NCBI GenBank assembly: GCA_047495785.1 | Contig: JBLDXI010000064.1 | Location: forward strand, 434,001-498,000 | DNA length: 64,000 nt | From: Lepidodermella squamata | Taxonomy: Eukaryota > Animalia > Gastrotricha | Direction of reading: 5' to 3' | Shown: positions 1-64,000 of the stretch, piece after piece | Numbering within the stretch: position 1 is the stretch's first letter | How the letters are laid out: each line of letters begins with the position of its first letter | Notes under the pieces: model-generated | The model's input: the letters and a program-made list of their open reading frames with translations, nothing else | Told to the model about the DNA's origin: nothing | The model's database searches: none | Position numbers and translations under genes: made by a program

Positions 1-527
1 GGCGATTTTTTATTCATAAAAAAAATGGAGAACTGCTCATTAATATTCATGAGCTGCTTACGCCGCCGTCTGGGTCACGGATACCGGCACCCTCATGACC
101 GAGGTTGATTGCATCACACGCGAGAGCCAGGTCGTTGCGGCGCGTCTCTTCGAAATTTCAATTTAAAACCAGTTTGGCGGCCCTCCCTGGGGGGAGGGCT
201 GCATCAGTGACATTCTGCTAAAAATTCTGCATCGAACAGTCTAAATTTTGTTGATAGGCGATGAACGGTTGATTTTCTATCGAATTTACAAGTTGCGCGT
301 ACATGAAAAAGTGGCGCTCACTCACTGTGTGTGAAATTTTCAAGGCGCGTGTGACACCCAGATAGGTGCATAATTTGTCGTGACAAAGTCGGATTTTTAG
401 ATACTAGGAAGGACGGCCGATTTTTTGGTACCAAAACCGCCGTAAGATTCGCAAGATTTCCTTTGACTATAGCGTTTGGCGCGCGATTGATTTTTAGTAA
501 AATTAAAAATTTCAATTTTGTCGAGTT

Positions 528-2155
528 TCGTCAATTTTTTTTGACACCTCACCCTGGTAGCGCTCATGTTTGAATGCACGTAGAATGTAGCAAATTTTGC
601 GCTGAATTTTTAGAGACCAACCTCGTCATTGTAACCCTCATGGTTGTTGCACTATAAGAGGCGCGGTAAATCGCATTTTTCAACCCATTTTTAGTGCGCG
701 GCGGCGCTCACACACACACTCAGGGTCGATTTCGGTCAAATATTGAGCACGTGCAGTAGTCTTGTGCGCACATACAAATCATTCAGTCCGACGTAAAATT
801 TCAAGACGAATCGAACGAGACCACGCCCATCGTCGTAGCACTCACAGTTATTTGCCTATAGAAGGCGCGGTCTATCCACCTTAAAATTTCAAAATTTCGA
901 TGTTTTTGTGATTTTTTCGCGACAGTTTGGAAGAGTCCCTGTGTAATAATGCAACTATTTCTAGTACAAAAATTGACGGGCTTTCGAGCGGTGAAAACCG
1001 CATGTCACCACCTATAACGGTTGTTTGCCTATAAGCCTCGCGGTGAAATGTGAGATAAAAATCAAAGCAAGTACATTTCGAAATTTCGCTTTTATATTTA
1101 CGGGTCATATTTCGCTGCGACTTCATTGACGAATTTTCATGAGACATAAGTTATTCGGGGCGTTCTACTTGACGGTACATGCCTCACATTCATAAGACAC
1201 ACCTATTTGATGCCACGCCCAAGCCAAAGTCAATTTTTATATATTTTGTTGACCAACTTTGCAATCTCATGTTCCTCATTTTCTTCATTCCCGCTGTTAT
1301 ATAAATGATTCTAACGCTTAGAGCATAGTAGGCTGGCCAATTAAAGACCAGGCTGGTCGTTTTAGCCCTTTTATTTATGGAGCTACTTATTTATCGCGCG
1401 GTAAAATATCAATTTTTTCGGCTATCGTCAATTTTTTTGACACCTCACCCGCGTAGCGCTCGTATTTGAATGACCCTAGATTGTAGCAAATTTTGCGCAG
1501 AATTTTTAGAGACCAGCCGCGTCATTGTAGCCCACATGGTTGTTGCACTATAAGAGGCGCGGCAAATCGCGTTTTTCAGCCGATTTTTAGTGCGCAGCGG
1601 CGCTCACACACGCACTCACACGCACTTTCTGTCAAATTTGAAACACATGCAGCAGTGTTGTGCGCACATACCCGTTACACAGGCCGACGTAGAATTTCAA
1701 GACGAACCGAACAAGACTAAGCCCATCTTCGTAGCCCTCATAGTTATTTGCCTATAGTAGGCGCGGTAGAACTTGTTTTGATCCAACTTAAAACTTGAAA
1801 TTTCGAGATTTCGACGTTTTTGTGAATTTTTTCGCGACAATACAGAAGCGACCGGGCGTAATGTAATAGCCATATCTAGTACAACATTTCACGGGCTATC
1901 CACGGGTGAAAACCGCAAGCCGATATCAGCTGCCGTTTTTTGCCCGTAAGCCTCGCGGTAAAATTTGAGATAAAAAACAAGCCCTATCAATTTCAAAATA
2001 TCACTTCTGCAGTTCTGGGTCATATTCTAATGCGAGTTCAGTGGCGAATTTTCATGAGAAATGGGTAATTCGAGGAGCTCTATCGAACGGTAAATGTCTC
2101 ATCTTGACAAGGCGCACCCATTTGACAGCACACCCTTTTCTAAGGTCAAAATTTG
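528..2155. repeat. Diverged direct repeat of ~700 bp (copies ~528-1235 and ~1425-2155) built from ~180-200 bp subunits; probable satellite or non-autonomous TE
   Basis: TCGTCAATTTTTTTGACACCTCACCC... starts at 528 and 1425 and the copies stay alignable for ~700 bp. A CTATAAG/TAG...CGCGG motif recurs at ~650, 855, 1030, 1550, 1750 and 1945. Confidence 0.8.
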
Positions 2156-2741
2156 AACGGGGCCGCGCTTGCATAAAAACAAGTTTCACTCAAGTATCGC
2201 ATATCATTCGATAGCCTGTGTTATTCAGGCTTTCATGGGAGTGGTTATTTGTTAAAACAATAAAGTTTGACGCCGCAATTGACCAAAAACTGATATTTGA
2301 CATTCGATTTCCCGCCGATCAGGCGCCCGTAATTTTTCCTCATGTTTATTTTGAAAACTAATTTTTTTTATTTTTTCATCATGGTTCAAATTGAGTTATA
2401 AGCCTGTTTCCCCGTTTTTAGCCCACTTCAAGGTAGCAAAGCACCTCGTTATTACTTGTGAATAATGAAACCATATTGAGGGTAATGAAAGTGTGCGCCG
2501 CCGCGGTTAGCCAGACCATGACCCAGATAGCCAGTTAACCGAGTCACACGACGTAGATAGAGTTATTGGGACATCAATCCCGGTTGCTGCCATTCTCGAG
2601 GGAATATTGAAGATTGGGGAGGGGCGAAAAGTTCCCCTCCAAGATGGCTAGGAGGGGAATTTCAAGGGGTAGTGATTTAAACCGACTCAACCATTCATGC
2701 TCAGCGCAAAGCTGCCAAAACGAACCAAATTAATGTCCTAG

Positions 2742-3980
2742 CATGGTTTTTTACTGGATCACGGCGCAGATATCGAGGCCAAGGACCTAACCGGAATGAC
2801 AACGTTGATGCATATGGCTTCGAGCGGGAAAATCGAAGTAGCACGGCTGCTGCTAGATCGGAACGCTAGAACTGAAGCAAAGGATGAAGATGGCTGGACG
2901 GCTTTGATCTATGCGGTTATGAGTGGGCAGGTCGCTGCAGTTCGACTATTGCTGGACCGAAGGGCTGATATCGACGCGAAGGATAACGACGGCGCCACAG
3001 TGTTGGCAATGATGGCCCAAGATGGTAAGGTGGAAATGGTACAGCTTTTGCTGGATCGCAACGCCTCCATCGAGGCTCGCGATTCGAAAGGCTCGACTCC
3101 GCTGATGTACGCAGCCAGGACTGGGCAAGTCGCATCGATCCGACTGTTACTGGATCACAACGCTGCGATTGAGGCTAAAGATAACAAAGGCAACACGGCG
3201 TTGATGCAAGCTGCTATGGTGGGGAAAATCGAAGCAGCTGGACTTTTGCTGGACCGTAAAGCTGCGATTGAGGCGAAGAATTACAATAACAACACAGCAT
3301 TGATGCATGCTGTTGCGAATGCGCAAATCGGAGTAATTCGCCTGTTGCTGGATCGCAACGCATCCACCGAGGCTAAGGACAAGGATGGGTTCACGGCTCT
3401 GATGCATGCGGCTATGAGAGGGCAAGTCGAAACGGTACAACTGCTGCTGAATCGCAACGCTGCGATGGACGCGAAAACTTACTTCGGCTCGACGGCTCTG
3501 ATGCAAGCGGCTGCGAAGGGGCATGCCGCTGTAGTTCGCCTGTTGCTAGGTCGGAACGCGTCCGTAAATGCTGGTAACAGCGACGGCAACACGGCGCTGA
3601 TGTATGCAGCTGCGGATGGGAGGTTCGAAATAGCTCGACTGTTGCTGGATCGCAACGCTAGCACTGAAGCTAAGGATGTCAATGGCATGACAGCGCTGAT
3701 GTATGCGGCTAGGTATGGGCAAGTCGCATTTGTCCGACTGCTGCTGGATCGCGGTGCAGCCATCGAGGCTAAAGATAAAGAAGGCAGAACGGCGTTGATG
3801 TTTGCGGCTTTTTATGGGTGGGCCGATGTAGTTCGACTGTTGCTCGATAGAGGTGCAAATAAAGATGTCAGGAATATCTATGGCGAAACACCTCTCGACC
3901 AAGCAATTTATGCAAACAAAACAGAAGCGGCCGACCTGCTGATGTTGCGGGGTGCGAGTCGAGCTTGGTCTTTAGGTTGA
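2742..3980 (+). CDS. Ankyrin-repeat protein (12 tandem 33-aa repeats), probably the terminal exon or 5'-incomplete
   Basis: ORF 2796-3980 has 12 G-x-T-A-L-M-x-A-A-x-x-G...LLL-D-x-x-A repeats. The frame stays open upstream to 2742 (HGFLLDHGADIEAKDLTG, a partial repeat), directly after TAG at 2739-2741, a possible splice acceptor. Confidence 0.9.
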   Translation, partial: HGFLLDHGADIEAKDLTGMTTLMHMASSGKIEVARLLLDRNARTEAKDEDGWTALIYAVMSGQVAAVRLLLDRRADIDAKDNDGATVLAMMAQDGKVEMVQLLLDRNASIEARDSKGSTPLMYAARTGQVASIRLLLDHNAAIEAKDNKGNTALMQAAMVGKIEAAGLLLDRKAAIEAKNYNNNTALMHAVANAQIGVIRLLLDRNASTEAKDKDGFTALMHAAMRGQVETVQLLLNRNAAMDAKTYFGSTALMQAAAKGHAAVVRLLLGRNASVNAGNSDGNTALMYAAADGRFEIARLLLDRNASTEAKDVNGMTALMYAARYGQVAFVRLLLDRGAAIEAKDKEGRTALMFAAFYGWADVVRLLLDRGANKDVRNIYGETPLDQAIYANKTEAADLLMLRGASRAWSLG

Positions 3981-5149
3981 AATCGCCTACTACCGCGCAT
4001 ACTAACGCATTGTTAATGAATAATTCCTATGGTCAATTCTAGTATCATCTCATTATGACTATGATCTATATTTTTACTTTAAAGATTCAGCCGGCTTGAA
4101 TAAGGTTCGAAATTAAAATAAAATGGTTCTCTCGCATCGGCTTTCTCATCGGCCTTCAGCGAAAATTAAACCCCGAGCTGCCTCGAGGCATTGCCACGCG
4201 AAATGTTGTCCCTAGTGACCGCTTCCTTCTATTTAGTAAAGTCCCCATTGGAAGTGTCCTAACCTACGGTTCACCAGCCTGGTATTGTCCTCCCTGTTGT
4301 CCTCCCGAATCGGAGCCACGAATCAGAGACCGAAGCACCGCTAGGGATGGTAGGGTCCTCAAGAGGTCCGCAAGGGAAACTCAGTCAAAGACCAAAAAGG
4401 GGAACCAGTTCTGCTGTTCCACTTCGCTACGAATGCTGGGGAAGCACTGTCCAGCATGGCACGCGCGAGACTGCATTAGTTCTCCGACTAAGCTCTGCCA
4501 CCTCATTTTCCCTAAAAACTAATATGCTAGGTGCCCTTCCGATCCTTGCCCTTCTGAGCCCGAAGTCAGCCCGAAATAATATATGTTAGCATCAATTCAT
4601 CGCGGAATACCACGATTTTCCTTACAGAGAGCGGCTAGTGAGCTTATTCGACCATCTTACCACACTCACTATTTTAAAGCAGCCATTCTTATGGAATCAG
4701 CACTACCTTTGGAACGAAACCTGGCACTAACATATTTGCAAGTTGAATCTATTCGACATATGTTTAATATTATGGATCGGTGCTTCTCAACCTTTTTCAG
4801 TAGTTAGCCATTTTCTGAATCATTTTCCATCCCCACTTTATTGTAAGAACACAGCGGGCCGCATGTTTATAATGTGAGCAAAATTCAAGGTATATTGTTG
4901 CTGTTTAATATCCGACGAAATAAAATGTATGCGGTAAATGATTTATTTTGATTTTCCGATTTTTAGGGTCTCAAAGGTGTGGCGCTATAGGATCCAGTTT
5001 TAGATCGGTATTCACCTCGGCATCTTCAGCATGTAGTATCATCCGCAATGGCTCCAAAAGTGAAAGCAAAACGCTGCTTTACTTGACCTGGCATGTTTTT
5101 TTATTGCATGCCAGATTTTCCAATTTTATTTCTACAGGAAATACGCGAC

Positions 5150-5291
5150 CAGGGTGCGAAGTACAGGGGTGTCGGGGACTATAAACAGAGGAAGACTAAA
5201 ACATCTACAGGAGGATCCTTTGGTTTCTTTGGCTGGGTGCTAGAAACTGGCTAGAAATCACCTCAGCCACCGGATCTTACTTCCCACACTG
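5150..5291. mobile_element. hAT-type MITE (142 bp)
   Basis: TIRs CAGGGTGCGAAGTA / CAGTGTGGGAAGTA; perfect 8-bp TSD TACGCGAC (5142-5149, 5292-5299). Confidence 0.85.
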
Positions 5292-5557
5292 TACGCGACT
5301 GGCTGGCTAAAAAATGTGCAAGTTTAAGGATATTGTTCAAGTTTTATTAGCTTTGATTGGGAACGTATTAGAATAACTCAGGCAGCTCATTCGGAGATCT
5401 GTCCCCGATGATTCAAAGGCATTTCGTGAAAGTCTTTTCTAGGCCGGATAGCTAGGCTCAATCTGCCTCCGAGCCGCGTTGAAAGATATAAAGAATATAA
5501 ATATGAGAAGTCAACTATTTGAAGTCTATTAAATGTTCATTTACTTTCTGTAAAAAA

Positions 5558-8475
5558 TCAGAGATTGTTTGGGAAAATTTCCTCTACCATGAAGTAGCTC
5601 GTTCCTCCCAGTCCAATTCCTGAGAAGAACAATGCAACAAATAATAAATGTCCGACAAAATCAGACTCACCGCTGTTGTACATCATCCCTGGATAAGAAT
5701 TCGATTTGACAGCGTATTGAATCGTGAAATTTACTTGGCCCGAAGCAATCGGCTCATTACATATACCCTCAACTATAATTTGTTGTTAGAAATCGGAAAT
5801 TTAACTCAGAAATATGGAAAAGTGGCATACTGTAACCCGGTCGACCAATGTGAACCCCAACATCGCTATCCCACATAATCATGGAAGTTTCAATCTGCGT
5901 CGGATCAGTGCACTCATTCCCGTTTATGCGAACGAACCTGCGACATCTTCATAAACTAATGTAATAATTGGAAAATCTGCTCGCCATTTCAGCTGCTCCG
6001 CCCAAGACGGGCTGGTCACAAGGGTGCCCATGAACATGCCAGTGTACCATTTCACATGGATAAACGATGTGTCTTGCAGTTTTGTCCACACGAAAGTCTA
6101 GAAGAAACAATAAGAATAACCATCAGAGGGAAATTTCGTTGAAATATATATGCCTTCAGGGGTGTGTTTGCACACGGCTGATTCGAACAGCCACTGCTGC
6201 AACTTCCAGTGTAACGACACGAGTCTTTGAAGCTGAAATACTGCCTGTTGAAGTAGGGCAGATCGGCCATGGTCCCATCCGATAGCAACAAGCCGTTCGT
6301 TGGCAGCAGCTCGTTGATTTCCTCGACGAACATTTGAGACGGCTGGCCGTTGCCAAGGTTAACTTCGATGTAGGAAACAGCGTCAGTGCCGTAAGAAATG
6401 CAATTCTGATCGACCATTATGTTGATATCGTATTTGCCGATGGGAAGATTCCTGCAAACTCCGTCAACTTTTGATGGAAAGCAGAATGATAGTGAATTGA
6501 AGTCAGGGTTCAACATCAATCATTGATAAATTCAAGAATAATTTCGGCCATTTCAAAATTCCGTAATGCCCATTTTCAAATATCAAATATCAAAATGAGC
6601 TGAAATCTTACGATTGAAAGTTGTTGCGCCAACCGCCATTCGCCAACTCGCGATGGTCGGTGTTTGAGCCTGGTACAGCGTGTGCTCAATCGGAAATGGA
6701 TACGTGCATTGGCGGCCGTTGATGAGGGCGAAAAAGCGGATGCATCGCCTGTAGACATCAAACATAACCTTGGCATGCCAGTAGATACGCAGCAATGAAG
6801 TAGCACTCCGCTTCTTATATTTCAGAATTTGCTGAAATAAGGTTTTAGTAAGGCAGCCGGACGAGTCAGGTTTATCTTACATAAGGCAGTTGCTGTTCTC
6901 CTGTTGCATAAGGCACCGACTCTTGAAATTGATCAGAAACAGTATTGAAAACTGTTGAAGATCGACAAATGGCAGTATCATCTGTTTGAAATAAAAACAC
7001 GATTTAGAAACAATTTTGCTAACTACAAATCATTCGAGCCTGTTTTGAAAAGGTAACTTGCGGGTATGAATTCCTCGAAGTAAATGAAGCTCGGTGTTGA
7101 GTAGCCCCCGCTAAATCCAATCGAGACGTACATGCTCTGAACAGGCTCTCGCCGCAAGGAAACTGCGTATGACCAGTCGCCGTCAGGGACTTCGCTGAAG
7201 CTACACAACATCTCGCCTGTTAACGAGTTGAAATCACTGAATATTCGGTGTAATAGAGCTCGGACTTACAACCCACGCCAACACCAGCGTTGGCGCTCAT
7301 CCCAGGATTTTTCATATCGCGACCAATGTGGTGCACGAGCCTAAATCAAGCTAAAAGCAGGCGGTGAGACTGGAAGATGCACCTACCCCTTCTCGCCCAT
7401 GCACAAATTCCCGTTCAGAGCAACGACAGCGTAGGAGTTTTGCTTGTCGCAACACCTCTGCCCCGATATGAACCTTTACACAAAACAAGGCTTAATTGAT
7501 ATGTTTCGCGAACTCTAGCACTTACCATGTGAAGCTCATCGACACTCGAACGTGCGTGAAATCGTACAGCTTTTTCCAAGTTCCTTGCTGGTAAAACATA
7601 AATTTACGCTGTCAGATACTTTGGCCAAAATTATGCTCTTATATGCTCAAAATTTCGCAAAATTCAGCTGTTAGCTTTCAGTTGGGAATTTCCCAACCAG
7701 TTATTAGCTAGTTGCTTTCATTTTGAAATGGAAAATTATACAAATTGGGCAAAGCGATTCTCAATACTAGATCTCGATTGCCATGCGTGTTATTAGTGAT
7801 GAAAGAACGCCGATCTCACCTTGAAGTTCGGTAAGGCTGAATTACCGCTGATATCTTGCGAGAACTGTGTGAAATGTACCCTGCGCGGATATTCAACACA
7901 GCCATTTTCTTCGCCTGTAAATCGAATGCACATGCTGTATTATTTGAAAGATTTTCTTATTTCCCCGTACCAACACAATAAGATTTTGACCCAACACAGT
8001 CCTGAATGCAAACAGGAGTGATCGCATTCAGGTCATCTGTCGTTGGGACTGGGCAGAAGTTATCGCAATCCTGCACGCCATTGCGGCGATCGGTCACACC
8101 CTCGTCAAAATTCATCGCCGAGATGAGAACGCCCCGCATCAGGGCAGAAACGCTGTTCGACTGCTCTGACCTATCGAAATCCCGCGCTTGCACCTTGGTA
8201 GCTCGCATCAGGATGCAGGTGTGGTTGTACGGCTCGAAGAAGGCCGTTCGACACGGTGGGTCGGCCGAGGACAGGCATCGCGTGGCGCAGTTTCTTTGGT
8301 CCTTAGTTGTGAGTTGAGGCTGGATGATGTAACGCCCGAGAGCAATGTCCATCATATCGAGGGTGATGAAAGATTCCGAGGTCTGTATCATGCGCGTGCA
8401 TTGGCCCCGGAATATCATTTCGCCCACGGCAGGGCTTGACAGTATTACGACAAAAAAAATTGGGTGACAAATCAT
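5558..8475 (-). CDS. Multi-exon secreted protein: PAN/apple domain + three CTHRC1 C-terminal-like domains (copy 1; one splice junction unresolved, possibly disabled)
   Basis: Signal peptide, then CATRCLSSADPPCRTAFFEPYNHTCIL (PAN-type Cys spacing). Joined exons give three units such as YKKRSATSLLRIYW...CIRFFALINGRQCTYPFPIE...DGVCRNL...SQMFVEEI, resembling the CTHRC1 C-terminal domain. Most introns parse as GT-AG in frame; stop TGA at 5558-5560. Confidence 0.75.
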
Positions 8476-8900
8476 ATTCGTTCAGTCTATCAGTTCTATA
8501 AAACGATTGTCTTGCAGGATTTTTATTCCGCTGTTATTCGCCCAGTTTTCTCCTTTTTAATATTAAATATGTTTAATATGTTGTTCACAGCGACAAAAAA
8601 AACTAGGTGAAAAATCATACTGTGTCGCGTCAATAGCAGCATAGTTTCTTTATTTCGCACGTAACCAGAAAAAGTAGGGCTTACCTGTGCGCGCCAGACA
8701 AATCACAAACCGGCGCTTTCGACGAGAACTCTATCAATTATTGAGATCATTTAGCGTTGCGCTTTCAAAATGCATCTCCTTTGTGTGCTTTCGATTAATA
8801 CTTCTAGTACTGCTCTACGGTCTAGAATTCTCTCTTTGTCGTAACTAAGTTGTTTAAAAATGATTAAGCGCAGACACTGTGCGCCAAGATATTTTGACTA

Positions 8901-9073
8901 CACGAGCAATTTTGGCTCATTCGAACAGCTGCGAACAATTCGATTTGACCCCTTTGTTCGTCTATTTAAGGATTTGTTCGGAGTTGTTCGGCCAGAAAAT
9001 GCTCACAAACAGGCGAACACAGGGGTAAAATCGAAGTGTTCGGAGTTGTTCGAATGAGCCAAAATTGCTCGTG
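8901..9073. mobile_element. MITE-like foldback element with ~65-bp imperfect TIRs
   Basis: CACGAGCAATTTTGGCTCATTCGAACA... at 8901 is the reverse complement of ...TGTTCGAATGAGCCAAAATTGCTCGTG ending at 9073. No clear TSD. Confidence 0.7.
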
Positions 9074-9387
9074 CCGGTCTGGGCTAGTTCAAATTGTTTC
9101 GCATTAATTATTCACAGGGTGTGAACTTGCGTGGAAATCAATATACAATATACATCGATGAATACTGCGATTTTCCTGACGGAGAACGGCTAGTAAGCTT
9201 ATTCGGCCATGCTAACGGGATTGCGTTCGAGCTCGTAAATGGCCAACAAGGAACGCCTACAAATCGGCTGGCGGACGTAGAAAGGTCATGAGCTAGAATT
9301 GTGGCATCACTAGCCACTAGCATTACTAGCATTACTAGAACTGCGGTTAGGTTAAGGAAAATCCTGATAGTCATGCTAGAATTACCC

Positions 9388-9750
9388 CATAGAGAAAAAA
9401 ATGACCAGAGTAAGCACTCGAGCTAAAATATTGATCTCCAATATTATAGAAGTGCGTTCTCAAAACGGATATCTCCGTTTTCTACCAAATATTGCATGCC
9501 TATAGAACGCGAGCTGCTCTTTCGCGTGGGATTAGATTTGAGGTGGGCAATTTTGCTCAGTATTGATCTCATCAAAATAACTAAAACCATAGTGAAAACG
9601 AGGTTTTTGTAACGAGCAGCTCGCGTTCTATAGGCATGCAAAATTTGGTAGAAAACGGAGATATCCGTTTTGGGAAAGTCAAATTTGAATTCAAATGAAG
9701 ATTTGGAAATTTTACCTTGAGTGCTTACTCTGGTCCTTTTTTTCTCTGTG
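9388..9750. mobile_element. MITE with ~40-bp TIRs and a second internal ~55-bp inverted pair
   Basis: AGAGAAAAAAATGACCAGAGTAAGCACTC pairs with GAGTGCTTACTCTGGTCCTTTTTTTCTCT; internally 9463-9519 is inverted relative to 9614-9671. Confidence 0.75.
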
Positions 9751-9789
9751 AATTGACCATAGGAAGTATTCATTAGTAATAATTTCAGC

Positions 9790-9915
9790 GATTTCAGCGA
9801 TTTCTTGGGCTACCGATATGTTCCATGATTCGCACGCGTAAAAGATGGTAGGTAATATAACACGTGTCAATACCTTAAGTTTTGTTGCTATGGAACCGTG
9901 ATTTTTATTGCACAT
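9790..9915 (-). mobile_element. RTE-like non-LTR retrotransposon fragment
   Basis: KLKVLTRVILPTIFYACESW is the typical post-RT motif, as in the larger fragment at 24.5-25.1 kb. Confidence 0.6.
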
Positions 9916-10013
9916 GAAGTTATTCCGTGTTAAAATTACTTTTTAGCCCTTCTTAGCGTTGCCTTCCTTCGTCCTCTTCAAAACTTTCATCACAGCTAGT
10001 AGTAATCATAAAG

Positions 10014-10114
10014 TCGTCGCGTTGCGTTTGAAAGGAGCCACTCAATCATTATTATTCATAAGAAATCCATCACGAAATTAAACATAGTGGCTCCTTTCAA
10101 ACGCAATGCGACGA
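10014..10114. repeat. Near-perfect hairpin (29-bp arms, 43-nt spacer)
   Basis: TCGTCGCGTTGCGTTTGAAAGGAGCCACT (10014-10042) versus AGTGGCTCCTTTCAAACGCAATGCGACGA (10086-10114), one mismatch. Confidence 0.8.
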
Positions 10115-10251
10115 AGTCATCGTTGTCATTCAGGTCAGTCAAGATTTCATATCACGTAAATGGTGTAAAATATGCTGTATAAAGATGGTGTAAAATCGCC
10201 ATCGATGCGTACCATTCTCATCGCTGTGTTTATTTGCTCAAATCTCTATGG

Positions 10252-10499
10252 CAGTGTGCGACTTTCAGGGGGGGATGGGGGGGATCATCCCCCCCAGCTC
10301 GGCCCGGCCAGTCAACAAAATGATAATTTATCCCACTGTTTTGTTAATTTTGGAAGGTTCTGGGGCGTGTTTCAGTGGAAAATATCCAAAATTTTCTCGC
10401 TTCGCTCGGTTATTAGCCGAAATGACTCGTCATTTTGGCAAATACAGCAAAAAATTTTTTTCCATCCCCGGGAGCTCGGGCATCGAAGATCGCACCCTG
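10252..10499. mobile_element. hAT-type MITE (248 bp)
   Basis: TIRs CAGTGTGCGACTTTC / CAGGGTGCGATCTTC; perfect 8-bp TSD CTCTATGG (10244-10251, 10500-10507). Confidence 0.85.
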
Positions 10500-10724
10500 C
10501 TCTATGGAACTTTATTTTTATCGTTGATTTCAAATTACACGACTTGATTTAAATCGAAATGGCGCCGGAAAAAGATGGCTGGCTCCGGGAATTCGGAATC
10601 GCAACGCACTCGGCCTCTTCGAAGTTGTCGCCGCGGTTCATTAAATCGAGCCGGTAACTTTTGATCCACGGTTTATTGTTTCAGAAGGATAGAATATTGC
10701 GGTTAGAGCGCATCGTGTTTTTCT

Positions 10725-10736
10725 AATATCCGGCTT
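10725..10736 (+). promoter_or_regulatory. Conserved upstream 12-mer AATATCCGGCTT (receptor copy A)
   Basis: The identical 12-mer occurs upstream of copies B (25717) and C (31779). Confidence 0.45.
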
Positions 10737-11319
10737 ACTGCCAACTGCCTGGGAGAAGCTTCTGATTTGCATTATTCCTTCACATCGCGGGGTTGGCTAC
10801 AGAACGACTTGCGTGAAAACAAACAGAAAACCCATAGATACACAGAAAAAGGTGAAGTAAAGCGCGACTGACTTGTCGGGGATGCAAAATGCAAAAGTTT
10901 TACGCCATTGCTTTGTATTCTAGGCAAATCTTTCTGTCGCCCATCCCGCGATATACGTTTTCAAGTGTCCGAAACAAAGGACCAAGTCGACAGATAGCGA
11001 AAGTTACGAAACATGCGTTAGAGATATTTCGGCATATTTCTAAACCGCTCCCATTTTCCTAAAACACGAGAGGATTAGGAGCAGTGGTGTCAGAAGTAGG
11101 ATCCGAAAGCTGATGTGCTACTGTCCCAGCCAAAAAACCTAAGGGCCACTCTGTAGATTTTTCAGCCTTCCGAAGAAAGTCGCGAAAAGGCTTTTTTGCG
11201 TAGGCTGCTGGAGTTTCGCGGCAAAAAATTCAGAAATTGCTAGAGAAAAAATCTCAAGCCACAGCTCACTCTTCTTAGCCTTAAAAGAATTTCCGTCAAT
11301 CATGTCCTTTAATTAGAAA

Positions 11320-14300
11320 ATGTTAGCTTTCATTCTCCTGTGTATCCACTTGGGAACCAGCTCGGCTACAAACTGGCCGCAGCAAGCTACCAACTTGGAT
11401 GACGCCCTGAGCTTGCTTTCATATCAGGTAGATTTCTACTTCTGGCCGCTGACTGGGGTTGAAACGGGGTTTTTCTCGACATTCAGCAGCGAAATGAAAC
11501 AAGCCACCACCATCAATTCGGCCGCGGTAACGCAAGGACCTTACGCCATGGGGGCAGTAACGCTGTCTTCGCCTGGTAATGCCGCAATTCTAGCTTACGA
11601 CCTGCCTCATGCAGTACTCGATTTCACACTGACGTTCTACGTGAAAACGGATTGCAGCAAAGAAACGGGCCTCGTCTTCATGAAGAAATTCCTCTCAATT
11701 TACTGTAGCCCTTCAACGAAATCTCTGGTCGCCGTCACATGGGCTAGCTCCACTTCAGCGGGCATCACTCAAAGCAAAACGATGGCTCTCAATCAAACTT
11801 CAAAAAATGGCTTTTCGTCGCAGTGATCTACGACTCGAATCAACAGACGTTCGATTGGTTCAATGTACCCTGGGATTACACAGTCTTCAGCCGGCAAACA
11901 ATGTCCTCCGTTGTTATGGCGCCTTACACCGCATCAATTTCGATCGGAGAAGCTCAGAAGGCCGATGGCACGTCGTATTACACGACGGCTGGAAGCGACC
12001 AGTTCGACTGTATCACTTTGTACAACAAGCCGTTGGATGATAGCAACATTCTGAAAATGATGAACGCCTGCGGTTTGCCTATCGCGCCATCCAGCAAGTT
12101 GCCTGAAACATTCCGGCTGATGCCTGAAATCGACAGTTTAGCGATCCATATGCCGTTGAGAAATTTTGGGGATGCGGTTTTCCAGAAATACGGCTCTGAT
12201 ATCTATCGACAGGCTACGAGCTCAGCTACTACGGTCTCGACTGACCTATTCGGACCAAATGGCTACGGATCGATATCAGTTCAGAACGAAGGCGACAGAA
12301 GCTACAAAGTCGGAAACCTGCGAGCTAACGGGCCAGTTACTCTCGCCTTCTATTACAAAGGACCCTGCGAGCAAAACAGCGCAATTTTCGCCCTGGGTGA
12401 TGCTGGTTCCTTGTATTGCTCGCCTGGCTCCGGTCTTATCTACCAAGGAACAGCAGCAGGTGAAGCCTCGACTGCTGTGCCGTACCCTCGCCCGAATGAC
12501 TGGGTCTTCTTCGCATTTGTTTTCGGCACGAACCAGCTCGAGACCTTCTACCAGCTGCCTGAAGATGATGCCCTGCGGGTTGGCCCTACGACTAGCAAAG
12601 GTTTTGTTATTTCCACCGGCGGCTACGTGTCCATCGAAGCTTTCGGCTCAAAGGTTCATCCGAGCCATACAACGGATAGTTTAGGCTGTGCAACGCTCCA
12701 TGCAACAGCTTTGTCGCAAGTTGACCTTCGAATGTTGACGTACACGTGCGGTAAAAGACCGGCAAGGTCGGAATTCCTTCCCGATTCTTTCGACCAGCTG
12801 CCTCAGCTTGGAAACCTCGTCTATCACATGCCATTCGTTCAGAAGTCGCCGTATTCAGTTTTCGACAAATTCGGATCGACTGTGTGGTACGGCGAGGCTG
12901 AGAAACGAAACTCGACCACCTCACCGATTGGACCTTATCAAAACGGGGTTGTTACGGCAAACGGCCTTGGTCCAAAGATTTCGGGTGTAAAAAACCAGGA
13001 TTCGTTCACGTTTGTTTTCTTTTACCTCGGGCCGTGCTCTGGAACTGTAGGCATAGTCTATGCCTTACGCTATCGAATCACTTGTAAAAAAGATACTTTC
13101 ATTCTAAGTACGGCTACAAAATCATCGGATCCGGTGGAATGTGACGCTACTCGCTGGAACTTGTATGCCTTCACGTATGACGGTAATTCGACAGTGAGAG
13201 GTTTCAAATGGTCAGCTTCACCGTCGCAACCTTATCAGCTAAACGAAACAAAAGGCATGAAAATAGACACGCCAATGTTCCCTATTTACGACGATCATGA
13301 AATTGGAGATGCTGTGAAAAACGGCACGGCAAGCGCTGATGCTGATAAGAGGCGAATTTCCTGTGTCAGCTATTATTCTGGCGTGCTCAGTGTCAGTGAT
13401 TTGTTCAAATTCACCGGGGCCTGCGGGACCAAGCCATTAAGAGGGATGGAGTATTTCTCCGATGTTCTGCCCCAAAAACGTAGCCTTGTTTTTTATGCGC
13501 CATTCACTTCGAAAACTGGGCTATCACTATTCAATAAATTTGGAAATTTGATTACTCCTAAAGACCCCGGAACTGTCAAAATCGGCTCGGGAGGTCCTTA
13601 TGGTCTCGGATCGCTTGAAGGCGCCAAAGATCAAGCCGGCCCCACCCTTTCGATCATTCTCCCTGCTTCGTTCACGGTTTCCTTCTTCTTCAAATCGAGC
13701 GGTACTGGAAAACAGGGCATCTTTTTGCCTGGAAAACTGTCGATCTACTACGATTCGGAAAAGGGCATTGTTGCTAAATCGAGGGGCGATGACAAATTGT
13801 TTTCTGTCGAAAGAGCTAAGCTATCGTATGAACCCAATTCATGGCTTTTCGTGGCCTATACTTACAACTGGCCAACACGGACCCTGCGGGGTTTTTACAT
13901 GAGGGAAAGTGATGATAAAGTCAAAGATCACTTTACAACCATGAATTTGACCCTTGAAGGTTGGGAAATATTCGCCTATTTTGATGTTCGTATCGGCCTA
14001 GCTAGAGTCACAAGTCAAGAAAACTGCTACATGGATCCGGGCCAAGAACTATCGTGTATTGCTTACTATTCTACAGCTTTGACTGATGTCGAAGTCGCGA
14101 AACTTCCGTACGCTTGTGGCAAGACGTACCCGAAACCTTCGTTTCTACCAACGAATTTCGCAAAAATGCCGGAAAATCAGTCATTGATCGTCTATTTGCC
14201 TTTGACCTCCAGTTCGGAACTGTGCGCAATCGACAAGTCTGGCACTGATCTATGGGATGTTACCTTTTAGAAGTGGATCTTATTCTGCTGATAAGCAGCT

Positions 14301-16170
14301 TCTGGTCGTTAACAATCTGCCAATTCTCGAAAACTACACAATCGCGTTCTACTACAAAGGCTCTTGTTCGGGGCCATCTGGATTACTGTCTACTGAGCGA
14401 TTCACTGTAAAATGCGAAAACTCTGCCATTGCTTTTGCTGCTTGGTTAACGAGTGGGTATAACAAACTCTCGCTGCCAGTTGCCTACGACCAGCCTCGAT
14501 CTTGGCGATTCTTCGCCTACACTTTTGAGAATAAAATTTTGCGAGGCTATCGCGGAACAACAGAATCTAAAAGTTTGGTATTTGCCAATACTACTGCAGG
14601 TTTTCCAGCAGATACCAGGATTAATCTCGGCTATTTGAACCTTGAGTTGGGAACCTCCTATTCTGGGTCGGATGTAGTTCCTCTAGCTAACGGAGATGAA
14701 TTGGCCTGTGTAAGCCTTCATTCGGCTATTCTCTCAATGGACGAACTGGCTATTCTTGCTGATATCTGCAACGATACCCTACAAACCACTTCGACTTCTA
14801 CTACTACTATAACTACTACGACTACTTTTACAACAAGTACCACTGCAACGACTCCAGTATCTTCTACCACGAATTTCGGTATCACATCACCAACCAGTGC
14901 TGGAATCACTTCATCACGAATGCAAGGAACATCAACCACAATGGCGAGAGCCAAGACGCCAGAAACCTCGACCCCGAGCTTGGAACCAGAGCCAAGAAAA
15001 CGCACGGACTCGAACGGTGAGATGAAAATCGGCACGACGATATCAGCCCAGAGTATTATACCTCGCTTGGATCGCAATGGAGTCTCACCGCCCGACAAAC
15101 CATTCGACACCGTCGAAAATGTCCTGAAACGATGTGACCACTTTGACCCTACGCGATACGCCCCTCCTAAAATCAAAGGCAATGAACCTATCTACGTGAA
15201 CATAACTTTCTATGTCCCGGGTTTAAATGAGCTATCGAGTGAGGATGACACAGTTGCAGTTAGCGGGGTCGTCCTACTCTCGTGGTCTGTTTCGACGTGC
15301 CCAAAAAACTCAACCGACCCAGTCGCAAGCCGGCAGAGAGAGCAGATCCATGTTGGAAACCCGAACGAAGTCTGGCTCCCTCAGCTTCGGTTCATCAACA
15401 GCGCCCAGTCGAATGTCTACATGAAGAACGTGGCGGTTGGCGATGATTTTCTGATCACAATGGACGGAGCTGGGGCTATGGAGAGTCCGAATAAGACCTA
15501 CAACTTCTACTGGATCCGGGAGGGGTTATTCAGGGCTGATTGCACGTTGGAGATGAAAGGGTTCCCCTTCGATGAACAAACCTGTGAATTTGTGTTCGGG
15601 TTACAGCGATCGAACCTTCAGCTTTCTTTCATGGATCCGCCGACTTTCCTGTGGGACGTTGATGCTGTTGACAATTCTGAGTGGTTGCTAACAGAATTTA
15701 GTAGTCACATATCATGGGCGTATTTCAATGGGTACAACGTATCGATTGTTGTCTATGAAGTCAATTTCAAGCGATTCCCAAATTACTACATCAACAATTA
15801 CTATTTGCCGAATGCGATTCTGGCCAGTTTGGACCTGGCAGCTTTTCTGATGGCCCCAGCTATGCCAGAACGGTCTGCCTTTACTGTTACAATCCTTCTG
15901 GCAATGGCTGTTACCCAGAATGACGTCATAAGCCAGGCCCCAAATACAGATAGTACCATTTTGAGTACGTACATCCAATGGATGGCGATGTTTTCAGCTG
16001 CGGTGACGCTTTACCACTTGGTATCGCTATGGCTCGCCTGTTCGTATTTCGTGGAGGGCAAGCGTGAGATGAAATGGACGAATGAGCTTGGTTCGACTTC
16101 TCGATATACCAGCTTTTATTGCTGCTGTGGCTTTCTTCGCTTATCAAAATTATGTTTTCCTTAAAAACTG
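11320..16170 (+). pseudogene. 5xLamG-stalk-Cys-loop receptor, copy A, disrupted by three frameshifts
   Basis: Three consecutive ORFs are colinear with copies B-E. Frameshifts: the A6 run at 11802-11807, a 32-nt deletion at 14262/3 (versus copy D) and an 11-nt deletion at ~16074 (versus copy C) that puts M4 out of frame. Confidence 0.85.
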
Positions 16171-16888
16171 CAGAATTCGCACGGGCTAACACTGAATGCC
16201 AACATTTTCCTCATTCTTGTATATCCATCCTACTAAGGACTCCGTCACTCAATGTAACTCAAGTAATTTCGTTAACTTTCCTCCAGTCTCCAGTATTTTC
16301 TGATCTTTGACGGTTTCTCGAAACTCGAGATTTTGAAAATAAATTATTCGCTGTGAAAATGCGAATCTCGCATATTCTTGCTTCATTTGATAGTGGCAAC
16401 AAGCGCAAACACGTTTGCAGGCGATTCGCACACATTTCGGATGGCCGATATTTCGCTGCCAGCCAAAACAGGCCGAATCGCTGTTTTCAGCCCTTGTACG
16501 CATCGCAGCTGTGCGGAATCGTGCTGAACCCAGGCGAGAACCAGCTTTAAGGGCTCGAGTGCTTTCCAGCCGACAAGAACCCCGCAAGTAACCCTGTAGC
16601 AGCGCTCATCCGGGCTGCTCTTCCTGATGTTCTCCGCTTTACCTTATTCTTTTACTAAGTTTTACAAGCTTCATCCTTACGCTGTGAAACCTGAACGATT
16701 GGGAACGTGTTACACGTATTATTAGTATTGGGAACCTCCGGCAACTCATCCAAAAAATGTGTCATCAATGATTTGAAGGAATCCAGTGATGAGGTTTAGA
16801 ACCGGGGTAAAACATCATAATAAATAGAGTTGATTCAACCTTTTGAAGTCCTTAATGTTATTAGCGAACAGCCAATTATTGCAATTGG

Positions 16889-19800
16889 TCACATATCGTT
16901 TGGAAAAATTTCTTCGACCATGAAGTAGCTCGTCCCTCCCAGTCCAATTCCTAAGAAAAAGAAATATTTGAGGAATCCGATGGAATTGCATTCCAGCTCA
17001 CCGCTGTTGTACATCATGCCAGGGTAAGACGTCGATTTTACAGCGTATTGGATCGTGAACGTTACTGGGCCTGAAGCAACTGGCATCTTGCATATACCCT
17101 CAACTGTAATTTCATAATGATTATCGAGAATAAATGCAAAACAAATCGGATTACCATAACCCGGTCGACCGATGTGGACCCCGTGGTAGCCATCCCACAA
17201 CAGCATTGACGTTTCGATCTGTGTCGGATTATTGCACTCATTCCCGTTTATGCGAACAAACCTTAGACAAAACTGTGGACTAGGCTATTTCATAGACAGT
17301 TTTCAAGTTTACCATTTCAAGTTTTCAGAATAATACTGCCAGTAATCCAAGGTTCCGATGAACATGCCAGTGTACCATTTCACATGGATAAACGATGTGT
17401 CTTGCAGTTTTGTCCACACGAAAGTCTAGAAGAAACAATAAGAATAACCATCAGAGGGAAATTTCGTTGAAATATATATGCCTTCAGGGGTGTGTTTGCA
17501 CACGGCTGATTCGAACAGCCACTGCTGCAACTTCCAGTGTAACGACACGAGTCTTTGAAGCTGAAATACTGCCTGTTGAAGTAGGGCAGATCGGCCATGG
17601 TCCCATCCGATAGCAACAAGCCGTTCGTTGGCAGCAGCTCGTTGATTTCTTCGACGAAAATTTGAGACGGCTGGCCGTTGCCAAGGTTAACTTCGATGTA
17701 GGAAACAGCGTCAGGGCCGAAAGAAATGCAATTCTGATCGACCATTATGTTGATATCGTATTTGCCGATAGGAAGATTTCTGCACACGCCATCAACTTCA
17801 GGCGATGGAAATGAAATGTTCGGATGAAATAAGACATTGGTCGGATAAAAAAAGACATTTGTCGAATGAAAAAGCCACACCCCTGAATTCAAGGGGGAGA
17901 AGGTGCACGAGTTAACCCGGGTGATTTCACTAAAAGCTGAAAGTCCGATTTTTTTATCACTCTAATTTTCTGGTTGGTGCAACATCAATTTAATACTTTT
18001 GAATTGAACTCACGATTGAAAGTTGTCGCGCCAACCGCCATTCGCCCGGCCGAGTAGGTGGCAGACTGAGCCTGGTACAGCGTGTGCTCAATCGGAAACG
18101 GATCCGTGCATTGGCGGCCGTTGATGAGAGCGAAAAAGTGGATGCATCGCTTGTAGACGTCAAACATAACCTTGGCATGCCAGTAGATACGCAGCAGCGA
18201 AGTAGCACTCCGCTTCTTGTATTTCAGAATTTGCTAAGACAAAGGTTTCATTAAGGCAGATTGACGATTCGAGTGAGTTTGTCTTACATAAGGCAGTTGC
18301 TGTTCTCCTGTTGCATAAGGCACCGACTCTTGAAATTGCTCAGAATTGGTATTGAATACCGTTGAAGCTCGACAAATTAGGGTATCGTCTGACGGAACGA
18401 TACAAGTTAGCAAAAATATGAGCGTTCAGAATATGTATAATTCAAACCTGTTTTGAATAGGTAACTCGCAGGTATGAATTCTTCAAAGTAAACGAAGCTC
18501 GGTGCAGAATAGGGGCCCATGTTTACACCGATTCCGACGTACATGTCCTGACCCTGTTCTCGCCGCAGGTTGACGCTGTACGACCGATCACCGCGCGGCA
18601 CCTCGTTGAACGTACACAGCATTTCGCCTACATTGTAGCGTAAATTTGTGTTCTTATATATTGGTTTTGACTAACCCCCCAGGGCAACGCCAGCATCTGC
18701 GCTGTAGCCAGGATTCTTCATATCGCGACCGATGTGGTGTGTGAGGCTGAAATTTGGCGAATTTCAAAGCCGGATATATTGATAGAAAATTCATGCCCAC
18801 CCTTTCTCGCCCATGCAGAAGTTACCGTTTAGAGTCACGTCAACGTAGGCTACTTCTCTTGCGCAACAACGCTGACCCCATATGTACCTTTAAAATATCA
18901 AGGCTCAACGATTCTTTGCGAGCGATCTTAGGCACTTACCATGTGAAGCTCATTGATACCCGAACGTGCGTGAAATCGTGTAGCTTTTTCCAAGTTCCTT
19001 GCTGGTAAAATAGAGGTAAAATTCTTTTTATCATGCATATTTTGTTGAGAGATTCGACATCATTCAGCTTTCAGAAAACGCCAAAAAATATGTTCGATAA
19101 ACTTTCAAAATTGGGATGGAAGCTGAATAATATCTGATTAGCTTAATTGGTAACTAGCCAGCTGCCTTCTTCAAAATTATATCTTATTGGGCTTTGAATA
19201 TTTGGGAAAGTACTAGTAGATTCGAAATACAGGGGTGCCGGAGGTGTACTCAACCACACGAAGGGTGAAAAAACCTCTAGAGAGACCCTGTGATTTCTTC
19301 GGTTTCAAAATCCTACTTCGCAAACCGGCATTAGGCACACCACTTTCGAAGTAATTAGTTCATAATTGAGTGGATAATTTTCTGGGTCAAAATACCAACT
19401 TACTCTGAAGTTCGTTATTGTGGATCGGCTGTAATAATACAGCGCGAACTGCGTGAAATGAACCCTGCGAGGATACTCAACACAGCCGTTCTCTTCACCT
19501 TTGTAAAAATAACAAGGAAATGCATTACTTTATTAGCACAGATGATAGATTTCTTACCAGCACAATACGATTTAGTCCCATCACAGTCCTGAATGCAAAC
19601 CGGAGTGATCGCATTCAGGTCATTTGTCGTTGGGACCGGGCAGAAGTTATCGCAATCCTGCACGCCATTGCGGCGATCGGTCACGCCCTCGTCGAAATTC
19701 ATCGCCGAGATGAGAACGCCCCGCATCAGGGCAGAAACGCTGCTAGACTGCTCTGACCTGTCGAAATCTCGCGCTTGGACTTTGGTCGCTCGCATCAGTA

Positions 19801-20062
19801 TGCAGGTCCGGTTGTACGGTTCGAAGAAGGCCGTTCGACACGGTGGGTCGGCCGAGGACAGGCATCGCGTGGCACAGCTCGATTGGTCCTTAGTCGTAAG
19901 TTGAGGCTGGATGATGTAACGCCCGAGGGCAATGTCCATCATGTCCAGAGTTATGAAAGACTCCGAGGTCTGTATCATACGTGTGCATCGCCCCCGGAAT
20001 ATCAGCTCGCCTACAACGGGGCTGGTCAAAATTGCGACAAGAAAAGCTAGGTCAAAAATCAT
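16889..20062 (-). CDS. Multi-exon secreted protein: PAN/apple + three CTHRC1 C-terminal-like domains (copy 2)
   Basis: Exon-by-exon paralogue of 5558-8475 with the same intron positions; ends IGLGGTSYFMVEEIFPNDM*. Confidence 0.8.
19230..19345. mobile_element. Degenerate hAT-type MITE in an intron
   Basis: Starts CAGGGGTG and ends CACCACTT; flanks TCGAAATA / TCGAAGTA (1 mismatch); internal similarity to the 5150 element. Confidence 0.45.
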
Positions 20063-20949
20063 TTTTGTTTTTTTTCTACCGGTACAATAGTTTCATCGTT
20101 TTGGGTATTAGAAGGATTGCGGCGCGTTGCTGTTTGTCTAACGCTTAATAACCGACAAATCTAGGGGTAACCTCTGCGCATTGGTAAATCACGCAACGGG
20201 ATGAGAAACCGGTGTTTTTGCCGAGCGCGCCATCAATTATTCAGAACTACAATCTAAGCGCTGCGCCTTTAAAAAGGGACAATAGCGAGTGTTTAACCTT
20301 GCCCGTACTTTGCATTATTAATACGATCGATTAATTGCTTTGTTCTGCGTCAACTGTTAATAAATAGTTGAGTGTGATAACTAGCGTCTTAGAAAAGCAA
20401 ACTATGTTTTTATCTTTTATTGCGGCACAAAAAAATATGAAATGTCTCGGAATACTTGAGGCGAAGATAGATGGCAATTTTTCAAAATTTTAAATCAATA
20501 GCTTCAAAAGAATTGATAAAATGTTTATATTTTAGAATAATTCATTCCATTTTTCGAGGATTGTAAATGCAAGGTGATTGAGAAGGATGGCTTGAATTTT
20601 CAAGTGCAAAGTCAGTTTCCGCCTGGATTGGGAACGGTGGGGACTTGCTGGGGTCTACAGCAACTAACCATCCAAAGCGATTCGATCGGGCTCGTTCGTA
20701 CGGGCTGCTACTGGCGATCTTCCTCGTGAATGATTAAATCATGACCACCCTTACACTATTTCGGCAATTGAATGCATTTTCGCAATTAATACATATTCAT
20801 TTGTTTCCTTCTGTAAGCTGGCTTTGGGTTCGATAAGAGCCTCTATCTAATAGAATTCCAGTCACGAACTCGAAGTTAATCCTCCGTCTGCAGAGGTTCG
20901 GAAATGTGCATACACATGAAATGCGAACATTTTCAACAACAACAGACAA

Positions 20950-21657
20950 ATGAAAATTTGCCTCGGTCTTCTACTTGCTCTCGCAATCTTGGAATGCAAC
21001 GCGGGACGGTCTCGATTCGGCCGGCAGGGTCGATTTGGCGGTAGGGCTGTCTTTCCGGTGGAAACTGACGAGCTAAAACCATTCGTTCGCTGTAAGCACC
21101 CGCACGACACTCGAATTCGCTGCTCAGAAAGCGAATGCGACTCTTCTAGGCTCATGGTATGACTACGAATTTTCTCAGAATTTTCAGTCTCAATTTCTGC
21201 CAACTAGGGATTGGCCCCGAAAATCCTGAGAATTGAAACGCCTGATTACTACTTCTGCAATGCCCTAGTGGTACGTCCGCTCATCTTGGTTCAGATTTTT
21301 GCATGATGAATTATTCACACCAGGGCGTTTACTTGTGCGGCAATGAATGCATCGAAGATCAACACGACTGTCCTAAAGGAAAGGAACCGGTATTTAGTTT
21401 GCTTATCGATTTTTCCATGTCGATATTGCACTGTAATTTTCCCGCCAATACAGACAGGCTATTGGTTATCTGATTCGAATACGCATGCGATGATGATGTG
21501 CGAGAATCGCAGAAAGTACGGCCAGGCGAATGTGCTGAGAGCAACACGCTCCAGTAGGTTCACGGCCAACAACGAGCGGCTTAACATCGCTTGCTCGGCT
21601 GGCGGCAGCGGCAGAGTTAGAGCGGAATGTCAAGTCTCAAAGCACGCAATTATTTAA
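20950..21657 (+). CDS. Small secreted 10-cysteine protein, family member 1 (4 exons)
   Basis: Signal peptide MKICLGLLLALAILECNA. Three phase-0 GT-AG introns join ...RCKHPHDTRIRCSESEC / ...YFC / GVYLCGNECIEDQHDCP / TGYWLS...AMMMC...IAC...ECQV. Confidence 0.8.
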
Positions 21658-22084
21658 TTTCGAGACATGAATCATTGATGAAAACGAAATAAAGTTCAAG
21701 GTTTAACATTGCTATATTCCTTTTTGCTTTCATGGAGTCAGCATTCAGCTGAATGTAAAATTGCCCGAAACTATTAAAAGGCAAAACGCGAAGGTCATCT
21801 TTCATCATTCGGCCGAATGTAAAATTGAGCACCTTGGTTCAAATTCGATGATGATTTTTCATAACAATTCATGATTGCTGAAATTCGAACCTTCCGGCGC
21901 TCTTCAGTTCTGCGCAGGATTATTTTAAATATTAAATTCTAATTTTATTCTGATCACATGCTCTCCGTCTAGCCAGCATCGGATTGGAATATCTGTACAG
22001 AAAAACATAGAAATTTGCTTGAGAACCCAACGCAGTGCGCTCGGTTTTATTTCCGCTGATCTTTCGTGTTATCTCTGGTATCGA

Positions 22085-22776
22085 ATGGCGATTTCAACAG
22101 CTGCTCTTGCCGTTGCCTTCGCTTGCATTGTCGCTCATTCATCGCTGGCATGTGCGCAACGCAGTAGGTTCAAATTTCCGGCTCCGTACTTCAAATGCAA
22201 ACACGCAACCTCGTCGAAAGCTTTCTGCTCGGACATGCCTTGTGATCCTATGAAAGCTCAGGTAATTTTAAAGACAGCTCACGACCTATGGATAAGGATT
22301 TTGATATCTTCCAGAAAAGCGTCCCTGATGGTGCTGTTATAGTCAAGTACAAAACTCGAGCAGTTTGCGAAGGATCGTCTGTAAGTTTTCAAAATTAGAC
22401 ATTCCACGATTCATGGAGCTTGGTTTCAGGGCGTGGTAAGATGCAACGATGGCAGGTGCGTTGATGAAGGAATCGGATGCCCAGACAACACTTTCCCGGT
22501 AAGTTCAAATTTGCATTCTGTATCCTGTTTGCTATCTTTTTCCATTCTGCTTTGCAGCAAGCTTATTTTCTGTCCGGTATTGCAAATGAAGCTATGCATC
22601 ACTGCCGGGCTATCGAGCAGTATTCTTTCGCGAATATAATCACGATGGGCTATCAACAGGAGTGGAGGGTTCCATCTGCGCAGTACGACATTGCCTGCCG
22701 GCGGAAGTACGCAACCATTCTCTGCTACGTCGACCAACGCGAAGCTGCCTACGAGGCCAGGGTTGTTGATGAATAA
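22085..22776 (+). CDS. Small secreted 10-cysteine protein, family member 2 (4 exons)
   Basis: Signal peptide, then YFKCK...FC...PC / AVC / GVVRCNDGRCVDEGIGCP / QAYFLS...AMHHC...WRVPS...IAC...LCYV; phase-0 GT-AG introns. Confidence 0.85.
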
Positions 22777-23199
22777 AATATAAAAATGTAATGAAAAAGT
22801 GTACGTGGCGCTAGCTGCATAATGCATATGCTAGCTAGGGGTCCACAACAATAACAATGCCTGTAATTATGATTTATTCAGTATTCATCGACCCAATAGC
22901 CAAAAAAAGGAACCTTCGCTCGAGCTTTCTATGAGCTTTTATCAATCATACGAATCAATACGCGAAGTACCGGGGTGAATGGGGATATTGCACCACCAAG
23001 TTCGCAAGGCAAAAGAAGAACACCTCTTAAATTCCTCAGTGAGGCCCTTTGGTCATAAAATGTTTGCCCGAAGCCCAAAAATTCCCGCTAATTCGAGGAA
23101 CCTATTTCGTCGAAGGAATTGTTGGAAAAGACCTTAATTCGTTTCAGGAACGCATTACGGAATATTTTACAGAGTTTTTCGGAAAACAAGGTACCAGTT

Positions 23200-23864
23200 C
23201 AGCGCTGAAAGTAGGACATTTGACCTGCCAGGTATCATGTAACTGAGTAAAAAAAATTGCGCTCGGTCGCTACGCTCGCTCGCGAACCTTCCACTTGTGG
23301 TTTGGCTAATATATTTCTACGTATTATGCCAATCTCTCTTTGGTAATACAGGGCGAGCGTAGCGAGCTTTAGCTGACGCTATTTTTGTCTTCCATTTTGA
23401 GCTCAGTTAGCAAAAAATGCTTCGAATGTTAGCTGACCTGGATCGAATTTTCGAATGGTACACGCTAATTGCAGGAGGCTCTTATGGTATTGTAGCTTAT
23501 GGAATCACTCAAATCACTGTAAAACTTACTAGGATTCCTTATATGCAATATCGATTATCGAAAAAGTTTTCGTGCTGGGCTAAGACAACCAGATTTTGCG
23601 ACGATCGAATACAGTTTAATATAAGAATTATGATTGTATGCGATCGAAGCGAGAAATTTTTGAGAATTCATCTGTCCAAGTGAAGATTTTCGATTGAAAA
23701 AGTAACTGAAACCACTAAAAAGGGATTCTCGCATCAAGAAACCCCTAACCCGCCAGGGATTTCGGCGTACCTGGCAGGTACAACTGGAGCCCAAACCTGC
23801 CAGGTACGCGTACCTGGCGCTATACTCGGCGTCCCTTGCGTACCTGGCACTACTTTCAGCGCTG
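23200..23864. mobile_element. Non-autonomous hAT element (665 bp)
   Basis: Perfect 15-bp TIR CAGCGCTGAAAGTAG; 8-bp TSD TACCAGTT (23192-23199, 23865-23872); subterminal TACCTGGCA repeats. Confidence 0.9.
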
Positions 23865-24329
23865 TACCAGTTCATCAGTTCATCGGAAATTTACATGGTT
23901 GAGCGATTTCAATTTGGATTAATTCGCAACCAGATCACTCTGGTCTTCAAATCATATGAGAATGATATTCGAGGAATATTGTTGGGAGCAATTTAATATC
24001 TGCCAAGGTTTGCACTCGCCAGTTCTCCTGGGCTAGATTAAATACGATTCCTTGCCTGAAATCTGTGTGAAACATCATCAAAGTCAATCAAAGAAAATTG
24101 CAGATCAATTGAACACTTGGCAGACCGCTGATTTCAAGCTCGAATGTACAGTTTCATGAAAACTAACTTTTGTTTTCATGGTTTCTTATTAAATCGTCCT
24201 TTAGAGTCATTTTACTGTGGTGATTTTTATGACGGCCGAGAATTGCGGATCGGCGAATATTAGCGAAAACGAAAACCAGAGCTTTGGATTTGATTTGATT
24301 TGATTTACGGCTTAAATCACGGACCTCCT

Positions 24330-25110
24330 TCAATCAATCAAAATCAATCATTGTCCCACTTTTCCAGAACTAAATAAAAAAATCCGTTGCTAAATGAACA
24401 AATGAACAAATGAAAACGTTTTATTTTACGTCCACCTTCGGCTAAAAGTGATGGTAATATATATACAAGCCTTACCCGTGAGGGTTTAAGGGGCGGCTGA
24501 CAACGAGAGATTAGCTTCAGGAACAGTCGCGAACAATCTGCTTTTTCCCATGAATTCATAATTTTCTATACTGTTACATAGTAGCTGCCATTCTTCCCGG
24601 TCTCTAGCTGTTACTTCCGCCATTTCTAAATCCGCAATTTTGTGAATTTCGATGCGTCGCATCAATAAGGTTGATTTACGGGGTCGCCCTCGTTTTTTAG
24701 GTTCATTAGGATCACTGATACGTTTTTCATGTATATAAAAAATTCCAATTTTTAGAAGGCTTCTTCGGAGGCAGTCAGACCATCGGGTTGGCGGCCTGCC
24801 GCGAGGCAAGTACCAACTCGGGTCGACTGCTTTCCAATAATACATAATACTCGTGAGACTTTCAGGGTCATATTCGTCCTGTCGAATTATATGGCCAAAA
24901 TATTTCAGACGAAATTTTTCAATCAATTTACTCAATTCCATTACGTCGCAGATCAGTCTAATATCAACATTAGGAATATAATCTGTCCTAAACAGACCCA
25001 TAATTGTTCTAAGCCATCGCATAAAGGTGACATTTAACCTTTGCTCTTGTTGGGTGGTCAGGTTCCAGGTTTCGCAGGCATAGGTGACGGTAGGAATAAC
25101 CGTTGCTAAT
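24330..25110 (-). mobile_element. 5'-truncated RTE-like LINE (ORF C-terminus, 3' UTR, short-repeat tail)
   Basis: VIPTVTYACETW...RWLRTIMG...RLKYFGHIIR...RGRPPTRWSD...ARDREEW; (TGAT)n-like tail at ~24330-24350 on the minus strand. Confidence 0.8.
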
Positions 25111-25630
25111 GTAAACAAAATATTTTTTTAAATTCTAAAACCTTTCTTATTTTGATTTTTAAATTTGTTTTTGAATACAAAATTAATTTGCAGTGAAAAA
25201 CAGCAAGAAGTGACGCGAAATTTGAATTTCTCGTCGTTTCTGTTCGCGGCCGTTTTACTCGGGGAATTCCAAATGTGCCGATCAATTCAATCGCTTTTAG
25301 ATGCCACCCCCTTTCAAATATCGGAAGGAAATTGTATTTTTGGCGTTTTATTGACACTGCCGAAATGACTTTTGATTCGAGAATTATCGAACCATTGCAT
25401 TTTTTCGAAACTTTTGTTGAATTCGCGGTATATTTCCACCGAGATCTTAGAGGATGGTTTGAAAAATGCAATATTTTCGCTAAATCCATGCATTCCCTTA
25501 GCAAATATTGTGGGAGCCATCATACGGTTTGCAGCTTGATATTGGATTTGAAAAAAAACCCAAACGCGGTTGCTATAACGTTCGTCGGAAAAATCTCATA
25601 ACTTCCAAGCCCTTCAGAAAATGTTAAGCA

Positions 25631-25728
25631 GTTTATTGACACGTAGCAAATGAATTGATGATTGAAATGTCTAAGAATAGATCGGGGGTATTACGAAAAA
25701 GCAATAATTTTGCTCGAATATCCGGCTT
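25631..25728 (+). promoter_or_regulatory. Conserved upstream block of receptor copy B (GTTTATTGACAC...ATGAATTGAT..TTGAAATG...AATATCCGGCTT)
   Basis: Alignable with 31704-31790 upstream of copy C. Confidence 0.5.
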
Positions 25729-25953
25729 GTACTGCCCGCGAGTCTGAAAGTAATCTGAAAGTATCCTACTTGCTTGCCAAGCAAATAATAGCTTTGCATT
25801 TGCGCCTCAAGCATAAATGTTTAGTAGGTCTCGAGCATCATCTTGGGAAGTCTGAATTCAAACTTGGGTGATATTGTTGTTTTGCTGAATTTGTTGTTTT
25901 ACTCATTTTACAGCTGAAAGATTTGTTTTTTTCAAATTAGGCACAGATAAACA

Positions 25954-28900
25954 ATGTTGCATTTCTTTCTCTTGGTCATCCTATCGGGATTCAGTTCGGC
26001 TAAATACTGGCCGAACCAAGTCGCGTCGTGGGACGACGCTCTCAGCTTGATGCCAAGCCAAGAACATTTCTACTTCTGGAGGTTGACAGATGGCGATACG
26101 AGGTACTACTCGACGGCCAGTAACACGATGAAAGACGCAACGATCGACAATTCAGCCGCTGCAGCGGACGGGCCTTATGGCTTAGGAACTGTAACGGTCA
26201 AAACGACAGGTCGACCTATGCTCACCTACGACAACCTGGAAGTTCCAGTTACCGATTTCACACTCACCTTCTACATGAAAACGAAGCTATGCGTAAATAA
26301 GGGCATTGTCACCTTGAAGCCTTTCTTTTCGCTGTATTGCCAAGACTCAAAGATCACGGCGGCAATTTGGAACTCGGCTGGTGTAGGAACCACGCTCAGC
26401 CAGACGCTGCCTCTCGCCACAAACTCGTTCTGGGCTTTTGTAGCCGTGACCTATAACTCGACGCTACAGCAGCTCAAATGGGACAATGCGGGCCGTGGTT
26501 CATCGATTTCCCTAACCAGCGCCGTTTCTTCAGTTGCAATGAACCCTTCCTCACTGGCGGTTTCGATAGGCGAGGGCGTGACAACGGACGGACAATCTTT
26601 TTACACATCGAACACAAACGATCAATTTACGTGCATGATCCTGTACAACAAGCCATTGACTAGTGTTGACATCAACAAAATCATGTACACATGCGGCGCA
26701 ACAATATTACCGTCTCAGTATTTGCCTGAAACGTTTCGATTGATGCCTCAAATCGACAGCTTAGCCATTCATATGCCGATGAGAAAAGTTGGAGATAAAG
26801 TTTTCCAGAAATACGGCTCGGACAACTTTAAGCGGTTTGCGAGTAGTGGAACGGCAGTGGCGGCCGATTTATATGGCCCGAATGGCTATGGATCGCTTTC
26901 TATCAAAAAAGAAGGCGATCGAATCTACAAAGTCGAAAACTTGCGAGCCAATGGGTCAATCACAGTCGCTTTCTATTACAAAGGACCTTGCTCAAACACC
27001 AGCGCCATCCTCGCCTTGAATAGTGATGGCTTCATTTATTGCAAGCCAAATGCTGGGCTCTTATACCATAAATATCGACCACTTGTGGCCGATGATTATT
27101 CCAATCCTGTTGCATGCCCAAGGCCAAACGACTGGACCTTTTTCGCGTTCGTCTTCAAAGCAAATCTACTCGAGACCTACTCCCAAGTTGCAGCAGGGGA
27201 GGATGTTATCAGCAAAGGTCCTACGACAAGCAAAAGCTTCAAGACTTCGAATGGGGGTTATATTTCGGTGGAAGCTTTCGGCTGGAAAAGCGACCCGAGT
27301 CGAACTTCAGACAGCATTGCCTGCATTTCGCTTCATAGCACTGCGCTTACGATTGATGAAGTTAAAATGCTGACCTACACATGCGGGAAGAGACCACCGA
27401 GATCCAAATATCTCCCAGATTCTTTCGACGAGTTGCCTCAACTTGGACAACTTGTCTACCATATGCCATTCGTTTGGAAATCACCGTATTCCGTTTTCGA
27501 CAAATTCGGGTCGACTTTGTGGTACGGCGAAGCTGAAAAGCGAAATTCGACTACATCGCCGAACGGGCCGTTTCAAAATGGGGTTCTCACGGCTAACGGC
27601 CTTGGCCCGCAGATTTTGGGGGTGAAAAACCAGGACTCGTTCACCTTCGCTTTCTTGTACAAAGGGCCGTGTACCGAAACTGTCGGGTTAGTCTACAGCC
27701 TTCGCTTTCAGATTACCTGTGAAAATGGAAATCTCATTTTGAAAACTGCGACAAGCTCCTCGGATCCGATTAAATTTGACATCGCTCACTGGAACATGTA
27801 TGTGTTCACCTATTCCAGCAACCCATCGACTAATGAATACATTGTGAGAGGTTACAAATGGACAAAGTCTCCTACGTCTCCAGATTTCGAAACTAGGGGC
27901 ATGAAAATAGAGACGCCGATATTCCCAATTTACGACGATCATCAAATCGGGGATTCTGTAACGAATGGTGCGATCGTGTTGAATGCTGATTCGAAGCGAA
28001 TCTCATGTGTCAGCTATTATTCCGCCGTTTTGAGTCTTGATGGCATGTCGAAATTCTTCAAGGCCTGCGGGAAGAAGGAAGGAAGAGCAAATAATCTGCC
28101 CGATTTCTTTGACTTTTTGCCTCAGAGAGAATATCTTGCTTTCTACGCTCCATTCACTACGCAAACTGGGCTCTCGCTTTTCGACAGATTCGGCCAGGTA
28201 ATTACTCCAACCGACCCTGGGACAGACAAAATCGTGCCGAGAGGTCCGTATGGCCTCGGATCGATCGAGGGGGCTAATGATCAATACGGCCTCTCTATAT
28301 CGATATTTCCATCAGCATCTTTCGCAGTCTCGTTCTTCTTCAAATCCAGCAGTACTGTTAAACAGGGCATAATGCTGCCAGGGAAAATTTCTATTAACTT
28401 CGAATCGTCAGGAATTTACTTCAAGTCAAAGGCTATCAACAAATTGTGGCAAGCTACTAAAATGCAAAAATTCAACTACACGCTTAATTCGTGGCTTTTT
28501 GTCGTTATAAATTACGATTTTCCGAAGCGACAGTTGGAGGGCTTTGCAATGACTGAAAGTGATAAAAGCGTCAATGTAGCTTTTGGAATTGGCAACTGTA
28601 GCCTGGAGGCTGATGATGTGCTAGGCTACTATAACGTAACAATAGGCTATGCTAAAATTTCCGAAGAAGTTGCCGCGACTATGGTGCCTGGCCAGGAGCT
28701 AGCTTGCTTTACCTACTATTCAACAGCATTGCCTGATGCTGATATTGTAAAACTTCCGTACGCTTGCGGCAAGCCTTACTCGAAATCATCGGCTTTGCCA
28801 GCAAAGTTTGAAATGTTGCCGAAAAATCAGTCTCTTGCCGTTTATTTGCCCCTGAGATCGGATTCGAAGTTGGTGGCGATTGACCGATTCGGCACGGATA

Positions 28901-30918
28901 TGATGGATGTAACGCAAGGCTCGCCGCTTGCCAAGTCACCCGGGCCCTTTGGCAACGGGTCCTACTCGGCCAATAAGCAGCTCCTTGTTGTCAACTATTT
29001 GCCTGTTTTCGACCAATACACAATCGCGTTTTACTACAGCGGATCTTGCTCGAGCCGATCTGGCCTCTTATCCACGGATCAATTTGCTGTCAAATGCGAA
29101 AATTCTGCTGTGACTCTGTCCGGCTGGTACAAAGATGGGAATAAAAAATTCTCCTCACCTATCATTTACGACCAGCCCAAATCCTGGCGATTTTTCGCCT
29201 TCACCCTGGCCAACAATACCCTGCAAGGCTACCGAGGGACAACCGACTTCAACAGCGTCGCGCTAGCCAATACGACGTCAGATTTCACGCTTGAGCTAAG
29301 ATTTCACCTTGGCTATTCCAGCCTCGAGTTAGGCACTTACTACTCGATATCGCAAGTTATCAACCTAGCTAAGGGCGATGAGTTAGCGTGCGTCAGTCTT
29401 CATACCGAAGCTCTCACCATCGAAGAGCTGATGGTTCTTGCTGATATCTGTAACGACATGCCACCCACCACTTCAACTTCAACTACAACGACAACAACTA
29501 CTACAACAGCAGCAGCAGTGGCAATGGAAACAGAAACAGTTGAGGTTTTGCCAACTTCGGCCGACACTGAATCAAACAGCGAATCGGCATCTACCATCAC
29601 TACTACCGTCAGTATTCCCTCGCAAACCAGCACCGCAAGCCCCTCAACTAAATTGAGAGCAACATCGACCACAACTTCGAGGGCAATCCTGCAATCCTCA
29701 AATTTTGGCCCAGACCCAGAGCCAAGTTACCGAAAGTACAAGGATCCGAACTGGCAATCTAAAATAGGCACGAATATTTCTATTCAGAGTACTCTGCCGC
29801 GTCTGGATCACAATGGCATCTCACAGCCGGATAAGCCTTTTGATACGATCGAGAATATATTGAAGCGATGTGACCACTTTGAAGCTGCACGATACGCCCC
29901 TCCTAGAATAAAAGCCAATGAACCTAACTACGTGAACATAACTTTCTACGTCCCTGGTTTGAACGAATTATCAAGCGGAGATGATACGATCTCAGTTAGT
30001 GGAGTCGTTCTTTTATCTTGGTCCGTTGCAACATGCCCAAAGAATTCGACAGACCCGATTGCAACGAGGCCTAAAGAGCAAATCTACGTAGGTAACCCAA
30101 ATCTGATGTGGCTGCCCCAGCTTCGGTTTATCAACAGTGCCCAGTCGAATGTCTACATGAAGAACGTGGCTGTTGGCGATGATTTCTTGGTGACTATGGA
30201 TGGAGTTGGGGCTAAGGAGAGCCCGAATAAGACCTACAATTTCTACTGGACTCGGGAGGGTCTATTCAAAGCTGATTGCACGCTGCTGATGAAGGATTTT
30301 CCATTCGACAAACAAACCTGCGCCTTTGTTTTCGGACTTCAACGGTCGAATAATTTGCTTTCTTTTGTGGACCCGCCTACATTTCTTTGGGACATTGATG
30401 CTGTTGACAATTCCGAGTGGCTGCTAACAGAATTTACTAGTCACCTTTCATGGGCTTACTTCAACGGGTACAACGTATCGATTGTTGTCTATGAGGTTAC
30501 TTTCAAACGATACCCAACTTACTACATCAACAATGTGTACCTGCCAACAGCAATATTGGCCAGTTTGGACCTTGCAGCTTTCCTAATGGCTCCATCGATG
30601 CCAGAGCGCTCTGCTTTTACTGTGACTATTTTGCTTGCAATGGCTGTTAGCCAGACGGAAATCATCAGCCAGGCTCCGAATTCAGATAGCACTGTTTTGA
30701 GTACCTACATCCAATTGATGGCTTGGTATTCGGCCGGAGTCACAATTTACCACTTGCTGTCTCTATGGCTGGCATGTTCCTATTTCGTTGAGGGCAAGCG
30801 TGATATGATAATGTTGTTCAACGGACGAATGAACTTGGTTCGAATTCTGGACATACTCGCTTTTCTTGCTGCTGTTGTTTTCTTCGCGTATGCTAATTAT
30901 ATTGTTCTCAAGAATTAG
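25954..30918 (+). CDS. Giant Cys-loop receptor subunit, copy B: SP + 5 LamG/pentraxin-like modules + Thr-rich stalk + pLGIC LBD + 4 TM (1654 aa)
   Basis: Five ~225-aa repeats (approx. 26008-26697, 26722-27387, 27412-28071, 28096-28770, 28795-29454), each GP-x-G...FT/S-x-x-F...W-x-F-x-x-x-Y...C-x-x-x-Y/H-x-x-x-L...CG. Channel motifs: WLPQL, Cys-loop CTLLMKDFPFDKQTC (30277-30321), NSEW, KRYPTYY, M2 PERSAFTVTILLAMAV. Confidence 0.92.
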   Translation: MLHFFLLVILSGFSSAKYWPNQVASWDDALSLMPSQEHFYFWRLTDGDTRYYSTASNTMKDATIDNSAAAADGPYGLGTVTVKTTGRPMLTYDNLEVPVTDFTLTFYMKTKLCVNKGIVTLKPFFSLYCQDSKITAAIWNSAGVGTTLSQTLPLATNSFWAFVAVTYNSTLQQLKWDNAGRGSSISLTSAVSSVAMNPSSLAVSIGEGVTTDGQSFYTSNTNDQFTCMILYNKPLTSVDINKIMYTCGATILPSQYLPETFRLMPQIDSLAIHMPMRKVGDKVFQKYGSDNFKRFASSGTAVAADLYGPNGYGSLSIKKEGDRIYKVENLRANGSITVAFYYKGPCSNTSAILALNSDGFIYCKPNAGLLYHKYRPLVADDYSNPVACPRPNDWTFFAFVFKANLLETYSQVAAGEDVISKGPTTSKSFKTSNGGYISVEAFGWKSDPSRTSDSIACISLHSTALTIDEVKMLTYTCGKRPPRSKYLPDSFDELPQLGQLVYHMPFVWKSPYSVFDKFGSTLWYGEAEKRNSTTSPNGPFQNGVLTANGLGPQILGVKNQDSFTFAFLYKGPCTETVGLVYSLRFQITCENGNLILKTATSSSDPIKFDIAHWNMYVFTYSSNPSTNEYIVRGYKWTKSPTSPDFETRGMKIETPIFPIYDDHQIGDSVTNGAIVLNADSKRISCVSYYSAVLSLDGMSKFFKACGKKEGRANNLPDFFDFLPQREYLAFYAPFTTQTGLSLFDRFGQVITPTDPGTDKIVPRGPYGLGSIEGANDQYGLSISIFPSASFAVSFFFKSSSTVKQGIMLPGKISINFESSGIYFKSKAINKLWQATKMQKFNYTLNSWLFVVINYDFPKRQLEGFAMTESDKSVNVAFGIGNCSLEADDVLGYYNVTIGYAKISEEVAATMVPGQELACFTYYSTALPDADIVKLPYACGKPYSKSSALPAKFEMLPKNQSLAVYLPLRSDSKLVAIDRFGTDMMDVTQGSPLAKSPGPFGNGSYSANKQLLVVNYLPVFDQYTIAFYYSGSCSSRSGLLSTDQFAVKCENSAVTLSGWYKDGNKKFSSPIIYDQPKSWRFFAFTLANNTLQGYRGTTDFNSVALANTTSDFTLELRFHLGYSSLELGTYYSISQVINLAKGDELACVSLHTEALTIEELMVLADICNDMPPTTSTSTTTTTTTTTAAAVAMETETVEVLPTSADTESNSESASTITTTVSIPSQTSTASPSTKLRATSTTTSRAILQSSNFGPDPEPSYRKYKDPNWQSKIGTNISIQSTLPRLDHNGISQPDKPFDTIENILKRCDHFEAARYAPPRIKANEPNYVNITFYVPGLNELSSGDDTISVSGVVLLSWSVATCPKNSTDPIATRPKEQIYVGNPNLMWLPQLRFINSAQSNVYMKNVAVGDDFLVTMDGVGAKESPNKTYNFYWTREGLFKADCTLLMKDFPFDKQTCAFVFGLQRSNNLLSFVDPPTFLWDIDAVDNSEWLLTEFTSHLSWAYFNGYNVSIVVYEVTFKRYPTYYINNVYLPTAILASLDLAAFLMAPSMPERSAFTVTILLAMAVSQTEIISQAPNSDSTVLSTYIQLMAWYSAGVTIYHLLSLWLACSYFVEGKRDMIMLFNGRMNLVRILDILAFLAAVVFFAYANYIVLKN

Positions 30919-31703
30919 TCGTCCCTACAGCAAAGAAATTGACGATACAAGCATCAAACGTGGACTAGGAGTATCGGCTCTTTACTTTTTCTGATTCGTC
31001 TTCTTCAATTCTGGGTTCTGGGGGAAATAAGGGACTTTGTTGCAGTTTTAACGTGCGTCAATTGCTGGTACTGAGTTGTAAATGCTGCATTATAATCAAA
31101 GCATTCCTCTTAAATTAAATTGACTTCCTATTTGATGGACTTTATCTTCAACTGAATACTAAAACAACTATAATTTTTGGTACACTTTCTATGAATAAAG
31201 TATAAAGTTATCTTCAAAGTGAATAAGTTATACACTTCGTATAAGATGTAAGAACTCGGCATTTCGGCATTTGTTCGGTATTCTGTAGCATTTGTACAAT
31301 AAACATGTTCATGCAGCGAGAGTTTGATTTCGAATATACCCCCCCCTCCCCCCATGTTGATATGTTGAAAAAATAACGCACAAAATACAGGAATTTTGAT
31401 TAAAACGCACTGCAATACATTTTCCCAGTCGAATCAAATCTCCCTCTTCCCCCTCAACCTCACCTCCCGACTTACTTTACGGATAGCCAGCCAAAACAAT
31501 CAACTCAGAGCTCAGAGCCAGGCCTTGAACCCCCTCTATGTAATTTCCGTGCCAAATCCGTGCATTCGCTGAGCAAATATCGTGGGAGCAGTTTATTTTC
31601 GACGGTTTATTGACACAGCGATGAAATCAAAGGAACGCCGCATCGCTGGTGTTCCTTTGATTTGCACTTCGAATAATTGTAAAGCTTCGAAATCTTAGGC
31701 GCT

Positions 31704-31790
31704 GTTTATTGACACCGAGCCAATGAATTGATAATTGAAATGGCCAATAATAGAATTTTTATTGTTGAATTTTGTTCGAATATCCGGCTT
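31704..31790 (+). promoter_or_regulatory. Conserved upstream block of receptor copy C
   Basis: Same motif order as 25631-25728. Confidence 0.5.
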
Positions 31791-32075
31791 GTTACCTGAT
31801 TCCAAAGAGTAGCTGCTCTGAGATCGATCAGAAAGTCGTCCTACATTCCACAGACACGAGAAACATTTGTGAAACATTCTTTGATGAAATAGCGTTCTAA
31901 AAATGTTTCAACAAATTGAAGATTTGAGGCGAAGTTACTATTCCTAATTCCTTTGAAATCCTGAACCATATAGCGAAATTCAAGTGAAGGTGTTCTTTTT
32001 TTGAACTATCGCTCCTAATCATCCCTTAGGGACTGAACGAGCATATTTTTCTTGAAAATTAGGTGCATTCCATTA

Positions 32076-35000
32076 ATGATACATTTGTTTTTCTTGTGTA
32101 TCCTCTTGGGAAACAGTTCGGCCACATACTGGCCGCAGCAAGCCACGAATTCGGATGACGTTCTAAGCTTGCTGCCCAATCAGGGAGATTTCTACTTCTG
32201 GCCATTGAGCGGAGGCGCGGCGCGCTTTTTCTCGAAATCCAGCAACGGAATGAAACAAGCGACAACCATCAATTCGGCCTTCGTGGCGCAAGGACCTTAC
32301 GCCATGGGGGCAGTAACGTCGGCATCGCCCGGCAGTGCAATTCTATCCTATGACCTGCCGTCCGAGATACAGGATTTCACGCTCACCTTCTTCGTGAAGA
32401 CAGACTGTGTAGATAAAGGATTAGTCACTTTGAAGCGGCTCTTTTCGATGTACTGTCAAAGCTCAAAGCTCGTGGCGATGACGACTTGGAACTCGGCTGG
32501 AGTAGGAACAACGCTCAGTTACACACTTTCCCTAGCCACAGACTCTCCCTGGGCCTTTTTAGGCGTGGCCTACGACTCGAAAAGTAAGCAGCTGCGATGG
32601 GGCAGTGGGGCTCACGATTCCTCACTCCAAACTGTGTATATTTCGCAAGTCATCGTGAACTCCACATCGCAATCTGTTTCGATTGGCGAGGGCATCAAAG
32701 CGGACGGCCAAGCTTTGTACACTTCAAGCACAATCGATCAATTCGCTTGCATGACCCTGTATGACAGGCCAATAGAGTTTTCGGAAATTATGTACGCATG
32801 TGGTCTTGGAATCTCTCCGTCTAACGTATTGCCTGAAACATTCCGATTGATGCCACAAATCGACAATCTAGCTATCCATATGCCGATGAGAAAAGTTGGG
32901 GACAAAGTATTCCAGAAATACGGATCTGACGACTACCGACAAGCTACGCATAACGGAACAGCCGTTGCGAATGACTTATTCGGGCCACATGGTTTTGGAT
33001 CGCTTTCAATCGCAAACGAAGGCGATCGAATCTACAAGGTCGAAAACTTGCGAGCAAATGGGTCAATCACAATTGCCTTCTACTACAAAGGACCTTGCTC
33101 GAACACCAGCGCAATCCTCGCTCTGAATGGCGAAGGTTTCATTTATTGCAAGCCCAAAAGTGGGGTTTTATTCCAAAGTTCGACAGGTGTGATTTCTAGC
33201 TCTGTGTCGCACCCTAGCGGGGATTGGATATTCTATGCGTTCGTTTTTCGGCCGAGTCTACTCGAGACCTACTACCAATTACCAGCAGGAGGTGATGTTA
33301 TCAGCACAGGACCTACGACTAGCAAAGGCTTCAAGACGTCCAATGGGGGTTATATCTCGCTGGAAGCTTTCGGATGGAAGAACGACCCGAGTCGAACTTC
33401 AGATGCCCTCGCCTGTGTTACTCTTCATAGCACTGCGCTGACGATTGATGAACTTCGAATGCTGACGTACACCTGTGGCAAGAGGCCTCCAAGATCCGAG
33501 TTCCTACCTAACACATTCGACGAGTTGCCTCAGCTTGGAAAACTTGTATATCATATGCCTTTCGTTTCGAAGTCGCCATACTCAGTTTTCGACAAATTTG
33601 GGTCAACTTTGTGGTACGGCGAGGCTGAGAAGCGAAATTCGAGCACTTCACAAAGTGGCCCGTTTCAAAACGGGGTTCTCACAGCAAACGGCCTTGGTCC
33701 GCAGGTTTCAAGCGTCGAAAGCCAGGATTCGTTTACCTTCGCCTTCATGTACAGAGGACTGTGCGGGAGTACCGAGGGGATCGTCTATACCCAACATTTT
33801 CAGATCACCTGTAAGTTGCATGACATGATTCTAAAGGCCGGCGAATTGTTTTCGGAGCCAATGAAATACAACGTAACTGATGGGTGGACTTTTTACGCAT
33901 TCACCTATTCCAGCAATCCATCGGCTAAAGAATACATCTTGTCGGGTTATAAATGGTTGATTTCTTCATCAGAGCCGAGTAAAGAATTCGAGAGCAAAGA
34001 CATAAAGATAAACATCACTGCTAATCCAATTTATGACGATCATCAAATCGGAGATGCTGTAACAAATGGTGCGACCGTTCGCTATCCTGAATTAAAGCGA
34101 ATATCTTGTGTCAGCTATTATTCCGTAGCTTTGAGTCTCGATGACATGTCGACATTCTTCAAAGCTTGCGGGAAGAAGGAAGGACGACCGAAAAATCTGC
34201 CTGATTTCTTCGATTTTCTGCCCCAAAGACGTAGCGTGGTTTTCTATGCACCGTTCACTTCGCAGACTGGCCTCTCGCTTTTCGATAAATTTGGCCAGGT
34301 AATTAATTCTACAGACCCTGGAACAGTGAAAATCGTCTCTCGGGGTCCGTATGGTCTCGGATCGATCGAGGGGGCTAAGGGTCAGTACGGCCCCTCCATC
34401 TCGATATTTCCACCGGCATCCTTCACAGTTTCGTTTTTTTACAAATCGAGTGGCACTGGAAAACAGGGAATAATTTTTCCCGGTAAAATATCAATTACTT
34501 TTGAATCAGGCTCAGGTATTGCTATCAGATCAAAGGCTAGTAACAAATTGTGGCTAACGCCTAAATTGCAAAAGTTCAACTATGCGATCAACTCATGGCT
34601 TTTTGTCGCTATAAGTTATGATTTCTCCAAACGACAGATGCAGGGCTATTCGATGACTGAAAGTGAAGCAACCGCTAACCTCACTTTTGTTGGTAATAAC
34701 TGCAACTTGGAGGCTGATGATGTGCTAGGCTATTACAACGTTACGATTGGCTATGCTAAAATGCCCGACCAAGTTGTTGCAACCATGGACCCTGGCCAGG
34801 AACTCGCCTGCTTCACCTACTACTCAATAGCTTTGTCTGGTTCCGATATCATGAAACTTCCGTATGCTTGCGGCAAGCCTTACACGAAATCTTTGTTTTT
34901 GCCGTCACAATTTGAAAAGATGCCGAACAATCAATCTCTCTTGGTTTACTTACCGCTGACATCGGATTCGCAGTTGGCGGCGATCGACAAATTCGGGACA

Positions 35001-36863
35001 GATTTGGCGGATGTAACGCCAGTTGAACCAATAGCCAAGTCACCTGGGCCCTTCGGCGATGGGTCCTTCTCTGCTGATAAACAACTTCTGATCGTCAATA
35101 ATTTGCCAATTTTCGATAAATACACAATCGCCTTCTACTACAAGGGCTCTTGTAGCGGACCATCTGGCCTGCTGTCCACGGAGCGCTTCACTGTAAAATG
35201 CGAAAACTCTCAACTTACCTTTGCGTGTTGGTACAGTGATGGGTATAACGAGTTTTCGCTTCCAGTTTCCTACGACCAGCCTCAATCTTGGCAATTCTTC
35301 GCCTACACCTTTGAAAATATAGGATTGCGAAGCTACCGAGGAACGAAAGAAGCAAAAAGAGTAGCGCTGGCTAACATAACGACTTTTCTGACCGATTTGA
35401 GGGTTGATCTTGGATATTTTAACCTGGAGTTGGGAACGTACTATTCTGGGTCGACTGTGGTACCTCTAGCCAGTGGGGATGAGCTGGCTTGTGTCAGCCT
35501 TCACTCGGCTGCCCTTTCGTTGAATGAATTAGCCGCTCTAGCTGATATTTGCCACAATGCGACATTAAGCACGTCGACTTCAACTACAACAACCACTACT
35601 ACGACATCTCTCAGACACATCCAAACTACAGTAGGAACAGCCGCGATCATGAGTTTGGAGCCTGAGCCAAGTTACCTAAAACGCAAGGATCCGAACTGGC
35701 AATCAAAAATCGGCACGACGATATCAGCCCAGAGTATGTTACCTCGTTTAGATCGCAATGGTATCTCACCGCCGGACAAGCCATTCGACACGATCGAAAA
35801 TATTCTGAAGAAATGTGACCACTTTGAAGCTGCACGATACGCCCCTCCTAAAATCAAAGGCAATGAACCTATCCACGTTAACATCACATTCTACGTACCG
35901 GGTTTGAATGAATTATCAAGTGGGGATGACACGATATCTGTTAGCGGAGTCGTCCTGTTATCTTGGTCCGTTTCAACATGCCCGAAAAATTCGACTGACC
36001 CGATCGCAGCGCGGCCTAAAGAACAAATCTACGTAGGTAACCCTAATCAGATGTGGTTTCCTCAGCTTCGGTTCATTAACAGTGCTCAGTCGAATGTTTA
36101 CATGAAGAACGTGGCTGTAGGAGACGATTTTCTGGTCACTATGGACGGAATTGGAGCTAAGGAGAGCCCGAATAAGACCTACAACTTCTACTGGACTCGG
36201 GAGGGTCTATTCAAGGCTGATTGCACGCTGGTGATGGAGGATTTCCCATTCGATAAACAAACCTGTGCCTTTGTATTCGGCCTACAGCGTTCGAATCTTC
36301 AGGTTTCTTTTGTGGACCCACCAACATTCCTCTGGGACATTGATGCCGTTGATAATTCCGGGTGGCTAGTTACTGATTTCAGGGGTTATCTATCGTGGGC
36401 TTACTTCAATGGTTACAACGTATCAATTGTTGTCTATGAAGTGAATTTCAAACGTTACCCGACATATTACATCAACAATGTGTACCTGCCCACTGCAATT
36501 TTAGGCAGTTTGGACCTTGCAGCTTTTCTGATGGCTCCAGCTATGCCAGAGCGGTCCGCCTTCACGGTGACTATCCTGCTTGCGATGGCTGTTAGCCAGA
36601 CTCAGATCATAAGCCAGGCTCCGAATACGGATAGCACCATTTTGAGCACGTACATCCAATGGATGGCTTGGTTCTCGGCCGGAGTCACAGTTTACCACAT
36701 GTTCTCCCTATGGCTAGCCTGTTCCTGTTTCGTGAAGGGTAAGTGGGAAATGAAAATGTTCTTCAACGGACGAATGAGCTTGGTTCGACTTATCGATATA
36801 CTCGCTTTTATTGCTGCTGTGGTTTTCTTCGCTTATGCCAACTACATTCTTCTTAAAAACTAG
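32076..36863 (+). CDS. Giant Cys-loop receptor subunit, copy C (~1595 aa)
   Basis: Same architecture as B; ATG at 32076 starts the signal peptide MIHLFFLCILLGNSSA; shortest stalk of the five. Confidence 0.92.
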   Translation: MIHLFFLCILLGNSSATYWPQQATNSDDVLSLLPNQGDFYFWPLSGGAARFFSKSSNGMKQATTINSAFVAQGPYAMGAVTSASPGSAILSYDLPSEIQDFTLTFFVKTDCVDKGLVTLKRLFSMYCQSSKLVAMTTWNSAGVGTTLSYTLSLATDSPWAFLGVAYDSKSKQLRWGSGAHDSSLQTVYISQVIVNSTSQSVSIGEGIKADGQALYTSSTIDQFACMTLYDRPIEFSEIMYACGLGISPSNVLPETFRLMPQIDNLAIHMPMRKVGDKVFQKYGSDDYRQATHNGTAVANDLFGPHGFGSLSIANEGDRIYKVENLRANGSITIAFYYKGPCSNTSAILALNGEGFIYCKPKSGVLFQSSTGVISSSVSHPSGDWIFYAFVFRPSLLETYYQLPAGGDVISTGPTTSKGFKTSNGGYISLEAFGWKNDPSRTSDALACVTLHSTALTIDELRMLTYTCGKRPPRSEFLPNTFDELPQLGKLVYHMPFVSKSPYSVFDKFGSTLWYGEAEKRNSSTSQSGPFQNGVLTANGLGPQVSSVESQDSFTFAFMYRGLCGSTEGIVYTQHFQITCKLHDMILKAGELFSEPMKYNVTDGWTFYAFTYSSNPSAKEYILSGYKWLISSSEPSKEFESKDIKINITANPIYDDHQIGDAVTNGATVRYPELKRISCVSYYSVALSLDDMSTFFKACGKKEGRPKNLPDFFDFLPQRRSVVFYAPFTSQTGLSLFDKFGQVINSTDPGTVKIVSRGPYGLGSIEGAKGQYGPSISIFPPASFTVSFFYKSSGTGKQGIIFPGKISITFESGSGIAIRSKASNKLWLTPKLQKFNYAINSWLFVAISYDFSKRQMQGYSMTESEATANLTFVGNNCNLEADDVLGYYNVTIGYAKMPDQVVATMDPGQELACFTYYSIALSGSDIMKLPYACGKPYTKSLFLPSQFEKMPNNQSLLVYLPLTSDSQLAAIDKFGTDLADVTPVEPIAKSPGPFGDGSFSADKQLLIVNNLPIFDKYTIAFYYKGSCSGPSGLLSTERFTVKCENSQLTFACWYSDGYNEFSLPVSYDQPQSWQFFAYTFENIGLRSYRGTKEAKRVALANITTFLTDLRVDLGYFNLELGTYYSGSTVVPLASGDELACVSLHSAALSLNELAALADICHNATLSTSTSTTTTTTTTSLRHIQTTVGTAAIMSLEPEPSYLKRKDPNWQSKIGTTISAQSMLPRLDRNGISPPDKPFDTIENILKKCDHFEAARYAPPKIKGNEPIHVNITFYVPGLNELSSGDDTISVSGVVLLSWSVSTCPKNSTDPIAARPKEQIYVGNPNQMWFPQLRFINSAQSNVYMKNVAVGDDFLVTMDGIGAKESPNKTYNFYWTREGLFKADCTLVMEDFPFDKQTCAFVFGLQRSNLQVSFVDPPTFLWDIDAVDNSGWLVTDFRGYLSWAYFNGYNVSIVVYEVNFKRYPTYYINNVYLPTAILGSLDLAAFLMAPAMPERSAFTVTILLAMAVSQTQIISQAPNTDSTILSTYIQWMAWFSAGVTVYHMFSLWLACSCFVKGKWEMKMFFNGRMSLVRLIDILAFIAAVVFFAYANYILLKN

Positions 36864-36950
36864 TTGAATCCACATCTCATATAAATTATTGTTTTAATTT
36901 TAATTTTACATTAAATTATCTTTACATTTTTTAATACGTCAGACGTCACC

Positions 36951-36988
36951 TCTGACATGTTTCGGCATTATTGGGCCATCTTCAGGAT
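36951..36988 (-). ncRNA. Penelope-type minimal hammerhead ribozyme motif (possibly degenerate)
   Basis: Minus strand reads TC-CTGAAGA-T-GGC-CCAATAAT-GCC-GAAA-CATG-TC-AGA: CUGANGA and GAAA boxes, a 3-bp stem II and palindromic ACATGT stem III. Stem I is imperfect. Confidence 0.55.
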
Positions 36989-37137
36989 CTAACAACAAAT
37001 TAGTTCTCTAAATATACTGTTTAAATGGAAGCATCAAATATTGACGTCTGGCGTATAAAAGAAGATCTAATCAAATGATTTCGCTTTACTATCAAACCGT
37101 ACGCTTTAAATTAAATCAACTATTTTATTTATGTGTA

Positions 37138-37734
37138 CCGTAATCCGGTACAACTTTGAACACTTATTCAAAGTCCGGTACAACTTTGAAATTCATTCGT
37201 TGCCAATACGAGATAAGAAGTCTCTTTTCTGATCCCTACGTTCTCTATGGAGCATAGTGGAGGTCAGTAAACGCGAGCGAAGTCTATAAAAAACTTGAAA
37301 TATTCTCCTCAAAGTCAAAATAATGAATTTCTATCGTGTTCAAAGTTGTACTGGTGTTCAAAGTTGTACTTTCGAGTGTTCAAAGTTGTACCGGCTACCC
37401 TTGCAACTTTGAGCACATGCCATTCGAAAACCACTCTATAGAAGAGCGTGCCTTTTTGGCTACGTCTTGAGAAAAGTATATGCTTGAATTCGCTAAGTTG
37501 GAGTACGCGGATATCTGCTACGGTTATCGCAGGGCAACACTTCAAAGTAGACCAAAAACGTTGTTTTTTCGGGAATTTTTAGGGAAGAGACTGTGGGGGC
37601 TGCGTTGATGAAACTTGGCAAAATGTTAGATCCCAACGAGACCTATATTCAGTAAAATTCCCAAGCGGTAGATCCCCATGGTTTCAGAGAAAAGCTGATT
37701 TGCGTGAAATGTTCAAAGTTGTACCGGATTACGG
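37138..37734. mobile_element. Tc1/mariner-pogo-type MITE (597 bp)
   Basis: Perfect TIR CCGTAATCCGGTACAACTTTGAACA; TA on both flanks; internal copies of the TIR core at ~37175 and 37337-37392. Confidence 0.88.
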
Positions 37735-38038
37735 TACATTTGAATTTAATTAAATTGTAAACTTAATTAAATTTAATTCGTGGGGCACCAACTCATCCGC
37801 ATTCTGCATTCAACGTATCAAAAATTAAATACATATTTTCTTATAACTCATTCTAAACTTACCAAAGAAAAATGTTATATTTCGAATTTGAATTCGAAGT
37901 CGTCCGAGAATTAAACAAATTATAAAGAAATAATGATTAAATTGTTAAATGTTGCGATTATTGCAACTTATTTGCGCCAATTCAGCGAGGCCGGACGAGT
38001 TGTAACTAAAACTTAAAATCATTTCAATATTTCTTATA

Positions 38039-38626
38039 CGGTGAGTCCAAAAAACTTGAAAGAAAGAATTGAAAAAATTAATGTTTAAAAAAACAACGAC
38101 TCCGCTTTTTGATATCGCCAATAATATCGTTTCCCTTGTTCCACCGCCGCAATCTTAACAAATACAAATGTATTGATTTTGATGTTGGAAAATTGCTGAA
38201 TAAACTTAAGAAAGCCAATTTGCCTGCTCGAGCAAGTTCGGAAATTTCCGAAACGCTCCACCCTGGAATCAAGTGAAATGTTCGGATTACCATCGCATTT
38301 CTCGCGCTGTTTTCAGTTGATTTTGATTCTGAAAATCGTCGGTTTCGGTGGGGAACATGTGCCTATGATCAGATTGATCATAATTATTGACCATAACTTT
38401 GGAAAAACCTCTATTCGTTGCAAAATTGCATTCAAGTAATAATGCAATGAGCTGTTTTTTTATTCTATTTTTCATTTCTTTCTTTCAATTCACCGTCATT
38501 TTGCGAGTTATGTCTAAATCCTTTTAACCACAAAAACTCGGCGAATCATTTTCAAACACGGGAAAATTCGTCAAAATGAGGGAATGGCATCAATTTATAA
38601 TGTTGCAAAGTTTTTTGGACACACTG
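38039..38626. mobile_element. Tc1-like internally deleted DNA transposon
   Basis: TIRs CGGTGAGTCCAAAAAACTT / CAGTGTGTCCAAAAAACTT flanked by TA; the internal minus-strand ORF remnant (GWSVSEISELAR) may be a transposase HTH. Confidence 0.75.
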
Positions 38627-39273
38627 TAGTTCGGGTGAGTTGGTGCTGGAAGAATTGCTGCGGTCAAATTGACATGAATTGTGTACTTAATTCAATAACT
38701 TTTTCATAATTTCTATAAAAAACGTACTCTCTAGTATGTATTCTCTGATAACTTCTCAGTAACGCGATTTCAGGATAAACCTTAGTAAATGTTGTTAATG
38801 TTGAACATATTGATAAAGGCGCGGCCGTAAGTCAGACCGTTCCCTGTTCAGATTAGTCAGCTAAAATAAAATCTCAATAAAATTAGGGTATAATTTCTAG
38901 TAAAATACTCTGCTACTGCAACCGATCGGAACGAGAACCGCTGTGGTCATTCAGCCCCAGCAAAATGCTTCACCATGCTGTAATGATAGTACGACGCGGT
39001 AACTCTCAGCGAAATCAACATATGTTTGTCACTTGATTGATCCCATGATCGACATTACAAACATGATCATAAAAAAGCATAGCAATAATGTACACTACGT
39101 TTCACGGCCTGAAGTTTTGATACTGGTTTACTGGACTTGAGAATTACACTAAAGCTGGGGAAATATCACATAACTTTCGAGAAAGCGATCTCAAAAATCG
39201 AATGTCGAATGAAGGGGCGAAATGTTGCAATCGTTTCTACCCATGCATACTTGTTAGAAAATTGTTCTCTGAT

Positions 39274-39381
39274 CAGTGATCCGGGAGATGAGGTGTTTTC
39301 TAGCCCTCAGTTGAAGAAACCAACTGTGGATATTTCAGCCCTCATCTGGTTGGAATCCCGGTGCTGGGGTGTCCACCCCTG
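39274..39381. mobile_element. Degenerate hAT-type MITE
   Basis: CAG...CTG ends; flanks TCTCTGAT / TCTGTGAT (1 mismatch). Confidence 0.45.
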
Positions 39382-39726
39382 TCTGTGATCGCATTGAACA
39401 ACGTTTGCTCATGACGTAGTTGAACACCATATCTTATTCATCAAGTGCGAAACAAGTTGTGCACCGATCAGCGGGCAAAAAGCGGACTGTGTTATGTGTG
39501 TTGTTTGTTTCATTTCGAAAAATTGAACAGCTTCTCGCCCGTCGTAATTGCGAATTTTGTCCATTCCAGCGGGTTTATGTACACAAATTCAGCAATAATC
39601 CTTGTTTTTCACCGATCTTGCATCCTGTTTTCAACGCATCGCCAGTTTTAATTGAAATTTCGTGCTTATATTCGACATATTTCCACATTTTTGTCCAATA
39701 CAGCTGGACTCACAATTTCTTTCGCT

Positions 39727-42700
39727 ATGCGAACTCTCCTTTTGTTTTTACTTTTCGCTCAAAGTTGCGTAGCTCAAAGCTCGCCAATTCAAGCCACGTC
39801 TTGGGACGACGCTCTAAGCCTGCTGCCAGTTCATTCAGATTTCTACTTCTGGCGTCTAGCAAGTGGCGATAAGAGGTACTACTCGTCAGCGAGCAACTCG
39901 ATGAAAGAAGCAACTACCAGCAACTCTGCTACTATGGCTGACGGGCCTTACGGCTTAGGAGCTGTAACCGTGGAGAACACAGCGACTGGACTCGCTTTGC
40001 TCTCCTACGACGGTCTGGAAGTGCCAGTAACCGATTTCACACTCACCTTCTTCGTGAAAACAGACTGTTTAGATAAGGGCATTGTCAGCTTGAGGCCGTT
40101 CCTTTCAATGTACTGCCAAGACTCAAGTCTGGTGGCGGCTACGTGGAACTCGAATGGAGAAGGAACCACCCTCAGCGAGACGTTGCCCCTCACTACAGAG
40201 TCGCCATGGGCTTTCGTAGCCGTGACATACGATTCGACGCTACAGCAGCTGCAATGGGCGAATGTCGCTCACTATTCATCGGCCATTGAGCTAACTACGG
40301 TCACGTCGGTGCTCATGGGCCCTTCTTCGCAGACTTTTGTGATCGGCGAGGGTTTGAAAACGGACGCGGGGCAGGATTTACATACTGCGAACACGATCGA
40401 TCAATTCGCGTGCATGACTCTATACAACAAACCGTTGGAGACCGTCGAAATCTATAAAATCATGTTCGCGTGTGGTCGAGTAATTTCTCCGGCCAACGAG
40501 TTGCCTGAGGCATTCCGATTGATGCCTCAGATCGACAGTTTGGCTATCCATATGCCAATGAGAAAGGCTGAAGATAAGGTTTTCCAGAAATACGGATCGG
40601 ACTACTTTCGCCAGGCTTCGAATAGTGGGACGGCGGTTGCCAAAGATTTATTTGGACCAAACGGATTCGGATCGATTTCTGTGAAGAAAGAGGGAGATCG
40701 AATTTTCAAGGTCGAAAATCTGAGAACTAGCTGGCCTATGACCGTTTCCTTCTACTACAAAGGGCCTTGCGAACAAAGCAGCGCGATTCTGTCCTTGAAT
40801 GGCAAAGGATTCATATTTTGCAAGCCCAATTCTGGCCTGGTCTACCTAGGGCCAACTGCTACCAGTAGTGAATCGACGGATGCTGTTCCGTATTTACGCC
40901 CGAATGACTGGATCTTTGTTGCCTTTGTCTTTCGAGACGGAAGTGTTGAAACCTACTACCAACTGCCAGAGAACGATTTCATGAGTGTTGGACCGACGAC
41001 CAGCAAGGCCTTCACAGCGTTCAGTGGAAGCTATTTCTCGATCGAAGCATTCAGTGCGATGCAGGACCTGAGCCGTACAACAGATAGCCTGGCCTGTGTG
41101 ACTTTTCACAACACAGCTTTGTCGCAGGTGGACCTTCGAATGTTGACTTACACGTGCGGGAAACGACCGGCAAGGTCGGAATTCCTTCCGGATTCTTTCG
41201 ACGAGTTGCCTCAGCTTGGAAAACTCGTCTACCATATGCCATTCGTTCAGAAGTCGCCGTATTCCGTTTTCGACAAATTTGGCTCAACTGTGTGGTACGG
41301 CGATGCTGAGAAGCGATCTTCGACCACATCCCTTGGGGGACCTTTTCAAAGCGGTTATCTCATGGCTAACGGCCTTGGCCCGAAGGTATCCGGGGTCAAA
41401 CATCAGGATTCTTTCACCTTTGCTTTCTTTTACTTCGGACCGTGCGCTGAAGCTGTCGGGATTGTCTCCACCCTTCGCTATCAAATCATCTGTGAAAATG
41501 GTAAAATTATTCTTAAAGCTGGGGAGAAATCTACGGATCCGATAGCATACGACAGCTCTACATGGAACCTATTCGTTTTCACCTACTCGTCAGGAATTGT
41601 GAGAGGTTTTCGATATGCGTTTTCTCCCTCACCGCCGGTTCAGGCTTTTGAAACTAAAGGCATGAAGATAGACTCGCCAATGTTCCCAGTATACGGCAGT
41701 CATATAATCGGTGATTCTGTAACAAATGCCGCGACTATTGCTAACCCTGAGACGAGGCGAATCTCCTGCGTTAGCTATTATTCCGAAGCACTGAGTCTGA
41801 GTGATATATCGAAAATCGTCAAGGCCTGCGGGAAGAAGGAAGGAAGAGCAAAAAATCTACCGGATTTCTTCGATTATCTGCCCAAGAGACGTAGCCTGGT
41901 TTTTTATGCGCCATTCACCACGCAGTCTGGACTCTCGCTTTTCGATAAATGGGGCCAGGAAATCACCACTGCAGATCCTGGAACAGTGAAAATCGTCGCG
42001 AAAGGTCCGTATGGCCTCGGATCCCTCGGAGGTGCCAAAGATCAAGCCGGCCCTTCCCTTTCGATTATTCTACCTGCCTCGTTCACAGTTTCCTTCTACT
42101 ACAAATCGAGCGGTACGGGAAAGCAGGGAATCATTTTGCCTGGGAAATTGTCGATCTACTACGAATCAGGTCAAGGCATTGTTGTTAAATCGAGAGGTGA
42201 TAACAAATCGTTTTCCGTTGAAAGAGCTAAGCTATCGTATGAGCCCAATTCGTGGCAATTCCACGCCTATACCTACGATTGGCCAACCCGGACCCTGCGA
42301 GGTTTCTATATGAAGGAAAGTGACGATAAAGTCATCGATCACTTCACAACCGTGAATTTGACCCTTGAAGCCTCGGATATATTCGCATATTTCGATGTCA
42401 GAATTGGCATGGCTAGAACCCAAAACCAAGACACCAGCTACATGGATCCGGGCCAGGAATTATCGTGTATTGCTTACTATTCCACAGCTTTGACTGATAT
42501 CGAAGTTGGCAAACTCCCTTACGCTTGTGGCAAGCCGGAGCCGAAACCAGCGTTTCTACCGTCGAAATTCGGATCGATGCCGAAAAATCAATCTTTGGTC
42601 ACGTATTTACCTTTGACCTCGAGTTCGAAACTCAGTGCTATCGACAAGTTTGGCACTGATCTGTGGGATGTTACGCCGGGTAAACCGATAGCTACGTCAG

Positions 42701-44568
42701 CTGGTCCCTTCGGCATTGGATCTTATTCTGCCGATAAACAACTTCTGGTAGTCAATAATTTGCCAATTTTTGAAAAATACACAATCGCCTTCTACTATAA
42801 GGGATCCTGCGCCGGGCCATCTGGATTACTGTCCACGGACCGCTTTACAGTGAAATGCGATAACTCCGCCCTTACCTATGCTGGTTGGTCAATGGATGGG
42901 TATAAGAAGTTCTCGTCGCCAGTTGTCTATGACCAGCCTCAATCTTGGCGATTCTTCGCCTACACTTTCGATAACGGAACTTTGCTCGGCTACCGAGGAA
43001 CTACTGAATCTAATAGCGTGACACTGGCCAACACAACTAAAAATTTTCCGACGGAGGCGAGGTTTCATTTGGGATATTTCAAACTAGAACTGGGAACTTT
43101 CTATTATGGGGCGACTACCCCTCTAGCCAGTGGGGATGAGCTGGCTTGTGTCAGCCTTCATTCAGCTGTTCTTTCGATGGATGAATTGGCTGTTCTGGCT
43201 GATATTTGCAACGACATGCCACCAAGTTCTTCGACTTCGACTACTTCAAGTACAACCACAACATCACTTCCTGCTACAACTACTACTGTAACTAATGCAA
43301 GAATGATGTATTCGACTACGTATTTCCGGCCCATCTCTCCAGCTCCGGCTTCAATCGTGGAGCTAGAGCCAAGCCATCGAAAAACAAAAGATTCAGATGA
43401 CGTGTCGAAGATTGGAACGACTGTGTCTGCTCAGAGCTTGCTTCCCCGGATGGATGGCGATAACGTCAAACCACCTTACACGCCTTTCGAAACAATCGAA
43501 AATGTCTTGAAAAACTGCGACCATTTCGAAGCGTCGCGATACGCCCCTCCGAATATCGACGAATCCCAACCGCTTCGGGTCAACATAACCTTCTATGTGC
43601 CAGGTTTGAATGAGCTATCGAGTGCGGATGACACAATTTCAGTTAGCGGAGTCGTTCTCTTATCTTGGTCAGTTTTGACTTGCCCAAAGAACTCTTCTGA
43701 CCCGGTCGCAACTCGGCCTAAAGAGCAGATCTACGTGGCTAGCCCTAACCAAATCTGGCTTCCCCAGCTCCGTTTTATCAACAGCGCCGAATCGAATGTC
43801 TACATGAAGGACGTTGCAGTAGGCGATGATTTCCTAGTCACAACGGATGGGGATGGGGCTATGGAGAGCCCGAATAAGACTTACAACTTCTACTGGACTC
43901 GTGAGGGCCTATTCAAAGCAGACTGCGCCTTAATGATGGAAAATTTCCCGTTCGACCAACAGACATGCACCTTCATTTTCGGCCTTCAACGATCGAACAA
44001 GCTAGTTTCGTTCCAAGACCCGCCAACGTTCTTGTGGGACATAGACGCCGTTGATAACTCTGAGTGGTTGGTAAAAGATTTTCACAGTTATCTATCTTGG
44101 GCTTACTTCAACGGGTACAACGTATCGACTGTTGTCTATGAAGTGACGTTAAAGCGATACCCAACTTACTACCTGACCAATTTGTACCTGCCAACAGCGA
44201 TTTTGGGCAGTCTAGACGTGGCAGCTTTTCTGATGGCTCCATCGATGCCCGAGCGGTCGGCGTTCACGGTGACTATCCTGCTGGCGATGGCTGTTACACA
44301 AACCGAGATCATCAGCGAGGCTCCGAATACGGATAGAACTGTTTTAAGTTCGTACATCCAATTGATGGCTTGGTTCTCGGCCGGAGTCACCATTTACAAC
44401 CTACTGACGCTTTGGCTGGCCTGTTCCTATTTCGTCGAGGGCAAGCGCGATATGAGAATGAGATGCAAAGGTCGCATCAGCCTGGTTCGACTTTTAGATT
44501 TACCAGCTTTCATCGTAGCAGTTGTTTGTTTTGCGCTTGCTAACTACTACATCCTCAAAAAATTGTAA
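39727..44568 (+). CDS. Giant Cys-loop receptor subunit, copy D (~1613 aa)
   Basis: Same architecture; ATG at 39727 starts the signal peptide MRTLLLFLLFAQSCVA; Cys-loop CALMMENFPFDQQTC. Confidence 0.92.
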   Translation: MRTLLLFLLFAQSCVAQSSPIQATSWDDALSLLPVHSDFYFWRLASGDKRYYSSASNSMKEATTSNSATMADGPYGLGAVTVENTATGLALLSYDGLEVPVTDFTLTFFVKTDCLDKGIVSLRPFLSMYCQDSSLVAATWNSNGEGTTLSETLPLTTESPWAFVAVTYDSTLQQLQWANVAHYSSAIELTTVTSVLMGPSSQTFVIGEGLKTDAGQDLHTANTIDQFACMTLYNKPLETVEIYKIMFACGRVISPANELPEAFRLMPQIDSLAIHMPMRKAEDKVFQKYGSDYFRQASNSGTAVAKDLFGPNGFGSISVKKEGDRIFKVENLRTSWPMTVSFYYKGPCEQSSAILSLNGKGFIFCKPNSGLVYLGPTATSSESTDAVPYLRPNDWIFVAFVFRDGSVETYYQLPENDFMSVGPTTSKAFTAFSGSYFSIEAFSAMQDLSRTTDSLACVTFHNTALSQVDLRMLTYTCGKRPARSEFLPDSFDELPQLGKLVYHMPFVQKSPYSVFDKFGSTVWYGDAEKRSSTTSLGGPFQSGYLMANGLGPKVSGVKHQDSFTFAFFYFGPCAEAVGIVSTLRYQIICENGKIILKAGEKSTDPIAYDSSTWNLFVFTYSSGIVRGFRYAFSPSPPVQAFETKGMKIDSPMFPVYGSHIIGDSVTNAATIANPETRRISCVSYYSEALSLSDISKIVKACGKKEGRAKNLPDFFDYLPKRRSLVFYAPFTTQSGLSLFDKWGQEITTADPGTVKIVAKGPYGLGSLGGAKDQAGPSLSIILPASFTVSFYYKSSGTGKQGIILPGKLSIYYESGQGIVVKSRGDNKSFSVERAKLSYEPNSWQFHAYTYDWPTRTLRGFYMKESDDKVIDHFTTVNLTLEASDIFAYFDVRIGMARTQNQDTSYMDPGQELSCIAYYSTALTDIEVGKLPYACGKPEPKPAFLPSKFGSMPKNQSLVTYLPLTSSSKLSAIDKFGTDLWDVTPGKPIATSAGPFGIGSYSADKQLLVVNNLPIFEKYTIAFYYKGSCAGPSGLLSTDRFTVKCDNSALTYAGWSMDGYKKFSSPVVYDQPQSWRFFAYTFDNGTLLGYRGTTESNSVTLANTTKNFPTEARFHLGYFKLELGTFYYGATTPLASGDELACVSLHSAVLSMDELAVLADICNDMPPSSSTSTTSSTTTTSLPATTTTVTNARMMYSTTYFRPISPAPASIVELEPSHRKTKDSDDVSKIGTTVSAQSLLPRMDGDNVKPPYTPFETIENVLKNCDHFEASRYAPPNIDESQPLRVNITFYVPGLNELSSADDTISVSGVVLLSWSVLTCPKNSSDPVATRPKEQIYVASPNQIWLPQLRFINSAESNVYMKDVAVGDDFLVTTDGDGAMESPNKTYNFYWTREGLFKADCALMMENFPFDQQTCTFIFGLQRSNKLVSFQDPPTFLWDIDAVDNSEWLVKDFHSYLSWAYFNGYNVSTVVYEVTLKRYPTYYLTNLYLPTAILGSLDVAAFLMAPSMPERSAFTVTILLAMAVTQTEIISEAPNTDRTVLSSYIQLMAWFSAGVTIYNLLTLWLACSYFVEGKRDMRMRCKGRISLVRLLDLPAFIVAVVCFALANYYILKKL

Positions 44569-44840
44569 ATTTACAACACACCGCGTTGGGATCGACGCGC
44601 ATTTTAGTCTGACAGTCTATGTTCTCGTGTCTTTTTCGGTTCTGGAACTGCTGAATATCCTCGAACAACTTGAACTCATGAATCTCTTCGCGGAATAATG
44701 TATAATAAAACAACAACTGGTCTTGAAGTTCCTCTGTGTTCCGAAATTATAATTTATAACAGATCCCTTCAAAGAGTCTTTGATTCCGATAAAAGCATTC
44801 TTTCTTCGAAAATTGTCGAACAAATTACAAAATCCTCCCA

Positions 44841-45624
44841 TCAAAATGGCTCGAGATATCCTCGAGATATTCTTACTTCTCGGCGCTTTAACAGTCCAAG
44901 GTAGCTTTGAAGTCGATATGTTATTGGCAGTGGAAGACCTCGCCTATTTGGAGCTTCACAAGGCGGACTTTGAGCAGCTGGCAGCCTGCAACATCTCATC
45001 TTCACGTAGTTGAGCCCGGTATCATCACCTAGAAAATATTCAATGCCCAATAATCGAATTCGAAGTTCACTTACTCAACCCCTGGAATTCCTCGACGCGA
45101 GTCTGAAGGCCGCACAGAGCGTGGCGAGGGGAGCATCTGAGCATTTTCGACCACTGGCCAAACGGCCCAGTTCCAGGCGCTTCGATCTGCTTGCCATCAT
45201 CACACAACAGCCGCACGCCATTCGCAGCCGTGTCATCGCCCGCCCACTGGCGAGGTTCGGTTTTCAGCGCGAAGCCCACTGCCCAGCCGTCGCAGAGTAC
45301 GTCGCCATGCCACACGCCGAACTGGCCAACACTGGACATGATTTCGTGCCAGTTTGAAGAACACTCCCAGCCGCGTCTCCGGCTGCTGCAGTGCAGCATC
45401 ACGCCATTCATCGCTGTGTCGTCGCTTTGAAAGTCGTAAGGTTCCACCTTTTGGCTGTAGCCGACGACGTAAGTGCCTGGGCGGCAGAACTCCCATTCGC
45501 CAGTGCTGCCCCACGGCGTAACCGAAGGAGGCCTCAGCTCAAATGGACTAATATCAGTACGACAGTTGGCAACATCAGATCCTATTAGTATGAGAACTGA
45601 GGTAATCAAATTCGGCTTCATCAT
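44841..45624 (-). CDS. VMO1: Vitelline membrane outer layer protein 1-like (beta-prism I), 2 exons
   Basis: Three repeats ending DDTAMNGV, DDTAANGV and DDTGLNYV, with WG-x-x-G-x-W, GF-x-LK-x-E and CGLQTRVE motifs; GT-AG intron at ~45030-45074. Confidence 0.88.
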
Positions 45625-46780
45625 GCAAATTAGGAATTAGGCTGGAAAAGAGAAGTAGCAGACTTCTCATTTCGTATTCACAATTAAACCAAGATTAACG
45701 TCTGTAGCATTTTATCCTTCAGCTTTCAGCCTGTATTCAGAGAACTAGCTCGAAGCCTTACAGCCGATCCTTCGGCAATTTTTTATTTTCGGACAGCGAC
45801 AAACTTCACTTCTAACTCATGCCTATCAAGTAATTTATCTCAACTCATGTTAACCTTTGAATAGATCATTGACGAAAGTTGGGGCAAAGTGGAAACATTT
45901 TTTAGCATGAAGCGTTTCCTTCTCTTTTCTCTGAGTTAGAGACTCGTCTGCTTATTCATCAGCACTGAATTCCAAGTTGCTTCCGAAAATATCAGCAATT
46001 CAGGAGAAATTCGCTTCCCGTAAAGCAATGCCGACAAAGATGGGCAGCCCGGGCGGCTGGTCTCTGTCGGCACTTTGATGTTGTTTGTGCCGCCTGGGCC
46101 TTTATTTCGGAATTAACGGTATTTGCATAGAGAAATACGACCTAGAAATCGACGAGAAAATCAAATTTCCCGGTGTTTCCGCCTGTTTCATTCATGAGAC
46201 GTACTTACTATTGGACGCCGCGGCATGCTGAAAATCAGAAAAAGCGTGATTTCCTTGATGAGCTAAAAGTCCACCTCGACCACTGAATCATCTCATATAA
46301 ATTTTAAAATTTCCTGACATAAAATTAAATCGTATTCATGGAAGAATTATTCTAGGCCGTTTGACTGCCGAGCGGTCATGTAATGGGAGCTTCGAAACCA
46401 TCACTGATATGCGTGGAATTTGAAAATCAATTTTAGAAGCTTCCAGGTGTAACGGTTAGAGATCCGAAGAGATCACCCAGAAGACCCGAGATCTCGGCCA
46501 AGGCGGCAAGGCGAAGGTCAAAAACGGCTGATGAATCGATTTTCCACGGTTTCTAGGTCATTCAACCAAAAAATTTCCACGAGAGAGAAACTGCCCAAAT
46601 GCCAAGCCTTGTTCGCGAACTTTCTGCACGTGATTGCTCATTTCCATTTTAAAAGTTGAATGAACTTGCTGTGAACCAAAAATATGCAAAATATTACCAT
46701 CGACGGCAAATCATGTGACATTAGATCAAATACAAATTACAACTTGGTTTTCATTCTACCAACCTAAAACATAAAACAGG

Positions 46781-47925
46781 ATGGATCTATTCCGAGTACT
46801 TTTCTACACTGCCATCGCAGCTTCCTATGTCGATGCTTGCTGGAATAAGAAGGAAAAGGTAGTTATAGCTGAACTTTTTTGATGACATGAATTTTACTAG
46901 ATTCCAAGGACTGCAATCACCACGAAAACGGTTTGGTGAGATCAAATTACCTGGGCGATAATTTTGACGAAGAAATAGTGACTTGCACTATCGATAACTT
47001 GGCCAAATCCAAGTTACTCAGAGTCGGCTACATGCACGGCCGAGCATCATGGCACAAATGCCTGGCCAGGGGCGGATCGGCAGATTACACGCTGATGTAC
47101 TCGACCGTATGCTTCGCCGGCAGCGACGAAGGCAGGGCGAAACTCGCGAAACTGCTCATCGACCACGGCGCTGATCCAAACGCCGGTCTTGCGTGGTCCA
47201 GAGAGTGCCGCTGCGACCAAACCGTACGAACTACGCCACTGATAGCCGCGGCTAAGAATAACCACGCGCAAGTCGCAAACGTTTTGCTGGAAAACGGGGC
47301 GGATCCTAACTTAGCTGAAGCAATCGGCAATTTCCCACTCACATACGCTGTGAGACTTCAGCATTACGAAACAGCTGAGATTCTGCTGAAAAACGGAGCT
47401 GATCCGAATAAGCTGCCTGATATGACGGAGTACGATGCTTTGACTGATCGCTATAACTTGCGGGATTTTACTAAATTCACCCAGCCGTTGCTGCATTTTG
47501 CTGTTAACAATTCTGATAAAGCTATGGTTGAGCTGCTTCTAAAACACGGGGCTGATGTGAATGGCTACGATGACGATGAGTTCACGCCGTTGATGCTCGC
47601 GGCCTACAACAACAACCAAGCTATGGCGAAAATTTTAATGAAACACGGGGCTGATCTCTTTAAAACTGATCAAGAGGGTCTGGGCCCATTTGAAATTGCT
47701 GCGAGGCGGGAGCATAGGCCGTTGTTGAGGTACCTGCTCGACGAATGCTGTCTGGCTATTGTTGAGCGGAAGATCAAGCCGCGGCGGAAGTTTAATGTTG
47801 TAGGCGTTAAATATAGGGCGGCTGCGATTTCGTCGCATACTTCGGCCAATGTGTGCTTCGGGTTGATTTTGGAGGGTTACGAGTTCTTGCCGCCGGGTTG
47901 CGTTACCCCAACATGGTTTGATTGA
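46781..47925 (+). CDS. Ankyrin-repeat protein (~5-6 repeats), 5' exon structure uncertain
   Basis: TPLIAAAKNN..., FPLTYAV..., PLLHFAV... and TPLMLAAYNN... in ORF 46933-47925. A candidate first exon 46781-46858 (MDLFRVLFYTAIAASYVDAC...) ends at AAG|GT. Confidence 0.8.
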
Positions 47926-48077
47926 CCGGAAACGCCTTGAAAGATTATTTACACAATTTTATTGAATAATTTTAAGAATAGGAAATGTGACTCATTCAAT
48001 AGAATATTTAGGAATTATGATTAGGAATTCAAGACCCGGAAATTGAAGTAAATTATGTCCCTTGATCCAATTCACTT

Positions 48078-51000
48078 TTATATGTTTTTAAGAACAATAT
48101 AGTTGAAGTACGCAAAGAAGGCTGTTGTGATGATGAAAGCTGGGACATCCAGCAGTCTAACCAAACTGATTGTTCCTTTACACAGCATTTTCATGCCCCG
48201 CTTCCCCTCTACAAAGAAGGAACACGCCAGCCAAAGAGACAGCAAGTTGTAGATTGTGACTCCAGCCGAGAACCAAGCCATCCATTGAATGTAAGAACTC
48301 AAAATTGTGCTATCCGAATTCGGAGCCTGGCTTATGATCTCAGTTTGGCTAACAGCCATCGCCAAAAGGATAGTCACTGTAAAGGCAGCCCGCTCTGGCA
48401 TAGCCGGAGCCATCAAAAAAGCAGCCAGGTCCAAACTGCCCAGAATTGCAGTGGGTAAGTACAAATTGTTGATGTAGTAGGACGGGTATCTTTTGAAAGT
48501 AACTTCATAGACAACAATTGATACGTTATAACCATTGAAAAAAGCCCACGATAGATAACCCCTAAAATCGGTCACCAGCCACTCGGAATTATCAACGGCA
48601 TCAATATCCCACAGAAATGTAGGTGAGTCAAGAAAAGAAACCAGAAGATTCGATCGCTGAAGACCGAAAACAAACGCGCAGGATTGTTTATCGAAAGGGA
48701 ACTCCTTCATGCCCAGCGTGCAATCAGCTTTGAATAGGCCCTCTCGGGTCCAATAGAAGTTGTAAGTCTTATTCGGGCTCACTTTAGCACCAACTCCGTC
48801 CATAGTGACCAGAAAATCATCGCCAATCGCGACGTTTTTCATGTAAACATTTGACTGGGCACTGTTGATGAAGCGAAGCTGGGGGAGCCAGATTTGATCT
48901 GGATGTGCCACATAGATTTGTTCCTTAGGTCTCGTTGCAATCGGGTCTGTTGAATTTTTCGGGCAAGTTGCAACCGACCATGATAAAAGAACGACCCCGC
49001 TAACAGATATCGTGTCATCCGCACTCGAAAGCTCATTCAAACCTGGCACATAGAAGGTTATGTTGACTCGAAGTGGTTGGGATTCGTCGATATTTGGAGG
49101 GGCGTAACGCGATGCCTCAAAGTGGTCACATCGTTTCAGAACATCTTCGATTGTGTCGAAAGGTGTGTAAGGCGGTTTTAGCCCATTCGCATCTAATTGG
49201 GGCAGGAGACTCTGAGCCGATATATTCGTCCCAATCCTCGATTCTCCATTTGAGGCTTCTATTTTTCTGAAAGTCGGCTCTTGAACCAGGTTTGAAACTG
49301 GGGCTTTTGATGTGAGCCCAGAATTCGTGGTTTGTCGCTCAGTTGCTGTATTGGTTTTGGTAGTTATGGTGGTCGGCTCTTGAACCAGGTTCGAAACAGG
49401 ACCTTGTGATGTGAGCTCAAAGTTAGTGGTTGGTCTGGCAGTTGTCGTGGTGGTTGTGGTAGCTGTTGAACTTGTTGAAGTCGAAGTGGTAGGCAGCTGG
49501 TTGCCGCAGATACCAGCCAAAATAACCAATTCATCTGCCGATAACGCAGTTGAATGAAGGCTGACACAAGCCAATTCATCGTTCCTGGCCAATGGTACCA
49601 CAGTCGAGCCAGAATAGTACATTCCTAACTCAAGGTTCATATATCCTAGATGGAACCTAAACTCGGTCGAAAAATCAGTAGTCGTATTGGCCAGCGCCAC
49701 GCTGTTCCATTCATTTTTCCCTCGGTAGCCTAGCAAGGTCCCACTTTCATAGGTGTAGGCGAAGAATCGCCAGGATTGCGGCTGGTCGTAGGCAACTGGC
49801 AGCGATAATTTCTTGTAACCATCCATGAGCCAGCCAGCAAAGGAAAGGGCAGAGTTTTCGCATTTTACTGTAAAATGCTCAGTGGACAGTATTCCAGATG
49901 GTCCGGAGCAAGAGCCCTTGTAGTAGAAAGCGATTGTGTATTCTTTGAAAACTGGCAAATTATTGACGACCAGAAGTTGTTTATCAGAAGCAGAATAAGA
50001 TCCAAAGCTATAGGGTCCACCTTTTTTCGCACTGGGCATCCCGAGCGTAACATCGAATATATCAGAGCCAAACTTGTCTATGACGTTCAGCTTTGAATTC
50101 ATAGTTAAGGGCAAATATGCGATCAAATATTCATTTTTCGGCATTGCTTCGAAATTCGCCGGAACAAATGAAGGTTTTGGGTACGGCTTGCCACAACCGT
50201 ATGGAAGCTTTGCGACTTCAACATCAGCCAAAGCTGTCGAGTAGTAAGTAACACACGACAATTCCTGGCCTGGATACATGGTGTAAGTATCCACATCCAA
50301 AACCCTAGCTAGGCCGATTCGAACTCGGAAATAGTCGAATATTTCTGTAGCTTCGAGGGTCAAATTTACGGTTGTGAAGTTGTACATTACTTTCGAATCA
50401 CTTTCCCGCATAACGAAACCTTTCAGGGTCCGGGTTGGCCAATCGTAAGTATAGGCCACGAATTGCCACGTATTGGCCTCATATGCGAGTTTGGCTCTTT
50501 CAATAGATATCCATTTGTCATCACCCCTTGATTTGGCAACAATGCCGCGAATCGTATCGTGGTAGATTGACAATTTTCCAGGCAGAAAGATGCCTTGTTT
50601 ATCAGTACCAGTCGATTTATGGTAGAACGAAACAGTGAACGATGCAGGTTGAATGATCGAAAGGCATGGACCAGATTGGCCGGATTCTCCTTCTAGCGAC
50701 CCAAGACCAAAGGGGCCACGAGGGACGATTTTGGCTGTTCCAGGGTCTGTGGGAGTAATCACCTCGCCAAATTTATCGAAAAGCGATAGCTCAGTTTGCG
50801 TTGTGAATGGAGCGTAGAAAACAAGGCTACGTCTCTGCGGCAGATAATCGAAGAAATCCGGTAGATTTTGCGATCTTCCTTGCTTCTTACCACAGCCCTT
50901 GAAGATTTTCGATATATCGCTAAGACTCAGTGCTTCGGAATAATAGCTAACACAGGCGATCCACTTTGCCTCCGGGTTTAGTACGGCCTCATTCGGCATA

Positions 51001-53012
51001 GCATCCCCGATTTGAGGATCATCATAAACTGGGAAGATAGGTGATACCAAAGCCATGTCTTTCATTTCGGGTGCTTGAACTGGCTCTGATGCAGATGCGG
51101 CGTATTTGAAGCCTCTTACAATGAATTCATCAGCCGATGCATTGCTTGAATATGTAAATGCGTACAGGTTCCATTGGTTGTTGTCGTATATCACTGGATA
51201 CGACTTGCCGTTTCCTCGAAGTATCATATTACCATTTTGACAGGTGATTTGATAGCGAAGAGTATAGACAATCCCGACAGTTTCTGCACAAGGTCCCAAG
51301 TACATGAAAGCGAAAGTGAATGAATCCTGGTTCTTGACCCCCGAAATCCGAGGACCAAGACCGTTCGCCATTAGGAAACTGATTTGAAAAGGCCCACCCA
51401 GTGACGTGGTCGAATTTCGCTTTTGTGCCTCGCCGTACCACAAGGTCGACCCGAATTTGTCGAAAACTGAATACGGCGACTTCTGAACGAATGGCAGGTG
51501 ATAGACGAGTTTTCCAAGCTGAGGCAACGCGTCGAAAGTATCCGGTAGGAATTCCGACCTTGCCGGTCTCTTCCCGCACGTGTACGTCAGCATTCGAAGG
51601 TCAACTTGCGACAAAGCTGCATTGTGAACAGTGGCACAGGCCAAGCTATCCGATGTGCGGCTTGGGTCCTCCAGGCCGCTGAATGCTTCGATCGAGAAAT
51701 AGCCTCCACTGAATGCTGTGAAGACCTTGCTAGTAGCCGGTCCAACACTCATGAAATCGTTCTCGGGCAGTTGGTAGTAGGTCTCAACAATGCCGTCGCG
51801 AAAGACAAATGCAAAAAAGATCCAGTCATTCGGACGTAGATACGGAACAGCATTTGTCGATTCATTACCGAGAGCAGTCGGCTCATTGTAGACCAGCCCG
51901 GAATTAGGCTCGCACAAAATGAACCCCTCGCCATTCAATGAGAAAATTGCGCTGTTTTGTTTGCAAGGTCCTCTATAGTAGAAGGATATAGTCATCGACC
52001 AGCTGGTTCTTAGATTTTCGACTTTGTAGATCCGATCGCCGTCCTTCTGCACAGAAATCGATCCGAAGCCGTTCGGCCCGAACAAATCTTTGGCAACCGC
52101 TGTTCCGCTATGCGAAGCCAGGCGAAGGTAGTCGGAGCAGTATTTCTGGAAAACCTTATCTCCAACACTCCTCATCGGCATATGGATAGCTAAACTGTCG
52201 ATTCGAGGCATCAGGCGGAATGTTTCAGGCAGCTCGCTGGATGGTGTAATTTCTAGGCCGCATGCGTACATGATTCTCTGAATGTCCGGAGTTTTCAACG
52301 GTTTTGTGTACAAAGTCATGCAAGCGAACTGATCTACCCCGGCTGTTGTGTAAAACGCAGTTCTGTCAGTTAGGGCCTTGCCTATTGACATTGATGTAGC
52401 GTAAGGGCTTATTAAAACTGGGGTAGACATCGTTGTTAGTGCGAAGTTCGCGCCATTGCTAGCTACGTTGAGCCAGCTCAACTTTTGAAGCCCTGCGTCG
52501 TAGGTAACAGCGACGAAAGTCCAAGGAGTGTAGTTTATGTGGACGGGTAATTTTTCGCTTTGGTTGACTACCCCGGCTGTAGCGCTCCACGTTACGGCAA
52601 CTAGCTTTTTAGTGACTGCTTCACAGTAGATCGAGAAGAAGAAGTCGAAATGGACGAGGCCTGTATCCTTGGTGCAATTCATTTTCACGTAGAACGTCAG
52701 CGTGAAATTGACAATTTTAACAGGCAGGTCATAGGTTAGTATCGGGTCGGTAGTCGAGCCAGGCGACAGAGTGACTGCTCCCATGGCGTGAGGCCCCGGC
52801 GCCACTTCCATTGATTTGACGTCAGCAGCTGGTTTCATATCGTTGGTCGATTTCGAGAAGAACCGCGTTTCCCCTTTGTCCAGCGGCCAGTAGAAGAAGT
52901 CTGTCTGACTTGGCAACAGGCTGAGTACGTCATCAAATGTCTTGGCTTGCGTCGGCCAATTTGCAGCTGAGCTATACTGCGCAAGTTGCAGCAAAATCAG
53001 CCAAAACATCAT
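48078..53012 (-). CDS. Giant Cys-loop receptor subunit, copy E (1644 aa), inverted relative to A-D
   Basis: Same architecture; Cys-loop CTLGMKEFPFDKQSC; M2 PERAAFTVTILLAMAV. Confidence 0.92.
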   Translation of the reverse strand: MMFWLILLQLAQYSSAANWPTQAKTFDDVLSLLPSQTDFFYWPLDKGETRFFSKSTNDMKPAADVKSMEVAPGPHAMGAVTLSPGSTTDPILTYDLPVKIVNFTLTFYVKMNCTKDTGLVHFDFFFSIYCEAVTKKLVAVTWSATAGVVNQSEKLPVHINYTPWTFVAVTYDAGLQKLSWLNVASNGANFALTTMSTPVLISPYATSMSIGKALTDRTAFYTTAGVDQFACMTLYTKPLKTPDIQRIMYACGLEITPSSELPETFRLMPRIDSLAIHMPMRSVGDKVFQKYCSDYLRLASHSGTAVAKDLFGPNGFGSISVQKDGDRIYKVENLRTSWSMTISFYYRGPCKQNSAIFSLNGEGFILCEPNSGLVYNEPTALGNESTNAVPYLRPNDWIFFAFVFRDGIVETYYQLPENDFMSVGPATSKVFTAFSGGYFSIEAFSGLEDPSRTSDSLACATVHNAALSQVDLRMLTYTCGKRPARSEFLPDTFDALPQLGKLVYHLPFVQKSPYSVFDKFGSTLWYGEAQKRNSTTSLGGPFQISFLMANGLGPRISGVKNQDSFTFAFMYLGPCAETVGIVYTLRYQITCQNGNMILRGNGKSYPVIYDNNQWNLYAFTYSSNASADEFIVRGFKYAASASEPVQAPEMKDMALVSPIFPVYDDPQIGDAMPNEAVLNPEAKWIACVSYYSEALSLSDISKIFKGCGKKQGRSQNLPDFFDYLPQRRSLVFYAPFTTQTELSLFDKFGEVITPTDPGTAKIVPRGPFGLGSLEGESGQSGPCLSIIQPASFTVSFYHKSTGTDKQGIFLPGKLSIYHDTIRGIVAKSRGDDKWISIERAKLAYEANTWQFVAYTYDWPTRTLKGFVMRESDSKVMYNFTTVNLTLEATEIFDYFRVRIGLARVLDVDTYTMYPGQELSCVTYYSTALADVEVAKLPYGCGKPYPKPSFVPANFEAMPKNEYLIAYLPLTMNSKLNVIDKFGSDIFDVTLGMPSAKKGGPYSFGSYSASDKQLLVVNNLPVFKEYTIAFYYKGSCSGPSGILSTEHFTVKCENSALSFAGWLMDGYKKLSLPVAYDQPQSWRFFAYTYESGTLLGYRGKNEWNSVALANTTTDFSTEFRFHLGYMNLELGMYYSGSTVVPLARNDELACVSLHSTALSADELVILAGICGNQLPTTSTSTSSTATTTTTTTARPTTNFELTSQGPVSNLVQEPTTITTKTNTATERQTTNSGLTSKAPVSNLVQEPTFRKIEASNGESRIGTNISAQSLLPQLDANGLKPPYTPFDTIEDVLKRCDHFEASRYAPPNIDESQPLRVNITFYVPGLNELSSADDTISVSGVVLLSWSVATCPKNSTDPIATRPKEQIYVAHPDQIWLPQLRFINSAQSNVYMKNVAIGDDFLVTMDGVGAKVSPNKTYNFYWTREGLFKADCTLGMKEFPFDKQSCAFVFGLQRSNLLVSFLDSPTFLWDIDAVDNSEWLVTDFRGYLSWAFFNGYNVSIVVYEVTFKRYPSYYINNLYLPTAILGSLDLAAFLMAPAMPERAAFTVTILLAMAVSQTEIISQAPNSDSTILSSYIQWMAWFSAGVTIYNLLSLWLACSFFVEGKRGMKMLCKGTISLVRLLDVPAFIITTAFFAYFNYIVLKNI

Positions 53013-53789
53013 GCTTTATTTCGATCTTGGCTATAAATCGGAATTTCGAAATTCTGAGGAAAAGGTCGACGAACGCGACAAACATGTGGCGCGACGGGAA
53101 ATAAACAGCGAATTCCAGGAAGCCTGCGCTGAACAGGATATGAGAATCAAAGGCCTTGCTGTTTTTTGTCAATAAAATCACCCGATTCTGCTGGAGTTGT
53201 TCAAACAAGCTGTCGACACGAGACGAGGTGACGAAAATCGCAATCACGTGAACGTGATTTTCGGTGTTTTCAATACAGAAAAATTGTCTCTGCTGCGGAT
53301 GAAAACGCGAAAACATGTTTTCGTCTTCCGCCAACTGAATTGACTTAATCCCGGACGAAGTATGCGACTTTCAGTCGGGAATGGTATTATCTTCCAGGAG
53401 AATATATCATCCATTTGATATGCTTAGTGCTTAAGAAATATCAAATAAATTAAAATAAAATAATATGCCTGGTCTCTGGCATTTTTAGATGCTATTAGAA
53501 TTGAATTTTGAATCGAGTTAGCTGGAAAACCAAGAATCTTTAATCTATCAGCCATGATTCCAATATCAACCCTTACCGATACGTTCCCTTTTTGAATAAA
53601 AATAATGACATATTTGAATGTTAGGGAATTTGAATCCACGATCCAGGAAAATTTCCTGACTCCCTTCGTCTGTATAGAGATCGAGGAGGCGATCAACTTC
53701 AAACTTGAATTTCTTTTATTCAGGCTACAGTAACATCGATTCCGCGAACACCAGAATCAATAGTCGCGAAGCTTCGTTGAAGGCTGAAA

Positions 53790-54433
53790 TCAGCTTTTTG
53801 CGACTTTGCAAGTGACGATGCTGTTAGCAGCGCTGCAACTGATGGCGAAGCTAGGCGATGGCACAACCCACTCGAGTTTGCTCCCGTAGTCGAGAATATT
53901 CGAACTTTTGTACTGTTCACTCGCCTTGCAGTACTGCATCGCATATTCTTCATTGCTCGATACATAATAGCCAACCTATTAACCCAAATAGAAGACCTAT
54001 TTAAAAATCTCCGAAGCGGACTCACTGGGTGAACATTTACAGGGCATCCAGTGCCCTCTTTAGCGCACGTTTCATCGGGGCATCGAACTGTGCCCTGTTT
54101 TCGTGGAATATTAGGGTAATTACTTCACAAATTGAAAGCTGACCGTAGCCTCCTGGCAGGCGGCCAGCGTCGCATACTCCATAATGATTGTCGAATGTGG
54201 AACTCGAAGCTGCGGGAAAATATCGAAATCTTAGTCGATTAGGACAATGGAGATGAAAAACTAACATCATCAGCCGCACATCGGCTGGCCTTGCATTCGA
54301 AGACCGATGTGCGAGGGTCTTTGCACTTGAAATAGGTGGGAGGACGGGGCGGGGGCGGCGCCGGGGGGTCGCAGGCCAAGCTAAGCGAAGCTAAGCAACA
54401 AGCTATCGCAAGAGACAGTGCATATGACTTCAT
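53790..54433 (-). CDS. Small secreted 10-cysteine protein, family member 3 (4 exons)
   Basis: Signal peptide, then YFKCK...EC...RC / AAC / GTVRCPDETCAKEGTGCP / VGYYVS...AMQYC...WVVPS...ISC...TCKV*; phase-0 GT-AG introns at the same positions as members 1 and 2. Confidence 0.85.
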
Positions 54434-54580
54434 TCCAACGTTAGATGTATCTGAAAATTCTTGTCTATTTCACTAAAAATACGGAGCTAGGCAGCAGCAA
54501 ACACGTGAAATGCAAGATTAATCCACCAGCAGACACAGCTCGTCTTGAATACTGATGAGTAATGAGAGGTTTGAGACTTT

Positions 54581-54890
54581 TAATAATAATATAATATAAT
54601 AATTTCTGTTTCAAAGCGAACTTTGAGGACTAGAAGGGCATGCCACTTACTCTAGCCCTAGGTCTTATCGTAAGTGAGTGAGATTTCCGTATGACGGGAT
54701 TTGACTGGTGCAGTCTAGCTGACACTCCCAGCCTCCCAATTTTCTATTTTGTAACGCGATGGATTGGTAAAACCACCGCGGGGCCAAGGGGGGACTCGAT
54801 CCTGATTCCGTCACTAGGACTTGAACCCAGTCCCGAGCGATATCCCCTCAGATACACAGCAGCTCAACGACCCAACTGAGCCACCGTGCC
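54581..54890 (-). mobile_element. tRNA-derived SINE (~310 bp)
   Basis: Minus strand begins GGCACGG, with A box TGGCTCAGTTGG (54872-54883) and B box GGTTCAAGTCC (54817-54827); (TTA)n-like tail at 54581-54603. Confidence 0.7.
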
Positions 54891-55809
54891 TAAAGCCTTT
54901 TCATGCTTTAAAAATGACAAAAAGAGTGAAATTACCGATTCGTTTGTGAGGATGGTTTAATTTTATTCTGTGGATTCTGGCCGCAAGATAGTCAAGTTTC
55001 AGCTGAAGTATATGGCACACCCTTACGGTATATTATCAGATACCATGCACATGAAATCATATGAAAAAACCCATTCGCCTTCAGCAGTGATCTTACAAGG
55101 TCTGAACGGGCTCTGAGGGGGCTAAATCGAGCATTGGCTTATTTAAAGGAGCTGGGTATGGAACTTGATTTTCACGCGTTTGTGTCAAGCTGTAAGCTGT
55201 AAGTGATAATCAGTTTAAATGTAAACTAATTAGCCAGGCAATATAATAAATCACATCAAACATCCAAAAATCTGCGGAAGCTGGTTAACAATCGAGCTTG
55301 CATTCTACATTAAATGAAATATCGGCTGTCCATTCTGAGCCTGTTTAGAGACGGGTTCATGATGAAGTTTGAGCATCTCACCGGTAGTGTATCTTCGCTT
55401 TACAATTGGCTTTATTATCGCTAAAAAATATTTGCCTTCAACATTTGCCTTCAAAAACTTGAAAATGATCTTACATAAAGCAATTAAGCAAATCGCACGG
55501 GCCATCCGATTCCTCATTGTCCACGTTTTCCTGGAATTTTGGGCGACATCTCGTCATGAGGCACTCAACAGCATCAGACGAATATGATCTATAATATGGA
55601 GAAAAAAAGAACTGATAAACTGAAATTGCAGCATAATGCATGTATATTATTCCCCTGTCGGTTCCAGAATCTTAAAACCGGAGTAAAACAGCTATCCTTT
55701 GAACTTACAGCGCATAAATTCCCAATACTTGATCGCATGCCTCCTTTCCGGCATTTGTAGAAAGAGAAAGGCACAGGACGATCAGGAAACTATTGAAGAG
55801 TGCGGTATG

Positions 55810-56204
55810 GTGTAATGAAATGTCAGTGGAAATGTAGCTCGATTGAGAAAGCGACCTAGTTCGATGATAGCACAAGTCCTGGCAAAGGAGACGAATTAGC
55901 TATTTTATTATAAAAGCAATAAACAACTAACCTGGCAAAGGAGACGAATTAGCTACTTCTCCTTTGCCAGTCAAGAGATTAAATAATAAGGTTTTGGCGC
56001 TCTAGGCGCTACTAACAACAGTTATCAATGGCGCTCTAGGCGCAGTCACAATTAGGAGGCAAGGCGCAGCAACTACGAAGCGTGCGACCTTGGCACTACA
56101 CAAACGACACGCGACCGGCCTTGCACTTAAATAATATAATAATGATAACGTGCAAAAGGCCTGGCGGAAATAATAATAATAATGAATGATAGTAATATCC
56201 AACA
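55810..56204 (-). repeat. 3' LTR of the copia element (distal end uncertain)
   Basis: Purine-rich GGTGGGAG directly precedes TGTTGG at 56204; TATA-like TATTTAAG at ~56130; AATAAA at ~55905; internal direct repeats CCTGGCAAAGGAGACGAATTAGCTA x2 and TGGCGCTCTAGGCGC x2. Confidence 0.55.
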
Positions 56205-56324
56205 CTCCCACCAATGCGGTGAACACTGAATTTTACAATAGATGAATCACGGATAGTTGAGAAGAAATGATCATAGAACTAAAAATGAATAAGAACACGG
56301 ATCATGAGCATAATCACAAGTGAA

Positions 56325-59300
56325 TCACTGAATGATTTTTGAAGCGAGGCATGTGAATTTTTCTTTGGCCAACAGCTTGGTGAATTGGTCAGCGAGGTTC
56401 GCGTCGGTGGAGCACCACAGCACGCTGACGGAGCCGTCCAACACCTTGTCACGAGTGTAGTGGTAGCGCACCTCGATGTGCTTGGACGCCTTGATAGCTG
56501 GCGCGTCGAGGTGGGCGATGGCGGCTTGGTTGTCACAGTACAAGGTAGTAGGCTTGACTTGCACGTTGATCGACTTGAAGAACAGTTGGAGCCAGATGGC
56601 TTCGCGACAGCACTCCGACAGAGCCACGTACTCGGACTCGAAAGTGGACAAAGCCACACAGGACTGAAGCTTCGAGAGCCAACTGATCGGTGAAGCGTTG
56701 AAAAGAAAGACATAGCCACCAGTCGACTTCCGCGTGTCGGGGCAGCCACTTTTGTCGGCGTCGGTGTAGCCAACCAGCAGGGGTTTACCTACGTGGTGGC
56801 GTTGGTAGAGAAGACCATGCGTCGACGTATCGCGAAGGTAGACGAGGATTCGCCTTGCAGCCGTCAAGTGAGCGACCGTCGGGACAGACGAATAGCGGGC
56901 AAGAACTCCCACCGCGAATGCGATGTCGGGACGAGAGCGGATTGAAGCATAGAGCAGACTTCCGATGATTTGCTGGTAGAGCAGATTGTCATCCAGCCGC
57001 TTGGAGCCGTTATCAGCACAGATAACCGTATTCGAATCGATTGGCGTAGAAACGGGTGCGGCTTTTTCGACGCGAAAACGCTTGACCAACTTGTCGATGT
57101 AGCTCTTCTGGTGAACCTTGATTGATTTGCCAGAGATTTCGATGTGCAGACCGAGCAAGAACTTGGCTTCGCCACAATCCTTCATCTGAAACTTCGACGA
57201 CAGTTGGCGCTTGAGGGACGCGATTTCTTCGAGTGAGCGACCAGCTAGAAGCATGTCATCGACGTAGATGAGTACAATCAAACCATCCTTCGAAAAGACA
57301 CAAGGATCAGCTTCACTTTGTTTGAAACCAATTGATTTGAGAAAAGAGGTAAGGGTATCATACCAACAGCGGCCGTTTTGCTTGAGCCCATAAATCGACT
57401 TTTTGAGCAACAAAACCTTACCGGGCGGAACGGTCATACCAGGCGGGGGCTTCATGTACACGGTTTCGCGAAGAACACCATGTAGAAAGGCAGCCACGAC
57501 GTCCATTTGGTGCAGATAGTAACCATTTGCAGCGGCGTAGGCAATGACGGCACGAAGACTGGTAGCCGAGACAACGGGCGCGTAGGTGTCACCATACTCG
57601 CCGGGTCGTTGAGAGCAGCCTTTGGCGACGATACGAGCTTTTAGGCGATCGAGCTCACCATTGGCGCCAATCTTCCGCTTGAAGACCCAACCGGAATTGA
57701 TTGCTTTGACGTGTTCTGGCAAGGAGGCAATGATCCACGACTTGTTGCTGGAGTGTGCCGTGAACTCAATCTTGCAGGCTTCGGACCAGCCCGTAGCGTC
57801 TTCAGACTCCATGGCTTCACGATAGGTGGCTGGTTCGTCAGACGAATCGGAGAGAACGGCAGTAGCCAGAGCGTAGACCATTGCTAGATCGACCTTACCA
57901 AAACGGGTTCGGGACGAGGTCATTGCGTTGTTGATGACGTTCTTGATGTCCCTCGGAATTTTCTTCGCGACAGTTTGAACGGCTGGAGCGGGCGGGTCAG
58001 GGGCGACCGGATCGGCCAAACGGCTCCCACAATTTTCGGCAACTGGGGGTTTACCCACGTTGTTCGAGCAAGATTGATCAGGCGAAGTTGAAACGAGCGT
58101 AGTGTCGGCAGTAGGCAGGGGTTTACCTGCACTACTAGGAACGACGGTAGGAACGACGGTAGGAACGACGGTAGGAACGGGGACAAGCGGGGGTTTACCC
58201 ACTTTGTCCAGCAGCGTTTCGCAGACGTAGTCCTTGAGGTGTTCGGGGACTTTCACGGTTCGAACAGGTCGTTGAAGAATGGCCGGGGCGGGTGCGGCGG
58301 GAATCGGCACATCACCATTGACACCGGCAGGGCGAGGCTCGGGCGGAAAGCTGCACGAAGCTTCGTTGAAAGTGACGTCGTACCGGTAGAAGATCCTGTT
58401 GGACGACGGGTCGAGAAGTTTGTAGGCCTTTCGACAGTCGGAGATGCCGACGAAGCGGTAGAGTTTCGACTTCGGGTCGAGCTTGTGACGATCCTTCTCG
58501 GGAATGAGACCGAAAGCGCGACAGCCGAAAACACGTAGCATCGAGATGTCCGGTCGACGACCAAACCAGTGTCGAAGATGGCGGGGGGGACGGGGGGGAT
58601 TGTCCCTGCTTCGAGCCCTCGGGCTCGAAGCCTGACCACAGGGGGGACCCTTACGTTTTTTTCCCTGGCCCCTGGCCCAACTTAAGCGATATAAGGGGGG
58701 ACCCTTACCTATATCCCCCTTTCGGCAAAATGTCCATCTTCTACACTGGACCAAACCACAACTCGAATGGAGTTTTGCCAGGGCGAATAGAGCGACTAGG
58801 CATACGATTTCGACAGTAACAGACGTAAGCGAGTGCTTCGCCCCAAAGCCAGCCGGGAGCATCAGCATGGATCAGAATCGTACGGCAACCTTCGAAAAGC
58901 GTACGGAACATGCGTTCGGCCACACCATTTTGCTGGGGACTGTAGGCGGCCGTCATTTCATGGAGAATGCCACGTTCGCGTAACCAGTTTGCCATCTCGT
59001 CCGAAATGTACTCGCCACCGCCATCCGTTCTCAGCGTAGCCAGTCTTCGACGGTGCTGATTTTCTACCAATTCGACATAGCTTTTCAAAGTCTTAAAAGC
59101 CTCATCTTTGGTTTTCAAAAAGTAAACATGCGTCATGCGAGTGCTGTCGTCGACGAAAGTCATGGCGTATCTGGCACCATTGATGGTTGGCACCTCGATT
59201 GGGCCGGCCAAATCGGAGTGAACGAGGTCGAGCGGCTTGGCGGCACGTTCGTGTTTCACTTCAGGGTGAGGCAGACGGTGACCCTTGCCGAGCGCACAAG

Positions 59301-60435
59301 GCTCGCAAAAGGGGCGTGCAGAACCAGTGACGGTGCATCCTTGGGTGATCTTGGGCAACTTCGAGACAGCGTCGTAGTTGACATGTGCAGCGCGGAGATG
59401 CCATAGCTCGGCGGGTGCGGCGACGAAGGCCGAACCTTGAGGCACCGTGGCCATGTTCATCAGGTACATTGAGCCGTGCGACTTGCCAGTAGCGACTGTC
59501 GACTTTGTGCTTGGGTCGAAGAACTCGACATCGTCACCAAGGTAGATTGCCCCGAGACCGAGTGCCGTCATCCTGCGAATACTAAACAAATTAGCAACGA
59601 GGTCGGGTACGTGTAAAACATCGTAGATTGTTGCTTTTTCGGAGCGATCTTGGAATTTGAACAGGACATCGACGTCGCCCTTTTGCTTTGCCAACACGAT
59701 TTTGCCGTCAGCAAGCTTGATGCGGAAAGGACGGCTGAGCTGAACAACGTTGCGCATTGAACCAAGGTCGGGGGACATCATGTCACTGCATCCCGAGTCG
59801 GCAATCCAGACGTCGTTCTTCGTGGGCGAGCCAGCAACGAGAGCCAAGTTATCGCAGACGTAGTCGAAAGATTCGCCGGCGACGAAAGCGGCGCCTTCGG
59901 TCATACCAGCGAAATGTTCAGGTCGACGGCGGTTTCGCTCCGATTTCGGCTTTCGCGGTTGACGGCAGGCAGGAGCCAAGTGACCACGATTGTCGCAATT
60001 GTCACAGACTGCATCGGAGCCAAACTTTTCCAGCTTCTGGCAGACTTCGCGGGCGTGACCAGACTTGCCACAGAAACTGCACTGAGCAGTCTTGACAGGA
60101 TGGTTCTTCTTAGGCTTCGGTCGTTGGCGGCCAGCAGCATGCGCGACCATGGCCGATTCACTCGAGAGTTGAGGAGGACCAGTCGACGGCGAGACTTGAT
60201 TTAGCGATGTTTCGAGCAGGTTCGTAACCCCCTCCATTCGGAAGGCACTCATAACTTTGGGCAACGTGAGACCCTCCTGAGCCCTGAAATATTGGGAGAA
60301 GGACTTGTAGGGCGGTGCGAGTGCGATTAGGAACATGTATACGAATAACTCTTCATCCCGGACAAACCCTGCACTGTCCATGTTGGAAGTCGTTCGTGTT
60401 GCGACGTAAGAGACCTCGCTAGGCAGTACTTTCAT
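56325..60435 (-). mobile_element. Ty1/copia LTR retrotransposon gag-pol, 5'-truncated, interrupted by a hAT MITE
   Basis: Two CCHC knuckles, protease WIADSG, integrase HHCC + HSDLAGP / RTDGGGEY / QNGVAER, RT YVDD, RNase H (YTDAD, ESEY, YCDN, ADQFTK), in PR-IN-RT-RH order. Confidence 0.95.
58567..58748. mobile_element. hAT-type MITE (182 bp) inserted in copia pol
   Basis: TIRs CAGTGTCGAAGATGG / CAGTGTAGAAGATGG; perfect 8-bp TSD GACCAAAC (58559-58566, 58749-58756). Confidence 0.92.
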
Positions 60436-61798
60436 GCTGTTTGCAATAAAATACTTGGTACTGGTATAAGCTACTTTTTATTCGTCGGTAATAGCATCAT
60501 TATTGCGGCGCATCCGATGCCGAGCGGTTACAACGCCTACCAGAATGCGTACTATGCACAAACGCTTCAGACAATTTCTCCGTTATCATGGCTAAATTCT
60601 AAATATCAACCAAGTTTATCCTCTTCTTCCTTATTTCATGTTCGTTCCTTCATTCTCAAGTTCATTCTCAAGTGATACTTTTCTGTCTCTCTGTATAGTC
60701 TTGTTGAATCATGAGAGCATCACCACTTGTTGAAACATGACAGAGTTTGCGTTCGAAAGGGCACACTTTTTTATTGATTTTTCATTATTCCCGGAGCAAC
60801 GTTTCATGCAACCCATGCAGTAATCATCACGAAAAATGCATATTATGGAATTATGACTAGATGAGCCAATTTTTCTACTATTCAGCATTCAGCCCCTAAA
60901 TCCTGAAAATGCCAAGAAAGCACTTATTACGCTATTATTTATAATCTATCTTGTGGTTTCCTTCTCCATTATCTCGCAGATATCCTTCTATGTCCTTCTT
61001 AAGTTTTAACACGACAAGCGATCACATTTATATTTCTCTGTTTCGATCATAGAATCAATCCCCTTCAATGTTTTATCAACTCTTTATGAGCCGTTGCGCT
61101 GTTGCACCAAACTGAACTAGAAACTTGCGCCAAGCTCGCGAAATCGCTTGAAGTAGAAAGTAGATTCGCAGCCACATGAGGTCAATAGTAGAATCGCACA
61201 AAATTTACGAAGTTGCTAGCATTCGAGAATTGCTAGGAACGAAACTCTTTTTTATTGTCCTTATTCGGCATGTTCAGTTCGTAAATTTAAAATAAAAGCA
61301 AGACCAACAGAAAAATGCATGACAGACAAGGCGCCGGAACAACGGGGACACGCGCTTGTCTTAGACAGTGCACGGTCTTAGATGACTTGCATCCCTGCAT
61401 CCTAAGAAAGATAGCGGGTGGTCTTGGTATAATGTCATCTGGTTAGCGATTTAGCGATCGAGTTGATTAGCAATAAACAACGATTCCGCCGTATTCGAGT
61501 AATGCTTGACATGCAACTCGATTGGCTTGATTAGTAAAAGACAAAACATGACCCACCATTCAAGTTTGGGTTTCACGAGTTTTGCGCGGATGAAATGCTA
61601 CGTCAAGAGCAAAATGCCACGGACTAATATTTATCAATGAAAACAATCATGCGCAGGAGTATAATTTACAAAGCGCATCCACTCGGTCATTTGACTGGAA
61701 TCCTATCTATAAATTAGGGCTATCAGGAATTCTTACGGCACTTCAAACGGATCTATTGGCGAGAATGTGCTGATTGATTGAAAGTCTAATGTGCTCTA

Positions 61799-62750
61799 GG
61801 GTAAAGTCGCTCAATGCGGGGACAAGTTAAGGTTTATTTATATTCGTATCATTTCTGTGAATCGCATTTAGATGAGGATGGTGTCAATAGCGGCAGCATA
61901 TGGCGGCGCGCTCGCTCCTTTTGTGTGGGCTTCCGGTTCGACATTTGGGATAGCGTGCAGTTCATGATCACTGTGTCCGTTTTCGATGCAGTTTTTGCAG
62001 AAATAAAAAAAAATTTCGCTCTATTAATTCATCTTTTTAACAGAATATCTTTTGGCGGAACCAAATTTGCCTGTTGCGGAACCAAATTTGACTGTAGCGG
62101 AACCAAATCGGCATATTGCGGGACCTAATTTTAGGTAAGCAAAAGGCCGCTTTTTGAATATTTCTACGAAATTGAGGCAATACATGAATTCTAAAGTGAA
62201 GAATGCATCTTTTACAGAATTTTACGCTGAATTTAATGATGATTTATCTCAAATTATGCTGATAAATCATGACAAGATTGAAAGCTTCAAAAAGTGGCTT
62301 TAGGCCCATTGCAAATTCCAAAATTTGGTTCCGCTAACAGGCAATTTTGGTTCCGCTACAGTCAAATTTGGTTCCGCTAAAAGTAAGACCCTCTTTTTAA
62401 CCACGTCAAATTTATGGAGCGCGCGATTGTTTATTGAGGTATTCTGAAAAAGCATATTCGACAGTGTTTTCTGCCAACATTTCAAATTATTATCGATTAT
62501 AATGAGCAAACCGCAGCTTGTCCCAAATAAGCATCCACAATTACCGCTCTTGTCCGGAATGGCAAACCTGGCACGCATGTGGGACGGGCTGTTTTTATTG
62601 TTTCGGGCGCGCGCGCAAGGTGTCAAATTATAGCGGACTCATCTGTCTATAATGTCCACAAAAATTGTCTATGCAACGCTCTACTTGGATGATCTGAATT
62701 AATTTTACGAAAACGCATCGAATTTTGTCCCAAATTGTGCGACTTTACCC
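61799..62750. mobile_element. TA-flanked non-autonomous DNA transposon containing a foldback-like inner element
   Basis: TIRs GGGTAAAGTCGCTCAAT / GGGTAAAGTCGCACAAT; inside, three GCGGAACCAAAT units (62055-62108) are mirrored at 62323-62378. Confidence 0.75.
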
Positions 62751-62865
62751 TAGATATTCAAATTTAACACTTAATTAGTGTCCAATACATATTGACATTC
62801 TTTGTTTTGAAATGGAAGAAACAGCTAAACCAAAGCAGGATGAATCGCCATCACTGCTCCGTAGT

Positions 62866-63050
62866 CGTTAGCGTCGTTGAATAACTCGGATTCGGGCTTG
62901 TTCGCGTCAGTTACTGACAGTTGACGGGCGATAACAAGTTTGCTTCCCCTCTTCACTCACATAAAAACTACCCTTTTGCCTTCTTTTCTCACTATTCATC
63001 TTTTACTGACGTAAATAAGCCCAAATCTGAGTTATTCAACGACGCTAACG
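62866..63050. mobile_element. MITE-like element with ~46-bp inverted arms
   Basis: CGTTAGCGTCGTTGAATAACTC... pairs with ...GAGTTATTCAACGACGCTAACG. Confidence 0.7.
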
Positions 63051-64000
63051 CTCCCATTTCTGTGGCTTGTTATGTTAGTTATCGTTAATTAGTTAGCTAT
63101 AGATACCCAATGGAGTATCGCCGTCATCTATTCTTGAAAATGGTTACTTCATTTCAGTTTCAAGTAATACATTTTCAGAAAACTTAAAATACCGCTTGTT
63201 TCCTAATTGCGACACTTTAAAAACTATCCGCTAACTTCCAGAGTTTGGAGATTCTATAATTTTTCCTAGAACTTTCTATTTAGAACGGGTCTTTTCTAAA
63301 ATAGTCAGTAATGATTCATTAAATTCTGAATGCGATATCTCTCGAAGCTATTAAAGTATAGTAATAGTGCATCCTATTAGCTGCTGTATTAAATTTCAAA
63401 TTCTGCATTGTTGATAGGATTATTTTACTTCAACATTTACTCGAAGTCACCTCTTTAGTAATAACTGTTTGGACATCGGATACTGATTGGGAATCGGAAA
63501 TGTTAAATTGGCGAAATTCCGGCAACAGGTCGCTACTATACTATTTGCTGAGTGCTGGCTATTTCGATATATTCAACCTGTTATCGCCATTTTTGTTGAA
63601 CAAAATGTGATGAATTATTCTCTTGGTTTTACTTCCTTTGTTCATTTTCGATTATTTCGGTGCGTTGAAAATAAAGATGCACGGCAACGGGTCACGGCAG
63701 CTCGTTTTTGCTAACTGTGAAATCTTCAATATATCGAAGAATTACACAAAAGCGCGAGAGAACTTATTAAAATTCGCGAGAAAGAATTATAGAAAGGATA
63801 GACGAAGAAGCTGAATTCCTCTTTTCTCTTCAAGAGTCCAAGAACGCAAGATAGCAATTGCAGCTAATGGCAATTTTATAGCCCTTGAACCGAAGATAGT
63901 AATTTTGGATGCAACCGCTCCGCAATTGTAAACACCGCAATATAGCGGTATAATGATATATAGAAATATGCGCTAGCACTGGCGGTCCCTTACGTCGCAA

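Follow-up and report, generated by a model that had tools for sequence, protein, structure and literature searches.

A tandem family of Cys-loop receptor genes encoding five predicted lectin-fold repeats on a mucin-like stalk

The stretch of DNA analyzed here (the window, 64,000 nt) carries, side by side, four intact genes and one broken gene that all have the same layout. Each of the five copies (A-E) specifies a signal peptide, five repeats of ~225-235 aa, a Ser/Thr-rich stalk and a complete Cys-loop receptor subunit, made up of an extracellular domain (ECD), a Cys-loop with the motif FPFD and transmembrane segments M1-M4. Our preferred reading, which we hold tentatively at a probability of about 0.45, is that the repeats would form a surface-binding head on a type-I-like subunit whose cation channel is gated by the ECD.

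Gene cluster and coding sequences

The intact copies are uninterrupted open reading frames (ORFs) of 1595-1654 codons. Copy B (25954-30918, forward strand; 1654 aa) was defined by its ORF, a Pfam Neur_chan_LBD match and five matches to the repeat HMM. Copy C lies in a forward-strand ORF at 32052-36863 and is 1595 aa long from its first ATG (32076); copy D, on the same strand, occupies an ORF at 39652-44568 and encodes 1613 aa from its first ATG (39727). Copy E (48078-53012, 1644 aa) is inverted, on the reverse strand, and has the most divergent first repeat (R1), which matched Pfam Laminin_G_3 (PF13385) at an E value of 2e-9. At this base composition, the chance of even one ORF of 1650 codons is ~5e-41. 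Amino-acid identity among the intact copies is 61-67%, and tblastn with copy B as query recovered all five copies at 58-69% identity. Signal peptides were assigned by visual inspection, from a hydrophobic core and small residues at -3/-1.

Copy A (11320-16189, forward strand) is a pseudogene. It follows the same layout (signal peptide, R1-R5, stalk and channel), traced by frame translations and by tblastn pieces at 11320-11790, 11808-14264 and 14263-16071, with frameshifts near 11790-11826, 14257-14270 and ~16070 and the M4 segment in another frame. Logan contigs built separately from run X1 (~50x), which is probably the same sample as the genome assembly, reproduced the stretch 11250-16250 gap-free and also contain all three frameshifts. 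The preliminary description had proposed five single-exon paralogues; this holds for B, C, D and E, whereas the three frameshifts remove A from the count. The four intact copies do carry signal peptide, five repeats, Thr/Ser stalk and full channel subunit on one ORF, as had been claimed. "Intronless" is correct for the coding sequences but not beyond them, where unpaired splice acceptors lie 3-23 nt upstream of each ATG. Poly(A) signals are found 47-280 nt past each stop codon. Spliced-leader trans-splicing is probable in the source organism, and the genomic context includes spliceosomal introns, LINE and Ty1/copia elements. A search for VOMI homologues gave vertebrate hits alone, at 37-39%. 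The locus was found in a single sequencing run, which is not recorded as RNA and is probably the genome's own sample.

By dN/dS, every domain is under purifying selection. In an analysis of four sequences, which has no power for positive selection at putative binding sites, dN/dS was 0.05-0.08 for the ECD, 0.07-0.18 for the transmembrane domain, 0.11-0.31 for the repeats and 0.19-0.37 for the stalk, with saturated dS (0.7-2.5). Selection of this kind in every domain establishes, as far as sequence evidence goes, that copies B-E are real protein-coding genes forming a tandem family. The ECD is 81-90% identical among copies, and R1 is the least conserved part once stalk and signal peptide are set aside. 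That the distal repeats, R1 above all, evolve fastest and the ECD slowest fits paralogues with a common gating core and heads that would differ in their binding partners. Since the coding sequences are intronless, full length and defined to the base, they can be synthesized and tested directly.

The repeat head and its stalk

The head of copy B spans 26029-29469 on the forward strand and divides into R1 (26029-26721), R2 (26722-27411), R3 (27412-28095), R4 (28096-28794) and R5 (28795-29469). Repeats were delimited by motif spacing, MAFFT alignment, HMM and tblastn off-diagonals. They are spaced at 224-235 aa within copies and share 18-30% pairwise identity; off-diagonal repeat-to-repeat tblastn matches had 24-31% identity and E values of 1e-15 to 1e-45, and the repeat HMM gave exactly five matches per intact copy. 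The repeats did not show up in a BLASTP self-comparison at 1e-3.

We assign the repeats to the Laminin_G_3/ConA-fold two-sheet jelly rolls on the basis of Pfam, a PDB profile search and an AlphaFold model. PF13385 matched 10 of 28 repeats (best 5.7e-8), and the repeat profile matched a LamG_3-type S-layer domain in the PDB (4qvs, 1.2e-4, positions 26-218). A single-sequence AlphaFold model of R2-R3 reached a pLDDT of 34 and was discarded; we used an alignment-based AF2 model of copy B R5 (pLDDT 88, pTM 0.89). VIA fold matches of this model ranged from a Z of 19.3 for 5hon (AbnA domain 4) down to 11, and included lectin-like HCN subdomains (Z ~18), CBM40 (14-15), PTX3 (14.7) and neurexin LNS (11.4); the Foldseek probability was 1.0, and TM scores against Atlas LamG_3 clusters were 0.72-0.78. 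The nearest structural neighbors of the R5 model are carbohydrate-binding modules (AbnA domain 4, CBM40). LamG_3 is a generic fold, and structural likeness by itself reveals no ligand.

These results agree with the earlier proposal that the repeats adopt a ConA/LamG fold, with structural Z scores of up to 19 for the model. The label "pentraxin-like" survives at the level of fold, where pentraxins (PTX3, SAP) gave Z 13-15 against 18-19 for other ConA-like domains, but not at the level of sequence: Pentaxin (PF00354) had no Pfam match in copies or repeats at E <= 1 or <= 0.1, and we rejected membership in the pentraxin family for lack of this match. Nor did Pfam match CLECT or LDLa in copies or repeats.

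The stalk of copy B (29452-29823, forward strand) is Ser/Thr-rich and mucin-like, with 124 aa of which 40% are Ser or Thr; a short conserved linker that contains a basic patch comes next. Across copies the stalk measures 72-124 aa with 36-40% Ser+Thr; we judge it mucin-like and probably O-glycosylated. With a flexible O-glycosylation-type stalk of 70-120 aa separating head from ECD, direct allosteric coupling in the style of DeCLIC is disfavored; the options the stalk leaves for the head are anchoring, ligand capture or tension.

The channel core and its relatives

The copy B ECD (29824-30507, forward strand) contains a C-x13-C Cys-loop with FPFD and an extra, clade-specific Cys pair. It is followed by the transmembrane domain M1-M4 (30508-30915, forward strand), located by alignments to Torpedo alpha/beta and human alpha7 and by the family alignment. 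The family Cys-loop aligns with the Torpedo Cys128-Cys142 loop, alignment A2 shows no variation at C152, C166, P160 or D162, and M1-M3 align with the Torpedo and alpha7 chains. M2 of copy B has Glu at -1', Arg at 0' and Leu at 9'; the family alignment places M4 after an M3-M4 loop of ~15 aa. Neur_chan_LBD (PF02931) was matched at 1e-9 in copy E and 4e-6 in copy B, and the family profile matched PDB nAChR chains at 7.7e-28. The preliminary description had expected a Laminin_G_3/pentraxin fold, Neur_chan_LBD and Neur_chan_memb on copy B; Laminin_G_3 and Neur_chan_LBD were found, but Neur_chan_memb, detected in relatives, fell below the Pfam threshold in the window copies, where the transmembrane domain was recognized by alignment to PDB chains and relatives alone.

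In alignments to alpha7 and Torpedo, the positions of the nAChR aromatic box (loop A Tyr, loop B Trp, loop C Tyr/Tyr and loop D Trp) hold Ile, Gln, Phe/Val and Val (TrpB replaced by Gln, W55 by Val and Y93 by Ile), the vicinal Cys pair of loop C is absent and loop C is 2-3 residues shorter. A long nAChR-type M3-M4 intracellular domain is likewise absent, the loop being ~15 aa. Gating residues are kept across the whole clade: the FPFD of the Cys-loop, the pre-M1 Arg, 0' Arg, -1' Glu, 9' Leu and the M2-M3 Pro. From these alignments we classify the channel as an orphan of the cationic, nAChR-like Cys-loop branch that has no neurotransmitter-type aromatic pocket and almost no intracellular domain.

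The nearest relatives are metagenome proteins of at most 39% identity that carry one, two or three of the same repeats. Five of them from ENA assemblies (P0001, P0002, P0008, P0012 and P0013; channel identity 27-39%) group with the window copies in a single clade (SH-aLRT 98). Like the window copies, they have repeats of the head family, a Thr/Ser stalk and a short M3-M4 loop; they differ in having one, two or three repeats rather than five and, in one case, an intron that separates head from stalk. P0013, which matched PF13385 at 6e-16, duplicated its repeats independently. In L004 and L005, from two separately assembled samples, the head ORF continues in frame into a stalk-and-channel ORF across a canonical 56-nt phase-1 intron. 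The N-terminal extension of P0005 has no similarity to the repeat profile, so LamG-like extensions are not universal in the clade; P0007 and P0011 show weak similarity. Among the LamG-pLGIC relatives compared, the five-repeat head is the largest. A bacterial origin of the metagenome relatives was ruled out, as their contigs carry an intron, genes of the Sushi and trypsin kinds and a LINE reverse transcriptase.

Within the top 150 channel relatives, the named proteins were nAChR-like models from bivalves, hemichordates and flatworms that carry no lectin domains. Sources were looked up for 30 of these 150, none of which was identified as a crustacean protein. A full-length word-index search and a channel-region search among long proteins returned no match; both also missed P0008, P0012 and P0013 and are hence uninformative. 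No relatives came from JGI metagenome scans with a one-protein query or a six-sequence alignment.

Proposed function and comparison with known systems

In the preferred reading, subunits would assemble as pentamers that display up to 25 lectin-fold modules on flexible stalks, some tens of nanometres above the membrane. The stalk would mechanically uncouple head from ECD, which makes multivalent glycan or matrix binding the most likely role of the head. By binding glycans or matrix on a surface (cuticle, mucus, ECM or microbes), the head would place the channel, cluster it or feed it locally, and the pore would be opened through the conserved ECD by some small ligand or ion, giving cation flux.

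The head might instead do the gating, as the preliminary description had proposed, with a multivalent glycan or microbial surface on the 25 modules opening the pore as it clusters the five stalks or pulls on them. An ECD without a neurotransmitter-type pocket makes the head the obvious candidate for a sensor, divergence is faster in the heads than in the core, and the same idea has been put forward for lobster pentaxin/lectin-LGICs (PMC8221624). We nevertheless consider it unlikely: a Ser/Thr-rich stalk of variable length (72-124 aa) should not pass on conformational change, conservation is highest in the ECD (dN/dS ~0.06), as expected if it still binds something itself, and we know of no experimentally tested precedent. 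If true, it would make each receptor a one-protein device leading from pattern recognition to depolarization. That a 25-module LamG head engaged by a multivalent glycan, matrix or microbial surface itself opens the cation pore, with paralogues tuned to different surfaces via their distal repeats, we hold to be distinctly unlikely; such a channel would be a direct electrical pattern-recognition receptor, gated in a way new to the Cys-loop superfamily.

Tension offers another route, in which a head anchored to matrix or cuticle acts as a tether and the pore is gated when displacement pulls on stalk and ECD. Neurexin, laminin and agrin have LamG domains as modules for matrix contact or adhesion (neurexin LNS is among the matches of the R5 model), and adhesive-type LamG modules on an extended mucin rod would provide a long extracellular tether. 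Against this, we know of no force-gated pLGIC, and an M3-M4 loop of ~15 aa leaves almost no intracellular domain for a cytoskeletal counter-anchor, so we regard a mechanosensor as improbable. We are equally doubtful that the pLGIC core is mainly a pentamerizing membrane anchor with vestigial conduction, displaying a lectin array for adhesion or pattern recognition: the pentameric display of ConA folds does recall pentraxins and the orthosteric pocket is degenerate, but clade-wide retention of pore-lining and gating residues and the low dN/dS of the transmembrane domain fit a working channel. Finally, the genes could be non-functional, whether unexpressed, decaying duplicates or an assembly artefact, as the frameshifted copy A and a sole run not recorded as RNA might suggest. 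This is very improbable given four intact ORFs of ~5 kb at their observed divergence, with saturated dS and dN/dS well below 1 everywhere, the gap-free copy A stretch in the separate run X1 contigs, and an architecture conserved in relatives.

Cephalopod chemotactile and other orphan invertebrate nAChR-like receptors are clustered and lineage-specific, no longer have the ACh aromatic box and serve, or are proposed to serve, as environmental sensors. The chemotactile receptors resemble the window genes in being clustered nAChR-derived subunits without that box, and one orphan receptor, Alpo4 (PDB 8bx5), was among the PDB matches of the channel. Both differ from the window genes in their ordinary size and in an ECD that begins immediately after the signal peptide, with no lectin-fold head or mucin stalk.

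Structural and biophysical papers on pentameric channels describe N-terminal accessory domains as confined to prokaryotes and not present in eukaryotes (PMC9897478). DeCLIC, one of the known systems closest in form, has extra β-rich jelly-roll lobes N-terminal to the ECD (PMC9897478) and so shares with the window genes additional jelly-roll domains at the N-terminus of a pentameric channel. DeCLIC, however, is bacterial and of the Pro-loop type, and its two lobes pack directly on the ECD, whereas the window encodes a eukaryotic Cys-loop channel with five LamG_3 domains and a flexible stalk of 72-124 aa before the ECD. We ruled out membership in the DeCLIC type by the Cys-loop, the eukaryotic context (spliceosomal intron, LINE, copia) and the flexible stalk. 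The family contradicts the prokaryote-only view with a eukaryotic clade under selection that bears one to five lectin-fold modules on a mucin stalk.

The preliminary description had allowed that uncharacterized pentraxin/lectin-pLGIC fusions may exist in gene models, and the lobster genome paper lists 66 such lectin/pentaxin-LGIC models (Polinski et al, 2021; PMC8221624). These chimeric Cys-loop LGICs carry C-type lectin, pentaxin and LDLa domains and form a large lineage-specific expansion, uncharacterized and proposed to link recognition to ion flux (PMC8221624). The class was therefore already described, though not characterized; to our knowledge comparable gene models are listed only in that paper, and the five-repeat form is new. 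Both sets join a eukaryotic Cys-loop subunit to an extra extracellular recognition-type domain, including a ConA-clan fold (pentaxin) in lobster, but the window genes have five Laminin_G_3 domains and a mucin stalk and no CLECT, PF00354 or LDLa, and the two fusions may be independent. Taken with the lobster models, the family suggests that animals have repeatedly invented fusions of recognition domains with pLGICs as sensors of surfaces, not of transmitters.

Gene copies and the receptor subunit

The cluster had been described preliminarily as five single-exon paralogues. Four of these hold uninterrupted ORFs: copy B (25954–30918, + strand, 1654 aa), copy C (32052–36863, +, first ATG at 32076, 1595 aa), copy D (39652–44568, +, first ATG at 39727, 1613 aa) and copy E (48078–53012, − strand, 1644 aa). 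At the 45% G+C of the window, a random 1650-codon open frame has p ~5e-41. When copy B was used as a tblastn query, C, D and E were matched over their full length at 61–67% identity. Copy A (11320–~16189, +) was recovered as three frame-shifted tblastn pieces with 46–69% identity to B, and the third frameshift puts M4 out of frame. Because Logan contigs of run X1, whose sample is probably that of the assembly, span all three frameshift sites gap-free (~50x k-mer depth), copy A is a true pseudogene in the X1 sample, and the description applies to B–E only. All five copies have a signal-peptide-like hydrophobic N-terminus closed by small residues at −3/−1, as judged by eye.

A poly(A) signal (AATAAA or ATTAAA) is located 47–280 nt 3′ of the stop in each intact copy. 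Pyrimidine-rich AG acceptors lacking an upstream donor lie 13–23 nt 5′ of the ATG in B, C, D and E (25941, 32063, 39704 and 53030) and 3 nt 5′ in A (11317), in the context AAATTAG in B and C; the VOMI gene between D and E has another at 45641. These donor-less acceptors fit spliced-leader trans-splicing, which the animal probably uses, with a putative leader. No RNA run was found to contain the locus, and the transcript structure is therefore a prediction. The VOMI (vitelline membrane outer layer protein I) gene is a single ORF (45067–45624, −) whose closest public homologues are vertebrate proteins with only 37–39% identity. Two PAN/apple-domain ORFs (7957–8475 and 19415–20062, both −) lie either side of copy A on the opposite strand, and a retroelement of Ty1/copia type, made up of two overlapping ORFs, occupies 56325–60435 (−). 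Its 564-aa ORF reads by eye as gag, protease and integrase, the Atlas clusters closest to its 847-aa ORF carry RVT_2, and its G+C content (51–56%) exceeds that of its surroundings.

The final ~365 aa match Neur_chan_LBD in Pfam and the nAChR chains (2e-14 singly, 7.7e-28 as a family profile), and with M1–M4 they bear out the full pLGIC subunit proposed earlier. The gating residues are conserved: in the alignments the Cys-loop has its canonical form (C-x13-C, FPFD), and the WxP motif, pre-M1 Arg and M1 Pro are also present. M2 has the −1′ Glu, 0′ Arg and 9′ Leu of a cation-type filter with a Pro before it, and the M3 to M4 gap is only about 15 residues. The orthosteric pocket is degenerate. In the alignments the neurotransmitter aromatic box is missing, with Gln for the loop B Trp, Val for the loop D Trp and Ile for the loop A Tyr; loop C is shortened by 2–3 residues and retains one aromatic residue but not the vicinal cysteines. 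Since the gating residues are canonical but the aromatic box is absent, the module reads as an orphan channel that looks gating-competent. Throughout the LamG-headed clade the extracellular domain (ECD) carries an extra, invariant Cys pair, one in the N-terminal helix (CDHF) and one in a strand (TCP); in the family alignment of the channel part these are C16 and C71 (aa 1306 and 1361 of copy B). The pair is missing from the canonical nAChR chains aligned to the channel part and probably forms an additional disulfide.

The LamG_3/ConA-like head and its stalk

The head of each copy comprises five units of 224–235 aa (R1–R5, R1 distal) marked off by a recurring motif. Units within one protein are only 18–30% identical. 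All have the signature of Laminin_G_3-type domains: GPxGxG, the hydrophobic strand FTxxFYYK, WxFxAxTY and, at the C-terminus, an "aCvxxYSxaL" helix region with CG at its end. Off-diagonal repeat–repeat tblastn matches (E 1e-15 to 1e-45) and a repeat HMM that finds exactly five units per intact copy and no others in the window make the homology of the units statistically clear.

Several lines of evidence uphold the LamG assignment made earlier. R1 of copy E matches Pfam Laminin_G_3 at 2e-9, and when 28 repeats were scanned one by one, 10 gave the same match. Against the PDB, the 28-repeat profile matched the LamG_3-type S-layer domain 4qvs at nearly full length (1.2e-4) and the NanA CBM40 (6e-3). 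An AlphaFold2 model of R5 built with the 28-repeat alignment (pLDDT 88, pTM 0.89) is an all-beta sandwich with a C-terminal helix, and both Foldseek and exhaustive VIA-align searches return it as a ConA-like fold. Its top match is AbnA domain 4 (Z 19.3), followed by the lectin-like HCN subdomain of clostridial neurotoxins and NTNH (Z ~18), CBM40 sialic-acid modules and PTX3 (Z 14–15), other pentraxins (Z 13) and neurexin LNS (Z 11.4); the closest ESM-Atlas clusters are LamG_3 families (TM 0.72–0.78). Because the repeats have no match to Pfam pentaxin, "LamG_3/ConA-like" is the right name, and the "pentraxin-like" of the preliminary description stands at fold level only, not as a family.

The predicted Thr/Ser mucin stalk was found after R5. 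It is 72–124 aa long, differs in length in each copy, begins with poly-Thr/Ser runs and contains 36–40% Ser+Thr. A basic patch is conserved between the stalk and the ECD (e.g., PRKRT in copy A, LKRKD in copy C). This candidate proprotein-convertase-type cleavage site might release the head; in most copies it is not a canonical furin motif.

Relatives and origin of the architecture

When 1.84 billion cluster representatives were searched exhaustively with HMMER, no protein exceeded 39% identity to the channel part, so the window proteins and any close orthologues are absent from public protein sets. The best channel matches are ENA metagenome proteins, several of which share the head repeat, with one in P0002 (HMM E 8e-22), two each in P0008 and P0012 and three in P0013 (Pfam LamG_3 at 6e-16). 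The heads of P0007 and P0011 are weakly similar to the repeat, P0003 has an EGF-like segment, and the P0005 extension is unrelated to it. Their contigs are eukaryotic, with a LINE reverse transcriptase and ankyrin, Sushi and trypsin genes. Ankyrin-repeat genes with intronless coding sequence also flank the window cluster (2796–3980 and 46933–47925, both +), and one on contig L001 (95–2005) adjoins the three-repeat relative.

The top match, P0001, is apparently head-less, yet the ORF directly upstream encodes a head repeat on both of its contigs (E 6e-23). A canonical 56-nt phase-1 intron (GTAAGT ... CTAAC ... TTTCAG; 9994–10049 of L004, same junction in L005) links the head ORF and the stalk–channel ORF exactly in frame, though their frames differ. 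It lies exactly at the head/stalk boundary, where the window copies have no intron, and the metagenome gene caller had separated the two ORFs. The junction independently supports placing head and channel in a single gene, and phase 1 at this boundary is what exon shuffling would be expected to leave when the module is extracellular. Next to a head–channel gene on L004, divergent ORFs (5197–6801 and 4172–5047, both −) carry three head-type LamG repeats. As no channel domain occurs in the remaining 4 kb downstream of them, the repeat module also exists outside channels and could have served as the source of the fused head.

Maximum-likelihood analysis of 95 channel domains recovers the four window copies as a monophyletic group (SH-aLRT 100) that joins P0001/P0002 (SH-aLRT 93, a branch not starred by the tree tool). 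All LamG-headed receptors fall with them inside one 26-member clade (SH-aLRT 98), several of whose "plain" members are truncated gene calls. In the repeat tree, R1 to R5 each form their own clade across paralogues (support 99–100) and P0013 has its three repeats in one cluster (97), which indicates that the five-repeat head is older than the local duplications and that repeat number grew independently in different lineages. Paralogue identity is mosaic in a sliding window: B and C, and D and E, are the closest pairs through R2–R4, but in R1 the closest pair is B and D, and E's R1 matches the others at only 36–47% identity. Such a pattern suggests gene conversion or recombination, with the distal tip changing fastest.

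Possible function and comparison with known receptors

Among the four intact copies, dS is 0.7–2.5 (Nei–Gojobori). By the same method, dN/dS is 0.05–0.08 in the ECD, 0.07–0.18 in the transmembrane domain, 0.11–0.31 in the repeats (highest in R1) and 0.19–0.37 in the stalk. These values in each part indicate purifying selection on head, stalk and channel as one frame since the duplications, and we consider it very improbable that the genes are non-functional.

We tentatively favor, at a probability of about 0.45, a multivalent glycan- or matrix-binding head serving an ECD-gated orphan cation channel. Each pentamer would present as many as 25 ConA-fold modules, carried on flexible stalks that are probably O-glycosylated; by binding glycans or matrix, the head would place, cluster or feed the channel, whose pore would be gated through its own conserved ECD. 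We prefer this multivalent-binding head because the flexible stalk cannot relay a conformational change in the way that the packed N-terminal domain of DeCLIC might. Direct gating by lectin binding or contact is accordingly unlikely, and a tethered mechanosensor is more doubtful still, as is a pentamerizing anchor that does not conduct.

Structural papers on pentameric channels restrict N-terminal accessory domains to prokaryotes (PMC9897478). The caveat that pentraxin/lectin–pLGIC fusions may exist in gene models was nevertheless justified: the lobster genome paper (PMC8221624) reports 66 models of Cys-loop genes that also encode C-type lectin, pentaxin or LDLa domains. Our literature search found no other paper on lectin-type/pLGIC fusions and none on pLGIC combined with Laminin_G_3. 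The long named proteins examined among the 150 nearest matches come from bivalves and a hemichordate and are nAChR-like models, either ordinary or tandem-fused. Since none of 10 scanned named proteins (one bivalve and one flatworm model were left out of the scan) carries a lectin domain, the LamG_3-headed family may be a fusion independent of the lobster models. Cys-loop receptors with recognition domains have thus been described once, at annotation level only, and never characterized; the combination of five LamG_3 repeats with a mucin stalk is new.
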